Assembly (NCBI GenBank): GCA_973895155.1 | Contig: OZ316893.1 | Location: 27,352,210-27,416,209, forward strand | Length of the DNA stretch: 64,000 nt | From: Marsupella aquatica | Lineage: Eukaryota > Plantae > Marchantiophyta | Direction of reading: 5' to 3' | Shown: positions 1 to 64,000 of the stretch, piece by piece | Layout: every line of letters begins with the position of its first letter | How positions within the stretch are numbered: the stretch's first letter is position 1 | Made by a program: the position numbers and the translations under genes | Notes under the pieces: model-generated | What the model was told of the DNA's origin: nothing | Database searches by the model: none | The model's input: the letters and a program-made list of their open reading frames with translations, nothing else

Positions 1-2402
1 TCGGCACAAACATCCGCAATAGTGGGTTTCCAATGCCTAGAACTCCCACCACGAGGATCCCAATTTTCCTTGATTGAGGAGACCCTCTCACAAAGGAATG
101 AAGCATACGCTTCCACAAAGTGTCTCTCATCTTGAGAGTCACAATAAACAAAGCATTTGCGTTGCACCAAGAATGTTGTCTTCATCACTTGACCACCCGA
201 GAAAAATCAAGAATCAAGTCTCCAGCTTCTGACAAGGATTCAATAATCCTCTGTATCATCCGCGTGGGTTTGGCATGTGGATTCACCCAACCACCACGAG
301 CACCAACTATCTCAAATCGAGGGGCCATGTGCAAAACCTTGGTTGCCTCTTCTGGGGTCAGCATCATTTTTAGATCTTCGGGTTTTGACACGTCGTCTGT
401 GTCAACCTTCGCCTTCCCAGTGTCAATCTTGGTGACCTCAAAATCAGTATCTTTTGAACCAAAAAAGAATTTTGGCTTTGGGTGATTGGGTTTGAAAACA
501 TCATTCCAATTGACATTTTTATCTCGAGAAATTCCTGCAAATATAACTTCTTCAATTCCGCCTCCCCAACACGAATCAAGCGGGTGCGGTTGATCCTCTC
601 GAGAATAACTCCCATACTCAATGTGAATGGTGAGAGATTTCTCTTGTCCCAATTTTCTAAGTGAGCTTAGGACATTCATTGCAAGAGGCCCCGGATGAAC
701 AGTTATGGCTACAACGATTGTAAGATTTCATGGTAGCTCCACAATGTATTGCAGAAAGACCAAAACTTCTGCTTCTGTCCACAGCTTCTGGTGATCTCGA
801 CTGAAGTCAACAATGGCAAGTGAGCACGTTGGAGATGATTCTTCTATTGCTGGTGGATCAACTGTTTTCATTAGATTGTCACTAAAGAATGTGACCCACG
901 GTTGGCTCCGAGAATGTGTCCCTCCGCCAAACTTCTGGCAATAAATGTCATCAAGGTGCATCACCAGAGCTATTGGCAAGATTGCACTCTTCCTGGTATG
1001 ATTTGGCTTCAACAGATTTGACAAAAAAACTTCACCAGCCGCTCTTCTGCATCTACTGAATTCTGCATCAACACTCAACAATGGCAGAACCTCTACTACT
1101 TTCTTCCAGTCGGTATCCGACGGGAAATTCCGTGGATCCTTGCCGAAGTAGTACTCTTCAATGAGAGACTTGAGCTTCCTCACTTTTTTCACATCCTTCG
1201 CAAGCTCCTCTATTGAGGGTATGTCAGATTTATTTGTGGCATCTTTCTTCAGCAATGCCTTTCTTGACTTCACTTGTGTCAGGATTTTTGTGATGTCTTT
1301 CTGTGAGATCAACTCACCATCAAAGGGACGAAACATGGCAACGGTAATTGCTTTTTTGGACTTGTTATTTCCTTCCACCCCAGCTCCATCAGGAAGTTTC
1401 CCATGCAACCACATCTCACAGACTAACCGCCACAACTCAAAAAGATGGTTGTCCGCAAAAAGTAGCCAGTATACATTTCGCAAGTCCTTCCTACCCATAG
1501 TCATTCTTGCCAGAGCCAACCAATCCTACAATCCAAAAGGAAAGCTAGTCAGTTATCCCCAACTCAAGGGTTGGAAAAAAAGGATTCTAAGTGCAAAAAT
1601 AGTTTTGGATTCCGATGGTCTCAATCAAAAACAAAACTCGTACTAAACATTCCAAAAGTTCCAATACTCTTTGACAAATCGTGTCGGACTGAGACCATCC
1701 GAATCCAATATAAAATTACTCTCTATGGTAGAGAAATGCACACAAAGTAATCACATTTCTTACCTGAAATTTTTGGTTGTCTTGAGCATTTGTTTTGTTG
1801 TCGCCATGTTTTGGTTTGTTTGGATTTCCACATTCAACAAACTGCCGCCTCGCATGGACAACTGTATCTTTAAAGCAAGACTGAAACACCATCGTGCTAT
1901 TGATGGCGTTCGATCTCATGGAGTGCTCAACAAGAATTGAAGACGGTGTGCGATCAGACAATATTCTGGATTTCCTAAATTCTAACTTCTTGGCCAACTG
2001 GGTGAGCTTGGCATCCTTCGTTGCCCAATCACGAATCCATCTCGCAGCTCTCGTAGAGTGCTGACCACTAACAGCTAGAAATTGGACCTCGCCCTTTTTC
2101 ACTCCGGCCAAAAAAGCCTTTCGGTCCGACTCCGTATTCTCAAAGTGGAGTACCTTTCTTCGCTCGACGTTAAAAGGAATCAAATCAGCGACATGTGGCT
2201 CATGCCCAGGTGTTTTGATCATGGAATCAGCAATGTCTTGCACATGATCAAAATTCATCATCCAATAGCACAGTCTCGTTGGTGCAGCAAAAATACTTTC
2301 AACTGGGATCAGAAAATTTTTGTTTATCTCAAAAGTATAGTATTGCTCCATTTGTTGAAGAACTTCATTCCCTTCTAAGACGTCTTTCTCCTCTGGAACA
2401 TG
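1..2402 (-). pseudogene. ParB/Srx-fold + beta-class DNA amino-methyltransferase-like gene (MTase2), 3' portion; two frameshifts; 5' end displaced by inversion
   Basis: ORF 1716-2441 has a ParB-like strand/helix FLAVSGQHSTRAARWI. GT-AG intron 1763-1526 joins it in frame to ORF 728-1519 (SLAIVDFSR at the motif IV position). Frameshift near 750 leads into ORF 185-679 (VNPHAKPTRMIQRIIESLSEAGDLILDF). One extra T near 203 restores DFFSGG (motif I) and an open frame to the window edge. Confidence 0.75.
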
Positions 2403-4039
2403 TGGCCAAGCAGCCGTCAGCAACATCAAAAGGTAAATCAAAAGCTAAACCTAAACCGCTGAGTGCAAGTGAAATCAAAATGAACAAGCTCTCTGGGCAT
2501 TTCAATTTGAGGGTCTTCAGAGCTCTCCAGGGGCTTTCCAATCAGGAGCATGTGAAGCGACTCCTAAACAGAGTAATTGGAAAGAAAATCACTCTAGAAC
2601 AAATGTTCAAAGAAGGTGAGACACTTAAGAAGTTGGCAAAGGTAAAGAAATTGTTCCTACAGATTTCTGGTCAAAAAGATTGGGCAACATGCCGGGAAAT
2701 GTTTCCCCAGGAAACCGATGTGAAAGTCCTTTCAACTTGGTGCGAAAAGCTCACAGAAGCAGTAAGCACAATGTCCTTATGGCTTTTTGTTTTCAGTTAT
2801 ATATATTCAAAGCAAACATTTGAGATATTGAATGCAGGTAGTGTGACTTGTATCACTGGTGGCATTTGAAATTTGTGTTTGGAAATCTTACAAAGAGTTT
2901 TGTTTAATGTGCAGTTCAAAATCAGTTCAAAGAGGAAGAAAAAAGTCATTTCTGGAAATGAATTTGATGAGGGCGTGGAGGTCAAGATTCCTTCATGCGA
3001 CATCCCCTACGTCTTCAAGAACTATGTTCTTGAAGCAATTGAAAAACACAATCGGAGACTGAATATCTCATCAATTGCTACAGCTTCATCTCAACATCAA
3101 TGGAAGAATGCAAATGGAGACGCATTCTCATATTCTCTTCATGTTGGAGATATTCGGAAACTAGAAACCTTTCTAGAGCCAAAACATTTTACTTTGGCAA
3201 TTGCAGACATCCCGTACGGTTTCAATGCCCCTGGTTCTCAGTTTGACGAGGAACCTTTCACTGAACAGGATGTAAATGAGATGGTTACTAATTTTGCTAA
3301 AATCACCACCTCTCCAATGTGGAGGTTTGTTGTGATCCATTCCTTGCAGCAGACAAATAGCGTTATGAGCGCACTTGAGAAGGTTTGCAATTGCGGAGTT
3401 GAGGCCGGTATATGGGAGAAGACAAACATCCATGAGCACCCTTCTGGGCCAAGGCTAGCTTGGGCCTTTGAGAACTGGTCAATTGGTTATTACAGTGAGG
3501 ATGGAGTCCAAAAGAAGGAGATGTACAATTTTGCTCCTGATGAGTCCAGGGTGAACATTGTGAAAGTTCCCTGTGTTACTACAAAGTCTGTGAGTCCATT
3601 AGGGTTTATTGTAAACCCTTACCAAAAACCAATTGCATTGGGTGATTGGTTTGTTAATCACTTCAGTGAGAAAGGGGACTGGGTGGTAGACCTTTGTTGT
3701 GGAACCGGGTCAACATTGGTGGCTGCACTTCTCAACTCTCGGAATGGGTGTGCTGTTGACAAAGGTGAGACTCAGGTAGAATTTTTGAGGAGTCGGATTA
3801 TGACATTGGAATCTGTTTGGACTCTATACAATGAAGCACAAGTGTCCGGTGAAGGTGGCCAGGGACAAGAAGTTCAGCCTCCGGTTGGTGGGCAGTTGGG
3901 AGTCATTGGTACTAGCATTTATGTGGATACTGATGACCAGGAGGAGCCTGAAGAAAGTGAGCCAAACATTGAAGAAAAGCTACCTAGAACACCAGAGGAG
4001 GATGTCGTGGGGATTCTTTGTTTAGTAAGTTCCTCCTAA
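2402..4039 (+). pseudogene. 5'-truncated duplicate of the ParB-MTase1 gene; intact beta-class N6A/N4C methyltransferase exon 2915-4039
   Basis: Motif IV-like LAIADIPYG precedes the motif X/I region NPYQKPIALGDWFVNHFSEKGDWVVDLCCGTGSTLVAALLNSRNGCAVD, which is the beta-class order. Intron 2762-2914 (GTAAGC...TGCAG) joins in phase 0. Confidence 0.85.
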
Positions 4040-4081
4040 GTATAGCTTAGTAGTATAGGATAGTAGTTTAAATTCTCGCAT

Positions 4082-4320
4082 ATGCAGTCTATAGTGTGCA
4101 TGCTACAGTGCACAACCTACAGTGTGCATGCTACAGTACACGGTCTACAGTATGCATGCTATATTGTTCGATCTACAATGTGCATGCTACAGTGCAAGAC
4201 CTACAGTGTGCATGCTACAGTGTACGATCTACAGTGTGCATGTTACAGTGTACGATCTACAGTGTGCATGCTATAGTGTACAATCTACAGTGTGCATGCT
4301 ACAGTGTACTGTCTACAGTT
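4082..4320 (+). repeat. Minisatellite, 14-bp subunits forming a 28-bp dimer (ctacagtgtgcatg ctacagtgtacgat)
   Basis: Read directly. The mirror copy at ~59975-60240 has about one extra 28-bp unit. Confidence 0.9.
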
Positions 4321-4538
4321 GCTCCACTCACGTAACTACAGTACTAGCACACTTACTTGCCTTGGATGTGTGACACATGGCTTCCATCCGTGTGCCATGC
4401 TTGATCCGTGTGCTTGAGGTGTGAGCACTATAAATAAAGAGGAGAGGGGCTCTCTCCCCTCACTCCCCATTTTTCATCAACTAAGTTGTGAAGTCTTAAA
4501 AATCCATTGGACTTGATGATCTCTTCTATGAATATAAC

Positions 4539-4801
4539 CCTTATGAAGTAGACCCACTCATGCACTCTTGCTTAGAGCTTCGGCTCGGCCAGGGATATTT
4601 TATATGAGTCGGACCTTCAGAAAGTGTTGTCATTTGATAGGAGATGGTTATTAAGTTCTAAAGAGTTGGAAAGTGCTCAACAATGCCTTGACATCATATG
4701 CTCCCTTTTGGGTGAAATCCTTATGAAGTAGACCCACTCATGCAGTCTTGCTTAGAGCTTCGGCTCGGCCAGAGGTATTTTGTATGAGTTGGACCTTCAG
4801 A
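4539..4801 (+). repeat. Two ~82-bp direct repeats 180 bp apart (ccttatgaagtagacccactcatgc...ggaccttcaga), downstream of a TATA-like box at ~4429
   Basis: Copies start at 4539 and 4719. The TATAAATA is followed by a GAGAGGGG...CCCCTC hairpin-like tract. Confidence 0.8.
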
Positions 4802-5177
4802 TAGTATTTTCATTCAAAAGAAGATCAACCTATTAAGATAAACATCTGCATGTATATACTTAGAGTTAACTCAATGCATGATATTTGTTTGAAATGGATG
4901 ATCTTGAATGATTCTATCTCCTGTCATTAGAATGAAAATTAGTTGGATGGAATATTTGATAGTACGATAATGCCCAGACCAGTACCTATTCTTCCTCTCC
5001 CTAATCCTTTCCTTATTAGAATTCATGTACTCCAAAAAGAGATAATGCGCCAGCATATGACTTTTCACTTTGGAGAAGCATTTGCAACTGCGGTATTAAA
5101 TTCAATAGAGCCAATTGTATACCCTTATGTAGGTTACGGGCAGGATTGGGCTTGCACAATTTTTATCTTGTATTGAG

Positions 5178-5387
5178 ATGGATCTCAACAAACCTCCCTC
5201 TGATGAGCCTCCCGTTTCTTTCTCGTTGGGAGATATTCATTTTGTAACTCGACCCAAGGTAGCTGCCAAGGAGGCAATAGTCCGTAGGTATGGAGAAAAG
5301 GGTTATGATGTTGTGCTTTCATCCACGGAACCGTTCCTTGTGGTGTCTGCTACCCGGTCTAGAATAGTAATCATGATCTTAACTTAA
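5178..5387 (+). CDS. Small ORF (69 aa) beginning with an EAR-like DLNxxP motif (MDLNKPP); copy at 58901-59110 (-)
   Basis: ATG-started ORF with DLNKPP. No evidence of expression. Confidence 0.3.
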   Translation: MDLNKPPSDEPPVSFSLGDIHFVTRPKVAAKEAIVRRYGEKGYDVVLSSTEPFLVVSATRSRIVIMILT

Positions 5388-5859
5388 GTTCTCTCTTGAC
5401 ACTAGCAGCCATAGGCCCGATGCTTCCTCAAGAACCACATTTTTCCCCCAGACAACGGGGAACTCAATGATATGTTGTTAGATTAGATGTGTGCAATAAC
5501 ACTATTGAGGATTTATCAACACTAGTGGAAAATAGTGTCCTTAATGACTAGAATGAGGACTGAAAAACGAGTCATATGTACCAATATATGACTAGAGATT
5601 TTCTGTCATACCTGCCTCATCTTTTAGGACAGTCAATTAAGACAAATGACTAAAACTCTCACCAGTCATTTATGGTAGTCCTGAATGACACAATATTTAT
5701 GAAATGACATGTTGTCCTAAATGACTGAATGAACGGCCGTCAGTCATTTAGGCATATCTTTAATGACACATATTTAAACAAATCATATTACAACACGTGG
5801 CAACTACACATGGTTGTCATTTCAGACATGTCATAAATGACATAATAATAAATCATTTA

Positions 5860-6165
5860 AGGTGTCATTTAGTGTGTCATTGAAGGTGTCGTACATGGTG
5901 TCATTAAAAATGTCATACAAGGTGTCATACAAGGTGTCATTGAGGGTGTCATATAGGGTGTCATTGAGAGTGTCATTGAAGGTGTCATTGAGGGTATCAT
6001 ACAGGTTGTCATTGAGGGTGTCATACATGGTGTCATTGAGGGTGTCATACATGGTGTCATTGAGGATGTCATACATGGTGTCATTTAGGGTGTCATACAT
6101 GGTGTCATTGAGGGTGTCATACAGGGTGTCATACATGGTGTCATTGAGGGTGTCATATAGGGTGT
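5860..6165. repeat. Subterminal 12-bp tandem array (ggtgtcattgag/ggtgtcatacat) of CACTA-1
   Basis: Read directly. The same GTCAT core recurs at the other end (21750-22135). Confidence 0.9.
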
Positions 6166-6522
6166 TTTTAAGTAATGTCATTTGGGATGTATCTAAGAAG
6201 AGCTCATAGTTATATTCAAAATCACATACAATGAATCCACTTAAACCCTAAACAAAGACATCCTTTGCGCATCATCATTGTATTAAGAAATTCACACTCC
6301 AACATTCACAAGCTCTAATATAGAATAATTGAAAAAACAGAAGTCATCATTGTATTCAGAAATTCACATTCCGACATTCACAAGCTCTAGTATAGAACAA
6401 TTGAAAAAACAGAAGTCTTTATGATGAAGTGATAGAAAGTACACATTTTTCACTCGCATGAGTGAAACAATGGTAACCAAAATATTCAAAAATTCTCTGT
6501 TCTACATGATCAGAGAAAATGT

Positions 6523-9280
6523 TCAACACTTTCGAAGAAACCTAGCATTCCACAATGTATTCATTCCTAACACATTCCGTAAGCAGAGTTGTTTCTCTTC
6601 TTTGTTGGGCATTGGCAATGCTGCATCACCACAATACACTGCCTTAACTGATACTCGCACCCAAGGACTCTCAATCATGACACAATGAAATTTATCCTAT
6701 CCTGGTAACCCTGTCACTTCACCTCTAGCAACAACTGTAGAGCGATCCACAACGCTTTGTACTTCTACAACATCTCCTTTTGAAAACTGCCACACAAAAT
6801 TGTTAGGACAAAATATTGTCTTGTAGTACTGATTTGGGCATATCATCAATTTAAGAACATAAACCAACTGAAAACAAATTCACCTTTGCTGCTGGATTTG
6901 GGGAGAGAACTGGTCCTCGTTCACTAGGTGAGATAGTGATAGGGGTTGTTTTCTTGAATCTCTTTGAAGGCCTAGGTGGTGTAGCCTCTTGTTCCTTAAT
7001 TGCATTTGACACTATCTGTTCATCTGTGATAGCAATCTCATCACTCTCACCATTACCAATGCTGCTTTGTACAATGCAAGGTTCTTGCAGTGCTCCCAAA
7101 TTTGCTTCTCCCGTACTTGGCTTTGGCTTCTGCCTTGTTAAAGTATCTGATTTCTCTCGCTGTGATACAGGATTCTCCCCTGAAGAAGCTACCACAAAAC
7201 CAAACAATGAATGTTTAGAAAACTTCATTCCAAATTGAAAAATAAATTATTGCATATGTAACATGTTTAGAGTATAAGTTTGTATGTTCTTACCATCACC
7301 ATCACCTGAGAAAGTAAGAGAACGTTTCCTGCTACTACCTTTAGGCTCAACCACCACCTTAGTAGCAATTGCATTTGATAATTGCATATGGAACTGATTC
7401 TGTTGATTTTGTGCAATGAAAGAAGTCATCATAGATGTCAAATTGTCCACTTTGAACTCAAGCTTGGTTAAATTCTCCACAGACTGTTCAAGCTTGAGTA
7501 ATCGAGCTGGTTCCTCAATTGTAGTTTCCCTAGACAGTGGAGTCTACATACACAAACACACCATACAATGTCAATCATCAATAATAATTTGAACATCATG
7601 GATAACTTATAATCAAAATTGAATATATATACAGGTTTTCATTACATACCGCTGATCCATGTGCAGATCCAATTCCAACAAAACTATTGCCTCGATGTTC
7701 ACCACTGCCCATAGATGGACTGATCTGCACTGGGGGGACTGGACTACTAGACACAAGTTTTGATATAACAGGGCTTGTCAATCCTTTTACTTTCTGGAAA
7801 CACATAATCACATTCAAAGCAATTAGAATATTAATGAGAACTCATCATGTCATTGTTTACTCCTATACTAGATAAACACTTCAATTCAAATGACAATCTA
7901 GACCTGCAGTGAGATGGACCATCTAAAGATTCTTACCAATTTTTTTCTGCTCCAGCAGCCCCTCCTCTTCCAAAATGCTCTTTGTTCACCACTTCTGCCC
8001 TCCTTGCTTTCATCACAGCACTCCTTGCAAGCAAAGCAGGACTATCAAAATGATCCACCAGTCGTGCCCATTTCAATGCGTCAACATATTGAGGTCCTGG
8101 TTTGGAGCGATCACGTTTATATACATCCTTCCAATAAGTATTTAGTTTGTGACGTTCTCTTTTCAATAACGTCCGACAGTGACTAATAAATTTCTTGTCA
8201 GACACTGACTGCTTATCTGGATACTCCCAATCTGCCTCCATCAATTTCTGCACATCCTCAATTATGTTTGGATCTTGTTTGTTCCAATCAGGTTGTGATA
8301 CATCAAAAAGCCTCAAGACATTGGCACGTAGCTCCTCCATCCAATATGGTTTATTAGGATGAGAATCATCAATATCATTGTCATGAATCTGATAACACCA
8401 CAAATGATAGTCATCAACATTGAGAATGAAACAAACACCCAATTGCTTCTGAGTACACAAACTGTAGGCCACAAATGTGAAATGTGCAATGAAAATCTTA
8501 CCGTTATCAATTTTCCCTTCTTATTGTCAGCCCTTCTTACACTACCGGTTCTCTGGAATTGTTTTTTGGCTTGCCTAGATTCCCTGCGTTGCTCTGTTGT
8601 AGTCTTTCTTCCCTCTACATACACAATGAACATCCAATATTGATCATCCACAATTGTAAAATGAGGGACAAGAAATATTACAATATAATAGGAGGACGAT
8701 TCATTGAATTTGACTTACCTGAACCCTGACTGGATGTCACTACTGTAGAGTGTCCAGATTTCCCAATCGATGTTGATGGAACCACCACTATACACATGCA
8801 AACCACTGCAATTATGAATCCAACATTCATATAGATCAACATTGAAAAATACATTGAAAATCTTTGAAATTACTTACATTCAAATAGCTGGCTAGTCACA
8901 GGGTCTTTGTAACATTGCACCATGCCACTCATGGAAGGTCCAACCTTTGTAGGGGTTTCTTTTGCATCTGCCAAGCTCTTGGATCAAGTTAAAACCAATG
9001 TTATTAAACAGAATCACTACCAATGTCTATAGTTTCCTCATATTGTTGGTGAATGTAATAGGAATCTCACCTTGGATGAACTTTGTGGTTTCTCATCTTC
9101 ACTGTACTCAGCATCAGTGTCATAATCTGATTCAGAACCCTCATCACCAGACTCTGCCATACTCACTGAGACAATTCTTGATAGTCTGGAGCTCTGTCTC
9201 CTCTGTGTGGTAACCTCACTTCTAGGAGTTCGACGTGCACTTGTTTTCTTCTTGCGCCCTATGGTCTGTGTTGCACCCAA
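6523..9280 (-). pseudogene. Multi-exon TnpA-like gene of CACTA-1
   Basis: Exon ~7933-8400 has W...HFGRGG of the plant Ptta/En-Spm type. Last exon ~6523-6787 reads KGDVVEV..VARGEVTG*..VRVSVKAVY..LPMP..TLW (Tnp1-type C-terminal domain, one stop). Several GT-AG introns. Confidence 0.7.
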
Positions 9281-9665
9281 TCTACATCAGAGAATATCAA
9301 TGAATGAATGACAAGTACCAACAACCAACTCATATTGCTGATGAGCAATATTAACACATCTTTGCACATTCAAAACAACATGCAAGATTATACTCACATG
9401 AAATTGAAATTTTCTCCAAATATCTCCTGAATTTTTTATTGTTGTCTGCTACCTTCTTATTTCGTTCCTCCTCATATGGAGGTATTCGCTGCATTCACTG
9501 CTAGACCATGGCATGCCATGTACGTTAGTATGATCCCACTATCAACTAAATGAAACCGGACTGTACAGTATCTTCAAACCATTCATTTCCTTTTATACTT
9601 TCTTTTTCCTTTGTCTGTAGTACTTGATCCAGGCTCCTGTCTAGTTATATAGGCTTCTGCCAACT

Positions 9666-12600
9666 CTATGTGAACTTAGCATTGTCATCCATAGTATCAT
9701 GGAAATCAACTTCCATGTAATCACCCAGCACCCTTGTAGACCTAGATTCCTTGTGGAGGATTGTCCTCCATGCAATCCCCTTATCATTTGGGTAAAAAAA
9801 CACCTGTTCTATCTGTCGTGGCAATACATAGTCCATTTTCTTGGAAGCACCCAGCTCCTTCTGAAAATTTACTTGCCACAATCCAGACGTATCATATCTC
9901 ATACTTGCTGTGGCTTTGGGAGTCCAAGATGGGTTTGCCCACCTTCTTTTGAAAAGGACCACTTCCTTTATCAGAGGCCCATAGTTCAACACTAAGATGT
10001 CTGTCAACACCCCCACATATTGTACAGATTCATCTACTGTTGCCCCTGACCTAATGACCCGCTTCTCAGTGAATGTACAAGCCATCCCAGAATCAAAAGT
10101 CTTGAACCCAGATGAGTCACAATCAATCAAGGAACCTAGTGATGGAATGGTCCTCCAATGGTGCCCATAGGCTCTGCAGGCCCTGTACCACAGTGCCTTC
10201 AGACTAGGTGGTACACTATACGCTGCCAACACCATTCGTTCAATCTCATTCTCAAAATTATGCCTTCTAATTGTCACTTCAAACCATTCTCTAAAAGGAG
10301 GCAACTCATCCAAATCAGAGGGATAAGGCACAGGATTCCTCCGATTTCCTGGATTCTTCATCCATTCTTTCCGGAAATCTGCTCTGTGCTTGGTAACTGC
10401 CTCCTTTTGATCATCATAAACCCTGCATGGCAAGAATGACAGTCAGCTCCTAGGCCCACACAATTTCTGCTCAAAACTCAATTATGTTTAATAATAAACA
10501 ACAGAGAACTTAACAATATAAACCATGCTCATACCTATACCATGGTTCCACCAGCTCTTCATTCTCTAGTATGTAATGATGCATAGCTATCATATCATTC
10601 CACTCCAAGGTGATATGTTTTCCAGCTCCTTCCAAGACAATGCCTGCAACACCAGGATTCTCCTCCAAGTCCCATGTTCTCATTCCTGTCCCCTTAACAT
10701 CGATCATGTATTCAGAAAGGAATCCTAAAGATTCATCTAGAAGGTAGCCTTCAGCCATAGAAGCCTCTGGACGTGCCTTGTTTCGAACATAACCCTTCAA
10801 GGTCTTTAGATATCTTTCTATTGGGTACATCCATCTAATGTTCACTGGACCACAGATGTCTAGTTCCTGAACCAGATGAATCAACAGATGGGTCATGACA
10901 TCAAAGAAGCTTGGTGGGAAATGAATTTCCATAAGGCAGAGTGTGAATGCAACATCCATCATCACAGAGTCGTACTGTGAGGGATCCCAAACCTTGGCAC
11001 AGATGGTACGCCACACATTGCTCACTCTGGCTATGGCCAACCGAACACCTTCATCAAGTAATCCCATTGTTGCCAATGGAAGGATTTGTTGCATGAGGTG
11101 ATAGAAATCGTGAGATTTCAGCCCTGATAACTTCTTCTTAACTGTGACACATTTAGCCAGAGAACTGCTGAAACCAGTGGGCCCTTTAAAGGTCAACAAT
11201 ACCTCTAAGAACTTAGTCTTCTCTGTCTTACTGAGGCAGTATGGGGCTGGCGGCATGATCTTTGAATCTTTTTTTGGATCTGGATTTGGAACCAGCCACA
11301 GGTGTTCCCGCACGTCCATGACTTTCATGTCTTCTCGAACAGAAGGAGTATCCTTTGTCCCCAAAATAGTGTGCACGATGTTGTGTGCAAGATTCTTCTC
11401 ACAGTGCATGGGATCCAAACAATGGTTGATGAGAAGTTTCTGCATTGGACGCACAGTTCAGTACAAACTAAGTTAGAATAAGAAATGTTACTCCTTGCTA
11501 CTTAACATTAATACACACTGAGGGATTCAGTATGGGAAACCAGATACTTACACTCCAGTACGGCAGCTTGTATAATCCAGTAACCCTCTTCACTCCATTC
11601 TTCTTTACTGGAGAGTTTTCATCATCCAGCGCATTCCCTGGTTTCTTCTCCACATATTTAGCGGCCTTTTCTCCCCAACATTTCCTATCAGAGCTGGACA
11701 CTCTACACGGTGCATCTCGTGCCTCTACCTCACCATTAAAGTATTTTGCCACTTCCTCTTTGCAAAAATAGTGCCTCTGTGGTAACCAGCGACGATGGCC
11801 AGCAAACAGTAACTTGCCCAACTATTTTGAACCATGTGCCACACAATTTGGCCCACAAACCACACATCCTTTGTACCCTGCATGTTGTTGGCCAGAGACT
11901 AATCCATATGCAAGATAATCATTGATTGTCCACAATACTGAAGCCCTTAGCTTGAACTCTTGCTGCAATCCTAGCCTTGGTAGAACATCAAAACAATCTA
12001 CTCCTTCTGACCATAATGTCTCAAGATCATCCACAAGTGGAGCCATGTATACATCAAATTGTTCCTCGCTTACAGACACAGGACCTGGAATTAGAAGAGC
12101 TAGCATGACAAAGAACTTCTTTGTGGAAAGCCAAGGAGGGATATTATAATTCAACAGCAGGATTAGCCATGTAGACCAGGCAGTAGAATTATTCCCAAAT
12201 GGATTTACCCCATCAAGTGCCAATCCCATTCGCACATTCCTTGGCTCAGCAGCAAAAGCAGGGTCGATCTCTGTGTCCACATGTTTCCATGCCTTTGAAT
12301 CTGCTGGATGTCGGACCATGTTGTCCTTGCTCTTGTTCTCATGATGCCAAGTCATTAGCTTAGATGTACCCTTAGTGGCATACAATCTCTTCAATCGAGG
12401 GATTATAGGGAAATATCTCAAGACCTTCACAGGTTGTAAAGAATTCCCCACTAACTTCATCTTTGGCTGATTACACTTGGAACAATTGTCCAACTCTGCA
12501 GTCTCATTTCTAAATAACATACATCCATTCTCACAGACTGGGATTCTCTCATAGTCTAAACCCAATTTTCTCAGTAATTGTTTTGCAGCATATAGGTTTT

Positions 12601-13285
12601 TAGGGAGAGTGTGCTATGTTGGCATTCCATGCTCAGTCAACAAAGACAGCATGGCATTCACTCCCGTGTTCGAGAACCTATTGTTGTGACAGATGTTTAA
12701 AAACAGCAACATGAAGGAAACTACATCTGTCTTACTGCCTGGAAATAAGGGTTTCATGGCTTCTTCTAAAGACCCTTGCAGAGGGACAGGATTTATAGGA
12801 TGCCCTGCTGTAGGTGTGTCCTCAGCCCTGGTCTCAGCAAAGGGTGGATCTGCCTCATTCTCATCATTTTGAAACATTGAATCTATATCAAAAGGAGGAT
12901 CATTATCCACATATTCGTCAGACTCTTCAGAAGCTCTTGCCAATGTCTCCTGAAGTAAAACTCTGACCTGCTCTTCAACATCTATTGATAGCTGGCCTGA
13001 GTGGAATGCCTCTCGAGACATTCCTGCCCTTAGTGCCTCTGTACCAGAGTTACGGATGTAATTGGATCTCCACTCCTCATCAGAAGAGTCTTCACCCTCT
13101 CCTACCCACACTCGACAGGCAGGGTAGCGGCCATATTTAAGAAGATGTTGTCGACTGGTCTTTCGAGTAGTCTTAACAATCCCTTTGCATTCCATGCAAG
13201 AGCAATACATTCTATGATCAGCACTACCAGAGCAAGCTGTCTGTTCCCGAGCCCATAAGTTATCATCACGATATGTACAAATCAA
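9666..13285 (-). pseudogene. CACTA TnpD/TNP2 transposase (transposase-associated Zn finger, Transposase_21, DUF4218, DUF4216) with in-frame stops at 12614 and 11822
   Basis: CSCMEC..HLLKYG; HPADSKAWK; RNVRMGLALDGVNPF; NIPPWL; LDPMHCEKN; GLKSHDF; FPPSFFDVMTHLLIHL; GPV..RWMYPIERY. Confidence 0.93.
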
Positions 13286-13942
13286 AATGTCATCAGTTTA
13301 CAAGACCAAAGAAAGGCCTACCTGAACCAGATTTAGGCCAAGGGTGTTCACAGTAGTCAGCAATCTCAGACCCTTCAAAACAGTGAGTACAATAAGAAAC
13401 ATTAATCATAATGTCCATCAATCCCCTCCTTCATTCTTTGACTTTTGAATACATTTGTTGAAAGTCCTCTTCAAATATATAGGCAATTTTTATTTGGGCA
13501 GGTACTAGAATAGATTCCACATCACAACATTTCATCATCCCCACACAAACCAGGATACATATGGACAAGGGCCTGAAAGGGTTTCATGTAATCTACATAA
13601 TTAAACATATAGTGTTTCTGTGCAGTAGTAAGAATGAAATACAGTCACTCAGTCTTCAAAATTATCAAAAAGGAGAAAGTTCTAAGACCCGGGTTGAAGG
13701 AGTTGTTAAGGGTGTTGACCTGGGTTTAGAAAGGCAGTACTACAAAACTTGAGAGACATTACGTGAAGTTTGCCTTGTTATGCCCAAATCCCTCAGTCAA
13801 AGGGACAACAAGAATTTTAAGACCTTGGGTGGATTTTAGGTCTTGCCTCTTAAGGTCAGTGTGATGTTTTTTAGTTCTTTTGTTATGTATCTCCATTCAG
13901 GCTCTTCATATGTTTGCCATTGACAAAACAGTCATCATACAA

Positions 13943-14389
13943 TCAGAATTGATACTGGTCTTTCTCCACTAAGTGCTGCTCTACTCTAGGGCAAACAGTC
14001 TCAACCCCTGGTCCCAAGATTGGCTCATCATGGTGGAACATTATACAGGCACACCTCCTTTCCAGTCTAATGTGTCCATCCCGCCTATATATATCCCCAG
14101 GGCGCACTCGACATTTTGGGCAAAAATCCTCACAACGATGGATACAGGCAGAGTAGCAGATCTGCTGTGGTTGTACCACTCCATTATCGACTGCCACAAT
14201 ACAAAAACCTATGGGCAAGGGTGGAGCATCCAGAGTAATGGGCCGACTATACGTGTCTCTGTGTACAGGCAAAAACTCCCATTGCACAACAGAACTGGCA
14301 GGGACCAACCTCATTCCACTCAGCTTCAGGCGTAGCCTCTCAGCTCTGCCTTCAAGGTCAGCTCCCAATCTACTGCGCGTCCTTGGCAT
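13943..14389 (-). CDS. Cys/His-rich cargo ORF of unknown function (~148 aa)
   Basis: ATG at 14389 after an AG acceptor-like site; CYSACIHRCEDFCPKC...CAC...HH. Confidence 0.4.
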   Translation of the reverse strand: MPRTRSRLGADLEGRAERLRLKLSGMRLVPASSVVQWEFLPVHRDTYSRPITLDAPPLPIGFCIVAVDNGVVQPQQICYSACIHRCEDFCPKCRVRPGDIYRRDGHIRLERRCACIMFHHDEPILGPGVETVCPRVEQHLVEKDQYQF

Positions 14390-14612
14390 TACTATAACAA
14401 ATACAAGAAGCAATAATTTATCCAACCCAAACACTCAATGAAATTCATGCAACAATTTAAGATTCAACTATTTCATACAATCAGATAGTTAGTCCATTTG
14501 AGTTTAGTCCATTAGACAGTGTAGTCCACTTCATACTATAATCAAACATTTAGTCCACTTCATGAATACTTAATACTATGTCGTGTTGTCTACACAACTG
14601 AAGGCTTATGAT

Positions 14613-15311
14613 CTATTTGAAATCATGAGGTGGCACATCAGAACCCTCTGGAATGACATGGCGATTGCAGTACACCATACGCCATGGACCAATATCCCAA
14701 GTTTCTCTACCCTTAACCCCTCTCTTCAGGTGTTTGTCTGCCTCTGGTCCTTCATCTCTGCACCACGCACGAGGGCACCTACGACACTGGATAAATTCCC
14801 AGATGCCATCCCGATACTCCTTGCACACATCACAATAATGCCTTGGGCATATCAGAGCAGCGGGATGTGCATCTGAGTTCTCTGCATAAGTTATCAGAGG
14901 CAACTCGTTCGCCCTCAATATAGTCCGCAGACAACCCACATGGTAAAAGGAATAGCAATCGTCCTGTGCACACTGAATCACAAGGGGCTCATCTGTAGTG
15001 GGTTTCACGGTTCGGCCAAGTGACCCACAAGCAAAGCAACAAGCTCGGTTCTGCTGACAGAGGTCACAGAGACACTCCTTGTCCCAATCATGCCCTCTAG
15101 AAATGGCAATGCGTGTGCACTCAGGCCCATGGCCATCAGGCTCCTCAACATCCTGCCCATCAACTAAGTAATGAAAATGTCGACTACAAGGCCCATCGCA
15201 GAACAAAACAGTACCTCCCTCATCACATTCAAAACAACAGGGGGGATCCATGCGAAGGTGCTCCTTATGGGCAAACTTGGGATCCAACCAGGCAGCAGCA
15301 GCCCGTGCCAT
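14613..15311 (-). CDS. EDM2/NSD-type tandem PHD-finger module (~232 aa) carried by CACTA-1
   Basis: CFECDEGGTVLFCDGPCSRHFH; CCFACGSLG; IQCAQDDCYSFYHVGC; CPRHYCDVC; QCRRCPRAW; WD...RMVYCNRHVI...PPHDF. The order matches the plant EDM2 PHD region as I recall it. Confidence 0.85.
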   Translation of the reverse strand: MARAAAAWLDPKFAHKEHLRMDPPCCFECDEGGTVLFCDGPCSRHFHYLVDGQDVEEPDGHGPECTRIAISRGHDWDKECLCDLCQQNRACCFACGSLGRTVKPTTDEPLVIQCAQDDCYSFYHVGCLRTILRANELPLITYAENSDAHPAALICPRHYCDVCKEYRDGIWEFIQCRRCPRAWCRDEGPEADKHLKRGVKGRETWDIGPWRMVYCNRHVIPEGSDVPPHDFK

Positions 15312-18300
15312 GCTGAAGAAAATAAAATCTGCACAATTGCCTTCAACATCACTCCAAAGTCCATTCAAAAACCAAGAGACAAACACAAAGAAGGTAAGTG
15401 AAGTGTACTTACTCACAGAGCAGTTGAGCCAGCCCCAGTCGCACCTCCAACCAGCACAGACCTGTGGTTACCACACTCATCAGTCTCCCCAATATTTATT
15501 CCCCAATTGCCCCAATATTTATTCTCAGTCTAGCCAAACCAGCCTGCAGGCCTACACCAGCTATTAAGTTTTCTCTAACGTCCCAGCTGACAAAACAGCT
15601 CAGCCTTTGTTGCACTTAAACTAGAACAGAACATACATCTGAAAACATTCTGATCATCACCTCCAAACCTTCCGCTTTAACAAACAAATCACAGCCGTCC
15701 GTACGTAGCTCTCAATCAATAAACATACAAACCCTGAGAGACACACCCTATCAAATTACTTTAGGAGAAGTAAATATACTCTACAACTGAATTCTAGGTT
15801 TGACATGATTGTATGAATTTTAATGGGTATCCTGTTCAGGAGATCATTAGTTGAAGTGTTCTAAGCAGCTCCAATTCTCAAATACGCACCTAAGGCCTTA
15901 GCAGAATTAATAATTACAGGCTTGTTGCAAAAACTATAAGGCCAGACAGGAATACCTTAAGGGTGAAAGGTTTGCGGACAATCTGTAGAGAGCAGATTGC
16001 CTACAATCAAATCGAGACGCCCATAAACCCTGCACAACCACCACACAACAATTGCACATTGCTGACAGGAAATCACATGAAAGAATGCAGTATAACCAGA
16101 AGGGAAGAAGTATAATGCTTCTAAAATTAACGGACTTTGAAGAGCATAGCAGACCTCAGACATGATTTGCCGTTTGGTTCAGACAAAAATTAATGAGACA
16201 AGAGAGACAACAAGGTACCCAAACCTTGCAGCGGGAAGGGGAAAAAGGGACGCAATGGAGGAAAGAGGAGAAGATGGGCTTTCAGAAGAGAAAACACGAC
16301 CGAGCAGGGTGAGACAAGCAAGACTTCGTCAAAGGACAGAACGCTGGAGTATGAAATCCATGATTACTCTGTTTTTAGATATATTATATTTTCAGAAGAA
16401 TAAGGAAGCAAGGCCCAGTGGATCCACACTGTCTTAAAGGTACTAGCGGGCAATATACAAACATCCAATCCCAAGCCAACAGATATAACATTTCTTGGCC
16501 AGCACAGACAGGAAGCTCGAGAGGAGCACAAAGCAAGCCGCACAGGGTGAGAGAGAGGCATGAACACAAAAACCTATACAGACCAGAACGAAAGCTCCCT
16601 TCAAGCTGGGACTCTACTCTTGGTTGATCGATGTTGCTGATACTAGCTAGTGCACTTTATTGAACTGAAAAAAACATTGACAGCATCGGGCAGCACTTGT
16701 AAGTGAAAATGAAAGCATTAAGAAGCAACAGTAGTCTCAGGGATTGAGGTGGGGTTTTAGGTAGCTTTGGCGCAGAAAAAAGTAAGGAGGGAATGCTAGG
16801 CATTTCCTAAGACCAATAGCCCAATCAAGGTGATCAGAGCAATAAGTAAAATACAAACGGGGATGCAAAGCAAATGGCAAAGGCATGACAAGAGAAAAGG
16901 GAATGGCCAAGGCATGACCACACGCAGCTCAAAGCCAAAGCAGAAATTCCAGAGCAAAGTCAAGAAGGACCAAAAATGATGTAGCGGTACACACCAGATC
17001 ACCCCAGATCACCCCAGATGCCTTCTACTTTTCCAGTTCCGCTGATGCAGACCCTAATGTCGAGCCCTCGCGCCTGCACACTTGATACCCCCGATCAATT
17101 TCATACCATCACAAACGAGTACCGTATGCAATGTTCAAGAAGATGTTGCATCTGCAACCCAGGTCGAGACCATTTTCAGGGAGCGCAGACGACAGCACAT
17201 GTTGATTCGACAGATAAGGGAGCAACATTGAAAGAAAAGCAAGCTGCATATTGAAGACTTAACATTGAAAGCTACCGTGGGAATACTCACAAATCAGCTG
17301 CCAGCGGCCTCCAGTGCAATGCCTCCCACCACCTCCACGTTCTCCTTCAAAGCCACGCTAAGGTCGACGCTACACACTACACTCACAGGAGAGAGATCGA
17401 TCAAGGCAAAAATGCAAATCCGCAACCTTAGAGTACACTGTATGGAGAAAAAGAGCAATAGGGGAAGAAAAGCAAGGGAAGCAGACACAAAAGCATTAAG
17501 CAAAAGACAAACGGGGATGCCAAGCAGAAAGCATGATAGGAGAGAAGCAAATGGTTGAGGCATGACAAGACGCAGCTCAAAGCCAAAACAAAGAAGGCAT
17601 ACATACCTTCAACCGGAAACTCTCTTTAAGCTCAAACACACAGAAGTTGCAGCAACTCGCAGCTTCCCCTAGCACTCGATCACACCAACTCACAGCAATC
17701 TGTAGTTGCTCGCAGCAGTTTGCAGCAAGTCCCTAAACTCCCAACAGCTTGCAGCTCCCACCAACACCTCTTAGCAGCTCCCAGCGAGTCCAACAGCGCA
17801 CCAGGAAATCTCCTGAGGAATGCAGGTCCGAGCTCGAGCTCGATCGTCAACAACTTACAGTGAAGCAAGGAACTTCCTTCACAGTCCTAAGGTGCAACTC
17901 GCGACTCTATTCTTGCTGCTTCGATCACAAAAGGTCCTTTCAGGTGAGCGCCCCTCCTTCCTGGTCGCCGTTGCACTGATTGCTGGCAGCTAGAGTTCCC
18001 TTCCACAATGACGGGAGTGTGCGTGTGCTTGAGGTGATCAGCGATGGTGGGCGGTACATAAGGGCAGCAGTAGGGAGTTCCCCCAAGAGTTACGAGCCTT
18101 TCAGAAATCACGATGGCAGCAGCAAGTAGGAACGTAGGAGCTCGGTCCTAGGGCAGCTTCCCACTGCCCACAATAACAAAGTGCGACCCTCCTCCTCCAC
18201 CCTAAACCGTAGTCCCAAGTTGCAGCTGAACTCCACAGCATCCGATTAGAAGGCCAGACTAAACTCCCGAGTTGATGAGTGAGTAAGTGCACTCTGCGTC

Positions 18301-19099
18301 GCGACGATAAACCCTTCGACAAACTACGCAAAGGAGCAGGAAAACCTCAACATTCGATAAGCTCTTCGCAAAGTTCTTTGTGAAACAGGGAATCCAATGA
18401 GCCGGGTGCTTCCAGCAGTTCCTGCCAGTGACAAAGGCAAGGGCCGGGGGATTGAGGGGATGACATGTGGACGATGGAGATTGCATCCAATTGCGACTAT
18501 GAACGGGAAACTTCAACGGTCCAAGTGAAGGGGTTACTAGGGCCTTATTCCCCCCATAAAGGACTTAATTAAGTTTGTGATGTCATTAGGGAGTGGAAAA
18601 GGACTTTGCACCACCCATAACTATTTTTCTCCCCCAAAAGTGCAAAAATTACTAACACACCCTCTAGAGAAAAACAATTCCAAGAAGCCCCTTTGGGCAA
18701 TCCATCAGCCATAAAGCATCTCAAATAATTGAAATGTGTGGCTAAGTTAACAGGAGGAGTTAATTGGCAGCCTAAATGATATTTGGCGGTACCTTAACGG
18801 AGTTCTGGGCGTAATTTAGCAAAAGACATAATCTGCAATTTGGGCCCCTTTTTTCTTAACTGAAATGATGGAAACTTGGTACGGAGCAGTACAATAAATC
18901 ATCTAAATGAGAACTTACTCCAGAATATCTAACATAGATATAGTCAAGTGTGTTTGGTATACTAAGGGACCAAAAGCTATCGTGACTCTTTTGCCCTCAT
19001 GACATATATGCAATGGTATGACCCCCATAAAGTGAAGTCTGCCCATATAATGACTCCAACATGGAAACAAAGTAACATAGACCAGATTAGGGTCCAGGG

Positions 19100-21260
19100 T
19101 TGAAGTGTACCCTATCCCGCACCATGTGGAGTGGGTAGCATCCCTAATGGCGGGCTACAATCATAAATATTGCCAATCACCCCCAGGAGGCCCCAAAGAG
19201 TCATATTCTCCATGGCATGCATGACTGCAATAGTGACATCATGAATGACTTATTTTTGTGTCATTTGAATGAATGACATCTCCCGGCACTCCCTAAATGA
19301 CAAAAACCTTTAGTCATGCATAGTAATGACTCAAGATCCCTTACAAATGACCAAATGGGAGTGGTTTGCACTCCTTTGGACAAATGACTCCAAAGTCATA
19401 CAACTTGGGAGTGTTTTGCCCAAAGTTGGGTGATGCCCTTCCATGATGCAAAATGTGTGCTTTAAAAAGTGTTGTGGAGGCCAAGTGGCATAACTAGTGG
19501 CTCAGGGTGTACAAATACCCCATCCGCACCATGTGGAGTGGGTAGCATCCCTAATGGCCGGCTAAGATCATGTATATTGCGAATAAGCCCCAAAGGCCCC
19601 AAGGAGTCATATTGTCCATGGCATGCTTGACTGCCACATTGACATCATCAATGACTCATATTTGTGTCATTTGCTTAAATGACACCCCTCGGCACTCCAC
19701 AAATGACAAAAACCTTCAATCACATGCACAAATGACTCAAGATCCCTTACAAATGACCAAATGGGAGTGGTTTGCACTCCTTTGGACAAATGACTCCAAA
19801 GTCATACAACTTGGGAGTGTTTTGCCCAAAGTTGGGTGATGCCGTTCCGGTCAATTGCAAGCTTGAGGGGGGCAAAAAGGATATCCAATTTCTTCACCAA
19901 AAGGATTCTAGTCCTTCCCAATTTACAAGGGGTGGACAAGGTGTTACACCAAATGGCTAGGATTAGTTTGTTGAGATTGGATGGTGAGATCTTGCATGCC
20001 AAGTCTTTGGAAGTGTGTCCAGGCTTTTAGGAAGTCCCAATCTTCTTGGAAGTGTGCACAACAATTTTGGAAGTGTGTCAAACCTTTATGGAAGTGGTGT
20101 TCAACTAAATCTTTATGATCTTTGAGTCCTTTTTCTCTCCTTTTTGAGCTAATCCTTTTTGCATCCTTTTGCCCCCCTCAATCTTGCAATTGACCTTCCA
20201 TGATGCAAAATGTGTGCTTTAAAAAGTGTTGTGGAGGCCAAGTGGCATAACTAGTGGCTTAGGGTGTACAAGTACCCCATCCCGCACCATGTGGAGTGGG
20301 TAGCATCCCTAATGGCCGGCTACGATCACGTATATTGCGAATAAGCCCCCAAAGGCCCCCAGGAGTCATATTGTCCATGGCATGCTTGACTGCCGCATTG
20401 ACATCATCAATGACTCATATTTGTGTCATTTGCTTAAATGACACCCCTCAGCACTCCACAAATGACAAAAACCTTTAGTCAAGTGCACAAATGACTCTAT
20501 ATCCCTTGCAAATGACAAAATGCGAGTGGTTTGCACCCCTTTGGGCAAATGACTCCAAAGTCATACAACTTGGGAGTGTTTTGCCCAAAGTTGGGCCACG
20601 CCCTTCCAAGGTGAAAAAATTGGGTCATAAAAACTATTGCGAGGCCAAATTGAGATAACTAGTGGCCCAGAGTTTAGGTGTACCCTACCCCGCACCATGT
20701 GGAGTGGGTAGCATCCCTAATGCTGGGCTACAATCATGGATATAGCCAATTGACCCCCAGAGGCCCCAAAGAGTCATATTGTCCATGGCATGCATGACTG
20801 CAACAATGACATCATGAATGACCCATTTTTGTGTCATTTACATGAATGATGTCTCCCAGCACTTCCTAAATGACACAAACCCTTAGTCACGTGCACAAAT
20901 GACTCTAGATCCCTTGCCAATGACTCACAATAGTGGTTTGCACCCCTTTGGGCAAATGACTCCAAAGTCATACAACTTGGGAGTGTTTTGCCCAAAGTTG
21001 GGTGATGCCCTTCCATGATGCAAAAGGTGTGTTTTAAAAAGTGTTGTGGAGGCCAAATGGCATAACCAGTGGCCCAGGTTTGTCAAGTACCCTATCCCGC
21101 ACCATGTGAAGTGGGTATCATCCTTAATGGCCGGCCCCTATCACCAATGGGGTCAATCAGCCACCAAAGGGTCTTAAGAGTCATATTCTGCATGGCATAC
21201 ATGACCACAACATTGACATCCCAAATGGCATTTGCATAAATGACATCTAGCGGCACTTGT
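19100..21260. repeat. Five tandem ~410-bp subterminal repeats of CACTA-1
   Basis: Marker ccgcaccatgtggagtgggtagcatccctaatg recurs at ~19117, 19524, 20282, 20690 and 21097. Confidence 0.92.
19849..20195. mobile_element. 347-bp MITE with ~33-bp TIRs (GGTCAATTGCAAG.TTGAGGGGGGCAAAA) and 4-bp TSD TTCC
   Basis: TIRs read at both ends; TTCC at 19845-19848 and 20196-20199. Sibling repeat copies show the empty site gatgcccttccatgatgc. Confidence 0.92.
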
Positions 21261-22292
21261 CAAATGACTAGAAAGTTGAGTGAGAGCAAAAATGATTGGG
21301 AATCCTTTGCAAATAACATGAATAATATATTGGAAAAAATGACATGAGCAAATATAGGCATGTAGTATCTAAATTCTAAACCTTAAACCCTAGACCTATG
21401 CCCGAGAGTGTTATTTGGCAACCTTGCATGCCCCCATATATACTCCAACATGTGAAATGTGAATACAGCTTAAGGAATGTAAACACTTCAGGAGTCCTTG
21501 GCATATATAGGAAAGATGTAATAAATGGGTGCAAGTATATATAAATATACATACTTATTAGAGATTATCAAGCCTTTAAGTTGTACATCAATTTAATGAT
21601 GAGACTCACAACAAAAGAAGGCTTGTTAGGTCTCTAAATGTATTTCAAATCTAATATGTGAGTGCCACTAGTCTTTATATATACTACCATACGTTTTGGA
21701 TGACTAATCATACCCTAAACCCTAAAACATATACTAAACCATAAACCTCAAAATAGTCATATGTTGTTTATCATGTCATTTATCACTTTTGGTTTAAATG
21801 ACTACTAACATTTTTAAACACTGATATTTGCATATTTGATTTATTAGTCATTAGTCACCGTCGTCTGAAATGACTTCCCATATGTGAAACACTGATATGA
21901 CAGAGTTTTTGTTAATTGTGTCATTCACAAAGACTGTCCAAAATGACTACAACTCATGATTGCTGTCATTATAGCAGTCAAAGTCATTTGGCTCATTGGT
22001 TTAAATGACACTATTACAAGTATTAGTCATTTTTTGCACCCCGTCATTTTGGACAGTCATTTCAATGTCATTTATGTCATGTCATTTACATATTTTGTCA
22101 TTTGAGCACATAAGTCATATGTGTCATAGTCATAAAAGGCCCCATTTTCTACTAGTGCAAGGCTTTCTATTAATGATTGAGAACCTTGATAAACATATCT
22201 CTATTTGAGGTTTGAAATGCAATTGGCGATACATGTATCGGATGTAGCATTCCCAACAACATTCCTACCTATCTGCACTTTTCCAACTCTAA

Positions 22293-24782
22293 CTAGTCAC
22301 AGTCATCTGCATCAATGATTTCCGTGTCGAGCATTGCTGCTTGGATGATTCGCTTTGTTTGTACTGGAAGCGTGTTGTTTGAGAGCAGTGCAAAATTATA
22401 TGCATAAATTGCAGTTTCTGAGAGGCACAATGTGTCCTCAAGTAACTTGTTAGAGGATGCAGCTTTTTCAGGGTAATATTGACCTTCCATAGCAGACCCT
22501 TCTTGAGAATCCATTGTATACCATACAATTTTGATGTTCTCTGGAACATCTTGTACTTTGGATAGAATATCTATGACTTTTGCCATCCAAAATGGTCTGC
22601 TGTTTGGATCCCTATATGCAGCCACGCAAATCATTGCATATTTAGTGTTCACTTCAAGATCTTTGAAGTCTCCCTCAACTGCTTTCTTCTTCCTTGTTCC
22701 AGAGTACATGACTGTTGTTGCACCTGCAATTTTATCTAGCAAGGCTGGCTCTATTTGTGGGGGAAGTGCATTTCTTGGAGTCTCTACTCCAATATTTGAT
22801 TTTGGCCACGTCCAATCAAAAACCCATTGTCCTGCCTTCAAGTGGTGTTTAATCACTTCTTTCTGGTTGTCAAAGAAACGGAGCCACCAAAGTTTATCCT
22901 CATCATCAAAGTAATTGAATCCATCTTCAATTGATTTGCGATATTTCTCCAGGACTGCAACATGGTTGCAGAGAAGATGCTCGTCTCCATTGCCTCCGTC
23001 ATCATGTTCATCATTCTCCACTGTTGCTCCGGTTGTAGATTTCAATGCCATTTGTGCAGCAACCCACATGGTAGATGTGGGGATGTATCTAAGGAACTCC
23101 ACTGCTTCTCCCCAACTTTGAGTGCTAGAAAGATGCTTTGCATGAACCAAAGTCGAAGTTCCATTCTCTCCTACAACCCTCTTCATCCTAAATTGCTTTT
23201 GACCACTAATACCATGTAGAGGACACAAAACATGCCCAATACCTCCCATGTCATTGGGTTGGTCTTTATCCGACACAAACTTCTTGAAATCAGCAACCTC
23301 TTCAACAAAAATTATCTCAGCCTTTGGATTGTACGAATCCTTGAGAATGTCTGCAAGACTATCCACCCGAAAAGCTTTTCGCTTATTTAATTTTGAGGAG
23401 AACTTGCTGAACATTTGGTCAATCTGATCATGGGTATGTCCAACCAAAAGAAAACCAACTTTGATCTTTTGGAAAACCCTCATCTCAACAAGCATATTCA
23501 AATATGCCATGAGAAATTTATTTTTATTTTCTCGAGGTGTATTATCAAGTTGTAGATACAACACTGGAGGGAGTGGACCTTCCCAACTATTTAAAATATG
23601 TTGGATCACATGCACTGTCAAGTTGGTGTCATTGTGAATGTTTGGATAATTCAAAAACACTTTTGATGTCAAATGTCCATTGAACACCAAACAACCCACC
23701 ACATGTACCGGAATAAAGTACTTCTCGTCCATGTTTTTGGGGCACCTAGTGAAATGTGGCAACTTAGTCTTTTTTTGATCCATACCATCAATGCAGATCC
23801 CCAAATATTTTTCTGGACTCTTATAGCACTTGCTTCGGTGCTTTGCTAATTTCTCCCTCTCAACTCCTTGTGCTTTCCGATGTTGGTTCAAAAGTGTTGA
23901 ATATTTTCCTGTCAAATGAACGTCAATGTTTTTGTCAATAATAACCGCATCGCCAAACCAAACAAGTAAATAATGTAGTACTTAACATCAATTCTTTACT
24001 TATTTAAAGGTAGACACAACTTACGTTTTTCTGCTTCAAGTACTGCTTTGTCGCGAAGTGCTTTGAACTCTGTGCAAGGACCGCATGTGGAGAAGCGACT
24101 CTTTTTTGGAATACGCACCCTGGGGAACTCTTTGTTCCAGATGCGAACAAACCAAGAATATGTGATCTCGGTTTCCTTCCGCACCATAGTATCAGTCTTG
24201 AAAGCATCAAATACTTCAGCTTTCGTCCAATTGTCTGGTAAGTGGAAGATGTCCTTGTTTGGAAGACTTTCAACATTTGACATGAAAAACTCATTCAACC
24301 ATTGAACTAGTGAAAGATGAGTAACCGATTTTTCCTTGCAAAATGTGTCATTTTGAATACGAGAAAACGTATTCCTTGAGATTCTCTACAACCGATTATT
24401 TCCAACGAAAAATAATTTCTTGAAACCTTCTCGACAAAAAGATCTCCCGTCAACAATGTAACCGGTTGGACCACCGTGCCCACTTTTCAAACAGCCCCTT
24501 AGAAGTATGTTCTTCTCGGTCGATGATAAGCCATAATAGAAGGTCCGGTGTTTTGTCACTAAATCTAGACCAAAATATCTCAAACACAAATTATCACAAC
24601 ATGGGTACTTAAAAACTTCTTTCATTTTTTTTTGTCTTTAAATTTTGATTTGTAACATTATCTTTCCTCACAAGCTTGTCTCTCACTTTCTTGCTAAGCT
24701 CCTTTTGTTTCTCCATACTGTGAAATCCATGGAGTGAATTTTCACTCTCTTGTCTCTTTGCAACTTCCAGAATAGAGCCATT
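22293..24782 (-). pseudogene. DUF7869/Sola-like RNase-H-fold transposase A, catalytic 3' part
   Basis: PCCDNLC; SFCREGF; FSTCGPC; CIDGMDQ; LYLQLDNTPRENKN; FLLVGHTHDQIDQMFS; C-terminal PFWMAKV..IKIVWY. Frameshift in the T-run ~24630, stop at 24386, intron 24024-23909. Confidence 0.8.
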
Positions 24783-25465
24783 CACTACAACACTACCCAC
24801 ACCTTTTGCGAACTTGAAAGCATCGCAAACAACAAAGGAAATCAAAAAACAAAACTCGCCTTTGCGAAGTATCGCGCATCGCAATAGAATCGCAAACTGC
24901 GAAGCCCAAAGGTTCGCATCCGGTCTTTCGCAAGACCTTCGCAACGCCTTCGCAACTTGCGACACTAATAGAATCGCAAAGGACTCACATTTAAGCGACT
25001 CCGTGGGCGTCGCGAGAGGCTTGCGATAATAATCAAGCAGTTAAATATTTGCAATCCCAGAAGTTTGGTAATCGGTTTGCGATATTAAGTTAATGGTAGT
25101 TATGCCATGAACATGGCTTCGCATTTTTGTGAACGTATGTGGTTTGCATAATGTTTGCGATACCTTCAATATGGTAAATATGCGAATTGGGTTGTTCGCA
25201 TAGGTTTCGCAAGATGTCTTGAGGCTAGGGTTTAGATTTAGAGTTTTGAATTATGGTTGGGGTCTTGTCGTCCAACACGGAGAGTGAGGTCTGAATCAAA
25301 ATTGCTTTATAGAAAATTGATAGGTACACAAAAATTAGGGTTTCCTAAACCCTAAACCCTAGATGGGTGTCATATGACAAGCTAGGTCCCTATAAGACTA
25401 CCCATATCAAAACTATATACTACACTAAGTAAATGGGCATCCCATAGGCACTACACCACCAAGCT

Positions 25466-27443
25466 CTAGAATGGGGTCCTCCTACTCCTTGTCGCCGGCC
25501 TCTTCCCCTTGTCCCTCTTGCGACGATCCGGACGTGGCACAGGAGGTGGTGCTGGCTGCTCCTCCACATCTGGTTCCTCCTCGTCCTCGTCCTCATCCTC
25601 TTCCTCCCCCTCCTGCTGGGAAACTCCTCCTACTGGTCCAGATCCACTACTCCCTCCTACCTTGGGCCCCTTTGTCGTGGTCCCCTCATTGTTCTCATCG
25701 GTGCTACTGGTATCACTGGCATCCTCATCATCCTGTTTGCACAGCACAACGCCAAATTGGTTTAGGTTTACGGAATGAAAAGATAAGTGGATTGGGTGGG
25801 AAAAACTGAAGGGGATACATGCACTTACAATCGCCAACTCTGCGTCAACCAAGTCAAAGAGATGTTTGGCTCCATGCGCAGCTCCTATCTCCATCTCTTT
25901 TGCTGTTATCTTCCTGCGGTACCTCTTATACTACCACAACCAAACATTCCAAAACCAAAATAGATCGAGGTTAATATGCTATAAACCCAAGAAAAATGCA
26001 TGGAGGTGCTAATAGGGTGCCCCCTAACACAAAACTGGGCTCAATAACCCTTAGCGGTTTTTTTAAAACATAATACACACTTGCGAAACTCCCCACTTCG
26101 CAAATTCAAATAAATTGGCTGTTTGCGAAGTAGTTTGCGAAGCGAGTTATTTCGCAATAGCTTCGCATTTACAACTTTAAAAAAATGCCATGATAGACTT
26201 TGCGAAACATTTGCGAAGCAACCCGCATCGCAAAAGCTTCGCAAACTCTGTTTTTAAAAAATTCCGAGAAATCTCTAAGGCACGCAATGTGTCAGGGTGA
26301 CCTAAAGTACAAGGCAGGCCGTAAGAAAGAAACAAGAGGTATGCAGGGGGGGCATTGCAGGTTTGGATAGCAATTGAAAGCAAGGAAACAGAAGCAGGGG
26401 AGGAGAGGAGAGGGCCCACTCACAAAGTGTGCTTTGAGGCCGGGAAGTCCACCTTGGCCCATCTTGTGCGTGGTCTTGGGCCGTTTGCTGACTCGCTCAG
26501 CTGCAAGGATGAATTTTTGGGGTGGTGCACCCACTTCATCCACAATGTGCTACATGTGAGACACTTTCTCAGCCATTGCCTTGAGCTCTCGGTCGGACTT
26601 CCCGGCCTTCTGTGCCTTGGCTTCCATCTCCTTCCAGAAGAGAAGGTTCCTGGCAGCTCTCATCTGCACCTCCACTTTGTAAAAGGCATTCCACACGTCC
26701 TCAGTGAATTGCAGTGGCCTCCTCACGTTTTTGTACTCCTCCAAGTTTGCCAGGTAGGCCCTTACCTTCTTCCTATCATGGTACCGTGCTTGAGACATTG
26801 AATTGGAAATTCTATCTGCAAGCCACTGTTCATCAATCTCTGCTCCATTTCGAAATGAATCTTTGATTTGACTCATTACTTTCTTCTGGTCTGCCTTGCT
26901 GAGTTTCCCCCACTCAACTCCTCGTGCAAAATTGGAGCGCACCATAAGCCTGATAGTGCTCTTTGCCCCGGTGTAGGCCAGTTCAGTAGGAATGCCTTCG
27001 ATCAAGGCAATCATAGGCAGCTTCTTCCTCTCTTCCTCCTTCTTTCGCTGCTCCTCCCGCTGTGCTCTTATCTCATCTTGTTCCTCTCTCCTCCTCTTCT
27101 TTTCTAGGGCAACAGGTGAGACTACTCCTGCCTTGGCCCTCTCCTCCTTCTTACGCTTCTTCTCTCTTGCCTTCTGTTGAGCTGCACTCCTTTGCTCCTC
27201 CTCCCTTGCAATGTTCCCTGCATCTACTCCCGTTTGCAAGGCTTGCCCAAGGATTGCACTCAAAGAAGCAATCCCTGCTGGTGTAGTCAAATCTAAGTGG
27301 CTCAACTGTGCTGCATTGAGGTGCTCAGCCATCAAATCGGTCCATCGATTCCTCTCCTGCTCCCCATTGCCTTCATTCCCATTGCCACTCTCACTCACCC
27401 CTGCCCTATCACCTCCATTTGCTCCACTGGAATCCATAGCCAA
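25466..27443 (-). pseudogene. TnpA-like (Ptta/En-Spm) gene of CACTA-2, three exons, one in-frame TAG at 26550
   Basis: ORF 26550-27443 reads through the TAG into VDEVGAPP...HKMGQGGLPGLKAHF, followed by a GTGAGT donor. Further exons at ~25830-25930 and 25466-25735. Confidence 0.65.
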
Positions 27444-28728
27444 GCCACCCCCCGAGCGCGCGCGAGCTCCCTTCTCCCTCCCTACGCTTGAAATTTGTCA
27501 AATGCCGCTGAGTACGCCGCGGCCGAGTGCAAAAGTACAAGCGGGAAAGACTTGCGAAGCAACCCGTTTCGCAAGTTGCGATTCTTCTTGTTTCGCATAT
27601 AGTTTCTCAATTTTGCGAAACCATTGCGACGTGAAAGGCTTCGCAACACCTTCGCTCTCTCGCAGAAATGCTCTCGGGCTCTGTTTTTCTGAAGGTCTTG
27701 CGAAAGCAGTAGCTTCGCAAACGTCAATTCTAATTTGTGATGGTATTTGCGAAGGAAGCGGCTTCGCAAGACATTGGCAACTCGTCCTGGGGGAATGTTG
27801 GTTTCATTTGAAAGGGTTTTTTTCAAAGGTGAAGTGGACCCCTCTATACTCATATTTGGAATGTTTTTTGGCCATGTTTTGGGTGTTAGATAATAGTTGA
27901 AGGCGGGTTTGAAGGGTTAGGCAGATTTCAGGTTAATGGGTTATGTATGGTGTTGGTTTAGGCTAAGGTTTGGGTTTACATTAGTTTAGAAGAAATAATA
28001 AAGGTGTGGGATTTGGTTTACAAGAAATAAGTAAGGTTTGGTTTTAGGGTTTGGGGTTTTTAAATAGAAAGGTCTCTAGGGTTGAAGAAAGGTTTGGGTT
28101 TGTGTGTAAGTCAGATTTAGGTTTAATAGGTAGGATGCGGTTTGGGGTTGAAGGTTTGGATAAGACAAAGCAAGGTTTCATGAGATTTATATTGCAGCCT
28201 TTTGGGTTTAAGAGAGGTTCATTGGGTTTATGAATCAAAAGGGGATTGGCATGGGTTTTGCTAACAAAGGAGGGGAATATATGATAGCTTGCAGGGTGCG
28301 GCACTTTTTGATGATTTGATACTAATGCATATGCATTGTGAGAGCCCGGGCATCTGAAAGGTAAACATTGCATGATCGGCTAAAGTGTTCCTTTCATGTA
28401 CTTAACACTTTTGGTTGCCACTATGTATAAAGGGGACATGTATATAGGGTTTTTTGTTCTTGTCTGGTCCAGATTATTGTGCTTACATATACATGGAATG
28501 GTTGCAGCTTTTCCCTCATACTTTCAGATTGGGTTCATTAATTATCTTAGAGCCACAAGAGCTATTGGCACTGCTGAGCCCGGGTCTCATAAAGGTACCT
28601 TTTTTATTGCTATGGTCATTTTGGTTTGGGTTTCTTGTCATCATTATTTGGGAACTTTGATTTATATCATTTTGTGGTATGTTTTGGTCATAACATGCCC
28701 ATTTTAATTATATCTTGTTATAGGGGAT

Positions 28729-29881
28729 ATGTCTTCATCTTCTGAAATCTCCACCACAGACTCGTCCTCCTCTGATGAAGATACACCACCTCCACCTCAA
28801 CATCACACGACCGCACCTCCTCCTCGCGGTCCACCCCGTCAACTTTGTGAATGTTCCAGATGTGTGGGTCAGGTTTCCCAAAAATCTTACATATGTGCCC
28901 AACATATTGAGAGATATGGGCGTTGTGGACGTCATACGGCAGGGGCTTCTTCATCTCATATGGTAAGTGTTATGCCTTAGTTTTCCTACCCTATTCCCAT
29001 TACTCAATGGTTGAAGGTTTGCAATTTCACACCTACTTTTGTTTGTTTTGGTTTCGGTGGAATAGGTATCCAATAGGCCTAGACCTGCGGCACAAGCACC
29101 CTATGTCCCATCACAAGGTGTTCTAGATGCTATAGGCAATGCATTCTCAAAAGCCTTGGGTCTAGCGGCAAGGCCCACCAGTCCTAGGGAAGTTGGGGTT
29201 GAGGCTATTGTCCCAAGAGGGAGAAAGCGTTCCAAGAGGCGGGCCCGAGGGGATACTGATTTGTACAAGGCAGTGGTTACGGGTCGGTGGGGTGATTGTG
29301 AGTTCACTGGCAGATGTGTCCCTATCATCAAGGACTGGGATCCTGAGACTCTTGGTTTGCCACAACAGCTTTCCTACGGTGCGGAGGTAGAGGTTTGGGG
29401 TAGACGTTGGGTTATCAAACCTTCCACACTTGGGGATAGACATGGCTATGGAGTTTTTGCCTGTGAGGACATCATTGTGGACGCCGAGAGTGGTAGAGGT
29501 GGACGCGGCCGAGAGGGGCCTACTTTGTTTCCTTATGGTGGACCCATCTACAAGAGAAGACATTGGAACATGATCCTTGCACAACACCCTGAGTGGAAGA
29601 CTTATGCATTGGACATGGATACTTTTGATGGAAACACTAGAAGGTATAGTGAGCAGCGTGTCATAGATGGGGACCCCATACGGACTGGGAATATTGCTGG
29701 TTTCATAAACAGTACCGTGGGGACTCGCCCTAAGCATAGGCAAAATTGTGAGTGGGTTTTCATTGAGGGTCCTCCGCCAGCACCTTATGGCCAGACATAT
29801 CATCATGACCATTGCCTAGTTGTAGCAACAAGGACCATTAACTCAGGGGATGAGTTATTTACTCACTATGAGTGGGATTAG
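28729..29881 (+). CDS. Zn-finger + SET-domain protein, join(28729-28962, 29066-29881), 349 aa
   Basis: SET motifs: KPSTL..HGYGVFACEDI, PYGG, IDG, GNIAGFINS, NCEW, VVATRTINSGDELFTHY. Phase-0 GTAAGT...ATAG intron. No stops. Confidence 0.85.
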
Positions 29882-32800
29882 GGTTAAGTTAAGGGTCATA
29901 GGTGGTATGTTGCATATCAAAGGGCACTACATATGGCCTTTGGCCACATTTTGTATTTGCACCACAACCAATATTATTTCATTTTTGCACACCCCTAGCC
30001 CATTTTTGTGTGTGTTCTCTTTGCAATATAACTTTCAATTGTTTGCTTTGTTTTTAGAATGTGCGACCCTCTCCAAATATGTTACCACGGAGATTGAGAG
30101 CAACATATCGAGAAATGGGTATGCCAGAAGAAGGACATGGATCAGAGTCACACTCCTCATCAAGTGCTAGTGGAAGCAGTAACCCTGATGAAGAGGTACC
30201 TCGGATGGATGAACAAGTAACTGATGACCAGGATAGAGCCATGGATGACTTTATGGTTGATTGGTTTGGTGCCGACAACCTTGGTGATGACCTTCCCAAT
30301 GAAGGGCAGGTGCCCCCCAATGATCCACGCCCAAGGCATACCCCTGAGGGACAACGCCAATGGGAAGAAGCAGAGGAACATGCCCGAACACCTATCTATG
30401 AGGGTGCTCGTTTGAGTCGTCTTTCAGCCATCTTGGGGTTGATGAACCTACAGGCCAAACACAAGGCAAGCAATGCCTTGTTATCTGATATGTTTGCACT
30501 TTGCCATGACCTTATGTTGCCCACTGAGAATGTGTTGCCAGCAACTTGGAAGGAGGCAAAGAGTGTTCTCTCATCTATTGGCATGGAATATCATATTGTT
30601 CATGCATGTGTGAATGATTGCATGTTATTTCATGGGGCCAATGCAAACATGACACAATGTACAACATGTGATGAGCCTCGCTATGACCCCAACATGCTAA
30701 CAAAGAAGGTGCCAAGGAAGGCTGTTCGTTGGTTTCCCATCATTCCTCGGTTGTTGCACATGTATCGGTGTTCTGACTTGGCAGAGTTGATGGTATGGCA
30801 TAAGACTCATCGATCAGAGTCTGGTGTCATGCGGTTGCCAGTTGACTCCCCTGCTCACAAACATATTGAGGCAACATGGCCAGACTTTGCACATGATCCT
30901 CGCCATGTGAGGCTAGGATTGGCATCTGATGGAGTTAGCCCTCATTCACTTGGAGGAAAGGGGCAACCTACATCAGTTTGGCCTGTGGTTGTCATGAATT
31001 ATAACCTCCCACCATGGCTATCCATGAAGAAGGGGTTCCTTTTATTGTCTTTGATTATCCCAGGTCCAAAAAAGGTGAAGAACTTTGACACTTACTTGGC
31101 ACTATTGGTTGGAGAACTTCAAAAATTATGGAATGGAGTGTGGGCATATGATGGCAGGAAAATTACAGGAGGTTTTCCACGTGTCTTTCAATTGAGAGGG
31201 ATCATTTGTTGGACAATGCATGACTATCCTGGTAAGATGACTTCCATGCCATTTGCAACCCTTCAATAATGTGTAGTTCCTATTGATGTTTCTCATGTGA
31301 CAACCCTAACATAAAGTTTGCATGGTTTGATTTCTTCTATGTAAGCAGGGTTTGGTTTTGTCTCTGGATTGCAAACTCAGGGGTACAAAGCTTGCTCTAC
31401 TTGTGGCCCAAGCTTAGAGGACATGGCCACATATTGTTCATGGATTAGAAAGATTGTTTATATTGGGCATACAAAGTTTCTTCCCATGGGGCATGAGATG
31501 AGGTTTGACCCACTTCTATTCTCCTCCTTTGACATGCCATTTGGTGATGAGCGTGAAATTCCTGATGCAACAAGTTTTGCACATTGGAAGTCACTAGCTA
31601 ATAGGGTGGCAGACCCAAATGATTCCTTCACCTTTGATAGGACAGGTTTGACCAGGTGGAGTATACTAGCCACTTTGCCCTATTGGTCTGAGTTGAAGAT
31701 CCGCCATCTTTTAGACCCCATGCACATAGAGGGAAATGTGGGGAAGGCTTTGATAAAGCATTTTTATGGGGAGAAGGACACTAATTTTAGGGAGGCATGC
31801 GAGGAGATGGAAATGCATCCAGATGTTTGGGTGACAATTGATCCTATCACAGGTGTGGAGAATCGTCCTTCTGCTCCTTGGGTGTTGAGTGTTGGCCAAA
31901 GACGTGAATTTCGGAACCGTATAGGAGAGATGCGGTTTCCTACAGGCTATGGTGCCAACCTTCGAAAAGCTTTTGGGATGGAGGACAATCACAAGTGGCC
32001 ACGATATCTGAAGACACATGACTATCATCGCCTATTGCAGCATATATTGCCAGTGGCAATTATAGGTATAGGGAGTGAAGAAGTGCAAGATGCCATCTGG
32101 TCATTGGGTCGTTTGTTGAGATGGATATGCTCAAAGGAGATATATGTAGAAGAGATCCCTGGGATGGAGGTATTGGCAGCTGAGGTGGTATGCAAGTTGG
32201 AGAAAGCCCTTCCTCCTTCCTTCTTTGATTGTCAGGTTCATTTACTTGTGCATCTTGTGCGGGAGGTTGCTATTGCAGGTCCAGTGCATTGTAGATGGAT
32301 GTATTGGCTTGAGCGTTACATGGCGGTGTTGAAGGCTTATGTACGTAACCGTGCACGGGTGGAGGGAAGCATAGCTACAGGATACTTGGCAGCAGAGAGT
32401 ATGTTTTATTGTAGTAACATCTTGGCCACCATTGATCCTACTTGTCCACGTACTTGGATGGAGGAAAGAGAAGAGGAGGAGGACCGTTTAACAGGTGCCA
32501 CAAAAACACGCATGTTGACATCAACAGAGTGGTCACAGTTGACAACATTTATGTTGAGTAATAGTAATATCATGGAGAAATGGAGAGAGTTTTATGAGAA
32601 TGCCAAGAGAACAAGTCAAAGAGTAAGAATTTTTCCTAAGATGCATGAGTATATGAAGCAAAAGTTGCTTGAGTTGGATGACATGGTGACACAAGGAGGA
32701 GATGTGTCCCACTTTCCTACCATCACAGATGACGTTCGGACCATTGTTCATGGCCCTTTGAGAGTGGTGACATCCAAGACGGCTATGTGGACACAAGGGA

Positions 32801-33548
32801 GACACTTCAGGTCCACTAGTACCTAACCTTTCTTCCTCTATTAATTCATGTAGACCTTATTTTGATTAGTTATTTCTATTGTTTAAAAACTTTCTATTAT
32901 CATTAATGACATCCATAACTGTAATGTTGGCTTCTATATTTATGCCATAGGCCATGTGGGTTTTGGCTATTTAGGGATGGGTGTCATATTTTGATGATTA
33001 TTACATTAATGGTATCTTTTACAGTGTAATAAAAATTTGTGGGTTTTGTTAATTTTAGGGTTTCTTCCCTTGATGAGAAGAGGGGTCGTACTTTTGATTG
33101 TGGAGTTCAAGGGGAATTTTCTCAAGACTCCAGAAGCAGCCGCCATGACAGGAACATTGTTAGAGATGTTGTGCCACACTATGGGAAGATAGAGGAGATC
33201 TTGGTGGTATCATATGACAACCATTCAAAGTTTGAGGAATATGTCTTCAAGTGCAAGTGGTTCAAAGTGAACCTTGTTGGTCAAAATTGCACTGTACTTC
33301 AAGATGAGAGTGGGTTTACACGGTTGAAGACAAGTGCCACTAGTGTTCAAGCATCTCATTGGCAAACGTCAGAACCATTTGCTTTCCCATCACACTTGGA
33401 GCAATGTTTCTACATTCCATACCCCTTAGACACCGAGTGGTCAATTGTCATCACCTATGTGCCACGTTCTCGTTCCATTGTTTCTGAGAAGCCAGATGTT
33501 ATTGTATCAGACCTAGATGACCTTGAGGCCGATGAGGACCAAGTGTGA
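28729..33548 (+). CDS. CACTA TnpD/TNP2 transposase, apparently intact: join(28729-28962, 30058-31231, 31349-32810, 33059-33548), ~1119 aa
   Basis: HACVNDCMLF; RHVRLGLASDGVSP; YNLPPWL; HDYPG; LDPMHIEGN; KTHDYH; LPPSFFD..HLLVHL; WMYWLERY; FKCKWF; EPF. All introns are GT-AG and phase-compatible (3360 nt total). Confidence 0.9.
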
Positions 33549-34509
33549 GGGACATATTTATATGCACTTGGGTCCAGCCTAGACATTTGTTCATGTTATA
33601 TTTGATTTGTTCATGTTTGGTGATATAAAAAAAAGGATTGTCTATATTTATATTTGCCATTCACTTTTGAATGAGTCATACTCATGACATATGTATTGTA
33701 TTGTTTTATTGTGATCACTTGTGAATTTTACATGCAACTTTCTATCTAACCTCTGTTGCTCAATATAACTTTATTTCCTACTTATTCCATAATTTTCATT
33801 CTCACCCTCGTGTTCCCCTCCTCCGTGGTACGTCTGTCCCTCCTCCTCCCTTCCTCTTTCTGCTCCCTCCTTCCTCTTCCATTGTACTCCCTCCCTTTTC
33901 CATCCTTCATTGTACCTCCCTCCATCCTCCCTTCCTCTTCCCTCCTGCCCCATCCATATATTGGACCATCCACCCTTTTCATTGTCTCACCTCACAATAA
34001 CCTTAATTTTTAGTTTGCGAACAATTTGCGAAGCTCACAAACTCTCACCGGACTTGCAATTTATATGAAGCTTCTCGTTTCTCAATATTTCCATACTACA
34101 CTCTTCGCAAACTTGTGATGCAAAATCAATCACAACTTTCATATTTTCAGCGTTTCGCAAATCTTCCATCCTCCGACATTCTTAAACTTGTCAAACAACT
34201 ACTATCGCAAAAAATTTTCAATCCAATATTCTTCGCAAATATTTACATGAGTTAGTTTCGGAGTCGGCGAGCGATTTTTCCGTCTTCGGAAGGTGCCTTT
34301 CCATTCGACGCATTTCGGTAAAAATTGCAAAACCACTTACTTCGCAATTTATTAGCGATATAATGCGCTTCAGCTATTATATTTGCGATAGGGATAGAAT
34401 CGCAAATTGCGATGCGGGTTGATTCACAAAATATGCAAAGCGCCGCCCATCGGAAATACAAGAGCGTCGACAAAAATACCTTCGCAAAAGTGTCAAATAT
34501 GTTGTAGTG

Positions 34510-34619
34510 ATTAGTATCTTTTGAGCTACTATCATTTGAAGATAGAGTGGGATTTCTCGGATCACTAAAGAGATGACTATAGCTACTCTCGCCCTCATTT
34601 GTTTCCAAACATTCTGATA
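34510..34619 (-). pseudogene. Middle fragment of transposase A gene between CACTA-2 and the solo LTR
   Basis: SECLETNEGESS...SSKDTN joins in frame to GSILEVAKRQ (24779 leftwards) and to QAIAQVV (37160 rightwards) once the TSDs are collapsed. Confidence 0.85.
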
Positions 34620-37154
34620 TGTGACGGGGTCCCGCCACGGTAAGTCACCATTAGTGTCACCAGCAAGACACTTGTAAATAAATAAGCCCATAGACGCGAG
34701 TTTTTTTTAATGTTCTTTAAGTTTGTAAAGTTTTTTAAAGCATCTCGGGATAGTCGGAGACCCCAACAGTTTTGTCTAGACCCGGGTTAATTATGGGGCA
34801 AAACCTGGGGGGTTTAATTAAACCCCCATTAAATCCTTCCGCGAGTGGGCAGCGAGGAAGGGGGGCTCCGCGAGTGACCGGGCAGGGGGGCTGCGAGCCC
34901 TGCATAGGGCCGCGAGCCCGCGAGGACGTGAGCTACGGGGAAGGGGGACTCCCGCGAGTCGGGTGTCGTGCGCATAAACATCGCTACACAACAGAGTTTT
35001 GGTGGGGAGACACCCACAGGCCACGGCTTGTAGCCGATTCATCTTGGTTGGGTGGGTTGGCACCCACAGCCCATGGCCTGTGGCCTCTTGCGGTTTGGTT
35101 GCGTGGGTAGTCACCCACAGCCCACGGCCTGTGGCTGATTCATCTTCAAGAATAATCGAACTACGATTGATGCCAATCAAACACACAATCTTGTCTGACG
35201 CGATCACACACTTATGTCAAGCCAAACGCACCTTGCGCCTCAAGGAGGTGATCAAGGCCAAGGAGGGGACCATTCATGAGAAGGTTAAGCTTCTCCAAGC
35301 AGCTCACGTAGAGATCTCCAACTTGAAGGGAGCCTTGTCCACCAAGGCCAAGGAAGCAGAAGAGGTGGGAGCGTTGAGACAAGCATTGGCCAAAGAGAAG
35401 CAGAATTCTGGAGAAGTGGTGGAGTGGAGAAACCAGGTGGGAGCACTACGGAGTCAGGTGGCCGCCTTTGAGACACGAGCGATGAGGAGTGAGGCCTTGA
35501 GTCTGGGGAAACGGAAGAGCCCCGACACACCTAGCTCCACACTTTCCCCGGATTTGATCTCCCAGGCTATTGAGATGGTGGTGAAGGAGGTTAGTGGGAA
35601 GTATGGGCCCTTGTTGGATGGAGTCAAGAAGAGTCAGGAGAAGAGCAAGGGCTTGGAGAAGAAGCTCCGGGAGGTACGGAAATCGTTACGGGAGGCTCAG
35701 GTCAGTACGGGGATGCCACCCAGGTCTGTCACCCCCGGGACTCCCATGGCCACAGGGCAAGTTCTACCGTTGGAGTTGCGGTCCGGAGAAGAGGCTACCC
35801 TATGGAAAGACACCATTGGTGAGGGGTACATCAAGGCGTGGCAGGCCTTGGCCACTTTGAGGAAGCAAGGGAGCGGCAGCACGAAGAGTACCCCGGTAAA
35901 GAAGAAGAAAAGTGAGGTGGCACTCACTCCCGTGAGTGATGAAGAGGAGGCCCACTCACGGGGCACAAGCCGGGGCACCGAGAGTGAAGAAGAGGAGGAG
36001 TAGATAGTCGTACGGATGTGGTTGTACGGCCTCTGGATTTCCAAATTTTTTGTGAGGGGTCACTCACGGGCTTGTTGGAAAGAGCTCGCGGAGCTGATTC
36101 CAACAAGAGGCGGCGCTCCTCAAACGGAGCCAGGATGAGCAAGTTATGGCCCGGCGAAATTGTGTTTTCGTGATACGGAAACGACCATAACTCAGGCGTC
36201 CGATGTCCGTTGCGAGTGCGGCTGAGTGATTCGGGATCAAGAGGAGAAGGGCTATCCAAGGGTGAGCTCAAAAGTACAATTGATAGGGAACCTAGTTTCG
36301 GCCATTGTGGGGTGCCTTGCAATTTCAGGGTTCACTGTGTACAGTTGGGGCACCGTCGAAGGCACCGTCGGCCCCTTGTTTATGGTTTAGGGTTTTAGCA
36401 GCATGTGTGTGCCGCATGCCTTTTTAGTTTAGGGATTTCTTAGTGCAGGGTTTTAGCGGCGCCGCTAGGGTAGCCGCCATCGTTGTGACCCCATGAGGGG
36501 TGCTTTGGTGTGGTTTTTTTTTGGTATTTAGGGGGAGAGCCCCGAAGTAGTGAGGGGGAACTCAGCGTAGTACTTGGAGTAGCTTTTGTGAGTAGCGCAC
36601 CGATTAGGAGAAGTTCAAGCCAGAGTAGTGAGGTGGAGAACGTAGGACTTGTCCCCGGGAGGCAGGAGTTGGGCAGACGGCAGGAGGCCGGGTTGTCCTT
36701 GCATGTGTTACGGGAAACACCAAGAGATATGGATTTGGCTTGAGGTTCCAATATTTTGTGTGTCACTTGTTGTTGCTTGTGTTGTTTGTTTTCCTCCCCT
36801 AGTGCGTGTGGTCGGTGTCGTTGTGGAAACATTTGCCCTTGTCACTAGTGTTCAAATCTTATTGTAAATGTTGGTATGCTTGCCCAAGAGAGGAGGGGGG
36901 TGGTGACAGCACTCACCCGGTGGGCATGAGTTGTAGATGGTAGGACCAGTCCCTTGGACTTGATCAAAAACGGAGAGACCAGTCGGTAGACTTGATCAAA
37001 AAGTACACTTCCGGGAGCGGAATCAAACATACTCATCCTTAGGTGTGGAAATCCTCCAAATAGCGTCCCTCCACGACCCCGTAATACGATACCAACGGTT
37101 TAAGCAAGGAAAAGTACGGTTTGCACGTATTAATCGTTGGATAGGCAAGTGACA
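34620..37154 (+). mobile_element. Solo LTR (Gypsy-type), 2535 bp
   Basis: TG...CA ends; 5-bp TSD TGATA at 34615-34619 and 37155-37159. Homologous blocks shared with the LTR at 41284-43354. Confidence 0.9.
34999..36003 (+). CDS. Coiled-coil ORF inside the solo LTR
   Basis: Long open frame with heptad-like K/E/L-rich stretch, KKKK and acidic tail; first ATG ~35170. Confidence 0.45.
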   Translation: MVGRHPQATACSRFILVGWVGTHSPWPVASCGLVAWVVTHSPRPVADSSSRIIELRLMPIKHTILSDAITHLCQAKRTLRLKEVIKAKEGTIHEKVKLLQAAHVEISNLKGALSTKAKEAEEVGALRQALAKEKQNSGEVVEWRNQVGALRSQVAAFETRAMRSEALSLGKRKSPDTPSSTLSPDLISQAIEMVVKEVSGKYGPLLDGVKKSQEKSKGLEKKLREVRKSLREAQVSTGMPPRSVTPGTPMATGQVLPLELRSGEEATLWKDTIGEGYIKAWQALATLRKQGSGSTKSTPVKKKKSEVALTPVSDEEEAHSRGTSRGTESEEEEE

Positions 37155-38196
37155 TGATACAACTTGTGCAATGGCTTGCGACTGTCTATTTTCCTCAACA
37201 TCTTCCTCCTCACTTGACTCATCAGAAAACACTATTGGACTTCTTGGTTCTCTGTACATAATTTGGACTCCGCTAAAACTAGTGAGGCCTTGTCTAGCAA
37301 CTTGAAGACGTCTAATTGGCTGTCTAGAAACACTCCTAGTTGCAGAAGTGGGTCTGGCGGTCATCAATGGTGTGTCTTGATTGTTCCCCAAACTTGTATT
37401 GTGTACACGAGTGGCTGCCATTGGTCCATTGATTGGAGAAGCATCGAATAATCGTTGTACACATCTCCCCACTGCAATTTGATATTGCGCAGATTCTGGA
37501 CTTTGTAGTCCGTTGTCTTTCCTGTTGCTGGGAACCAGTTCTCTTTGACGCAATGCAGACGGCGATCCACGTATCGTTGTGTGTATTGTACCTTGCGTTC
37601 TCACGTCTGTCCCAAGAAATATCCTTCGCTGCACCTGTGGCAAAACTGATTCCCTCAAAGGCAATGCAAATGGCGATACACGTATTGCTGTTTGCATTCG
37701 ACCTTCTCTTCTCTCCTCTGGCACCTGTTGGAAACCGGGTTGGAAACTTGAAGCGTCAATTGGAGATCCCAATCTCGTTGCCGATACACGTATCGTCTTC
37801 TTGATTCCTTCACCATACCCAGGGATAGACGGTCTAAATTGACGTCTAGAACCTAAACCTTGGATAGAAAGCTTTTGCATCCAAGGGGAGGGAATGTTTA
37901 GGAGCCGACGTTTATCAGGTTTACTAGGTGACACATAGTAAGCCCCAGGTTCTGGTTCAGAACTTCCATCAGAATCAGAGTCCGATATTTCGGGTACACT
38001 CTGTTGAGAAACTGGGAGTAATTTGCGAATATGATTTGGCAAACATCGACGACCATGAGGACCATCATTGGGGGAGGACTCAACTGAACTGGAGGGCGAC
38101 CACTCTTTAGATATGGCTAACGTATAACTAACTCTATACTGGTGGGCATTCCTGTCACAAAATGCTCTTACGCTCAAAAAACTCAAATAGATGCAT
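37155..38196 (-). pseudogene. N-terminal part of transposase A gene (low-complexity, three internal IRVS-type repeats)
   Basis: ORF 37023-38186 continues in frame across the LTR TSD. Possible ATG at 38196 if one T is removed from a T-run. Confidence 0.7.
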
Positions 38197-39141
38197 AACT
38201 TTGTGAAACAAAATGGTGCAAAAAACTTAGTCGGCGTTGATGTATATATAGTTTTTGGTGACCCTGAGCCACGTGGCTACTTCTGACTGGTCAGCCGCTA
38301 CACGACAAAATAGATTGGGTGATTAAAAAAGGTTCAAATTAGTGTTTTAACGACAAAATTAATGTACATGTTAAGTATTTCCTCCGGGGTGGATGCAGTT
38401 TTTATTCTATTTGGGATAATGTATTGTGGGTTGCTTTAATCAGCCATTGAGACAATTTGGTTCTAGATGCGATACAAGTATCACTTTTTGCATTTTGGGG
38501 TGATTTTTTCAAATTGGTCCTGTAAAAGGTGCACATATTGTGCTTTGGAGTTATGTACCATAGTTTTGCTGATTCACAATCACTTTTCACGATGGTTAGG
38601 CGGAATGGTTACCATGATTTTGTCACTTAGTTTACTTTCTGGTTAAAAGTAGATCAACTGCGTTGAACTGTGTAGTAAATTTTGGGCAACTATGATGTAA
38701 CTTTTCAAATTGTTGATAGTAAATTTTTTGAAAGGAGAGGTTGAGCTACTTTTGGAGTATATTCTCAAATGATGAATGTGGTTTGCGATACGAGTATCGC
38801 TAGTTGCTTTCCTTTATGTGTTTGGGTTTGGAAGCAAAACTATTTTCCATGTGTACAAGTTGACGGAAAATAAGGATTTTCCATGTTGGAAACAAAGTTG
38901 AACGTTGTCAACAACAAACAGTACATTTCGAAAGTTTAAATATATATAATGAGGTAGTCTGTGGGCATTGCTCACCCCTTCAATGAAATCCCATCTACGA
39001 TACAAAAATGGAACTATTGGGATATTGCGGAATTTTGGATCGCTATTTGTGTCATTTCAACAAAATTGGCGAGAATGAAAAACACCATTCTCTATGTGCG
39101 GAAATACTTCTCAATTGGTCTGAAATCATGTTAAAGGTCTG

Positions 39142-40365
39142 ATGGCTAAGATTCCTTATGAGAAGGCAGTAGGCAATCTGATGTATTTGATGACTTGTAC
39201 TAGGCCTGACTTGGCCCTAGCGATGGGCAAGGTTAGCAGATTCATGTCAAATCCAGGGAAGGTACATTGGGAAGCTGTGAAATGGATTCTCAGGTATGTG
39301 AGGGGAACACCGGACTATGGATTACTATTTGATAACAGATCAGATAGAACGTTAGTTGGCTATGTAGATTCTGACTATGGAGGCTGTCTGGATACAAGGA
39401 GGTCTACAACTGGGTTTGTATACACTCTTGGAGGAGGATGTATCAGTTGGGAATCTACCTTGCAAAAGTGTATATCTCAGTCTACTACAGAAGCAGAGTA
39501 TGTTGCAATAGCAAAAGCAGCAAAGGAAGCAATTTGGTTGGATAAGTTGATCGCGGAGATGGGTTTAGAGCATGGAAAAATGACTCTAAACTGTGATAGT
39601 CAGAGTGCTCTTCACTTGGCTGCTAACCAGGTGATGGATAGCAGGGTGAAGCACATTGATATCAGGTACCATTTTATCAGGCAAGCAATGTCTGATAAAA
39701 CTTTTGAGCTAGTCAAGATTGATGGAAAGCTCAATCCCGCTGATGCTTTTACCAAAGTGATTCCTTTGGAGATTTTTTCAAGACACCGTGCTACTTTGCA
39801 GGTTTTGCAATTGTAGTGCAAGTAGAGTTATTTAGCAATGTGTGACTATTTGTATATGGATTACTCATTCCTGTTAGGCTACGGCTTAGTTCTAGTTAAC
39901 CCTTAGTTAACCCTTGTGGTTTTAGGGGGAGACCTGGTTTGGTGATTGTCTAGAACTTCCCGCTGAGGATTCCATATGGTAGCATTTAGTCTAGTCCCCA
40001 AGACAAGAGTCAAGGGGGAGTTTGTTAGATATTGCTCTAGTCTTGTGACTCATGAGCTAACCACAGTTAGTCTAACTCTGGTTAGGACTTAGCTAATGTT
40101 AGCGGTAGTGCTAGTGTGCATATAGCCAGGGCTGATGCTAGACCCTGGTGGAACTTAGGCTCATTGTTATAGAGCTAGTTGAGAGATAGGGAGAGCTTGT
40201 GATGTGGATGCTTGGTATGGCCGGTCGGCCTAGAGTGCAGTAAAGCTCTTGTGTGTTCCGTGGATGTAGCCTCATGTGGAGGTGAACCACGTATCTCTCT
40301 GTGTCGACTATTGTGCATTGGATGGTTCATGGGCTTGCCATTACGAATGTCGTCTATGCTCAACA
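39142..40365 (+). mobile_element. 5'-truncated Ty1/Copia retrotransposon: RT end + RNase H (39142-39816), PPT, 3' LTR 40023-40365
   Basis: PYEKAVGNLMYLMTCTRPDLA; GYVDSDYGG; STTEAEYVA; CDSQSA; KHIDIRYHFIR; NPADAFTK. PPT caagggggag; TGTT...AACA LTR. Confidence 0.92.
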
Positions 40366-40499
40366 AAGATTTATATTCTTGACAATGTTATATAATTCCT
40401 ATCATCAGCCATTAAGATGTAGGTATGGAAAAGAATTTGATACAAAAAGATGTCATTGTGTAAAGGAGGTTGCACTAGTACATATTAAGTTGATTTCCA

Positions 40500-43354
40500 A
40501 TGGTCAATTTTTGCGAACAATTGGCATCACCACGGCACGGTTTTTGTATGAGCAGATCTTTAAACGGTTCGGCCCACCCTTGGAGCTGGTAAGTGACAGG
40601 GGTACTCATTTTCTCAATCATACAATTGACCGTGTAACGGAGAACTACTTGGTCTCCCATAGGAAGAGCACCCCGTACCATCCACGAGCCAACGGGATCA
40701 TGGGCAAAATTCTCAACAAGACGGTGTCAACTCACAAGACAGATTGGGATTTGAAGTTGTTGGCTGCCACTTACGCCTACAACCTGGCTCACAAGACCAC
40801 CACTGGCCACAACCCCTATTTCCTTGTGTTTGGTCAACATTCTCTGGTGCCGGTGGAATTTGAGGTGCAGCCAACCATTCGAATCCTGACACGGGAAAGG
40901 GAAGGGCAAGAAAGTAGTGTAGCTGCACAAATCCAATAGTTGGAGAAACTTACGGAGGTGAGAGAGGAGGCTTTGGCACACACGGAGCAACAACAAGGCA
41001 AACGGAAGTTGCATTACGATTCCCGACTCCGTCGTGTGTCTATTGAGGAGGGAGATTTGGTGCTCCTCTACAATAGCCGCTTCATGCATTTCCCGGGGAA
41101 GCTACATACATGTTGGATGGGGCCCTACATTGTCAACACAATCTACTCCAATGGATCAGTTCAGCTCAAGACATTGGAGGGGCAACTACTCAACACACGG
41201 ATCAATCAAGAATGCCTAAAGAAGTACTACACGGAGGAGGATATGGTGCTTGTGGGGGTGCTTCGCAATTAAGAGGGGAGCTATGTGACAGGGCCCCAAA
41301 CCGGTAGTAACTTAGTGATGACTTATAATTGCGTATATGAGTAGAAAGACAAGTAGGTGTAGCAAAAGTGTTTGGTTTGGAGGCCGGAGTAGAGAGGGGT
41401 GTCGGGCGGTGATGGATGACAAGGGAACCATTGAGGGGGTACAAGGAGGCCACAAGGCAGCCCAAGGACTTGGAGCCAAGGTGTGGGCATCTTGGAGGGG
41501 TGGGGGCTGGTCGGAGGCTCCACGTAAGGCGCAAAACGGGAAGAATGACCAAAATATAGAAAACGTTGAAACTTAAAACAGACTTTTCTGTGCTAGTACT
41601 ATTCTAAACATTGTCATGTTTGGATTCATTTTGAAGCCCTCAATGAGCCCCATGAGAAACTGAGGTTCTCTAGTTGATTCTAGGTCTATATCAAACAGTG
41701 ACTTTCTCGAGGGACCTCAATGCCCGTAAAATGGCAAACTACGAAATCTTGGAGTAGTGATGGTGGGAGGGCCCTTAGAAGGAAAGGGTTCCCACACTTG
41801 TGTTCCCCTTCACCCTTTGTGTGGTCCTCACATGTTTTTTTGCTCTCTTTCCCTTCCCCACCGTAGAAGGGCACCCCGTAGAAGGGCCACCGTAGAAGGG
41901 GCCCTCACACTTTCTTCCTTCCCTTTTTCTCTATTCTCACTTGTGGGGTTTCCATCCATACCTAAACTCTAAACCCTTTCCCTATTGTGTTTGCTTTCAA
42001 CGTGTGTACGGACCCTGGTTGTATGAACATCAGATTTTCAACCATCTCAAAATTAGGAGTCTACGGGCTTGTTGGAATTAGCTCGCCGAGCTGAATCCAA
42101 CGATGTGTCACACGGCCGAAACGGAGCTAAGACGGGGGAGATACAACAGATCGCATTTTTTTGAGAATACGGGAGTTTTGAGGCCGTACAAACGTCCGTA
42201 CGGAAGGAGGTCCCGGTTTTGCAAGAGAAGGAGGAGGTAGCAGCACATACGGGGAAACTATGATCCATGTTTTTCAAAGCCAAGGCCCCCTGGTGTTGTA
42301 CGGACGAAACAACGGGAGACGATGCCCCTTGAAAACTTCAACGATCATATCTTGGCCGTTTGACCTCCATTTTGTGCACCATTTACGGAGCCGTGATCAG
42401 GAAGAGGAGGGCTCTTCAGATCTGTTTTCAGAAGTGAATTCTGAGAAAATTTTAGTTTCAACAATTATAGGGGCCCCCTCCTTTTACGGCGGACTGATGG
42501 GGTGATCAGGAGGATTGAGGCTGGTAGGCAGGGTAGATAGATAGGATAGGAGGTGGTGGACTCAAGTAAGTCCTTGTTTAGCGGAGTGGTAGTTGGCACC
42601 GTCGAAGGCACCGTCGGTACCGTAGTTACTTAGATTAGGGTTTTTCACAGCGTGTGTGTGCCGCACGCTTTAGGTTAGTTTATCTCTTAAATGTTTTTGG
42701 CGGCGCCGCTAGGGTTTCCGCCGTTGTTGCCACTCCGTGAGGGGTGCTTTGGTGTTTTTGTAATTTCAGTATTTAGGGGGGAGCCTCGTAGTGAGAGGGG
42801 GGGGGGGAACTCAGTCTAGTGTGGGTTTTAGGAAAGTTAGCTCATAGCCAGAAGGAGAAATCGAGCCAGAGTAGTGAGGTAGAGGTGTAGCGCTTGCCCC
42901 AGTGAGGCAGGAGTTGGGCAGACGGCAGGAGGCCGGGTTGTCCTTGCAATGTGTTACCACTTTTTGCCAAAAGATATGGATTTGGTTTGATTCCTCAAGT
43001 TTTGGTGTGGCGTTATCTTTTCCGGCTCACGATTGTGTTCTTTCCCAAGAAGTGTCTAAGGAATCCTTGCACGGATTGGTCAACCATGTGAATAGGGGGG
43101 GTGGTGACAGCACTCCATCAGCGACCAGCAGGAGTGTGTGTGTGGCGTAGTCCATGGGACTTGATCAAAAGCAGAGAGGCTAGTCGGTAGACTTGACCAA
43201 AAATTACATTTTCGGGAGCGGAAATAAACATACTCATCCTACATGCAATAGAATCCTAATAGCGTCCCTCCACATTCCCGTCATACGATAACAAACGATT
43301 TTAGTAGGAGTAAATACGTATTTGTCATGTAAATCGTTTGATAAGCAGGTGACA
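40500..43354 (+). mobile_element. 5'-truncated Ty3/Gypsy retrotransposon: integrase remnant (~40520-41272), PPT, 3' LTR 41284-43354
   Basis: RFGPP..LVSDRGTHF; STPYHPRANG; PYFLVFG; GDLVLLYNSR..KL...WMGPY. PPT aagaggggag, then TGTGAC...GTGACA. Confidence 0.88.
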
Positions 43355-45040
43355 GATTGGTTAATCTTTTAACATATCTATCTAAAGCTCTAACCTTTAC
43401 CTTAATTGTGTGGAGCTGAAGTACATGGGTGTGATCAATGTCAAATCCTAAAGCATCTCTCCACTTCTCATCCACACTAAATCTCACTTCTTTGCCTAAT
43501 ACATAAGGGAGTGCATAAGGATTTGATGTTGCTACATGCATGAAGTTGCACCGGTCTTGATAACAATTATTTTGTCCTTTATTTGCTTTTGCAAATAATG
43601 AGCTCATTAGCATGGACCACAGCCCGCCACTAAGGTTCATGACGACCAAAAAATTCCATCTCTACATCATTTGAATCGTGCCTCAAGTTGTCAAGACTAC
43701 CAGCTCAGAACCCTTAGGACTAGGGCTCAAATTGCAACTTCTTTGTGCAAGTAGATTAATAACCTTTTGAGGGTAGAAAATAGTGAGGGAGCCTAGGTTC
43801 CCGCTACCTATTTAAACTCAGAGGCGGCTTTTTGTATTAATAGGGCAGCTCAACACTATTGTTCGGGGTGGCCAAAATCATGCATCCATGTATTAGTTGT
43901 TGTAGTCATGGGCAGTTTGGGTACAACACAGGCTCAAGAAGGTAATCCATGTGGGCATCCCCTTTGGCATACTTACTTGCTAATTGTTTACATGGTCATG
44001 AAGAGAATTATTATAGTACTTACTAAAGAGACAAAGTGCCTTTTGCTTTTTCCAGGAGTGAGGTCACCCTGACATTACTCGATCATATTAGCGAATTTGG
44101 CCCTCGGGGGCCTCATTCCAAGGGAGGTCCCATATCACGCGCAAAGATTTCAAGTAATAATCACCCTAAAACTTAAAAAAAATAAGACAGGTTTTAAATA
44201 TTTTTTAACCCCTAACTTTATAGAATATTCTAGGAATATTCTCACATTTGGCATTAAAAACCCTTATAGTTCTTATAAGTCTCAAAATTGGATTAAAACA
44301 CCCCTAAATTTATTCAACAAAACCTTTAAAGTCTTCCGCGCAATTATTGAATTAAAAACCCTTAACTTCTTGGCGCGCAATAGGTTAGAAGAAAAGAAGT
44401 GAGGACCATGGGATTTGGCCCAAAAGCAGAGTGGACCAAATATACTTTGCTAGAGAGTGACGTACTTGACATGACATGCTCAATGATGCAAGTAAGTAGT
44501 TAGCCCTTGGAGACCAGGTATTCTTCTTCCATGATGCATCACTCTTGTCAACTCAAGGTAACTCTTGATTTCTCAACAATAATTGGAAAATAATATAATT
44601 GGGCATATCCCAAACATGATTTTGATCCTTAGAGTAATCATTTTATGAAAACAACTACATTAGTAATGATATAATTTAGTTCAGCATTTGTGACTGACAG
44701 TTCAGCATTTGTGACTGACCCCCTCGGTCACGTGCATGGTTGAACTCTGTCACTATTCCTCCCTTGTCAAGATTTGCACTTTGGTTTAACTGCCGCAGGG
44801 TTTTAGCTGCCGCAGGGTTTTACACCATTCTTAAGTGCATTTTGCCTTTTCACCTGTGTGCATGAGATGACGGTGCATTTCTCAAAAGTCATCTGTGCAG
44901 AACAGGAACGTTTTCCTGTGTATATCTAGTGCTTATGTCCGCAACGACAACAATCAGTTTCAGATTCATGAAGGTGATCGGAAATTTTGCAGAGGTCGGG
45001 AGTCTAGAAGCCCATGTCCAAAATGGACCTCCATGTACGG

Positions 45041-46463
45041 TCAGGTATTGACTTCGTGAGTCCTGAGAAGAGAAACGCTATTAACATTCAACTTGTTCTT
45101 GAAGAAATCGAGATACGAGAACGGCTCGTAGGCCGGCGGGTTGGCCTCGCTGATAAGCTTAGAAATCGGCTCGACAACGTAATCTGCCTCAGGACCTGGT
45201 GCTGGAAAGACAAAATACGCGAACGTGTACCGATTGCTCTCCCTGTTGCTAATCACTTTGTGAAGAATACTTCTGTATCGTCCATTGGTCCAGGCCTGCA
45301 TCATTATTCATGATACTGTCAGTTACATCGATCAAGTGACACATTTAGATTTAATATTCTTGGTGAAGCAGGCTACAGAAAAGCTGAATGGCCAAATCAT
45401 ATTGGAGGTCAATAAAAATTGCGTGCAGAGTTTCAATCGCTCAAGCTTGGATATCGTCTGTCCGTGTGCGACGTAAGAGGTCCAAGCTATATCTCTGGCC
45501 TGACTTAGTAAGTGCTCGGAGATCTTACAAGTGCTTTACACGAAAAACTACTGATTGAACATATGGCCACTTTCATTTCACAAACTCTGAGCTCTAGAAC
45601 CGAGAAAAAGCCAAGCCAACTATCAGGCACATGTTGCGGAATAAAGAGTTGCCTCATTCAAGTACCTGAAGGATATCTCCAACATTGATAATGAGTGATC
45701 CTCTCCGCGGCTGCATGGGGATCCATTCTCCGTATGGATTTATTTGGAGCCCCTGGGTATCGTAACCCTGAGAGAGGATTGTGAAAACGCTGGAATCGCG
45801 GTGTGGGAGGATTCCTGTCTCGTCCACATTTGTAGGCGTCGTACCTTTGGGGTAGTGGTGGCAATTCAGATATCGGGGAACTTCATTCTTGTGGTGCACT
45901 TCGCGGAGATACGTGAGAGGGAGTCCAAGACTCTCCGAGAACACGTCCAGCAATGTGTCCGCAACCTTTCCTAGCTCAAGTTGCAGACGCTCTACCTTTT
46001 GTCGGTAGTCATGGGGATTACTTGGCCACCAGTTGAGCGTGGGGTCAATGTCTTCGGTCGAGCCGTTGGTGTAATATTCCTGCGGGCCTTGATGCAAGTG
46101 ATAATCACGAAACACCATCTCCTCCATGCGATTCTCGACACCGCCTAGAACTGGGAAGTGCTTGTAGCCTAGCTGGAAGATACAAACCAGAGGCTTCTTC
46201 TCCTTGAGATCCGGCTGCAACTCCAGTTTCTCCTCCATTGGGAGATTGAAAAACTCCCGACTCATGTCAAATGCTGCGTCCAGCACTTCTCCAGGAACCC
46301 CGGAGTTGATGATCTCAAAGAAACCGAAAGTTTCACATGCTCGTGCCACTTGCTCACATACGGAGGACCGTTTAGCTGTATCAGAAAGCCCACTGAAGTC
46401 TATGATAGGAACAACGGTCTTCAACTTCTCAGCAATCGGCTTTCCTTCCTTCACGCCAACCAT
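45041..46463 (-). CDS. 2-oxoglutarate/Fe(II)-dependent dioxygenase (plant DOXC class), join(46463-45666, 45295-45041), 350 aa
   Basis: VPIIDFS; ACETFGFFEIINSGV; FFNLPMEEK; HYP; HRD (HxD); GLQI; INVGDILQ|AWTNGRYRSILHKV; RYTFAYF. Canonical intron position. Confidence 0.95.
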
Positions 46464-46789
46464 GACTGATGAGTAAAATCACTATTACCAACAAACTCGG
46501 TCAGATTGCTTTGTAGACGCACACACTCGTGGGACAAAACGCAGACAGGGAAGGAACGTCGACAATCTGTCCGCGTTTAAACACGCTGAATCGCCAATTC
46601 TAGCTCAAAGAATCAACTACGGATAATTCGCGTACAAATCAACTACTTTACTTCGAAGGATAAGTGCAATCGCAATTTTCTGGTTTCGGAAGCCGAGTGT
46701 TGTGAGAGACTTGATCGCACACTTGTATATTCCAAGTGAGCACCGGAACACTTATAGGGATAGAGGGGTGGGCCGTATGGCGCTCGGGC

Positions 46790-46895
46790 GCATAATGCGC
46801 GGTCTGTTATAAATGCGGGGTCTGTAAATAATAATGCGGGGTCTGTAAATAATAATGCGGGGTCTGTAAATAATAATGCGGGGTCATAAATGCGC
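46790..46895. repeat. ~21-bp tandem repeat (ataatgcggggtctgtaaata) upstream of the dioxygenase TATA-like box
   Basis: About four to five copies read directly. Confidence 0.8.
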
Positions 46896-47549
46896 AGTCA
46901 GACATGAGTTTGCAACTTTGCATCCTTCCCCAGTTCCCACTTTCCCAGCATAGACCCGCACGTCTATCGAGCTATGTGGATCACCCGTTTCAATTCCTTA
47001 AGTCTGCGAACGTCATTCCATCCATTCAGAGTTCAGACACGAGTTTGCATCCTTCCCAGCGTGTGGTGAATTTGCAGTGGTTACTTCAACTGCAGAGGAC
47101 TGGTTGTACAGTGCGTGCGTTGTGTGTTCCCAGAAATCAGCTTTATCAATCGTAAGTGCACTCTGGAGAAAGGAAATTCGTTGCGGAATGCATGTTACCT
47201 ATCTTCTTTGACCTGCTGGGGTAACTTGACTTATTGCACTACACGCAAAATCATCATAAAATCGTCAAATGATGGCCCAAAAATGACCCATATGATGCAT
47301 AGTCCGAGTTATTCCCGGGCCATTCCCTAACTTTCCCTAACTACGTCCTGACCCGGTCCCAGGGTCCCCGGACTCCCTCGGTCTAGCGAGCCAGTCCCCC
47401 GGTTTGGGGTCAGGGCCAGCTGGGTGGGTTGGAGCACTGGGCGAGGGGCCCGGTCAAAAATGTTCAGGGCTGGGTGAGGCTGGGGCTGGCCGGGTGTCCA
47501 GATGACAGGATGATGGAGTCAAGACCTCAAATATGCCCGTCATGGCCAG

Positions 47550-47960
47550 GAGAAAATAAATAGAAAGCACATTGACAGAAAAGAGACCCAAGAAAGGGGA
47601 GAAAGTAATTAGGAAGCACACTGACAACAAACAGACCCAATAAAGAGAAACTTCCACCAAAATTTATAAAACAGTGAAGGGGGTGGGGGAACGGGTACAG
47701 GTACAGGAACAAGACCTAATAAAGGGGAGAAAATAAATGGAAAGCACATTGAGAGCAAAGAGACCCAATAAAGGGGAGAAAATAATTATGAAACACATGA
47801 CAACAAAGAGACCCAATAAAGACAAACTTACACCAACACTTATAAAAAAGGAAAAAAAGTAAAGGGGAAAAACAGTTAGAAAGCACACTGAAAACAAAGA
47901 GACCCAATAAAGGCCTGGGGAAAAACAATTAGAAAGCACACTGACTACAAAGAGCCACTG
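47550..47960. repeat. Degenerate ~50-60-bp repeats with core aaagagacccaataaag
   Basis: About six recurrences. Probably subterminal repeats of a decayed element; ends not resolved. Confidence 0.6.
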
Positions 47961-49235
47961 GAGAAAGTCCTTGTCAGGGCTTGAGTTCTTTCCACAAAAA
48001 AGAATCAAGTTCAAACTTTTCAGGGCTTGAGTCCTTCATGCCCGTATTATAGCATGTTCATCCTGGAACATGCCTCTATTTTTGTCTTGTAATGATATGT
48101 AATTCATTTAAATTATTTTATGATAAAAGAAGTAAATACATGTATAATAAATATATGCCAAGAAGTGAGTGACATACTACACATGTAAAGAAAAGCACAT
48201 TATAACCAAGAAAGTACAAAGGTACTAAAGGGTTGTGCACATATAGTACAGATTTTCACTTGTTTTCTAGGTAATGACAATCAACTCAATTGAAAACCAT
48301 AAGTTTTGTAAAAGAAATCATGAGGGGAACTTAGTACAGCAAATGTGCACATTGTTCAAAGTGATATCTCTCATTCTCATGAGAAAAAAGATAATTCACT
48401 AAGGAATGATTGAAATGGAAAGATTAAACATTTATGAGGGGAGCCAAATATATTCAAAATACTCTAAGTTCACTAAAATTAAAGGGGTCCAAAAGTTAAT
48501 TCAAAATCAAGTTCATACAAATGATTCACCTAGTTAGGGCACATTAAAATAAAAATACTGAACTTAAAATCTGAATAAGACAAAATGTGAAAGGTGGGTT
48601 TGCCAATGCCTGTAAAATGGACTCCGGTATTTAAGTTCTTCGGACAAAATGGACTAAACTTGTCCTTTAGTACTTTAGTCTACGGAAAGGGACTGAGTTC
48701 TTCCTGCAAATAGGAGCCCAGTACTTTAGCCCATTGAACATAAAGGATTAAAGTCCTTTTCAGGGCTTGAGTCCTTCATGCAACAAGGAATTCAGGGGGC
48801 CTTGACAAGACTGCAGGGCCGTTCCAATTTTAGAACGGCCCGTCTAAGAAACCAAAGAAGGATCAAGATTGTGCAATTGAATGATGAAGAAGGCGATGGG
48901 GAAGATGGAAACTCAGTGAGTAGACGGGCAGACGCAGAAGTCAGCCACCTGATATCGTTTCGCTCAGACACGGCTGTCTTGAGGAGTTTTCAACAAATGC
49001 AAAGAAACAAGGTGAGGTAACTCTCTTCCTAAAATTTTGATTTTCTGGTCAGAATCACATGTTTAGGTCCGTGAACGTGCATTCTCAAGTCAAGTCTTAC
49101 TGAATTTTGCCCATCCCTTCCCATTCTCACGCTTACACGGGTGTGCACATGTGGGAGAAACTACAAGAGAAAATGATTGTTGCTTGTGAAGGATTCAACA
49201 AGTCAGTTGAGGCAATCAGGAAGAAATGGAAAACT

Positions 49236-50893
49236 ATTGAGAGGTGGAGATAATTCTTAGGAGAGAAAATGTCAAGTCCACCAATAATCAAGATTCATCC
49301 ATTCATGGGGGGTTTGCTAATACCACCCTACTTAGGTATACATGTAGTGGTAGTTATAGTAACTACCTTAATCCCCTAACTAGGGTTGGATGTTGACAGC
49401 AATGTTGTTGTTTTTGCGTAATTGTCTCTCTTTCCCCCTCAGCCTGAATGTGGAGCTTGTCATCCTTGTTTCACTGCTCCAATGACAGCATCCTTCGGAG
49501 TTGACGCTTCTACAGAATGGCTTCGAGCAAATGCACTCTTTGATTTATTTTGTAGCGTATTAAATCTTCTATTTGTTGGCAAGGTGAAAGAGCTTTTTGT
49601 CCTCTGCATTGCTCTTGTCCTGTCGGAGGGTTTGGTACTGATGGCACTCCATACACTCCATGCTACTATTGATTGAAGTAGAATTGGACAAACTTGCTTT
49701 AAAGCAATGATGATGTTGTGGTCTTCTTTGTTCATTTTAAGTGCCTTTTGAGATCCCTGTGCAGCTTCTCATACTCCACAAACAATTCTCTAGAAACTTG
49801 TATCAATTGCTCAAGATGTCTTGAAGGTGCTAGTTCAAATAACACCTTTTGGCACTGATCCATGCATGAAGGAATCCAAGACTGTCTGTTCCTAGTTTCA
49901 AGTCATTTGACAGTTTAGTCTTGGAAAACCAACAGCTTCTCATTCCGTAGCCATCGTCAAAATTGTAATTAAAATGTCAATGCAGGTTTATGGGATCCAT
50001 TTTGGCTTTTATCGATGTGATTCCTATAGAAGCAATGTTTTAAGAGGTCTTAGTTGCTGCATTGCTTGTCCCCGACCAGCTTCATACATTGTAATGATTG
50101 TATAAGAAATTGATCCCAAATAATCCCACTTTCGTTTAGGATTCTAAGCCTTGCATTCCAGGCATGAATATGGCTGCGAACTCTGCCATAGAGACTAAAG
50201 TTGCAATTGCAACAACGCGGAGGCTTGTCGCCTTGGCATATTGCAAAATTGCTTCCAACATTGTTTGGGTGATTAGGCAACCAATAAGATCTAGAAAAAT
50301 AAGAGAGTTGTTGAGGCGCAGTTACATCGCTACAACAACAAGATCTGTGTCATTTTTGCATCTAGTCACCACTAAAACCTCCAGTTGCCTGTAGTGAAAA
50401 GTAAGAGCTTATATTGCCTGTCGTGCTCTGCTACAAATAGCTTAGGAAGTTTTGCAATTCAGATTTTTGTCCCTAGCACCGTGCCTCCGGGCGTGCCTCC
50501 TGCACATTCTCTTAAGTAGTTTCTCTCGTTCCTGGTTTTTAAGACAAGTTCCCCTCCAAAAGTAGTATTGCTTCAATTAGCAGTGCTCTAAGAATGGGAA
50601 ATCTATTTCTCAACGTATTCTCCTCCCACGGCATCAAGAAATAAAACTGTGTCAAATCTATGAACATTTAATGTAAATGTGGTCTTTTTCTCAAAGAAAG
50701 TTGCTCGTGGAGAGCTACATGTTGCTAACGTGTTGATAGGTGGAGATAATTCTTAGGAGAGAAAATGTCAAGTCCACCAATAATCAAGATTCATCCATTC
50801 ATGGGGGTTTACTAATATGATCACCCTAGGTATACATATCTAGTGATAGTTATAGTAACTACCTTAATCCCTAACTAGGGTTGGATGTTGACC
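49236..50893. mobile_element. Pair of ~160-bp direct repeats (49236-49399, ~50731-50893) flanking 1.3 kb of decayed sequence; TRIM/LTR-like relic
   Basis: aggtggagataattcttaggagagaaaatgtcaagtccacc...taactagggttggatgttgac occurs twice. No clear TSD. Confidence 0.5.
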
Positions 50894-51262
50894 TAACCTT
50901 TGGGTTACAACAAAAACCATTTAATATAGACAGTAATATTGCACTGACAAACATATCCTCAACACATTTGGAGATGGGCGAAACATCACCTGTAATTTTT
51001 TTGACAAAGTTGATCAAGGCTTCAACTACTGGGCCAATGTACAAAGTTGTGTCATGGAGATTCTTGTGGGACTCCCAATCCATGTCCCCTTGACTTGAAT
51101 GAGCCAGGGGAAGTGCAAGGATCTGGAGATGGTGAGATTGGATCTCGTTCAGATCAAAATACTAGTCTTGCTAACAATACCCCTTAGTCCACAAAATCAT
51201 CCCAAAAACAAAATTCAGATATGTATACTAGTATATACATGAGTGAGATGGGGGTAGCAAAG

Positions 51263-51753
51263 ATCATCAGTTATCAGCCACTAATAACTAATATCAATTA
51301 TCAATTTTTTTGCCGAATTTTTTTTGAATCTCAACTGAGCAGCTGAGATGACAACTTTGCACTTCCACGCATCTCAGCTAGGCAGCTGAGATTGACTCAA
51401 TCTCAGCTGACCTCACCGACATCAACGTGCGGACAAAAAAAATCGGAAAAAAATTTATTTTCTTGAAAGTTTCAAAACAAAAAAAATTTGAAAAAACAAT
51501 TCGCCAAAATTTGGTGTTCGTACCGTACGGACACATGCTCATCTCGGCTGAACCCATTGAGAAGTGATGTCCGTATGGTACGGGCACCCATAGTGAAAAA
51601 CATTTCAAAAAAAGTTTTTTTTTCATCAAATTTTGAGAAAAAATATGAAGAAAAAAAAATTCGCATTTTTTTTCGGCGCCACATCTTGGCGGCTTCTCTG
51701 AGAAGATGTGACGATATCAGGTCAACTGATGAAAACGACTGATAACTGATGAT
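51263..51753. mobile_element. MITE-like element with 15-bp TIR ATCATCAGTTATCAG
   Basis: Inverted match at 51263-51277 and 51739-51753; A/T-tract interior; TSD ambiguous. Confidence 0.55.
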
Positions 51754-52059
51754 GTAACTTTACTGAGTGAGATGGTCACCAACACCTCTAGCATGGCACA
51801 ATAAATTCATGAGACCACTGGTGTTCTCAAAGAGTTCAAATCCAAAATTTGAAGGCTCATTGACAAATTGTAAATGTGATTGCAGATGAGTGGGAGCATA
51901 TGCAATGCTTTGTCCCTCAACCTTCTGTTATAGAAATGAGCTATGATGGTGTCCCCTAAAATATTTTTAATACCATATATAAATTTCCCACTGAATTGTA
52001 CTATCCTCCCGAATCGGTTAAATCAGCCTATTCATTAAAAATGTATTATTATTTTATTT

Positions 52060-52362
52060 ATGTACATTTGGGCAATGAAAAGTGTACTTTTGGGCTCGAA
52101 AAAGTGTACATTTGGGGATAAAAAAATATACAATTGGTCTAAAGAGTGTATATTTGGGCAATGAAAAGTGTACATTTGAGCATCAAAATATGTACATTTG
52201 GCTTAAAAAGTGTACATTTTAGTACATTTGGCCTAGAAAGTGTACATTTGAGTGAAAAATGGATACATTTGATTTAAAAAGTGTACATTTCAATGAATTT
52301 AGTCTAGAAAGTGTAGCTTTGAGTGCAACAAAGAGTACATTTGACCTAAAAAGTGTACATTT
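52060..52362. repeat. Array of aaaagTGTACAtttg motifs (~21-bp period) downstream of transposase B; candidate subterminal repeats
   Basis: More than ten recurrences of the palindromic core TGTACA. Confidence 0.8.
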
Positions 52363-52583
52363 TCCTGAAAACTTTTATTGTAATCATTTAAAATAAAGAA
52401 ATTAATAAAAAATATTTTTAATTATGCAGAAAAAATAAACATTCATATTCATAATAATCAAAAGTTTAGAAAATGAGTAGATAGTCTACTAAGTAACTTA
52501 ACACTCAATGGCATGGTCTCACAATATATATAACTCTTACATAAAAATTAGTAACTATCTAATTATACCTTAGCTAGTGACAA

Positions 52584-55500
52584 CTAAGTGTACTTGTCCA
52601 TCCTTTGGAGATAACTTTGGACAGCTTGTAGAACATTTCGAGGAATCTTCAAACCTCTGCCAACCATGTTTTCTTCCTTCATTCCAGATTTAAAACCATA
52701 CATTGCAGAATTTGTATACTGCCAATGTTGAGTGTTCTCACCAAATCCTTGATCTCGTTCCCATGTCTTGGTGGACATGAAACAATTGAGATACCTAGCA
52801 CTCTCACTCACATCAAGTTTAGGGTTTAGGCCTCCACCATTCCACGGGGAACATTGGAGCATATTGTTGAGTCAAAGGAGGGTCTCTTGAAGATGCAATT
52901 GGGACTTCATGCTTAGGGTCCACCTGACCCAAAGCTCTCACCAACCAGAAATGACCTCCACCATTTTTCTTCTCCCAATCATCCTCGGGTCGAAGAAACA
53001 CAAAGTTTCCTTCGACAAATATCCTGGAGGGGAATCCACCGTCCTTGTTCTCTCTCAACTCGAGATCCAACAAATGGTGCCGCTTGATCTTCCATTTCTT
53101 CCAAGACTTCATTTTGAAGAGCTGTCATCTCTGCATTCTCCTCATCTTCACTTAGAGGACCACTCTGTTTGCATGCCGATTGGTTGACCTTGTAACAAGT
53201 GCCATGGTTAGTCTTAGGCCAAAATCCATTTTTCAATGGAAATTGATTATTTCCCTCCCCTTCCATTGCAAGCCCATTTGACAACAGCTCCACAATTCTT
53301 TCCCAATATTTAACAAGAGGAAATATTTCCTTGTATGCTATTGACGTCTCATCAATGCAACTCCTTCTCAAAAAATCAAGGTACTTGTTAAGGAATGGGA
53401 TTATCTCTTCTGATTTTTTCTGTATCTCTCCTATGGATTTAGCTAAGGGTTGTCCACTGGGTAAAAGAAGAGAATTTGTTATTGGATCAGTTGCCCAAAT
53501 GCACCTTCCGCCAACGGGAGCCCAAGCTTGCTTAACATGGGACTTATACTGAAATATTGGTAACATTATCTCTCATAGAGAAAAGAAATGATACCGTTTT
53601 TGAGTGACCTTGAATATCTTTGACCTTAAAACTTTGAAGATATTCTTTGTAAGATGCAATTTCTTGTATCAATCTTGGAACTGGATGAATGCTCTCACAT
53701 TCCCAAACCTCTGCCATTAGTGCAAGAAGGGTTGCAACTTCCTTGTGTTGAACTTGATATGATACCTTGGAAAATAGTGCATCAACATCTTCGTGCGTAT
53801 GACCAACCATTAGAAAGGACATTTGAACAGTTTCAACTACTCCTCTACTCAAAGCTCCGAGCAAAATGCCATGACTTTTTGGTTTTTGTTGTCCTTTGCT
53901 GAATTATCGATTTGCAATGTTAGGTGCCTTGGCAAGGGCATGAACAACGGACTGCCCTTCTCGCCACCCACGTCCCCTCCATCATCCTCATCCTGTCGGG
54001 TTGGGATGGTCTCAGTCTGATTGTCGGCAGCTCCATCTTCAGAACCAATATACCTATTTACTTGAATATTCTTTGGTTCCAAATATCCCGACAAAAATGC
54101 ATCAAAGTCAAGTAAGGCTTGAAAGAAAGGTCTGTGAGGTTCCCAATGCAAGCCATCAAGCATGTCACCTGTCTTGTCTCCATTGTACTCTTCAAGATCT
54201 CGAAGACACTTAGCCAAGGATGTCACCATGAAATCTGCATCTCCTGGCCAAAGGCTAGTGACACTAAAGTGTGCATATACTCCTGGATCTCTCCCGTGGG
54301 TCAACATCCTCGTGAGAACAATAGGTAGCGGCATTCCATGACCCGAAAGTGATTTATGAGTACTAATCATTTTTGGAATCCATGTCTTTGCTTGATCCAT
54401 CTTGTCGTGAATAATGCAAAGATATTCTCCTGGATGTTGCTTGGCCATCACTCGATGAGCGTAGTAAACATATCTACGTGACATTTGCTCACAAAGATGT
54501 TGAGCTCTTTTTTCTTCAATTTCAGCACGTTCTTTTTTCCTTCTCTCTCGTATCAAACTGTCTTTGTATTCACAACAAAGCGTACACTTGGCAAATGCGC
54601 CATCCTTGTGAAAACTGAAGTTTGCAAATGATGTGCTCCATATCTTGTAGAGAGTGTTATCCGTAACAGGAGGAAGCCCTTCTTCCTTCATCTTTGTTCT
54701 CACATCTTCCAAAATCTCTAACTTTTTGTAATACGCTGGAAGTCAATACTCAATGCTGTCTGTCCCATGAGCTCCTCCATAAGGCATATGAGGCATTGGC
54801 TCTGCATTTTGAGTCAAAAATGCCTCTAGAAGAGCTCGCGCATGCAAGGTATTTGACCTTGTTTTCTTCAAGCCTGTGTTCCCATGGAACCCAATTTTGC
54901 AACCCTCCATGTATCTTCTCTTGTAATCATAATACTTGGTGTGACTAAAACCATGGATGGTTGCAAATGCATCTTTACAGATGACCATACCTTTGAGAAC
55001 ATGGTGTCCCTTATCACGAACATCATCCTCTCTGTAGTGGAAGAGGTTGAAAATGTGTGATGTTTTGGACTCGCTAGACATCCCGTGAAATTCCATCCTA
55101 ACATCTTCTATATCTTCCCTTGGCATAATGAGACAACATTTATGCTTGCAGCAATTTACTCTTTGATCTCATCAATTGCGGCTTCTGTTGTTTTTGAAAC
55201 TGCCTTGGTTTGCAAGAGCCTCCTTTTCTTCTCAACACGATCAACTTGATTCCTCTTGTTGAAGTTATATGGCCTTTGACGACATCCGGATGCGGATCCA
55301 ACCACATGATCCGGATTCAGATCATCCCTATCCATTGACTCCATATTCTCTGTACCTTCCACCAGAATGTCTGACAAAATTTTTCCAGTTGCTACTAGTT
55401 TTGTGTGATCAATTCGCCATCGAACCAAACTAATTACTCCCTTATGAATGCTTGGAAAGTATTGCGATTCCATGACATCTTTCACAGCAACCCCTACATA

Positions 55501-56389
55501 GTCTTCTCCCAGGATTTCATCATCAACAGCCGTCGTTGCTTGAGGCACAGTGATAGTCCCAGTGGCAACCTTACTCGATCATTCTGAACCAATGTATAAT
55601 TCGACCAACTCTAACATCCAGTTGGACCGTTGGTAATAATCAGAATGAGTTTTGGTCGATTTTGTTGATGGAGAATGTGAGACAAAACTCTCCTCAATTA
55701 AAACGTCGTCGTCACCTTGCTTCTTAGAGGAAGACTTTCTACCTTCATCAACATTCCAACCTTTTTTATGAACATCGGCCAAGTCCCAGAGAACCCATGA
55801 GTCTTTTGCCTCTTCAATTGTTTCAGCCCCATTATGTATGTAAGGTAAAGCCTTACTACCATGAATAACATCAGTGATTTTCACACTGATCCGAGACTCA
55901 CCAAGTAATATGTTGTGACATCGGTCCTTTGGATTTACCTTGAAAATAACTCCAAGGGCTACAAAACACCCATCCATGAGCATTTCAACCTCGTCCCCTT
56001 GCCTTAGAGTGTTTGATGCATCCTCCATAACAATTGTAGGAGATTTATCCAAGTTATTATCTGGTCGAGTTGAACAACTACCAGTACTGATGCGTTTTTG
56101 GGAATCTGGAGTTATAGAGAGATACGTGCACGAGATCTCCCAAATAACACATGAGTCAATGGCATCAAAAATATTTTCTACCCTTGGCAGTGGAAATGGT
56201 AGTTTTTGAGTTGGCTCAAAAACCTTCTCCACGAGCACACCAATTCGATTATCTCCCAACAATACGTTGTGCACCCTATCCTGGGGGTTAATTTTCTGAA
56301 CTGTCCCACAACCGACATCATATCCATCAATTGTCAAGGTCACATCATCACCTCTTGAAAACCTTCCAGTCATTCTTGGATTTAGTAAC
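52584..56389 (-). pseudogene. DUF7869/Sola-like transposase B with three N-terminal Tnp1-like domains; several frameshifts and stops
   Basis: CCKHKCC; VICKDAFATIHG; FAKCTLC; IIHDKMDQ; LQIDNSAKDNKN; FLMVGHTHEDVDALFS; C-terminal FVFLRP...FWLVRAL. Acceptor TGCAG at ~56390. Confidence 0.82.
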
Positions 56390-56489
56390 CTGCACAATTT
56401 TCAGAAAAACTATCACAAATCCGAATGACGAGAATTTGAAGAGACTCACAATTATCCATACGGTCATTTGATTGCCATTCCATGAATCC

Positions 56490-57290
56490 AAACGTTGGCT
56501 CAACTATCACGCTTGGATTGGGGTGGTCCAAATCAAAACCACGAAGATTGTATTCCGAAGGTCCAATTTAAGCATCGCGCTTGAATTGGGATGGTCTGAA
56601 TCCAAACCAACCTCTATCCAACACACCCTCTTGGATTTGGATGGTCTGAATCCAAACCCAGATTGGATCCCAAAGGTCCCAATTCAACAAACGCGCTTGG
56701 ATTGGGATGGTCCGAATCCAAACCCAAATTGCATTTCAAAGGTCCCAATTTAAGCATCGGGCTTGGATTTGGATGGTCCAAATCCAAAACCAGATTGTAT
56801 TTCAAAGGTCCGAATCCAACCCACCATCTTGGATTCGGATGGTCCGAATCCAAACACAGATTGGATCCCGAAGGTCGCAATTCAACAAACCGGCTTGGAT
56901 TGGGATGGTCCGAATCCAAACCCAGATTGTATTTCAAAGGTCCCAATTTAAGCATCGGGCTTGGATTCGGATGGTCCTAATCCAAAACCAGATTATATTT
57001 CAAACGCCCCAATTAAACCATCGCGCTTGGATTGGGATGGTCCGAATCCAAACCGAGATTGGATCCCAAAGGTCACAATTTAAGCATTGCACGCTTGGAT
57101 TTGGATGGTCCGAATCCAACACACCCTCTTGGATTCGGATGGTCCGAATCCTAACCAAGATTGGATTCTGATCAGATGGCCCCAATCCTAGAAAATGGAT
57201 TGGATTTGGATCATCCGAATCCAAACAACAATCTAGGATTAGGACCATTCTAATCCACACATCAGGTCTGGATTCAGATGGTCTAACTCC
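56490..57290. repeat. Array of 21-bp hairpins GGATTCGGA-TGG-TCCGAATCC, mostly ~66-bp period
   Basis: Read directly; lies upstream of, or in an intron of, transposase B. Confidence 0.9.
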
Positions 57291-58141
57291 ACAATGAAGA
57301 TTATGTTGAGATGGATATATTGAGATTGAGATCTCTTCCTAATCAAATTTAGACATTCCGGGTTTTTTGGAACATTGGGTAATTCGTGAAACAATTATTG
57401 GGAAGTCACTAGAATGCAGAACAAAGTGAAAGGGTTCGTCTCTCTTCCCTAAGAACTCAAAATAAGCAAAGCGAATAACACCACAACTCACCTCAGCAGT
57501 CTTGTTTTTCCAGTATGTCCCCAAAGTTGGCTCTGCTACCTCTACATTGATGAATAAGTTCATATCAAACTGACTAAGAAAGCTATCAAAGCCACTTCAA
57601 GTCTAAACTCCATCAGAGAGAAGAGCTGAGGAGGAGTTGCCCAGACCTGGATGCCCAAGTGAAGATATGAAACTCAAACAACAATGATGTCTATAGAGGA
57701 CCTCTTATACTCGTGGGTTGGTATGTTCGGCCCTGAATGTGCGATCCGATAAGGTTGAGGCAACACCGAGTATCGCGGTTAGAACAATCATCCAATCCTT
57801 TTTCAATCCATTGTGTCAGACAATACAGCTAGCATCCCACCCAAACTGATAGGACCAGATCCCTTCTCGGTCTCTATCCGTATAGAGATCATCCGTACAA
57901 CGATCATCCGTACGCAAACAAGCCTTTCAGGAGGGGGTAAATGGAGGACGAGGTCTTCCACAGACCTCATTGTTGTTTGCTCTCAGTCGCTCCTCACTCT
58001 CGCTCCTCGCTCTTGGCTGGCTGCCGCCGATATCCCTTGCCCTTGCCCTAATTGCCTTCTTGCCCTAATCTGTTGCAACACCCTAGATCTTGCCCATCTT
58101 GACGTGTCCTCAATATATCCTGCCATGTGTCACTCCTAAAA

Positions 58142-58833
58142 ATGGAAGTTGCCAAGAAAACCGTCATCATCCTGCTCGCCGAAGAATCTCATGACTTGGA
58201 TCTCTCCTCTGTCGATGATCTTGTGGCCCTAGCACTTGGAAATTCCCAAGAATTTCAATCACAAGTCCAAAGTAAGTTTCTGCAGGTTTATTCATGCATC
58301 TTAAGTTGTTGGATTCGGATGGTCCAAATCCAAGTGGGTTGTTTGGATTCGGACCATCCGAATCTGACTGGGTTGTTTGGATTCAGACCATCCGAATCCG
58401 ACAGGCTTGATTGGATTCGGATGGTCCAAATCCAAGAGGGTTATTTGGATTCGGACCATCCGAATCCAAGTGGGTTGTTTGGATCCGGACCATCCGAATC
58501 CGACAGGCTTGATTGGATTCGGATGGTCCGAATGCAAGAGGGTTGTTTGGATTCGGACCATCCGAATCCAAGTGGGTTGTTTGGATTTGGACCATCCAAA
58601 TCCGACAAGCCTGTTGGATTCGGATGGTCCAAATCCAAAAGGGAGGTTTGGATTTGGATGGTCCGAATCCAAGAGCCCTCAATCTCACTTTGACAGTGAT
58701 TTCTTGAAACAAATTTCATGGATTTGAAGTCTAATATGAATTTACACTCTCCAATGCAGAGAGTGATCTGGTGAATACAACTCTCGCCATTTCAGAGGCA
58801 GACTGCGACGATGGGCTCATTTTGGAGGACCAT
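58142..58833 (+). pseudogene. 5' end of the MTase2 gene: exon 58142-58271, intron, exon 58760-58833, cut at the inversion breakpoint
   Basis: MEVAKK...QVQ, phase-1 GTAAGT...TGCAG intron, KSDLV...GLILEDH. The final CAT codon equals the reverse complement of 2400-2402, which continues VPEEKDVLEG in frame. Confidence 0.75.
58311..58670. repeat. About 11 copies of the same 21-bp hairpin at 34-bp period, inside intron 1 of MTase2
   Basis: Starts at 58311, 58345, 58379, 58413, 58447, 58481, 58515, 58549 and onward. Confidence 0.92.
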
Positions 58834-61800
58834 TGTCTGGGGGAAAAATGTGGTTCTTGAGGAAGCACCGGGCCTATGGCTGCTAGTGTCAAGAGAGAAC
58901 TTAAGTTAAGATCATGATTACTATTCTAGACTGGGTAGCAGACACCACAAGGAACGGTCCCGTGGATGAAAGCACAACATCATAACCCTTTTCTCCATAC
59001 CTACGGACTATTGCCTCCTTGGCAGCTACCTTGGGTTGAGTTACAAAACGAATATCTCCCAACGAGAAAGAAACGGGAGGCTCATCGGAGGGAGGTTTGT
59101 TGAGATCCATCTCAATACAAGATAAAAATTGTGCAAGCCCAATCCTGCCCGTAAACTACATAAGGGTATACAATTGGCTCTATTGAATTTAATACCGCAG
59201 TTACAAATGCTTCTCCAAAGTGAAAAATCATATGCTGGCGCATTATCTCTTTTTGGAGTACATGAATTCTAATAAGGAAAGGATTAGGGAGAGGAAGAAT
59301 AGGTACTGGTCTGGGCATTATCGTACTATCAAATATTCCATCCAACTAATTTTCATTCTAATGACAGGAGATAGAATCATTCAACAAAAAGATCATCCAT
59401 TTCAAACAAATATCATGCATTGAGTTAACTCTAAGTATATACATGCAGATATTTATCTTAATAGGTTGATCTTCTTTTGAATGAAAATACTATCTGAAGG
59501 TCCAACTCATACAAAATACCTCTGGCCGAGCCAAAGCTCTAAGCAAGAGTGCATGAGTGGGTCTACTTCATAAGGATTTCACCCAAAAGGGAGCATATGA
59601 TGTCAAGGCATTGTTGAGCACTTTCCAACTCTTTAGAACTTAATAACCATCTCCTATCAAATGACAACACTTTCTGAAGGTCCGACTCATACAAAATATC
59701 TCTGGCCGAGCCGAAGCTCTAAGCAAGAGTGCATGAGTTGGTCTACTTCATAAGGGTTATATTCATAGAAGAGATCATCAAGTCCAATGGATTTTTAAGA
59801 CTTCACAACTTAGTTGATGAAAAATGGGGAGTGAGGGGAGAGAGCCCCTCTCCTCTTTATTTATAGTGTTCACACCTCAAGCACACGGATCAAGCATGGC
59901 ACACGGATGGAAGCCATGTGTCACACATCCAAGGCAAGTAAGTGTGCTAGTACTGTAGTTACGTGAGTGGAGCAACTATAGACAGTACACTGTAGCATGC
60001 ACACTGTAGATCGTACACTATAGCATGCATACTGTAGATTGTACACTGTAACATGCACACTGTAGATCGTACACTGTAGCATGCACACTGTAGATCATAC
60101 ACTGTAGCATGCACACTGTAGGTCTTGCACTGTAGCATGCACACTGTAGATCGAACAATATAGCATGCATACTGTAGACCGTGTACTGTAGCATGCACAC
60201 TGTAGGTTGTGCACTGTAGCATGCACACTATAGACTGCATATGCGAGAATTTAAACTACTATCCTATACTACTAAGCTATACTTAGGAGGAACTTACTAA
60301 ACAAAGAATCCCCACGACACCGTCGTCTGGTGTTCTAGGTAGCTTTTTTTCAATGTTTGGCTCACTTTCTTCAGGCTCCTCCTGGTCATCAGTATCCACA
60401 TAAATGCTAGTACCAATGACTCCCAACTGCCCACCAACCGGAGGCTGAACTTCTTGTCCCTGGCCACCTTCACCGGACACTTGTGCTTCATTGTATAGAG
60501 TCCAAACAGATTCCAATGTCATAATCCGACTCCTCAAAAATTCTACCTGAGTCTCACCTTTGTCAACAGCACACCCATTCCGAGAGTTGAGAAGTGCAGC
60601 CACCAATGTTGACCCGGTTCCACAACAAAGGTCTACCACCCAGTCCCCTTTCTCACTGAAGTGATTAACAAACCAATCACCCAATGCAATTGGTTTTTGG
60701 TAAGGGTTTACAATAAACCCTAATGGACTCACAGACTTTGTAGTAACACAGGGAACTTTCACAATGTTCACCCTGGACTCATCAGGAGCAAAATTGTACA
60801 TCTCCTTCTTTTGGACTCCATCCTCACTGTAATAACCAATTGACCAGTTCTCAAAGGCCCAAGCTAGCCTTGGCCCAGAAGGGTGCTCATGGATGTTTGT
60901 CTTCTCCCATATACCGGCCTCAACTCCGCAATTGCAAACCTTCTCAAGTGCGCTCATAACGCTATTTGTCTGCTGCAAGGAATGGATCACAACAAACCTC
61001 CACATTGGAGAGGTGGTGATTTTAGCAAAATTAGTAACCATCTCATTTACATCCTGTTCAGTGAAAGGTTCCTCGTCAAACTGAGAACCAGGGGCATTGA
61101 AACCGTACGGGATGTCTGCAATTGCCAAAGTAAAATGTTTTGGCTCTAGAAAGGTTTCTAGTTTCCGAATATCTCCAACATGAAGAGAATATGAGAATGC
61201 GTCTCCATTTGCATTCTTCCATTGATGTTGAGATGAAGCTGTAGCAATTGATGAGATATTCAGTCTCCGATTGTGTTTTTCAATTGCTTCAAGAACATAG
61301 TTCTTGAAGACGTAGGGGATGTCGCATGAAGGAATCTCGACCTCCACGCCCTCATCAAATTCATTTCCAGAAATGACTTTTTTCTTCCTCTTTGAACTGA
61401 TTTTGAACTGCACATTAAACAAAACTCTTTGTAAGATTTCCAAACACAAATTTCAAATGCCACCAGTGATACAAGTAACACTACCTGCATTCAATATCTC
61501 AAATGTTTGCTTTGAATATATATAACTGAAAACAAAAAGCCATAAGGACATTGTGCTTACTGCTTCTGTGAGCTTTTCGCACCAAGTTGAAAGGACTTTC
61601 ACATCGGTTTCCTGGGGAAACATTTCCCGGCATGTTGCCCAATCTTTTTGACCAGAAATCTGCAGGAACAATTTCTTTACCTTTGCCAACTTCTTAAGTG
61701 TCTCACCTTCTTTGAACATTTGTTCTAGAGTGATTTTCTTTCCAATTACTCTGTTTAGGAGTCGCTTCACATGCTCCTGATTGGAAAGCCCCTGGAGAGC

Positions 61801-61920
61801 TTTGAAGACCCTCAAATTGAAATGCCCAGAGAGCTTGTTCATTTTGATTTCACTTGCTCTCAACGGTTTAGGTTTAGCTTTTGATTTACCTTTTGATGTT
61901 GCTGACGGCTGCTTGGCCAC
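58833..61920. repeat. Right arm of the 3.05-kb inverted duplication
   Basis: Reverse complement of 2402-5455. Confidence 0.95.
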
Positions 61921-63778
61921 GATTGGCTTTGTTTGACCAAGGATCTCAAACTTTTGCCACATAGAGAAAATTTTATCTTGGAGCTCCCAAATCTCCCCAG
62001 ATCGAAAGGCAATCTGAAATGTAGGGTCATGTTTGGCCATTGAGTCACGAACACCTGGAGTGTAATCAAGCATACATTCCTTACAACAAGCTTCTCGCAC
62101 CTCTTTAGTTGACCCCACATTCATTTCCATGAAAATATTGTGACAGGCACAAACTTTGTCAATCGATGTCATGGTTTTACGGTACTCCTGGTCGTAGTTA
62201 TGCTGGAAAGCCAGCATCCTGATCTCATGTCTCGTTAGACCAGAGTAAACCCATGCCTCAATCTCACCGTACACTTGCTTTCCATACATTTTGAAAAGTT
62301 CAGCCTTTGCACGAGCTCCATGATTACCGCCAATCACTCGATACTTCCATACCCTAGATTTAGTAATGTCCCACTCATGAATTGTGGGACAATCTGTTGG
62401 ATCAACTACAACAACAAATGGAGCCGTGAAGTTGGAAGGGTTTTTCATGAGCAACATTTTGATGTTCTCTACATGTAGCCAATCTACAGGTCTAACTAAA
62501 GTTGAATTCTCACCCTCATCTTCAAAAATGAGATTATTGACATGCAGAAGCACACTGGTCCTCTAGACTCTGCGTTCAAGCATGAGCTTTGCAAGTTCAG
62601 CCTTGATGGCATCTGTCTCAAATGAAGCCAACGGCGTCTCTTCTTCCTCATCTCCCTGAAAAATAACATGGCTTGCAATGAATTTTAAGAAGAATTCAAA
62701 ATGCAAACCATTTTCATTATTTCAATGCAATGCGCGATACAAGTATCGCTCCCAACATTCATTTTTGCTAGACAAATAAACTTACCAGGGGAATGCTAAC
62801 AACAGCTGAGGTTGGACCTGAGGTAAGGGGTAATCGTTCTTTGGATTGATGCATTGACACAGCTGGAGTGCTTATTGCACCACTTGAATCTGCAGCTAGA
62901 GCTACTCCTGTGCCTCCAATCCAACCAGTCCTCTTCTTCTTTGCAAGTGAAGTTGATGGCGATGGAACCTCTGCCTCGACAGGTACCAATTCATCCACAA
63001 CTCCCCTTCCACAACCTCTTCCACGACCACGACCTCGACCACGACCAACACTTGCAGTAGCGCTTGGGCTTGCCTCTACAGATTGAGGTGCTTCACCTAG
63101 AATCACTCTCATGGTAGCTTTTACTTGGGAATTCCCTTTCCCATGTCCCCCGCTCCCACTAGCACAATCAACTCCTTTTGCAACTGAAGATGTGCCACTC
63201 CCGCTAATGGTTGGCTTCCTTACTTTGATCCTTTGTGTGGGTTTAAACTCTTCACCCACGAGTCTCTTATACTCTTTTTGGACAAACGGCAGCATCAAAG
63301 GACTCAAATCATCCACAACATTAGCAACCCACTCAGGCTTGAAGATCTCCATCTCAATTGTACTCGCAACTTCCTTCACAATAGGGTCTTCGGGAAATTT
63401 GTCTAATGTTGAGAGATCATACAAATCCATGTCCACGACAAGGGCCACAAAACCCTTGCTTCTACACATTGTGAGGAAGCTCAATCCAATAGCGATAGAG
63501 TTTTCCTTCCCATGACCCTTCTTAAAGTCACATGCGGCAACCCCAATTACTGGACCAAAGGAGAGTGTAATCTTCTCTGTTTTCTTCACTTGAACCCAAA
63601 GAACGGGTGTCTCCCAGTCAGCTGCTTCCTTGGACAGCATTCGAGTATCCCGAAAGTACCAAGGTCTCCTCACAAACTTTTGTTCATCACAAATATCTTT
63701 TGTCGTCCAAATCACATTACACAAAGTTGTCATGAGGTTCTCGATCTCAACAGACCCTGTCCTTGCACTTCCTTCCAT
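60283..63778 (-). pseudogene. Full-length ParB-MTase1 gene, join(63778-62786, 62655-61561, 61407-60283), ~1070 aa, one in-frame TAG at 62563-62565
   Basis: N-terminal domain with RG repeat and KKKR; ParB/Srx-like LVRPVD..HVENIK...YRVIGGNHGARA...AWVY...LAFQHN; helical linker; MTase with DIPY and DLCCGTGST. Both introns are GT-AG, phase 0. Confidence 0.85.
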
Positions 63779-64000
63779 TGTTTTCCTTTGGCAGATCAAA
63801 TTTGAGATCTACACTGCTTGATCAATCCCACGAGCGATACAAGTATCGCGCTTTGCTTTCTTCTGAATACGGCATCCAAGTTGCTTTCTATTGGGTCCAA
63901 GAACCTTGAGCAGTGGCGTCTGTTGGGAGCTGCTATCGATTCTCATGCGGTTCTAATCCAGCAAGGGTCAAGGCTATCGTTGTCCATCTGCACAATGACA

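Follow-up and report, generated by a model that had tools for sequence, protein, structure and literature searches.

The window analysed here comprises 64,000 nucleotides of Marsupella aquatica DNA and carries two gene types, each present twice: a fusion of ParB with a β-class DNA amino-methyltransferase (ParB-MTase) and a transposase with a DUF7869 domain. ParB-MTase1 and transposase A form unit A, ParB-MTase2 and transposase B unit B. A domain search of the window placed N6_N4_Mtase matches at 2870-4036 (plus strand) and 60286-61452 (minus strand), a sub-threshold match at 185-724 (minus strand), and DUF7869 matches at 22296-23981 and 53852-54742 (both minus strand), in agreement with the gene types and coordinates of the initial annotation. 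All four genes are pseudogenes. Bacterial contamination was considered and rejected given the introns, the plant-type LTR and CACTA neighbours and the eukaryotic homologs. A host-like dioxygenase gene lies between the two units.

ParB-MTase1 (60320-63778, minus strand) has exons at 63778-62786, 62655-61561 and 61407-60320 and specifies 1067 amino acids including a tail encoded at 5459-5486; the gene may begin outside the window. The protein carries GGNH, DIPY, QKP and DLCCGTG motifs, and there is a premature TAG at 62565-62563. A solo LTR (4003-5454, plus strand, TG..CA) flanked by the 4-bp target-site duplication (TSD) ACGG at 5455-5458 and 60323-60320 interrupts the last exon. The true stop ends at 5486 rather than at 4039. 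The last codons and stop occupy 5455-5486 (plus strand), giving a C-terminus like that of homolog P0002. A second copy of the LTR, 94.9% identical to the first, is found at 58834-60319 (minus strand).

Adjacent to this tail is CACTA1, an EnSpm-type element (5520-22157, minus strand) with a 3-bp TSD, CAA, and encoding Tnp2, DUF4218, DUF4216 and an NSD-like PHD open reading frame. Public contigs were aligned to window positions 4300-24299 and in all four runs contigs join 5516 to 22158, so a site empty of CACTA1 exists as DNA. Summed contig depth, which we do not equate with copy number, is high over 4300-5633, the region of the solo LTR. Once this LTR and CACTA1 are taken out, the stop codons of MTase1 and transposase A are 165 nt apart, tail-to-tail. 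The convergent layout proposed initially is thus retained, but the MTase1 end at 4039 and the separation of about 1.6 kb are replaced by these values.

The transposase A core (22293-24782, minus strand) contains the DUF7869 domain with a DGMD, QLDN and GHTHDQID triad, an intron from 24024, one stop and a poly-A frameshift. Two insertions divide its coding region, CACTA2 (24783-34509, plus strand, TSD ATT, with a SET domain and Tnp2) and a second solo LTR (34620-37154, plus strand, TSD TGATA), leaving a coding piece between them at 34513-34619 (minus strand). The 5′ part and upstream region occupy 37160-38800 (minus strand); with 465 codons open in frame across both insertions the gene reaches to about 38276. 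An Atlas search with transposase A returned DUF7869 clusters only. Transposase B (52584-56389, minus strand) also has the DUF7869 domain, with DKMD, QIDN and GHTHEDVD motifs and several stops and frameshifts, and shares 21-28% identity with long transposase-A homologs over most segments. The three acidic motifs of both proteins probably constitute a catalytic DDD; the patterns occur in 86, 68 and 108 of 120 homologs for the first, second and third motif, respectively.

ParB-MTase2 is in two parts. The 5′ part (58142-58833, plus strand) consists of exons 58142-58271 and 58760-58833 around an intron at 58272-58759, the 3′ part (1-2399, minus strand) of exon 2399-1764, intron 1763-1526 and an exon running from 1525 to past base 1. 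The two 5′ exons join 2399 to 186 of the minus strand in frame, to give 726 amino acids with one stop in one of the three registers and at least 40 stops in the other two. This bears out the earlier placement of the MTase2 start at 58142, head-to-head with transposase B after the inversion is undone. For both MTase genes we infer splicing from GT-AG sites, reading frames and a conserved intron position. The 3′ part of MTase2 matches the family profile (E 2.9e-9), and the middle region gave no usable Atlas match. A stop at 728-730 and a 1-nt frameshift near 205 both precede motif I. Motif IV reads DFSR and DFFSGG appears only past the frameshift, so that the catalytic motif is not intact.

The segment 2402-5458 (plus strand) is an inverted copy of 61920-58830 with 97.8% identity. 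It includes a duplicate of the 3′ 1.6 kb of ParB-MTase1 (2402-4002, plus strand), inserted in MTase2 and carrying 10 differences in 1601 nt relative to 61920-60320; the trinucleotide CAT stands on both sides of the MTase2 break. The history would have begun with insertion of the LTR at the 3′ end of MTase1, followed by copying of the 3-kb MTase1-LTR piece into MTase2 and then by a flip of the 53 kb that these inverted copies enclose. The flip may be a biological inversion, or an assembly flip between the 3-kb inverted repeats.

Each unit has its own palindrome. The 16-bp motif of unit A, GCGA[T/G]AC-NN-GT[A/C]TCGC, occurs eight times in the window against 0.06 expected, and always in unit A: between the two stop codons (22226-22241), in the 5′ and upstream region of transposase A (37562, 37673, 37781, 38469 and 38785), and at ParB-MTase1 (62734, in the intron between exons 1 and 2, and 63834). 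The unit B motif, GGATTCGGA-NNN-TCCGAATCC, has 25 copies where 0.01 would be expected, and they fall on either side of the inversion break; 12 form an array at 56500-57290, in the interval separating the transposase B and MTase2 5′ ends, and 11 lie in the first MTase2 intron. Adjacency and this common palindrome suggest the pairing in unit B, of which the relatives examined supplied no outside example. A TIR/TSD scan and repeat searches within the window found no paired terminal inverted repeats (TIRs) or 4-bp TSD for either unit, one end of each being beyond the window. Copies of TGTCAGGGTGAC at 26290 and 44074 were rejected as element ends since they have no TSD and the former is inside CACTA2. 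We also rejected one single giant element, as the palindromes differ, the transposases are distant and the dioxygenase gene intervenes.

A HMMER search gave 686 matches at E ≤ 0.001; a word-based protein search with the 791-residue read-through gave none. Named homologs number six in Chara, four in Riccia, three in Adiantum and one each in Ginkgo and Holothuria. The searches found no close prokaryotic donor, the best phage match being partial with E 8e-6. Chromosomal ParB proteins have a canonical CTPase motif, GxxRxxA. Here GGNH is seen in 35 of 64 homologs and GxxR is absent among the types seen; sliding of a ParB clamp should not be assumed.

The structure model of MTase1 (pLDDT 86; a single-sequence prediction with pLDDT 35 was excluded) combines ParB-N and β-class amino-methyltransferase folds, as the initial annotation had anticipated. 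Superposition on CcrM gives Z 23.2 and an rmsd of 2.9 over 221 aligned residues, on N4CMT Z 19.7 and on PvuII Z 19.2. The N-terminal part appears to consist of a ParB-N fold and, after it, a helical region for DNA binding, with middling Z values against PadC ParB-like (9.3, rmsd 2.5, 95 aligned), Pnob8-like ParB-N (8.8, rmsd 5.2, 210 aligned, model residues 19-329) and KorB (8.1). In Pfam, N6_N4_Mtase scores above cut-off and the ParB family has no match in the protein. The motif order is the permuted one of the β-class, with DIPY (motif IV) at 515 before DLCCGTG at 676 in P0001. DIPY differs from the canonical DPPY; DxPY occurs in 50 of 75 aligned homologs. Judged from coding sequence comparison, the MTase domain is under purifying selection, with pN 0.11-0.21 against pS 0.75-0.89 in all six pairs compared.

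Is the domain an active enzyme? The accessory protein might instead be non-catalytic, ParB gripping the palindromes so as to bring ends together or protect the element, with the MTase fold acting as a reader or surviving as a relic. In favour are the DFSR of MTase2, which makes that protein an unlikely writer, its long branch shared with a Holothuria protein bearing DMPQ, and the 25 of 75 homologs that depart from DxPY. The tree (FastTree, midpoint-rooted, 54 chosen sequences, weak deep support) served only for clade grouping. MTase domains carried by DIRS1 elements are also thought inactive (PMC4738411). Nevertheless, we consider this explanation unlikely because motif IV, QKP and the SAM-binding motif are retained in MTase1 and its close relatives, where purifying selection acts, and the predicted fold overlays active β-class enzymes at Z 19-23. 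That the enzyme writes N4-methylcytosine (4mC), as Marchantia DN4MT1 or bdelloid N4CMT do, is improbable. The modelled fold does match N4CMT and PvuII, and the domain is described as having switched specificity repeatedly (PMC8885841), but N4C enzymes typically have a Ser-first motif IV (PMC4738411), a feature of none of the 75 homologs, and that of DN4MT1 is given as TSPPY. The proposed 6mA/4mC writer is accordingly narrowed: for MTase1 the motifs favour N6-methyladenine (6mA), and for MTase2 writing is doubtful.

Four of 80 metagenome loci are close relatives (68-70%; mutually 70-81% alike in DNA). On three of these, distinct contigs from one metagenome (L009, L010 and L011), a DUF7869-family transposase lies tail-to-tail with the ParB-MTase gene at gaps of 316, 341 and 469 nt; the fourth (L008) ends too soon to show a neighbour. 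The opposite-strand pair is thus seen directly on three contigs and, with the inversion undone, in both units of the window. The unit A palindrome is present in all four relatives (34 copies against 0 expected), and a second clade has 45 copies of a related palindrome with N3 spacing. In Riccia, R1sor_010796 (ParB-MTase) adjoins R1sor_010795 (DUF7869) by locus tag, with a chance of adjacency among the four genes of about 1.3% under a uniform model; R1sor_014303 is six tags from R1sor_014297, and the other two homologs are each separated from a listed DUF7869 gene by some 100 tags. At greater distance, 52 eukaryote-like ParB-MTase loci, eight of them with 2.0-4.2 kb downstream, yielded no DUF7869 match and 20 Ginkgo-like loci have no palindrome arrays, hence some members of the family are unlinked or domesticated. 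Among viral_contigs there are seven weak MTase loci, none with a transposase, and no match to transposase A or B. A single-copy syntenic host gene is inconsistent with the pair on three distinct contigs and the multi-copy homologs. A host or independently mobile gene placed beside DUF7869 transposases by accident is very improbable: most distant homolog loci have no DUF7869 nearby (L023 is near a dehydrogenase-like open reading frame) and the window is dense with nested repeats and yielded no termini, but the window and three contigs diverged from one another agree in orientation and have gaps below 500 nt, a common palindrome runs through both genes, and one Riccia pair is adjacent.

We take DUF7869 to be equivalent to Sola, and PPa in the element name Sola1-1_PPa to denote Physcomitrella patens; the term DUF7869 had no match in the literature searched. 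Our reading, held at roughly 65%, is that the window preserves, in a decayed state, two large and mutually unrelated cut-and-paste transposons, likely of Sola1 type, each with a DUF7869 DDD transposase and an opposite-strand ParB-β-class MTase that would likely bind the palindromes of its element, with the unit A family likely writing 6mA there. The initial idea of large DNA transposons bearing an intron-containing, prokaryote-type ParB-amino-MTase is upheld. A ParB dimer would recognise the palindrome as a parS-like site, the MTase domain would add 6mA nearby, and the mark or bound protein would help to keep the element transcribed or mobile despite host 5mC silencing. More tentatively, and with the odds somewhat against it, giant Sola-type transposons of land plants, animals and algae may recognise themselves in bacterial style, by an element-encoded ParB at a family-specific parS-like palindrome with a co-evolving spacer (N2 here, N3 in the sister clade), the fused enzyme writing 6mA against silencing. 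They would be a mobile source of plant 6mA, and the Ginkgo-like clade would hold descendants that have been domesticated.

The closest known system is Sola1-1_Ec32 of the brown alga Ectocarpus, a giant Sola1 element described with a 282-bp TIR, a 4-bp TSD and, opposite the transposase strand, a 1104-residue ParB-like and N4/N6 MTase protein; its best protein match is Sola1-1_PPa (PMC12477816). With this cargo already in print, the family is not new as first claimed. Compared by description, the likeness covers the opposite-strand accessory gene (1104 against 1067 residues), the nested insertions common in Ectocarpus giant families and the self-modification hypothesis already proposed there. 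The differences are host, a brown alga as opposed to a land plant, the known ends, none being found in our window, and the palindromic sites, which the accessible part of that account does not mention (PMC12477816). The literature searched held no land-plant Sola element with ParB-MTase cargo, although one may already be recorded in Repbase/Dfam, in preprint supplements or in the 2011 Iyer chapter, a source cited for green algae. As far as our searches reach, the land-plant members, the purifying selection on the MTase and the candidate parS-like site are new. The locus and its relatives extend the ParB-methylase transposon design to land plants, and supply a 16-bp candidate site for ParB binding and 6mA writing. 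The algal papers cited, in the text available, report no experimental tests of such transposon-borne genes.

The accessory genes PAG2/PAG3 of Plavaka elements in the red alga Bostrychia are reported to encode an N6-adenine methylase (PF01555) and ParB domains, with inverted-repeat arrays beside the ParB gene proposed as ParB sites; there the transposase is EnSpm/Plavaka, and instead of being joined together ParB has a 2OG oxygenase as its fusion partner and the methylase has SET (bioRxiv 10.1101/2025.02.11.637652). Phage and bacterial ParB-MTase fusions and β-class enzymes (CcrM, M.MboIIA, M.RsrI; phrog_67) share domain order, fold and motif order with our proteins, and P0292, a ParBc+N6_N4 protein, scores against the family profile, but identity is only 15-24% and the genes here have introns and a transposon context. 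DN4MT1 and N4CMT are likewise prokaryote-derived β-class amino-MTases in eukaryotes, though described as domesticated host 4mC writers without ParB (DN4MT1 with TSPPY), whereas the enzyme found here has DIPY and travels as transposon cargo. Should it prove active, plants would have a DNA adenine writer encoded by a transposon. The VANDAL/VANC system offers an analogy of function, an accessory protein that targets the element encoding it, although VANC is an unrelated protein and causes loss of methylation (both as summarized in bioRxiv 10.1101/2025.02.11.637652); an active ParB-MTase would be a second type of self-directed anti-silencing beside it.

The window holds two gene pairs, each a DUF7869-type transposase with a ParB domain fused to a beta-class amino-methyltransferase (MTase): transposase A and MTase1 form unit A, transposase B and MTase2 unit B. 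Pfam assigns DUF7869 to 22296-23981 (minus strand, E 4e-50) in transposase A and 53852-54742 (minus, E 7e-10) in transposase B, and N6_N4_Mtase to 2870-4036 (plus), 60286-61452 (minus) and, sub-threshold, 185-724 (minus). Segments 2402-5458 and 61920-58830 are inverted copies of 97.8% identity. The CACTA1 insertion (5520-22157) has the TSD CAA, and its empty site is present in contigs of all four runs examined. A solo LTR occupies the last exon of MTase1 (4003-5454, second copy 58834-60319; 4-bp TSD); with it removed MTase1 is a 1067-residue frame containing one internal stop, and 165 nt separate the stops of MTase1 and transposase A. The latter is interrupted twice, by CACTA2 and by a further solo LTR, each flanked by perfect TSDs; its frame is open for 465 codons across the two. 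The MTase2 halves join in frame over the break in one of three registers, and the introns on either side carry the same palindrome. The reconstruction in the initial annotation is sound, because the inserts carry TSDs, an empty site exists, the transposase A frame stays open and MTase2 joins, with a shared palindrome, over the putative flip between the 3-kb inverted copies, which may be biological or an assembly choice. Both copies are dead. Among named proteins, transposase A is most like those of Ceratopteris, Adiantum and Riccia, in keeping with a land plant, probably a seedless one, as the source. Near its N-terminus (55156-56400, minus) transposase B contains a segment repeated twice and a weak Transposase_23 match (E 0.008); just downstream of the gene a tandem array of the 22-bp GTACATTT (52057-52363) possibly represents the subterminal region of unit B.

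Eighty metagenome ParB-MTase loci were compared, four of them (L008-L011) close relatives of unit A. Their mutual DNA likeness of 70-81% identifies them as distinct copies within one sample. An A-family transposase lies tail-to-tail with the MTase in L009, L010 and L011, at 316, 341 and 469 nt respectively; the L008 contig ends before that position. Linkage in this clade is firm. Among 30 proteins looked up, named MTase homologs came from Chara (six), Riccia (four), Adiantum (two and one cluster member), Ginkgo (one) and Holothuria (one cluster member; HOLleu_02510 has a non-canonical motif IV, DMPQ). Counted in locus tags, the closest of at least 42 DUF7869 genes is 1, 6, 98 and 101 away from the four Riccia genes; among the DUF7869 genes listed, the one adjacency has a chance of about 1.3% under a uniform model, and linkage is suggested there. 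No DUF7869 match occurs in 52 more distant eukaryote-like loci, eight of which had 2.0-4.2 kb downstream, and the unit B pairing is known from the window alone. A Ginkgo-like clade (L018, L027, L031-L049 and P0011; 43-55% identity to Ginkgo Gb_37443) has additional introns, lacks palindrome arrays and any nearby transposase, and is a candidate domesticated gene of seed plants.

An AlphaFold model of the ParB-MTase, built from 149 sequences, reaches pLDDT 86. The N-terminal part resembles ParB/Srx folds with middling Z scores (PadC 9.3, Pnob8-like ParB-N 8.8, KorB 8.1), the C-terminal domain beta-class amino-MTases (CcrM E 3e-13; structure Z 23.2 with 221 residues aligned at rmsd 2.9). Among ParB proteins GxxR is the motif of CTPase clamps; here the motif is GGNH in 35 of 64 homologs, not GxxR. 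MTase1 carries DIPY and DLCCGTG. Of 75 aligned homologs, 50 have DxPY as motif IV and none is Ser-first; N4C enzymes are typically Ser-first according to the portion of PMC4738411 consulted, a rule that points to 6mA as the predicted product. Among the window and L008-L010 the MTase domain has pN 0.11-0.21 against a saturated pS of 0.75-0.89, a sequence signature of purifying selection, and the second intron of MTase1 keeps its position in these relatives. MTase2 is remote, at 17% identity across 433 columns (profile E 2.9e-9), and, with DFSR at motif IV, one stop and one frameshift, is probably not a DNA methylation writer.

GCGATAC-NN-GTATCGC has eight copies in the window against 0.06 expected, all confined to unit A, the outermost lying upstream of transposase A and upstream of MTase1; its core has 34 copies across all four close relatives (0 expected). 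The unit B palindrome, GGATTCGGA-NNN-TCCGAATCC, has 25 copies (0.01 expected). In a second ParB-MTase clade the halves of a related palindrome are 3 nt apart (45 copies; at least three in 6 of 29 loci), and neither the unit A palindrome nor this one appears in 20 Ginkgo-like loci. Arrays of CGAT[A/G]C-NNN-G[T/C]ATCG adjoin the second-clade gene in L014, L016, L020, L021, L029 and L060, within whose contigs a transposase is absent. Palindromes of such size suit a dimeric ParB-type binder, as at parS, and by this analogy the ParB domain would bind them. They could instead be transposase sites, which their placement in introns as well as between genes fits less well. We favour, at a probability of about 0.65 for the whole, a DDD transposon of autonomous type with an accessory protein that would bind the palindromes of its own element through ParB and write 6mA through the fused MTase, which would help the element to hold out against host silencing by 5mC. 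Its anatomy is far more certain than this putative activity.

All four unit genes are CpG-depleted (o/e 0.43-0.62), consistent with past host methylation; the least depleted gene tested (0.81) is an intron-bearing 2OG-Fe(II) dioxygenase between the units (about 45000-46470, minus; DIOX_N and 2OG-FeII_Oxy matches), likely a host gene. GC content is 34-56% per kb, and eukaryotic repeats, two CACTA elements and LTR pieces, crowd the window. Both CACTA elements contain chromatin domains: in CACTA2 (24783-34509) an exon encoding a SET domain (29066-29881, E 6e-6) lies just upstream of Tnp2, and a second, minus-strand ORF cluster and TTCGCA subterminal repeats are also present; CACTA1 has an NSD-like PHD-finger ORF (14613-15467, minus, E 5e-9), together with a 408-bp tandem array (19091-21317) and a small inverted-repeat insertion (19849-20195). 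Truncated Copia-like and Gypsy-like pieces lie at 39124-43354, where an LTR beginning at 41284 and the solo LTR of 34620-37154 are about 74% alike.

The anatomy of the elements is well supported; the claim of a new transposon family does not hold, since the same design is published as Sola1-1_Ec32. No land-plant case came up in the papers searched, though Repbase, Dfam or the original Sola descriptions may already hold one. A review places Sola elements in Physcomitrella (PMC10741241, in part), and we infer that DUF7869 corresponds to Sola1. In Bostrychia, methylase and ParB genes are carried on Plavaka with inverted-repeat arrays (bioRxiv 10.1101/2025.02.11.637652, in part). Sola1-1_Ec32, in the portion of PMC12477816 consulted, spans 21.5 kb, ends in TIRs of 282 bp and is flanked by a TSD of 4 bp; it encodes a 1104-residue ParB and N4/N6-MTase protein (1067 residues in MTase1) on the strand opposite the transposase; self-modification is proposed there and green and red algal parallels are cited. 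The window elements are a land-plant member of this recently described kind, new in its occurrence as far as the papers searched reach, and not as a family.

Follow-up and report, generated by a model that had tools for sequence, protein, structure and literature searches.

A nest of plant transposons in the 64-kb stretch of Marsupella aquatica DNA analysed here (the window) likely contains a genuine inversion spanning some 53 kb. Its probable source is recombination between two copies of a long terminal repeat (LTR) together with imprecise repair, and not a staggered cut. In the model that we favour, at a probability of roughly 0.55, two independently inserted LTRs in opposite orientation recombined, while the other end of the segment was copied 1.6 kb past the LTR and rejoined at a 6-bp microhomology. 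The window contains no N and its minisatellites are resolved. It was compared with contigs from four public sequencing runs (X1-X4), which contain only 57-65% of the window's words and thus do not derive from the window's individual. Both of the split genes described below belong to families that are multi-copy in these runs, so that a single copy is not established as the source of both halves of either gene.

Two arms, at 2402-5455 and 58833-61920, lie in inverted orientation and align over 3091 columns with 97.8% identity, which bears out the 3.05-kb inverted duplication described in an earlier note on this DNA. They differ by 31 substitutions and two indels, one of a 28-bp minisatellite unit and one of 6 bp; these differences do argue, as the note maintained, against an assembly duplication, but they are silent on the orientation of the middle. 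Each arm is composed of 1.6 kb of a methyltransferase gene (MTase1) and a complete 1.45-kb solo LTR. The left arm carries, in inverted orientation and as delimited by arm alignment, a copy of the MTase1 3' part that retains the intron and lacks the 5' end (2402..4002, + strand), followed by the left LTR (4003..5454, + strand; 1452 bp, TGTCG...GACA, with a 28-bp minisatellite at 4088-4319). The right LTR occupies 58834..60319 (- strand), its 3' terminus being the right breakpoint. Beyond it lie the 5' frames of MTase1 up to the LTR insertion (60320..63808, - strand), comprising an N-terminal frame (63808-62771), a ParB-like frame (62562-61456) and a methyltransferase exon with DIPY and CCGTG motifs.

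The LTR belongs to a high-copy family, both termini adjoining many unrelated flanks in other copies: unrelated loose (unmatched) contig ends stop at 4002/4003, and loose ends precede 58834 in all four runs (3, 2, 13 and 10 contigs; agreement 0.46-0.63). Its TG...CA termini, short inverted ends and 4-bp target duplication are those of a solo LTR. Sequence comparison places the 5' copy of the ACGG target duplication at 60320..60323 (- strand) and the 3' copy, from LTR insertion in MTase1, at 5455..5458 (+ strand); the pair is therefore split, with one copy on each arm. At the right LTR end the window reads CCAT (58830..58833, + strand), where contig comparison shows that intact copies of a second methyltransferase gene (MTase2) carry CCGC in exact register, so that both LTR sites in the window, ACGG and the CCGC of intact MTase2, are of the form NCGN. 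Such a site also ends four of the eight listed loose-end rows abutting an LTR terminus (GCGT, CCGT, ACGC and ACGA), as against a CpG frequency of 0.02-0.04; the other four are ACAA, AAAA and two rows that stem from a single probable internal flank at 4002, and all rows are consensus letters from mixed contigs. Internal sequence of the LTR element (primer binding site, polyprotein) was not recovered, a purine-rich flank at 4002 in X1 and X2 being suggestive only.

Removal of the LTR and one ACGG copy restores a homolog-like C-terminus to MTase1. Its last codons and stop (ELNDMLLD*; 5459..5486, + strand, recognized by comparison with homolog C-termini) now lie about 55 kb from the 5' part of the gene, in inverted orientation. 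When all 127,952 positions of the window were scored against the C-termini of four homologs, this C-terminal 8-mer came out best. The junction at 5455/5456 is native insofar as these codons, read as GELNDMLLD* (5459-5486), come next. That at 61920/61921 is native by a different line of evidence: an X1 contig matching from 2402 has 230 loose letters, of which the 30 listed are the flank from 61921 onward. The proposal that each arm pairs a native junction with a broken one thus stands on both native sides, but a solo LTR with its 4-bp target duplication sits in the 5455/5456 junction.

MTase2, a transposon cargo gene, is split in the reciprocal manner. Its 5' part (58142..58831, + strand) comprises the MEVAKK exon (58142-58271), a minisatellite intron and exon 2 from 58760; its 3' part (188..2407, - strand) comprises a ParB-like exon (2407-1764) and frames at 1525-731 and 727-188, with run contigs extending to 2407. 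The MEVAKK exon was rightly attributed to MTase2, since the continuation of exon 2 in X1 and X4 contigs matches the N-terminal motif of homologs; exon 1 itself has no significant match among the fetched homologs, and its link to them passes through that continuation. A 16-bp motif is confined, within the window, to 1605-1708 and 56.5-58.7 kb (26 matches). Both split genes, MTase1 taken with its convergent transposase and MTase2 with its 5' and 3' halves, are oriented as an inversion predicts, and this reciprocal orientation argues for the inversion and for the ancestral order formerly proposed, namely the left flank, the reversed middle and the right flank. The proposed in-frame rejoining of MTase2 fails, however. 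The note had fused GAG GAC CAT, ending at 58833 (+ strand), with CAT GTT CCA GAG, starting at 2402 (- strand), into ...GLILEDHVPEE..., but run contigs continue differently on both sides. Contigs of X1 and X4 show no difference over 58719-58831 (113 bp) and then read (ED)RDPGFWWGLE, and those of X1, X2 and X4 extend through 2407, the listed loose end of X1 and X2 being SLHAEDEGDRP-HVPEE. The two halves are some 270-325 codons apart in intact copies, such that about 0.8-1.0 kb has been lost here; the missing stretch was not found elsewhere in the window by tblastn or by counting matches (3 versus 2.99 expected).

The two broken junctions are of different character. On the right, the break coincides to the base with the LTR terminus. 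On the left, the junction is a putative 6-bp microhomology common to intact MTase2 and MTase1 (2402..2407, + strand), deduced from where contig matches end (loose ends past 2407 in X1 and X2, and an X4 match that stops at 2407); what the contigs themselves read at the six positions is not among the letters listed. Of the contigs listed from X1-X4, none crosses the left or the right broken junction, and none covers an arm from end to end. We considered whether the ATGG beyond the right LTR might be a primer binding site, which would make that junction native; this was rejected, as intact MTase2 continues there and none of the listed contigs bridges 58833. An initial deletion followed by a break at the CAT, a sequence of events that would save the note's joining of MTase2, is likewise disfavoured, as it makes coincidences of both the five further shared bases (2403-2407) and the NCGN register.

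The components of the arms have diverged to different extents. Substitutions separate the two LTRs at 21 of 1452 sites (1.45%) and the MTase1 parts at 7 of 1592 (0.44%; Fisher P 0.004), a contrast that falls to P 0.07 once CpG changes are set aside; the LTR may owe its higher divergence to heavier methylation. The seven substitutions between 2402-3993 and the right arm, polarised with run contigs, are derived on the left in three cases and on the right in four. Both arms share nine differences from run contigs in the MTase1 portion, while the 287 bp of LTR that could be polarised show none shared and six private (P 0.046 for the contrast), a test weakened by the LTR being younger than its host element. 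The arms are identical over 989 bp (2985..3973), with P of 1e-4 to 8e-4 over the whole arm and 0.009 inside the MTase1 part; this tract may reflect later conversion or chance. Purifying selection is a disfavoured source for it, given that two of nine coding substitutions are synonymous. With regard to possible chimerism of the LTRs, the copies are identical over their first 175 bp (P 0.08), the longest identical LTR run. Finally, arm alignment places three substitutions within 6 bp adjoining the LTR (3997..4002, + strand), a cluster that gives the left arm AGGA in place of the right arm's ACGG target copy.

These features can be assembled into the following scheme. An LTR inserted into the last codons of MTase1, generating the ACGG duplication, and a second, reversed copy of the family would have inserted into exon 2 of MTase2 at CCGC, which may later have become CCAT through two methylation-type transitions. 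Exchange within the LTRs would then have joined the 5' part of MTase1 to the reversed middle; the presence of the ACGG copies on different arms would follow from such an exchange inside the LTRs. The reciprocal end consists of a 1.6-kb MTase1 copy joined to the 3' part of MTase2 at the six shared bases, presumably by repair copying with loss of about 0.8-1.0 kb of MTase2. The exchange and the repair may have been one event or two. With 1.6 kb copied past the LTR, the new duplication would account for only that much of the 3.05-kb arm. In favour of two LTRs are the breakpoint at the LTR terminus to the base with CCGC in register, the split ACGG pair and restored MTase1 C-terminus, the three times greater divergence of the LTR than of the MTase1 part, and the distribution of shared (MTase1) versus private (LTR) differences from contigs. 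Against them, the change from CCGC to CCAT needs two transitions next to 113 bp otherwise identical to the family, and insertion of the second LTR cannot be closed, its other target copy having been lost. This model leaves both the AGGA cluster and the 989-bp identical tract unaccounted for, and they too are counted against it.

Other histories can be drawn for the same arms. If the inversion were real but only a single LTR had been present, the whole 3.05-kb arm would have been duplicated at once, by staggered breaks (the note's model) or break-induced copying, with MTase2 resected by about 0.9 kb and AT added as filler. This accounts for the pairing of a native with a broken junction on each arm of the inverted duplication, dispenses with the second insertion and the double transition, and can appeal to CpG/CHH transitions for part of the excess LTR divergence. 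We nevertheless regard it as unlikely, since the break must then have hit both the exact end of the LTR and, in register, an NCGN site, the three-fold divergence contrast between LTR and MTase1 parts stands against it, and the in-frame rejoining is refuted from both sides. New LTR cDNA might instead have been joined by integrase at the MTase2 site through one end only, its free end recombining with the resident LTR in one event; one-ended joining of this kind is a mechanism from retrovirus work. The exact LTR end, NCGN register, LTR divergence and absent second target copy would all be accommodated, and the sequence outcome is the same as, and here inseparable from, that of our preferred model, but the two target transitions fit an older insertion better than the age implied by 0.44% MTase1 divergence, and we hold this to be very improbable.

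The remaining alternatives dispense with the inversion itself. Two neighbouring LTR-bearing MTase1 elements could stand head to head, one cut by LTR-LTR deletion and the other by microhomology deletion, the MTase2 halves belonging to different copies. Both families are multi-copy in the runs, and the outer element ends lie beyond the window, outside any element-level comparison of target duplications; yet two independent truncations must then have happened to produce halves of two genes that complement each other exactly, reciprocal and inverted, which makes this distinctly unlikely. It could also be supposed that duplication and deletion are real and the middle is unflipped in the organism, the assembler having switched strand inside the 3-kb inverted repeat. 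From the anatomy of the arms, all four junctions are identical whether the middle is flipped or not, a 989-bp identical tract exists, and none of the listed contigs spans an arm. The split ACGG, on the other hand, locates the strand switch within the LTR, whose longest identical run measures 175 bp, unless it was the native copy that later acquired the AGGA change; and the absence of N from 64 kb, together with the resolved minisatellites, suggests long reads spanning 3 kb. Such an artefact seems quite improbable. The middle is likely flipped, though no listed contig spans an arm to prove its orientation. Since the four junctions also exist with an unflipped middle, the PCR across them that had been suggested cannot test the inversion, nor can junction PCR separate such an inversion from an insertion.

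Comparison with described inversions helps to place recombination between two LTRs with imprecise repair. As described in PMC3355041 and PMC7584159, which cite Ranz 2007 and Kehrer-Sawatzki 2005, staggered-break inversions are flanked by several kb of inverted duplicated DNA with one native junction per arm, as here. In the cases described there, however, the duplicated DNA is single-copy, whereas 1452 of 3054 bp in this arm are a high-copy LTR with its terminus at the breakpoint, and the arm may be of two ages (0.44% versus 1.45%; P 0.004, but 0.07 with CpG changes excluded). Unlike a staggered-break rejoining without loss, this one lacks some 270-325 MTase2 codons. The view of the 3.05-kb arm as one staggered-cut product is accordingly not sustained, as half of it is an LTR ending at the breakpoint, with split target duplication and three-fold higher divergence. 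Inversions by ectopic recombination between transposable element copies, including 2z3, resemble this locus in having opposite-orientation copies at the breakpoints and a split target duplication. The repeats there are DNA transposons and those here LTRs; both target pairs are exchanged there, while here the ACGG pair is split and the other is half lost, with its remaining side altered; and 2z3 involved no deletion or duplication, in contrast to 1.6 kb duplicated and about 0.9 kb deleted here. The locus thus behaves like this class at one end only. At the other, it resembles the breakpoint duplication of Drosophila subobscura O7, attributed in PMC7584159 to repair by BIR/MMBIR followed by MMEJ, in that the duplication is interpreted as a footprint of repair synthesis ending at microhomology; O7 as described there had no recombining repeat pair, whereas LTR homology likely starts the event here. 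The LTRs themselves share TG...CA ends, a short target duplication and NCGN preference with Phygy retrotransposons, which PMC6317226 describes as Physcomitrella-specific, but are only solo LTRs in the window, with no polyprotein for tree placement.

Several other elements lie within the inverted segment. A CACTA element (5520..22157, - strand) with an intact CAA target duplication is nested there and is not the cause of the inversion; a second is nested at 24783..34509 (+ strand), with an intact ATT duplication and terminal 16-mers alike at 10 of 16 positions. Alternative transposition by CACTA was rejected, as both elements are inside the segment with intact 3-bp duplications, and no pair of terminal inverted repeat and target duplication was found at either break. 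A 2OG-Fe(II) dioxygenase frame (45657..46478, - strand; DIOX_N E 7e-22, 2OG-FeII_Oxy E 5e-11) is likely a host gene carried passively within the segment. No host gene was found at either breakpoint, nor any tRNA gene, within the 64-kb window. A DUF7869 transposase-like gene (22296..24385, - strand; E 4e-50) is convergent with MTase1 in the same element, and a second, in several frames, was recognized by domain matches at 52822..56400 (- strand). The convergent DUF7869/MTase1 layout recurs in metagenome loci L002, L003 and L006 and at the end of L004.

The DUF7869 transposons carry an N6/N4-type methyltransferase gene. The MTase1 exon, scanned on the left copy, matches N6_N4_Mtase (PF01555) at 32.3 bits, above the cut-off of 26.7, the last frame of MTase2 matching the same domain weakly and below that cut-off (19.4 bits, E 0.0011). 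A D[IV]PY motif is present in MTase1 and 22 of 26 homologs, with no match listed for the other four; Calypogeia fissa has a 55% homolog, in line with a host lineage among early land plants. The ParB-like region has no Pfam match at E 0.01, its Atlas look-alikes being DUF3723 (31% of members, score 0.95) and ParB_N (35%, score 0.92, rank 24). A search of solved structures gave weak matches only, to N4CMT and M.RsrI (E 0.012-0.023). MTase1 is comparable to MpDN4MT1a/b of Marchantia, likewise an early-land-plant protein whose amino-methyltransferase domain is of beta-class type, and one described in bioRxiv 10.1101/2021.02.12.428880 as a host sperm gene with a TSPPY motif. It lacks the TSPPY of MpDN4MT1-type N4-cytosine methyltransferases, however, having instead DIPY, a long N-terminal region and a DUF7869 element setting. 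Our literature search, whose coverage excluded subscription papers, returned no paper naming DUF7869 and, among the papers listed, none describing methyltransferase-carrying elements of this kind.

The rearrangement is a known kind of event, ordinary though neat, and a single one among nested transposons, where neither breakpoint yielded a host gene, has little importance by itself. The locus does serve as a warning that an inverted duplication at inversion ends can be read as staggered breakage if repeat ends and target duplications go unchecked, and that even a convincing in-frame rejoining can mislead toward that reading. It is a tentative and rather doubtful proposition that the locus combines a fully readable inversion mimicking a staggered break, produced at one end by recombination of LTRs and at the other by copying during repair, with bryophyte DUF7869 transposons whose bacterial-type amino-methyltransferase, with its conserved DIPY and CCGTG motifs, is an active mobile 6mA/4mC writer in land plants. 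The association of DUF7869 with a methyltransferase, a side finding, could nonetheless matter more than the inversion, since a conserved gene for an N6/N4-type methyltransferase would make such a transposon family a candidate mobile source of DNA methylation other than 5mC among early land plants.

Self-comparison of the window, which contains no N, yields a single long inverted match (2402-5458 against 61920-58830), and end-to-end alignment of its arms, 2402-5455 on the left and 58833-61920 on the right, gives 31 substitutions, a 6-bp indel and one 28-bp minisatellite unit. The inverted duplication with scattered differences described in the earlier note is thus borne out, and the codons quoted there are present in the sequence. 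Each arm comprises the 3' 1.6 kb of MTase1, one of two transposon-borne methyltransferase-like genes split across the duplication, and then an element of 1452 bp that is bounded by TGTCG...GACA. Contigs of four public sequencing runs (X1-X4) served for comparison; the runs share just 57-65% of sampled words and hence do not represent the same individual. Unrelated flanks precede 4002/4003 in these contigs, and precede 58834 in 3, 2, 13 and 10 contigs of the four runs, which identifies the 1452-bp element as a repeat with exactly these ends. We read it as a solo LTR; no internal sequence was recovered.

MTase1 (60320-63808, minus strand) is an intron-containing gene whose Pfam N6_N4_Mtase score exceeds the cut-off and whose DIPY and CCGTG motifs are conserved in homologs. 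On the right arm, ACGG stands ahead of the LTR; on the left arm it stands behind. Once the LTR and one ACGG are removed, the C-terminus reads ...KLPRTPDDGELNDMLLD*, resembling homolog termini (e.g. TPTEEDLNELLLD, RTPNDADFNEMLMD); when scored against the C-termini of four homologs, which had been selected for mutual likeness, its terminal 8-mer ranks best of all 127,952 positions in the window. From 61921 onward the 5' part has a native junction in an X1 contig. Behind the MTase1 homolog, a head-on DUF7869 gene lies in three of nine metagenome loci (L002, L003, L006) and at the extreme end of L004; L001, L005 and L007 lack a DUF7869 match there, and L008-L009 yielded no rows in this comparison. 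The same layout is matched by a DUF7869 transposase-like gene, convergent with MTase1, at 22.3-24.4 kb (22296-24385, minus strand), which argues that the MTase1 5' part and the left end of the segment between the arms were formerly contiguous.

The right breakpoint coincides with the LTR terminus to the base, and the four bases ahead of it are CCAT, as against CCGC in intact copies. A target preference for NCGN is reported for Phygy elements (PMC6317226). NCGN ends four of the eight flank rows listed at this LTR's ends, these rows being mixed consensus letters, against a background CpG frequency of 0.02-0.04; the ACGG in MTase1 also fits. CCGC becomes CCAT through two substitutions, a G-to-A within a CpG and a C-to-T where the C can be methylated. 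We read the right-hand LTR as a second, independent insertion. Two points count against this reading: both changes lie in sequence that otherwise matches the family exactly, and the second target copy is lost.

The earlier note had the two halves of MTase2, the other split gene (188-2407, minus strand; 58142-58831, plus strand), rejoin in frame at a shared CAT. This fails from both sides, where the contigs continue differently. On the left, contigs of X1, X2 and X4 match MTase2 as far as 2407; the loose end for X1 and X2, SLHAEDEGDRP-HVPEE, has the spacing of homologs (e.g. VLHPEDDSCPQD-APEE), and the six bases 2402-2407 are common to MTase2 and MTase1, making this a microhomology junction. 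On the right, X1 and X4 contigs agree with 58719-58831 without a difference and then read RDPGFWWGLE, which fits the FKWGLE/FVWALE/FSWAIE motif in the N-terminal region of homologs, so that the MEVAKK exon is the MTase2 5' end, as the earlier note had supposed. That motif occurs at none of 127,996 translated window positions. Among the 39 homologs whose upstream sequence was available, six yielded such a motif, 264-319 residues ahead of the VPEE position; by this spacing MTase2 lacks about 270-325 codons between its halves, and these were not found elsewhere in the window. Since intact copies have GAC CGC at the place in question, the CAT overlap is most likely coincidence. MTase2 is a distant methyltransferase-like gene; no DPPY-like motif was seen, AIVDFS occupies its likely place, the last frame ends LILDFSRVVK, and the gene is possibly inactive or frameshifted. 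Upstream and divergent lies a second DUF7869 gene (52822-56400, minus strand). An inverted pair of about 100 bp at 1605-1708 carries the motif that builds minisatellites at 56.5-57.3 and 58.3-58.7 kb, and X1, X3 and X4 contigs skip 116 bp at 1655-1772.

Comparison of the arms gives 7 differences over 1592 sites for the MTase1 parts against 21 over 1452 for the LTR parts (P 0.004; P 0.018 without the minisatellite, P 0.07 without CpG changes); neither count includes a cluster of three changes at 3997-4002. The seven MTase1 substitutions are derived three times on the left arm and four on the right, and the nine differences from the contigs that both arms share indicate that the 1.6-kb copy derived from this very element. 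Over the 287 bp of LTR compared, six differences are private (four left, one of them also a minor family variant, and two right) and none is shared. A 989-bp tract of the MTase1 part (2985-3973) is identical in both arms (P 0.009 given seven changes), possibly from later gene conversion. Beside the left LTR, this AGGA cluster at 3997-4002 comprises two C-to-G and one G-to-A change in six bases; the resulting GGAGGA is also found at 58824-58829, close to the opposite breakpoint, and either coincidence or a templated patch may lie behind it.

Where copies in opposite orientation recombine ectopically, their target duplications end up exchanged (PMC3355041, PMC2775673). Inverted duplications of DNA that had been single-copy arise from staggered breaks (PMC3355041, PMC7584159), and repair synthesis that ends at a microhomology can produce them too (PMC7584159). 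The locus combines an ectopic-recombination signature at one end with a repair-synthesis signature at the other. With a probability of roughly 0.55, we favor a course in which two LTR insertions would have been followed by exchange within the LTRs, repair would have extended 1.6 kb into MTase1, and its end would have joined MTase2 at the six shared bases with the loss of about 0.9 kb. A one-step duplication with a single LTR, the staggered break of the earlier note included, would dispense with the second insertion and is unlikely. Two truncated copies with no inversion are slightly less probable still. An assembly flip is improbable in turn, even though a flipped and an unflipped middle have all four junctions in common, and among the contigs listed none spans either an arm or one of the broken junctions. 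One-ended cDNA integration seems the least plausible. The earlier observation is borne out in part, and its interpretation is likewise supported in part. The inversion itself is likely real, repeat-guided and contained within transposons, and is a further instance of an already known kind of event.

Two CACTA elements (5520-22157 and 24783-34509) were considered as its cause and ruled out; both keep their target duplications and are passengers. The first carries a PHD_NSD zinc-finger reading frame (14616-15467, minus strand), a chromatin-reader-like cargo, and a 408-bp tandem array near its right end (19091-21317); the second has a frame at 29066-29878 (plus strand), SET-domain-like by eye. 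Pieces of decayed retroelements occupy 36349-43009, among them a direct repeat (74%) that pairs 36349-36762 with 42595-43009, an RNase H-like frame of copia type recognized by eye (39124-39813) and an integrase fragment with a weak rve match (40286-41269).

A sole homolog with a species name, 55% identical, comes from Calypogeia fissa and makes a bryophyte host probable. MTase1 has 26 homologs at 51-74% identity. By motif it is not a member of MpDN4MT1, with DIPY in place of TSPPY. The middle domain may be ParB-like, and 'Sola-like' is a possible label for DUF7869. DUF7869 elements may carry a conserved N6/N4-type methyltransferase gene, a candidate transposon-borne amino-methyltransferase; among the listings of a literature search, no published description of DUF7869 elements with such a gene was found. 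These elements merit separate study.

What the first reader, a model, noticed from the sequence alone, without database searches (positions are those of the whole stretch)
14613..15311. CACTA-1 carries a stand-alone, intronless EDM2-like PHD histone-reader module
Seen: an intact ORF matching the EDM2 PHD cassette through to its WD...YC..H.I tail, while the element's own TnpD and TnpA have stops. Established: EDM2 reads H3K9me2-containing marks and, with ASI1/AIPP1, promotes full-length transcripts through intronic heterochromatin. Inference: a transposon-borne reader could act as an anti-silencing factor or a dominant-negative decoy, conceptually like VANC proteins of MULEs.
Basis: partly seen in the sequence, partly recalled or inferred. 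Interest (0 to 1): 0.75.

Follow-up and report, generated by a model that had tools for sequence, protein, structure and literature searches.

The report
Plant transposon carrying a histone-reader gene
A 16.6-kb cut-and-paste jumping gene carries its own small extra gene for a three-finger module of the kind plants use to read histone marks; the gene is conserved among many related copies and likely came from a liverwort-type EDM2 relative, and it would most likely help the element's own proteins dock on chromatin, though this is untested.

Summary
Confirmed. Window 15311->14613 (minus strand) is a stop-free, intronless 232-aa ORF encoding only an EDM2/NSD-type triple-PHD cassette. It lies inside a real CACTA element (5520-22157; CACTA ends, CAA target duplication), upstream of a second small ORF, TnpD (two stops) and a TnpA-like gene (one stop). 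Its intactness in this copy proves nothing: 46-60% expected under neutral decay, and this copy has a Cys where relatives have Trp. The family, however, is constrained. Stand-alone homologues at 69% and 56% identity start at the same Met and keep 23 of 24 zinc ligands. Many divergent copies occur in runs of three coded organisms, and their similarity drops at the start codon. It is not a recent copy of flowering-plant EDM2 (AU p=0.006). The likeliest donor is a liverwort EDM2 paralogue ending in this cassette, joined by a very long branch. Best reading: a selected accessory reader gene that tethers element proteins to nucleosomes. An EDM2 dominant-negative decoy fits poorly, and it is not a VANC. 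PHD domains in other transposons and chromatin cargo in CACTAs are known; I found no report of this combination. Binding, expression and function are untested.

The parts
14613..15311 (-). Stand-alone EDM2/NSD-type triple-PHD ORF, 232 aa (PHD1 C26-C85, PHD2 C92-H158, PHD3 C160-H218)
   Evidence: AlphaFold2 mean pLDDT 82, pTM 0.80 with an 80-row alignment
15313..15330 (-). Polypyrimidine tract and AG, a predicted splice acceptor 1 nt before the PHD start codon
   Evidence: sequence; splicing not shown
13943..14389 (-). ORF2: 148-aa Cys/His-rich ORF of unknown family, with a predicted acceptor 2 nt before its ATG
   Evidence: no Pfam or PDB match of weight; covered by divergent contigs in all runs laid; 9 synonymous vs 13 non-synonymous listed differences, p=0.04
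17600..17610 (-). Candidate donor (AG|GT at 17606) of a non-coding leader exon, about 2.3 kb upstream of the PHD acceptor
   Evidence: motif scan; inferred
9666..13297 (-). TnpD transposase gene, three coding blocks, in-frame TAG at 12614-12616 and 11822-11824
   Evidence: Pfam Transpos_assoc, Transposase_21, DUF4218, DUF4216; stops
6520..9280 (-). TnpA-like multi-exon gene with one in-frame TAG in the last exon (about 6697-6699)
   Evidence: the label comes from position and recalled motifs, with no Pfam hit
5520..5535 (+). Left CACTA terminal inverted repeat; target duplication CAA at 5517-5519
22142..22157 (-). Right CACTA terminal inverted repeat; target duplication CAA at 22158-22160
19091..21318 (.). 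Subterminal repeats (about 408-bp unit) rich in an ATGAC/GTCAT motif
   Evidence: motif 19.7 per kb in 18600-22157 versus 1.5-2.5 per kb inside the element and to its right
5540..6500 (.). Left subterminal region with 12-bp and 72-bp tandem repeats and the same motif (39.8 per kb)

Best explanation
The ORF is an accessory gene of a multi-copy CACTA family, likely captured long ago from a liverwort-type EDM2 paralogue and kept under purifying selection, whose product is predicted to bind histone H3 tails and would most likely act as an adaptor docking the element's own proteins on chromatin. Shown: position inside the element, stand-alone size, conserved zinc ligands, many divergent copies. Inferred: expression by alternative splicing from the element's leader exon to separate acceptors for PHD, ORF2, TnpD and TnpA; H3-tail binding with unmodified or low-methylated K4 (acidic PHD1 patch kept, no Trp of the K4me3 cage); and a contact with TnpA/TnpD or ORF2 that biases where the element inserts or keeps its copies engaged. 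This particular copy is an ageing, non-autonomous one. I put about 0.8 on 'selected accessory gene' and about 0.5 on the full adaptor mechanism.
For: Homologues P0002 (69%) and P0003 (56%) align from the same Met and end within 2 residues. 23 of 24 host-defined zinc-ligand positions are identical in all three, against 82 of 174 other core positions (Fisher p=1.7e-6). All 6 listed runs (3 coded organisms, 4 studies) were laid and all have contigs over the ORF. X3 laid 510 contigs on 1.7 kb, spread over identity bands 134/145/172/59. Cover at >=80% identity falls sharply just upstream of the ATG in 4 of 4 runs, and in organism C stops at or just inside it. A confident model (pLDDT 82) matches PHD tandems of NSD1/2/3 and BRPF1. 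The family profile matches NSD2/3 and, for PHD1, AIRE and TRIM33. The top four host hits are Marchantia, Riccia and Calypogeia proteins ending in this cassette. Their profile scores P0001-3 highest of 5 group profiles. The trio joins them at 99/100 once 15 rows, mostly long branches, are dropped. Precedent: PHD, chromodomain and MBD readers in other transposons are proposed to guide integration (PMC6673714 and PMC8557442, passages read).
Against: No binding, expression or partner was shown. No listed contig piece bridges the PHD ORF to TnpD, so linkage in other copies rests on co-occurrence in the same runs. The context of P0002 and P0003 is unknown. pN/pS from the listed differences is 0.45 (6 synonymous, 10 non-synonymous), not significant (p=0.11); only 16 PHD rows of the 40 shown, out of 185, were usable. 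Joints skipping most of ORF2 (X1) or TnpD+ORF2+PHD (X6) show that derivatives without these genes exist. In the 40-row tree the trio grouped with other stand-alone cassettes, not with liverwort genes; a full-length Riccia EDM2 sister was not rejected (p=0.22). PHD3 has lost one host ligand (H184->C, C187->E/D/K). A free protein has no built-in link to the transposase.
Confidence: 0.5

Rival explanations
1. Anti-silencing factor: the reader, with ORF2 as a sequence-specific partner, occupies the element's own marked nucleosomes and blocks host silencing readers, or recruits the host ASI1-AIPP1 machinery so that transcripts run through the element's long leader intron to TnpD and TnpA.
For: ORF2 is adjacent, intact, Cys/His-rich and mildly constrained. 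The element has tandem subterminal motifs like VANC targets and a predicted 2.3-kb leader intron. The AAE complex promotes full-length transcripts through intronic heterochromatin (PMC9292364, passages read).
Against: ORF2 has no identifiable DNA-binding family. The subterminal motifs are adequately explained as TnpA sites (established CACTA anatomy, recalled). The protein lacks the RFD and methyltransferase-like domains of EDM2. I could not see which EDM2 domain binds AIPP1 (papers not held).
Confidence: 0.25
2. Dominant-negative decoy of host EDM2.
For: It is a reader-only fragment of an EDM2-family protein.
Against: edm2 mutants mostly gain H3K9me2 (PMC7529245), so blocking EDM2 would be expected to hurt transposons. 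The stem branch of about 2.5-3.2 changes per column and a rewired zinc site make competition for the same partners doubtful. The effect would be genome-wide, not family-specific.
Confidence: 0.08
3. Neutral Pack-CACTA cargo: a host fragment riding along without function.
For: Intactness here is chance-compatible. The pN/pS test is not significant. This copy has Cys80 where all contigs of 4 runs and both homologues have Trp. Pack-CACTA capture is common (PMC13317346, passages read).
Against: The protein is only about 35% identical to the nearest host proteins yet keeps nearly all ligands and has no frameshift. It has its own start codon behind an acceptor. Homologues at 56-69% keep 23 of 24 ligands. 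Similarity among copies is concentrated on the ORFs.
Confidence: 0.1
4. The constraint belongs to host (domesticated) stand-alone PHD genes, and the transposon copies are recent captures from such a gene.
For: The genomic context of P0002, P0003, P0081, P0144, P0148 and P0150 is unknown.
Against: No annotated host protein above about 35% identity appears among 176 hits in 1.84 billion representatives (best 150 listed). All close homologues are unnamed Logan, JGI or similar entries. The copies are numerous and diverse.
Confidence: 0.07

Closest known systems
Plant EDM2 / EDM2-like proteins (Arabidopsis EDM2; Mangifera XP_044495102; Selaginella XP_002976689; Riccia KAL3696213)
   Same: Same PHD cassette with the same ligand spacing and C-terminal W...YC..H extension; about 30-35% identity.
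   Different: No RFD (PF12047) or methyltransferase-like domain; PHD3 ligands changed; not sister to angiosperm EDM2 (AU p=0.006).
Liverwort EDM2 paralogues ending in the PHD cassette (Marchantia Mp1g03210, Riccia KAL3685775, Calypogeia CAM6087769 and CAM6107985, M. paleacea KAG6543325)
   Same: Best host hits (E 4e-22 to 8e-16); shared D-P-P-x-C start of PHD1 and QCRRCP.AW; cassette at the protein's end.
   Different: They are 620-770 aa host genes with a long N-terminal region, and their function was not found in my searches. The transposon gene is the cassette alone, on a very long branch.
PHD fingers in transposons: CR1 ORF1, Chlamys Penelope-like elements, Rehavkus DNA transposons, Chlamydomonas elements (PMC8557442, passage read)
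   Same: A histone-reader domain carried by a mobile element as an accessory.
   Different: Those described are PHD insertions or domains within core element proteins; this is a separate gene with a triple EDM2-type cassette, in a CACTA, with a traceable plant donor family.
Plavaka (EnSpm/CACTA lineage) accessory genes of red algae and fungi (bioRxiv 10.1101/2025.02.11.637652, passages read)
   Same: Large CACTA-superfamily elements with separate chromatin-related accessory genes.
   Different: Their cargo is enzymatic (SET, N6-adenine methylase, 2OG oxygenase, TET/JBP); this one is a reader only, in a TnpD/TnpA plant-type element.
CopiaMBD and chromovirus chromodomains (PMC6673714, passages read)
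   Same: A host-derived chromatin reader kept by a transposon, proposed to steer insertion.
VANC anti-silencing proteins of VANDAL MULEs (PMC5735166, abstract and section list read)
   Same: A transposon-encoded accessory protein that may act on the element's chromatin.
   Different: VANC binds family-specific DNA motifs and induces demethylation; it is unrelated in sequence and superfamily.

Membership tests
CACTA (En/Spm) superfamily | CACTA/G terminal inverted repeats | tested here: met
   5520 and 22157, 14 of 16 matching
CACTA (En/Spm) superfamily | 3-bp target-site duplication | tested here: met
   CAA on both sides
CACTA (En/Spm) superfamily | TnpD transposase (Transposase_21, DUF4218, DUF4216) | tested here: met
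   two stops in this copy
CACTA (En/Spm) superfamily | TnpA gene and subterminal repeats | tested here: inconclusive
   Repeats present; TnpA-like exons give no Pfam hit, so the label is recalled
EDM2/NSD-type PHD cassette | Three tandem atypical PHD fingers with conserved Cys/His ligands | tested here: met
   22 of 24 ligands match the host consensus, one is H->C and one is lost; Pfam; model and fold matches
EDM2 proper (AAE complex subunit) | N-terminal RFD and C-terminal methyltransferase-like (ELP) domains | tested here: not met
   The 232-aa ORF holds the cassette only; host hits carry RFD
EDM2 proper (AAE complex subunit) | Orthology to flowering-plant EDM2 | tested here: not met
   AU p=0.006 against one clade with 10 angiosperm-type rows
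EDM2 proper (AAE complex subunit) | Binding to H3K9me2-containing tails and to AIPP1/ASI1 | not testable with these tools
   Needs peptide arrays and pull-downs
VANC anti-silencing proteins | Sequence homology to VANC | tested here: not met
   Pfam scans of the PHD ORF and ORF2 give only PHD/zinc-finger families or nothing; that VANC carries DUF1985/DUF287 is recalled
VANC anti-silencing proteins | Sequence-specific DNA binding and demethylation of cognate elements | not testable with these tools
   Needs expression in the host with methylome profiling
Pack-CACTA (neutral captured fragment) | Close match to a host gene and no coding constraint | tested here: not met
   Nearest host about 35% identical; ligand constraint p=1.7e-6. 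The host's own genome was not available

The most novel reading that the evidence does not exclude
CACTA elements of this (likely liverwort) lineage run their own modular chromatin toolkit by alternative splicing. CACTA-1 makes an EDM2-derived reader plus a small zinc-binding partner (ORF2) that together form a family-specific anti-silencing or targeting system independent of VANC. The neighbouring CACTA-2 splices a SET domain onto the transposase's zinc-binding first exon. This would be a second, independently evolved counter-silencing system in land plants, built from the host's own heterochromatin reader.
Probability: 0.2. Interest if true: 0.82.

Novelty: new variant of a known kind. Interest (0 to 1): 0.57.

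Why it matters
How DNA transposons choose chromatin and escape silencing is understood in plants mainly for VANDAL/VANC. A small, separable, single-exon reader gene inside a high-copy CACTA family makes the question directly testable: the protein can be expressed alone and the gene deleted from the element. It also points to a liverwort branch of the EDM2 family for which my searches found no study, and, with the SET and methylase cargo next door, to early-diverging land-plant genomes as a source of transposon chromatin genes like those recently described in red algae.

Tried and rejected
No whole genome is held, so there was no direct copy census, host-gene comparison or species placement; 'liverwort' is inferred only from best hits. 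No RNA holder was listed, which says nothing about expression. A search for longer homologues by word index found none, although the exhaustive search found many EDM2 proteins, so that blank is uninformative. Loci with flanks were sought in metagenome contigs and viral contigs: none. A single-sequence PDB search found nothing. The first fold, from 9 rows, was unusable (pLDDT 47). The PHD-ORF2 complex prediction, the VIA-align fold searches and the Atlas look-up of ORF2 were not available, so the PHD-ORF2 contact and ORF2's family remain open. Summed contig depths were not used as copy numbers. Rejected: intactness as evidence of function; recent capture from angiosperm EDM2. CACTA-2 termini were not found. 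Lei 2014 and Duan 2017 were not held, so EDM2's peptide specificity and AIPP1 interface are recalled or taken from secondary passages. Literature searches bearing on novelty: CACTA+PHD+EDM2, EDM2+Marchantia (34), CACTA+PHD finger+transposase (35), transposon+PHD+anti-silencing+captured+CACTA (49), EnSpm/PHD/accessory/SET (53), liverwort/CACTA/Riccia (99). None of the listings described this gene; 'PHD' does not occur in the main text of two 2026 papers on transposon products and gene capture. Repbase entries, subscription journals and supplements were not seen and could hold it.

Full report
Observation. The stretch 14613-15311 is a minus-strand ORF of 232 codons without a stop. Pfam finds PHD_NSD at E 3e-9 and, below cut-off, the first and third NSD-type fingers in the right order. 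The ESM Atlas feature search puts streptophyte PHD_NSD clusters first (0.92). With an 80-row alignment, AlphaFold2 gives mean pLDDT 82 and pTM 0.80, and Foldseek's top ranks are BRPF1 PZP and NSD1/2/3 PHD tandems. A profile of the family hits NSD2 and NSD3 over the whole cassette, and AIRE and TRIM33 over PHD1.

The element. Of 5,897 candidate end pairs, one has >=14/16 matching termini plus a 3-bp duplication: 5520-22157, flanked by CAA. Both ends carry subterminal repeats enriched about 8- to 25-fold for one pentamer. All genes lie on the minus strand in the order PHD, ORF2 (148 aa, 14389->13943), TnpD, TnpA-like. PHD and ORF2 each have a polypyrimidine-AG 1-2 nt before the ATG, and a strong donor lies at 17606. 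I infer a shared non-coding leader spliced to alternative acceptors. Alternative splicing of TnpA and TnpD from one gene is described for En/Spm (PMC13547354, passage read). No RNA was available to test this.

Is intactness informative? No. TnpD has two TAG stops and the TnpA-like gene one, in about 1,347 codons. Scaled by nonsense opportunity, 0.5-0.8 stops are expected in the PHD ORF, so P(0) is 0.46-0.60. The longest X1 contig pieces differ from this copy at about 47 of 5,200 letters (table 8, 7 of 8 pieces summed by me). At place 15072 every contig in four runs reads Trp where this copy has Cys80, a position that is F, W or Y in 75 of 76 other aligned proteins. This copy is decaying.

Is the gene family constrained? 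Yes. Three close homologues exist among 5.8 billion proteins: P0002 (69%), P0003 (56%) and a fragment. P0002 and P0003 align from the same Met and end within two residues. At 24 positions that are Cys or His in at least 70 of 76 other aligned proteins, the three are identical at 23, against 82 of 174 other core positions (p=1.7e-6). The exception is PHD3, where host H184/C187 became C and E/D/K; a His at 194 shared by all three might substitute (inference). Six public runs of three coded organisms in four studies hold the stretch; one may be the window's source. All six were laid. Hundreds of contigs at 80-100% identity cover PHD and ORF2, and cover falls sharply just upstream of the ATG in 4 of 4 runs. 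The same runs also cover TnpD and the TnpA-like gene. Against this: no listed piece bridges PHD to TnpD; the listed differences give pN/pS 0.45 for PHD (p=0.11) and 0.42 for ORF2 (p=0.04), from only 38 coding rows of 185 differences; and deletion joints lacking these genes occur.

Origin. The exhaustive search gave 176 hits at E<=0.001. After the close homologues, the best four are Marchantia, Riccia and Calypogeia proteins in which the cassette ends the protein and no methyltransferase motif follows. Full-length EDM2 proteins come next. Group profiles score P0001-3 at 123-131 bits (liverwort paralogues), 111-117 (other non-seed-plant EDM2-like), 102-112 (presumed algal) and 84-98 (angiosperm-type). 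In a 40-row tree the trio sits on a long branch with other unnamed stand-alone cassettes. Constraining it to the liverwort paralogues gave a log-likelihood 3.2 higher (AU p=0.65). A Riccia full-length EDM2 sister is not rejected (p=0.22), and an angiosperm sister is rejected (p=0.006). After I dropped 15 rows post hoc, mostly long branches and redundant rows, the trio joined the liverwort paralogues at 99/100 with a stem of 3.2 changes per column. The donor is thus likely but not proven, and the capture is old or the gene evolved fast.

Mechanism. The protein has no catalytic or recognisable DNA-binding domain. PHD1 keeps the acidic D22 / DEGG / D39 pattern and lacks the Trp before the fifth ligand that forms the H3K4me3 cage (rule recalled; sequence). 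Its closest solved single fingers by profile are AIRE and TRIM33. I therefore predict binding to H3 tails with unmodified or low-methylated K4. Whether K9 methylation is read cannot be inferred. A reader alone can benefit its element only by tethering something or by blocking something. Tethering the element's proteins is the reading with most precedent (PMC6673714, PMC8557442) and is my best explanation (0.5). Anti-silencing with ORF2 or via the AAE pathway is second (0.25). Dominant-negative action on EDM2 is weak, because edm2 mutants mostly gain H3K9me2 (PMC7529245). The complex prediction that could have tested PHD-ORF2 was not available.

Comparison and novelty. PHD domains in transposons are known, and CACTA-lineage Plavaka elements carry SET, adenine-methylase and oxygenase genes. 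It is not a VANC and not an EDM2 orthologue by the tested features. None of six targeted literature searches listed a CACTA-borne EDM2-type reader gene. Repbase, subscription journals and supplements were not seen. The scan's own notes hold no look-alike sequence. Verdict: a real feature and a new variant of a known kind; interest 0.57. It would rise if linkage, expression and a chromatin effect are shown, especially together with the SET-bearing neighbour.

Noticed in passing
window 28729-33548 (+): A second CACTA-type transposase locus carries a SET-domain ORF (29066-29881; Pfam SET E 6e-6) upstream of TnpD. A 78-codon first exon with a C-x-C-x2-C...H motif resembling the transposase-associated zinc domain ends in phase 0 and could splice in frame to either the SET exon or the TnpD exon. 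Termini were not found.
   Followed up: partly
window 2402-5458 (+) and 58830-61920 (-): Two 97.8% identical inverted copies of a cassette with an N6/N4 DNA-methylase ORF (PF01555, E 1e-7), preceded by an ORF with a ParB-like motif (label recalled, no Pfam hit). This echoes the Plavaka accessory genes of red algae.
   Followed up: partly
window 22293-24385 (-) and 52979-56400 (-): Two DUF7869 (PF25273) transposase-like genes; the first begins about 140 bp from CACTA-1's right end, so CACTA-1 is likely nested in another element.
   Followed up: no
proteins P0144, P0148, P0150, P0081: Further unnamed stand-alone EDM2-type PHD cassettes (133-222 aa). P0144 shares the H->C change in PHD3. They may be a second transposon-borne family; their context is unknown.
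   Followed up: partly
proteins P0007-P0009, P0012, P0018: A liverwort clade of EDM2 paralogues with the PHD cassette at the C-terminus and no methyltransferase motif, present beside full-length EDM2 in Riccia; my EDM2+Marchantia search listed no study of them.
   Followed up: partly
window 9311-16879 and 14006-14519: Contig joints in run X6 skip TnpD, ORF2 and PHD, leaving a TnpA-like-only derivative; a joint in X1 skips most of ORF2.
   Followed up: no
window 45654-46478 (-): A 2OG-Fe(II) dioxygenase exon (DIOX_N, 2OG-FeII_Oxy), the only clearly host-like gene among the ORFs scanned.
   Followed up: no
window 39124-41272 (+), 36349-37154 and 42595-43354: Copia-like RNase H and Gypsy-like integrase fragments (rve hit; RNase H recalled), and a 74% repeat pair that may be old LTRs.
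   Followed up: no
window 56500-57300 and 58305-58675: 66-bp and 34-bp tandem arrays sharing a palindromic core, in opposite orientations; possibly binding-site arrays of the neighbouring element.
   Followed up: no

Follow-up and report, generated by a model that had tools for sequence, protein, structure and literature searches.

The window, a 64,000-nucleotide stretch of contig OZ316893.1 of the liverwort Marsupella aquatica, contains a CACTA element of 9,727 bp (about 9.7 kb; Table 1). The element starts with CACTA and ends with TAGTG, carries at 24783 the terminal inverted repeat CACTACAACA, with the complement at 34509 (first 10 bases matching, 10/15 overall), and is flanked on both sides by ATT, a 3-bp target site duplication as in CACTA/EnSpm elements; the sister loci L003, L006 and L030 also start with CACTACAACA. 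Subterminal repeats are present as clusters of TTGCGA/TCGCAA, with 45 of the 63 matches in the window falling inside the element, which makes up 15% of it, and L030 has a like pattern. The downstream exons encode the Pfam domains Transposase_21, DUF4218 and DUF4216 with the motif residues D369, D467, C485-x2-C488, H767-x3-H771 and E791, and we take D369, D467 and E791 to be the catalytic triad. The C(2)C and H(3-4)H pairs that lie past the second D and before the E belong to the CACTA motif as defined in PMC12730594. In Sphagnum, CACTA elements are reported to make up 6.8% of the genome (PMC9946827).

Table 1. Features of the CACTA element (positions in the window)
Feature	Position	Strand	Details
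CACTA element	24783..34509	.	termini CACTACAACA / TGTTGTAGTG; TSD ATT, 3 bp
Left subterminal cluster	24806..25207	.	TTGCGA/TCGCAA motifs
Further TTGCGA/TCGCAA clusters	26081-26239; 27552-27764; 34015-34482		
ORF2, putative TnpA-like accessory gene by position	25466..27437	-	multi-exon; head-to-head with transposase gene
Candidate non-coding 5' exon a	28324..28360	+	start provisional; donor GTAAAC at 28361
Candidate non-coding 5' exon b	28528..28594	+	acceptor CAG 28525-27 or TAG 28548-50; donor GTACCT 28595
First coding exon, finger	28729..28962	+	acceptor 28722-23; ATG 28729; phase-0 donor G^GTAAGT
SET exon	29066..29881	+	271 codons + TAG
T-rich spacer	29882..30057	+	predicted 3' UTR of SET product and 3' end of long intron; ends TTTTTAG (transposase acceptor)
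Transposase (TnpD) exon	30058..31231	+	starts N-V-R-P-S-P-N-M; first two acidic motifs
Transposase exon (DUF4218)	31349..32810	+	C(2)C, H(3)H and LERYM motifs
Last transposase exon (DUF4216)	33059..33548	+	with stop

ORF2 appears to be TnpA-like, judging from its position. An ORF of 50-60% identity occupies the equivalent place in sister loci; the product has no Pfam or Atlas family and no match to CACTA-1 ORF2. The window copy carries a premature in-frame TAG at 26550-26552, where three sister loci encode Gln. The original prediction, made from the letters of the window, had called the CACTA transposase intact, and the word holds for the transposase and SET reading frames, which are open, but not for ORF2.

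The finger exon translates as M...LCECSRCVGQVSQKSYICAQHIERYG...SSSHM, a Ser/Pro-rich leader followed by a C-x-C-x2-C-x13-H finger, and ends on a codon boundary before the GTAAGT at 28963. Candidate acceptor AGs lie at 29064-65 and 30056-57, and the claim that the phase-0 donor fits both was correct: joined in silico to the SET exon, the finger exon gives 349 aa with 0 stops, and joined to 30058-31231, 31349-32810 and 33059-33548 it gives 1119 aa with 0 internal stops. The SET exon runs from a linker with a basic stretch through a family-specific N-flank of ∼45 residues into a SET core that ends in ELFTHYEWD, and it needs an upstream coding exon because its first in-frame Met is codon 168, with no earlier ATG. 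The spacer that follows has a GC content of 0.37 and a T content of 0.40 and is 0.52-0.53 identical to sister families versus shuffled means of 0.48; downstream of the SET stop, no canonical AATAAA turned up. As had been proposed, the SET exon lies in the first intron of the coding sequence, but this is probably not intron 1 of the transcript, as two conserved non-coding exons probably stand upstream of the finger exon. Candidate exon a matches L002 at 87.5% over 28324-28363, and sister contigs break at 28363; candidate exon b matches L002 at 80% over 28499-28583, and there the sister contigs break off at 28597, taking up again at 28721. Separately, a Met stands at codon 8 of the transposase exon in the window and in the Sphagnum-type families, where a transposase start without the finger is possible.

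The finger had been likened to the one at the N terminus of the CACTA-1 TnpD, and the comparison bears this out. The spacing C-x-C-x2-C-x13-H-x3-YGR is common to the two (E=2e-5), the CACTA-1 finger matches Pfam Transpos_assoc, and a profile built from 10 SET-family fingers only scores the CACTA-1 transposase N terminus at 33.1 bits, as against at most 6.2 in 1,200 shuffled sequences. On this alignment evidence the finger of the element is homologous to the N-terminal finger of a CACTA transposase that has no SET domain; three angiosperm and one metagenomic CACTA transposase did not rise above the shuffles with the same profile. In all 28 Sphagnum/Calypogeia gene models that contain the finger (predictions, found for the most part through searches with SET) it is attached to SET, at one and the same junction; direct joining of the finger to the transposase exon occurs in 0/28 of these and in 0/7 in the finger search.

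Sphagnum-type and Riccia elements show the finger-SET-transposase order again, and Calypogeia shows finger-SET; the SET exon is positioned alike in moss and liverwort elements. The GT of the finger donor is kept in 14/14 sister loci that hold the exon, and an AG stands directly before transposase codon 1 in 25/28. Three splice sites, namely the phase-0 donor, the SET acceptor (also phase 0) and the TAG^AAT transposase acceptor, are all kept in the window, in the Sphagnum-type family and in L002, while identity among these three families is 0.52-0.59 in introns (shuffled means 0.48-0.51) versus 0.74-0.83 in exons. Between families, dN/dS is 0.14-0.23 for the SET core (6 comparisons, dS about 0.8; some three comparisons are independent, since most of the 38 peat loci are near-copies from a single family at ∼95% nucleotide identity) and 0.15-0.19 for the finger exon; within families the SET value is 0.9-1.1, with many copies decaying. 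Judged by its codons, the SET core is under purifying selection, and the expected conservation of the SET exon in sister elements was found in layout and splice sites and in a between-family dN/dS of about 0.2. The SET family falls into 96 clusters at 50% identity, in which its motifs are conserved. A 100/99 branch sets the seven SET-linked transposases apart from CACTA-1 and four other transposases; a search for long transposase relatives returned only one bryophyte protein among 5.

The SET exon matches Pfam SET (PF00856, E=6.1e-6, above the curated cut-off) and no other Pfam domain. It is indeed minimal, as the first reading of the window had it, with GFINS in place of RFINH and no pre- or post-SET Cys clusters, and the finger-SET protein ends 3 residues past the last Tyr. 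An AF2 model of the 205-aa core (pLDDT 92.5, pTM 0.87), made from a deeper alignment and superseding a first model of all 271 aa (pLDDT 70), is confidently predicted to adopt the SET fold. It matches Set1, EZH2, SET7/9 and SET8 with Z about 12 (for Set1, Z 12.3 and rmsd 2.6 over 124 aligned residues), and the top 43 matches are all SET/PR proteins. Among 39 diverse relatives, G127 and G129 are conserved in 38/39, Y162 in 39/39, N215 in 33/39, E263 in 39/39 and Y268 in 36/39. Most SET core motifs are kept, namely GxG, the Asn of RxxNH and ELxxxY with the terminal Tyr; the canonical Arg and His of RxxNH are absent, with Gly in 36/39 and Ser in 35/39 relatives. Since the SAM-binding GxG, the Asn and the terminal Tyr are conserved across members only 25-45% identical, catalysis is favoured, and we consider the SET protein to be probably active.

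None of the host subfamilies compared (Set1/MLL, E(z), SUVH, ASH, ATXR5, SET8) accommodates this domain, which has no pre- or post-SET Cys regions, shares 12-27% identity with them and gives tied Z scores. H3K4, H3K27, H4K20 and other enzymes come out level in the structural comparison, and therefore no substrate follows from it; we put a histone substrate at roughly even odds. No named host SET gene appeared among the matches, close relatives were confirmed for 0/15 pattern matches in viral contigs and for 0/28 in prokaryote genomes, where the diverse alignment was too loose for a scan, and viral SET folds match at 12-22% identity only. By these comparisons the SET family is a separate lineage outside the host subfamilies.

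Searched against PDB sequences, the family profile scores best with Legionella LegAS4/RomA (E=1.2e-4), and the narrow profile A1 retrieved nothing from the PDB at E<=1. Like the SET domain of the element, RomA has no His in this motif (YINFS, giving N-x-S), and its 27% structural-alignment identity is the highest listed, but the similarity is weak: RomA keeps the Arg, needs ankyrin repeats, and has a Z score tied with those of eukaryotic enzymes. RomA is described as methylating H3K14, with the Arg of R-x-x-N named as an active-site residue and a SET domain that binds SAM poorly without its C-terminal domain (PMC10653858). Because the RomA SET domain alone binds SAM poorly and the protein of the element ends 3 residues after the last Tyr, its activity may need a partner. 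A bacterial origin is not established, since no close prokaryotic relative was found.

We propose, with a probability of about two in three, that one unit encodes two proteins, a finger-SET protein of 349 aa that is a predicted lysine methyltransferase with a presumed histone role and a finger-transposase of 1119 aa. That the SET protein is made and selected is, on the conservation of its codons, very probable; alternative splicing from a shared exon appears likely from the conserved phases and sites; an anti-silencing action on the element's own family is a tentative suggestion. Choice of the near acceptor at 29065 would give finger-SET, with the SET exon ending in a stop and the RNA polyadenylated in the spacer, whereas choice of the far acceptor at 30057 would skip the SET exon inside a 1,095-nt intron and give the finger-transposase. 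One ancestral element would have captured the compact SET domain in its intron, and the most likely job of the enzyme would be histone lysine methylation on chromatin of its own family, through which the element would stay expressed or mobile. The exact joints 28962^29066 and 28962^30058 were not among the joints listed for five runs of unknown kind, whose contigs cover introns and exons alike; this has no bearing on expression. A joint at 28968-29097 flagged as GT..AG was rejected as a splice; it reflects a sister family with a divergent intron.

The original prediction held that the element makes its own methyltransferase, possibly directed to itself by the shared finger. Comparison favours the SET protein, its selection and the shared finger exon, but self-targeting by the finger found no direct support, the TnpA-like protein, distinct from the transposase, being described as the bearer of the DNA-binding domain in plant Spm elements (bioRxiv 10.64898/2026.08.24.746577). 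The shared finger would more likely bring the enzyme to the element through protein contacts, with the transposase or ORF2, than by reading DNA itself.

The same splicing is also compatible with a finger-SET protein that acts on the transposition machinery, a possibility that differs from our proposal in substrate only and to which we give a minor but real share. It would methylate the transposase or ORF2, or serve as a non-catalytic binder or repressor isoform that vies with the transposase by way of the finger. The atypical motif (Gly for Arg, Ser for His), the minimal C-flank and the lack of an outstanding histone-specific relative agree with such a role, and for the P element, splicing is reported to yield repressor isoforms (PMC4158355); however, the conservation of GxG, Asn and terminal Tyr at 25-45% identity argues for catalysis, and among solved structures the closest relative in sequence is a histone methyltransferase.

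The finger might instead serve SET alone; the transposase would then begin at Met-8, its mRNA either joining a 5' non-coding exon straight to 30058 or arising from an internal promoter. In favour stand the candidate donors upstream, at 28361 and 28595, the presence of Met-8 both in the window and in the Sphagnum-type family, and the attachment of the finger to SET in 28/28 models. Yet the finger is a transposase N-terminal domain, codons 1-5 ahead of Met-8 show in-frame conservation (NVRPS / NIRPS), the changes at Arg and Pro being synonymous, four Riccia models (P0080, P0135, P0139, P0187) have Ala at the Met position, and in 3/3 families the acceptor agrees with the finger donor in being phase 0, which makes this arrangement rather improbable.

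We regard as more improbable still a single finger-SET-transposase fusion in the manner of SETMAR, spliced from a donor close to where the SET exon ends. Eleven automatic gene models do run SET into the transposase (P0028, P0043, P0080, P0090, P0096, P0129, P0135, P0139, P0174, P0184, P0187), but they exit SET at many different points, mostly before the last Tyr, and families agree in having a stop right behind Y-E/G-W-x. The three families have no strong phase-0 donor in common: on an untrained donor score table, the best phase-0 donor in the SET ORF scores 1.8 versus 6.1 for the finger donor, and none of the four phase-0 GTs common to the three families exceeds 1.4. Capture of gene pieces is common in CACTA elements, and many copies are decaying (within-family dN/dS 0.9-1.1), but a passively captured host-gene fragment without a role for the element is largely refuted by the between-family dN/dS and is at odds with the 96 motif-conserving clusters, the like position in moss and liverwort and the lack of a named host SET gene among the matches.

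Transposon-borne SET genes are already known from HarbingerS, oomycete MuDR, red-algal Plavaka and Helitrons, as is En/Spm alternative splicing; in the accessible literature such SET genes are described from sequence alone. HarbingerS and the Phytophthora MuDR families (Kojima & Jurka 2014, Repbase Reports, as cited in PMC12730594) are likewise DNA transposons with their own SET-domain gene, but they belong to other superfamilies and another host kingdom and are described as having SET as an incorporated or accessory gene, whereas here it is an exon within a land-plant CACTA transposase gene and appears to share the first coding exon. Plavaka, an EnSpm/CACTA lineage with PAG2 in red algae (bioRxiv 10.1101/2025.02.11.637652, which also covers Helitron-captured SET genes), is of the same broad superfamily, and its element-borne SET is proposed to modulate chromatin. 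PAG2 stands apart as an accessory gene within a three-gene cassette and encodes an N6-adenine methylase joined to SET; the text available describes no shared transposase exon for it. Compared by description, our SET exon differs in carrying PF00856 only and lying inside the transposase gene. Maize En/Spm and Arabidopsis EN/SPM3 are reported to splice one gene alternatively into TnpA and TnpD, and Spm accessory proteins to have anti-silencing activity (PMC13547354, bioRxiv 10.64898/2026.08.24.746577). As in our proposal, a CACTA unit thus yields a transposase and a second protein, but that product is the HTH DNA-binding TnpA, whereas here it would be a SET-fold protein, with ORF2 a separate head-to-head gene. 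In SETMAR/Metnase, a domesticated host gene (PMC8616336), SET and transposase sequences are also joined by splicing, but within one protein; the element described here belongs to a multi-copy mobile family with proposed alternative products. No printed report of the shared-exon SET design in a land-plant CACTA element was found; Repbase, most subscription journals and bioRxiv supplements lay outside the scope of the search and could list SET-bearing bryophyte EnSpm families.

The plant anti-silencing factors found described, VANC and TnpA, are sequence-specific binders that lower DNA methylation. More speculatively, a bryophyte CACTA clade may write its own histone mark, with transcript choice deciding between writing chromatin and transposing, the finger docking the enzyme on the element's own copies against silencing, and possible horizontal transfer between moss and liverwort; the enzyme of this doubtful scheme would be the compact SET protein of a separate family that faintly resembles bacterial RomA-type enzymes. 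With the exon shared, the output of enzyme and transposase alike hangs on one splice choice, and this would amount to a built-in regulatory switch. If the reading is true, this would be a transposon-encoded histone writer in land plants. A stand-alone protein of 349 aa from a multi-copy family of peat mosses and liverworts makes self-written transposon histone marks, and which mark is written, directly testable.

The SET-bearing element is a true member of the CACTA group (table). TTGCGA/TCGCAA motifs cluster at both of its ends and on both sides of the main exon of ORF2, the minus-strand gene lying head-to-head with the transposase gene, and 45 of the 63 matches in the window fall within it. 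The phase-0 donor of the finger exon suits either acceptor, and the resulting 349- and 1119-aa products contain no stops, which bears out the original prediction that one finger exon is compatible with both SET and transposase. The description of the transposase as intact holds, and the SET frame is open as well, but in ORF2 a premature in-frame TAG replaces a Gln found in three sister loci; this copy may depend on others for ORF2. The SET exon lies between the finger and transposase exons, in the first intron of the coding sequence; upstream of the finger exon there are probably two further, non-coding exons, as the sister families align there and their alignments break at predicted splice sites.

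Features of the SET-bearing CACTA element and of its surroundings
Feature	Position	Strand	Details
SET-bearing CACTA element	24783-34509		9,727 bp; CACTACAACA at 24783, complement at 34509; ATT flanks both sides
Premature TAG of ORF2	26550-26552	-	in frame
Non-coding exons	upstream of finger exon	+	two, probable; from sister-family alignment
Finger exon	28729-28962	+	78 codons
Intron, finger to SET		+	103 nt
SET ORF	29066-29881	+	271 codons; Pfam SET match E=6.1e-6
T-rich spacer	after SET ORF	+	176 nt
Transposase exons	within 30058-33548	+	three, downstream of spacer
Second CACTA element (CACTA-1)	5520-22157		16.6 kb; TSD CAA; TIR 13/15; transposase full of stops
Small Cys/His ORF of CACTA-1	13943-14434	-	
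PHD-finger ORF of CACTA-1	14613-15467	-	PHD_NSD E=4.7e-9
DUF7869 ORFs	22293-23981; 53849-54742	-	transposase-like acidic motifs
Retroelement-like remains and 2OG-Fe(II) dioxygenase ORF	34978-41272; 45654-46478		right of the SET-bearing element; weak integrase core match 40286-40939
N6/N4 DNA methylase ORF with its neighboring ORF	60283-62562	-	PF01555 in methylase, E=1.3e-7
Inverted copy of part of methylase block	within 2402-5458		96-99% identity; 54 kb off
Tandem arrays	19096-21227; 52056-52363; 56500-58675		periods ~406, 22, 66 and 34 bp

The N-terminus of the transposase of CACTA-1, which has no SET, reads C-x-C-x2-C-x13-H-x3-YGR, with spacing identical to that of the SET-element finger, and matches Pfam Transpos_assoc. 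A profile built solely from 10 fingers of SET-bearing relatives scored 33.1 bits against this N-terminus (1,200 shuffles reached at most 6.2), while three angiosperm and one metagenomic transposase went undetected by it. This kinship marks the finger as part of the transposase. Because the SET exon lacks a Met ahead of codon 168, it depends on a coding exon further upstream, and the one within reach is the finger exon.

Relatives of the SET ORF number 42 in a 90% library, the named ones coming from Sphagnum species, Calypogeia fissa and Riccia sorocarpa, and the family forms 96 clusters at 50% identity. Among distant relatives (33-46% identity), the proteins or gene models P0052, P0059, P0075, P0092 and P0135 start with the finger, and P0043, P0080, P0090, P0129, P0135 and P0139 continue into transposase sequence. 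Two distant members from C. fissa, P0116 and P0125, lack the finger and may represent other elements or domesticated genes. Of the 38 metagenome loci, 16 extend far enough upstream of SET, and 13 of these have the finger exon; 29 extend far enough downstream, and 28 of these have the transposase exon. The exceptions are just partial SET exons adjoining unrelated DNA. The finger donor GT is kept in 14/14, the SET acceptor AG in 12/14 and the transposase acceptor in 25/28. Because most of the loci closely resemble one another as copies within a single family, the real test is the comparison of the window, Sphagnum-type and L002 families (L002 being a metagenome locus whose sequence stops 6 bases past its transposase acceptor). 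All three splice sites are kept there in the same phase, with identities of 0.52-0.59 in introns (hardly more than the shuffle means, 0.48-0.51) and 0.74-0.83 in exons. The conservation in sister elements that the original prediction called for is present in the SET exon, the layout and the splice sites, and the comparison indicates that the finger-SET-transposase layout is shared and old. Seven SET-linked transposases fall on one side of a 100/99 branch, with five others opposite, a topology compatible with a single capture, by which SET may have been acquired. The nearest named SET is from C. fissa (84% over 201 columns), which makes a bryophyte host likely. In the SET tree the window, C. 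fissa, Sphagnum and L002 form a shallow clade (100/98) and the Riccia SETs lie far off, though also from a liverwort; horizontal transfer between mosses and liverworts is possible.

Which donor feeds the transposase acceptor was also considered. Some automatic gene models fuse SET to the transposase; their exits from SET are many and varied, as expected of a predictor seeking any donor for an orphan acceptor. It counts against a shared finger exon that none of 28 models with this finger, and none of 7 from a finger search, joins it directly to the transposase. Scored with an untrained splice table, the finger donor reaches 6.1, the best in-frame donor within the SET ORF 1.8, and the four in-frame GTs common to the three families at most 1.4. 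The codons leading up to the first Met of the transposase are conserved and show synonymous changes; in four Riccia models Ala stands in place of this Met. The finger-SET junction is present in two S. fallax models, weak support because that genome-project annotation is reported to mix RNA-based and ab initio models (PMC9946827). P0059, a Logan contig of 2,141 bases, carries finger and SET in one uninterrupted ORF, so that it would derive from spliced RNA or from a relative lacking the intron. We favor, at a probability of about 0.7, shared-exon splicing in which the finger exon feeds both SET and transposase.

Between families, dN/dS is 0.14-0.23 for the SET core (dS ~0.8), 0.15-0.19 for the finger and 0.08-0.13 for the transposase; SET copies within the Sphagnum-type family show ~1, i.e. 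drift. To the sister families, dS is lower in the SET core (0.77-0.84) than in the transposase exons (1.1-2.1), which may reflect extra constraint on the SET-exon nucleotide sequence or recombination. The 205-aa core is predicted with a pLDDT of 92.5 (34-row alignment) and matches Set1, EZH2, SET7/9, SET8, NSD2 and LegAS4 about equally (Z 11-12). GxG, Y162, Asn215, Glu263 and Tyr268 are conserved over 39 relatives, in which Gly replaces Arg and Ser replaces His of the RxxNH motif. LegAS4/RomA, the PDB entry that matches best in sequence (E=1.2e-4), has no His there either and is reported to methylate H3K14, so loss of the His need not abolish activity; it retains the Arg, and its SET domain by itself is described as a poor SAM binder (PMC10653858). 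The domain looks functional. As to the origin raised by the original prediction, a search for close viral or prokaryotic relatives found none, and the domain is a SET-fold protein outside every named host subfamily. The SET exon system is real, conserved and under selection.

SET genes carried by transposons, as seen here, are described for HarbingerS and for MuDR elements of Phytophthora (PMC12730594) and for red-algal Plavaka PAG2 and Helitrons (bioRxiv 10.1101/2025.02.11.637652); in SETMAR a host SET is fused to a mariner transposase (PMC8616336). En/Spm is reported to produce TnpA and TnpD by alternative splicing (PMC13547354), where we propose finger-SET and finger-transposase. Literature searches, which did not cover Repbase, found no land-plant case in which the first coding exon of a transposase can be spliced to SET as its alternative last exon. 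CACTA-1 carries PHD-finger and Cys/His ORFs, so both CACTA elements of the window bear chromatin-type genes. The methylase ORF and its neighbor, which looks ParB-like by eye (no Pfam match), resemble the accessory methylase and ParB genes of red-algal Plavaka, and the DUF7869 ORFs probably represent another DNA-transposon group.

One promoter, oriented away from ORF2, would most likely drive a single pre-mRNA. Splicing to the near acceptor and forming the 3' end within the spacer would yield finger-SET, and skipping to 30058 would yield finger-transposase. The finger-SET protein, which has a basic stretch in its linker, would then enter the nucleus. The weakest step of this mechanism is recruitment in which the finger itself reads the DNA, because the DNA-binding domain of plant Spm is reported on TnpA-like proteins (bioRxiv 10.64898/2026.08.24.746577). 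Complexes of TnpA with TnpD are predicted (PMC13547354), and recruitment through protein contact would be at least as likely. The main functional rival has finger-SET acting on the transposase itself; in the mechanism proposed here it would methylate lysines, most likely those of histones on elements of the same family.
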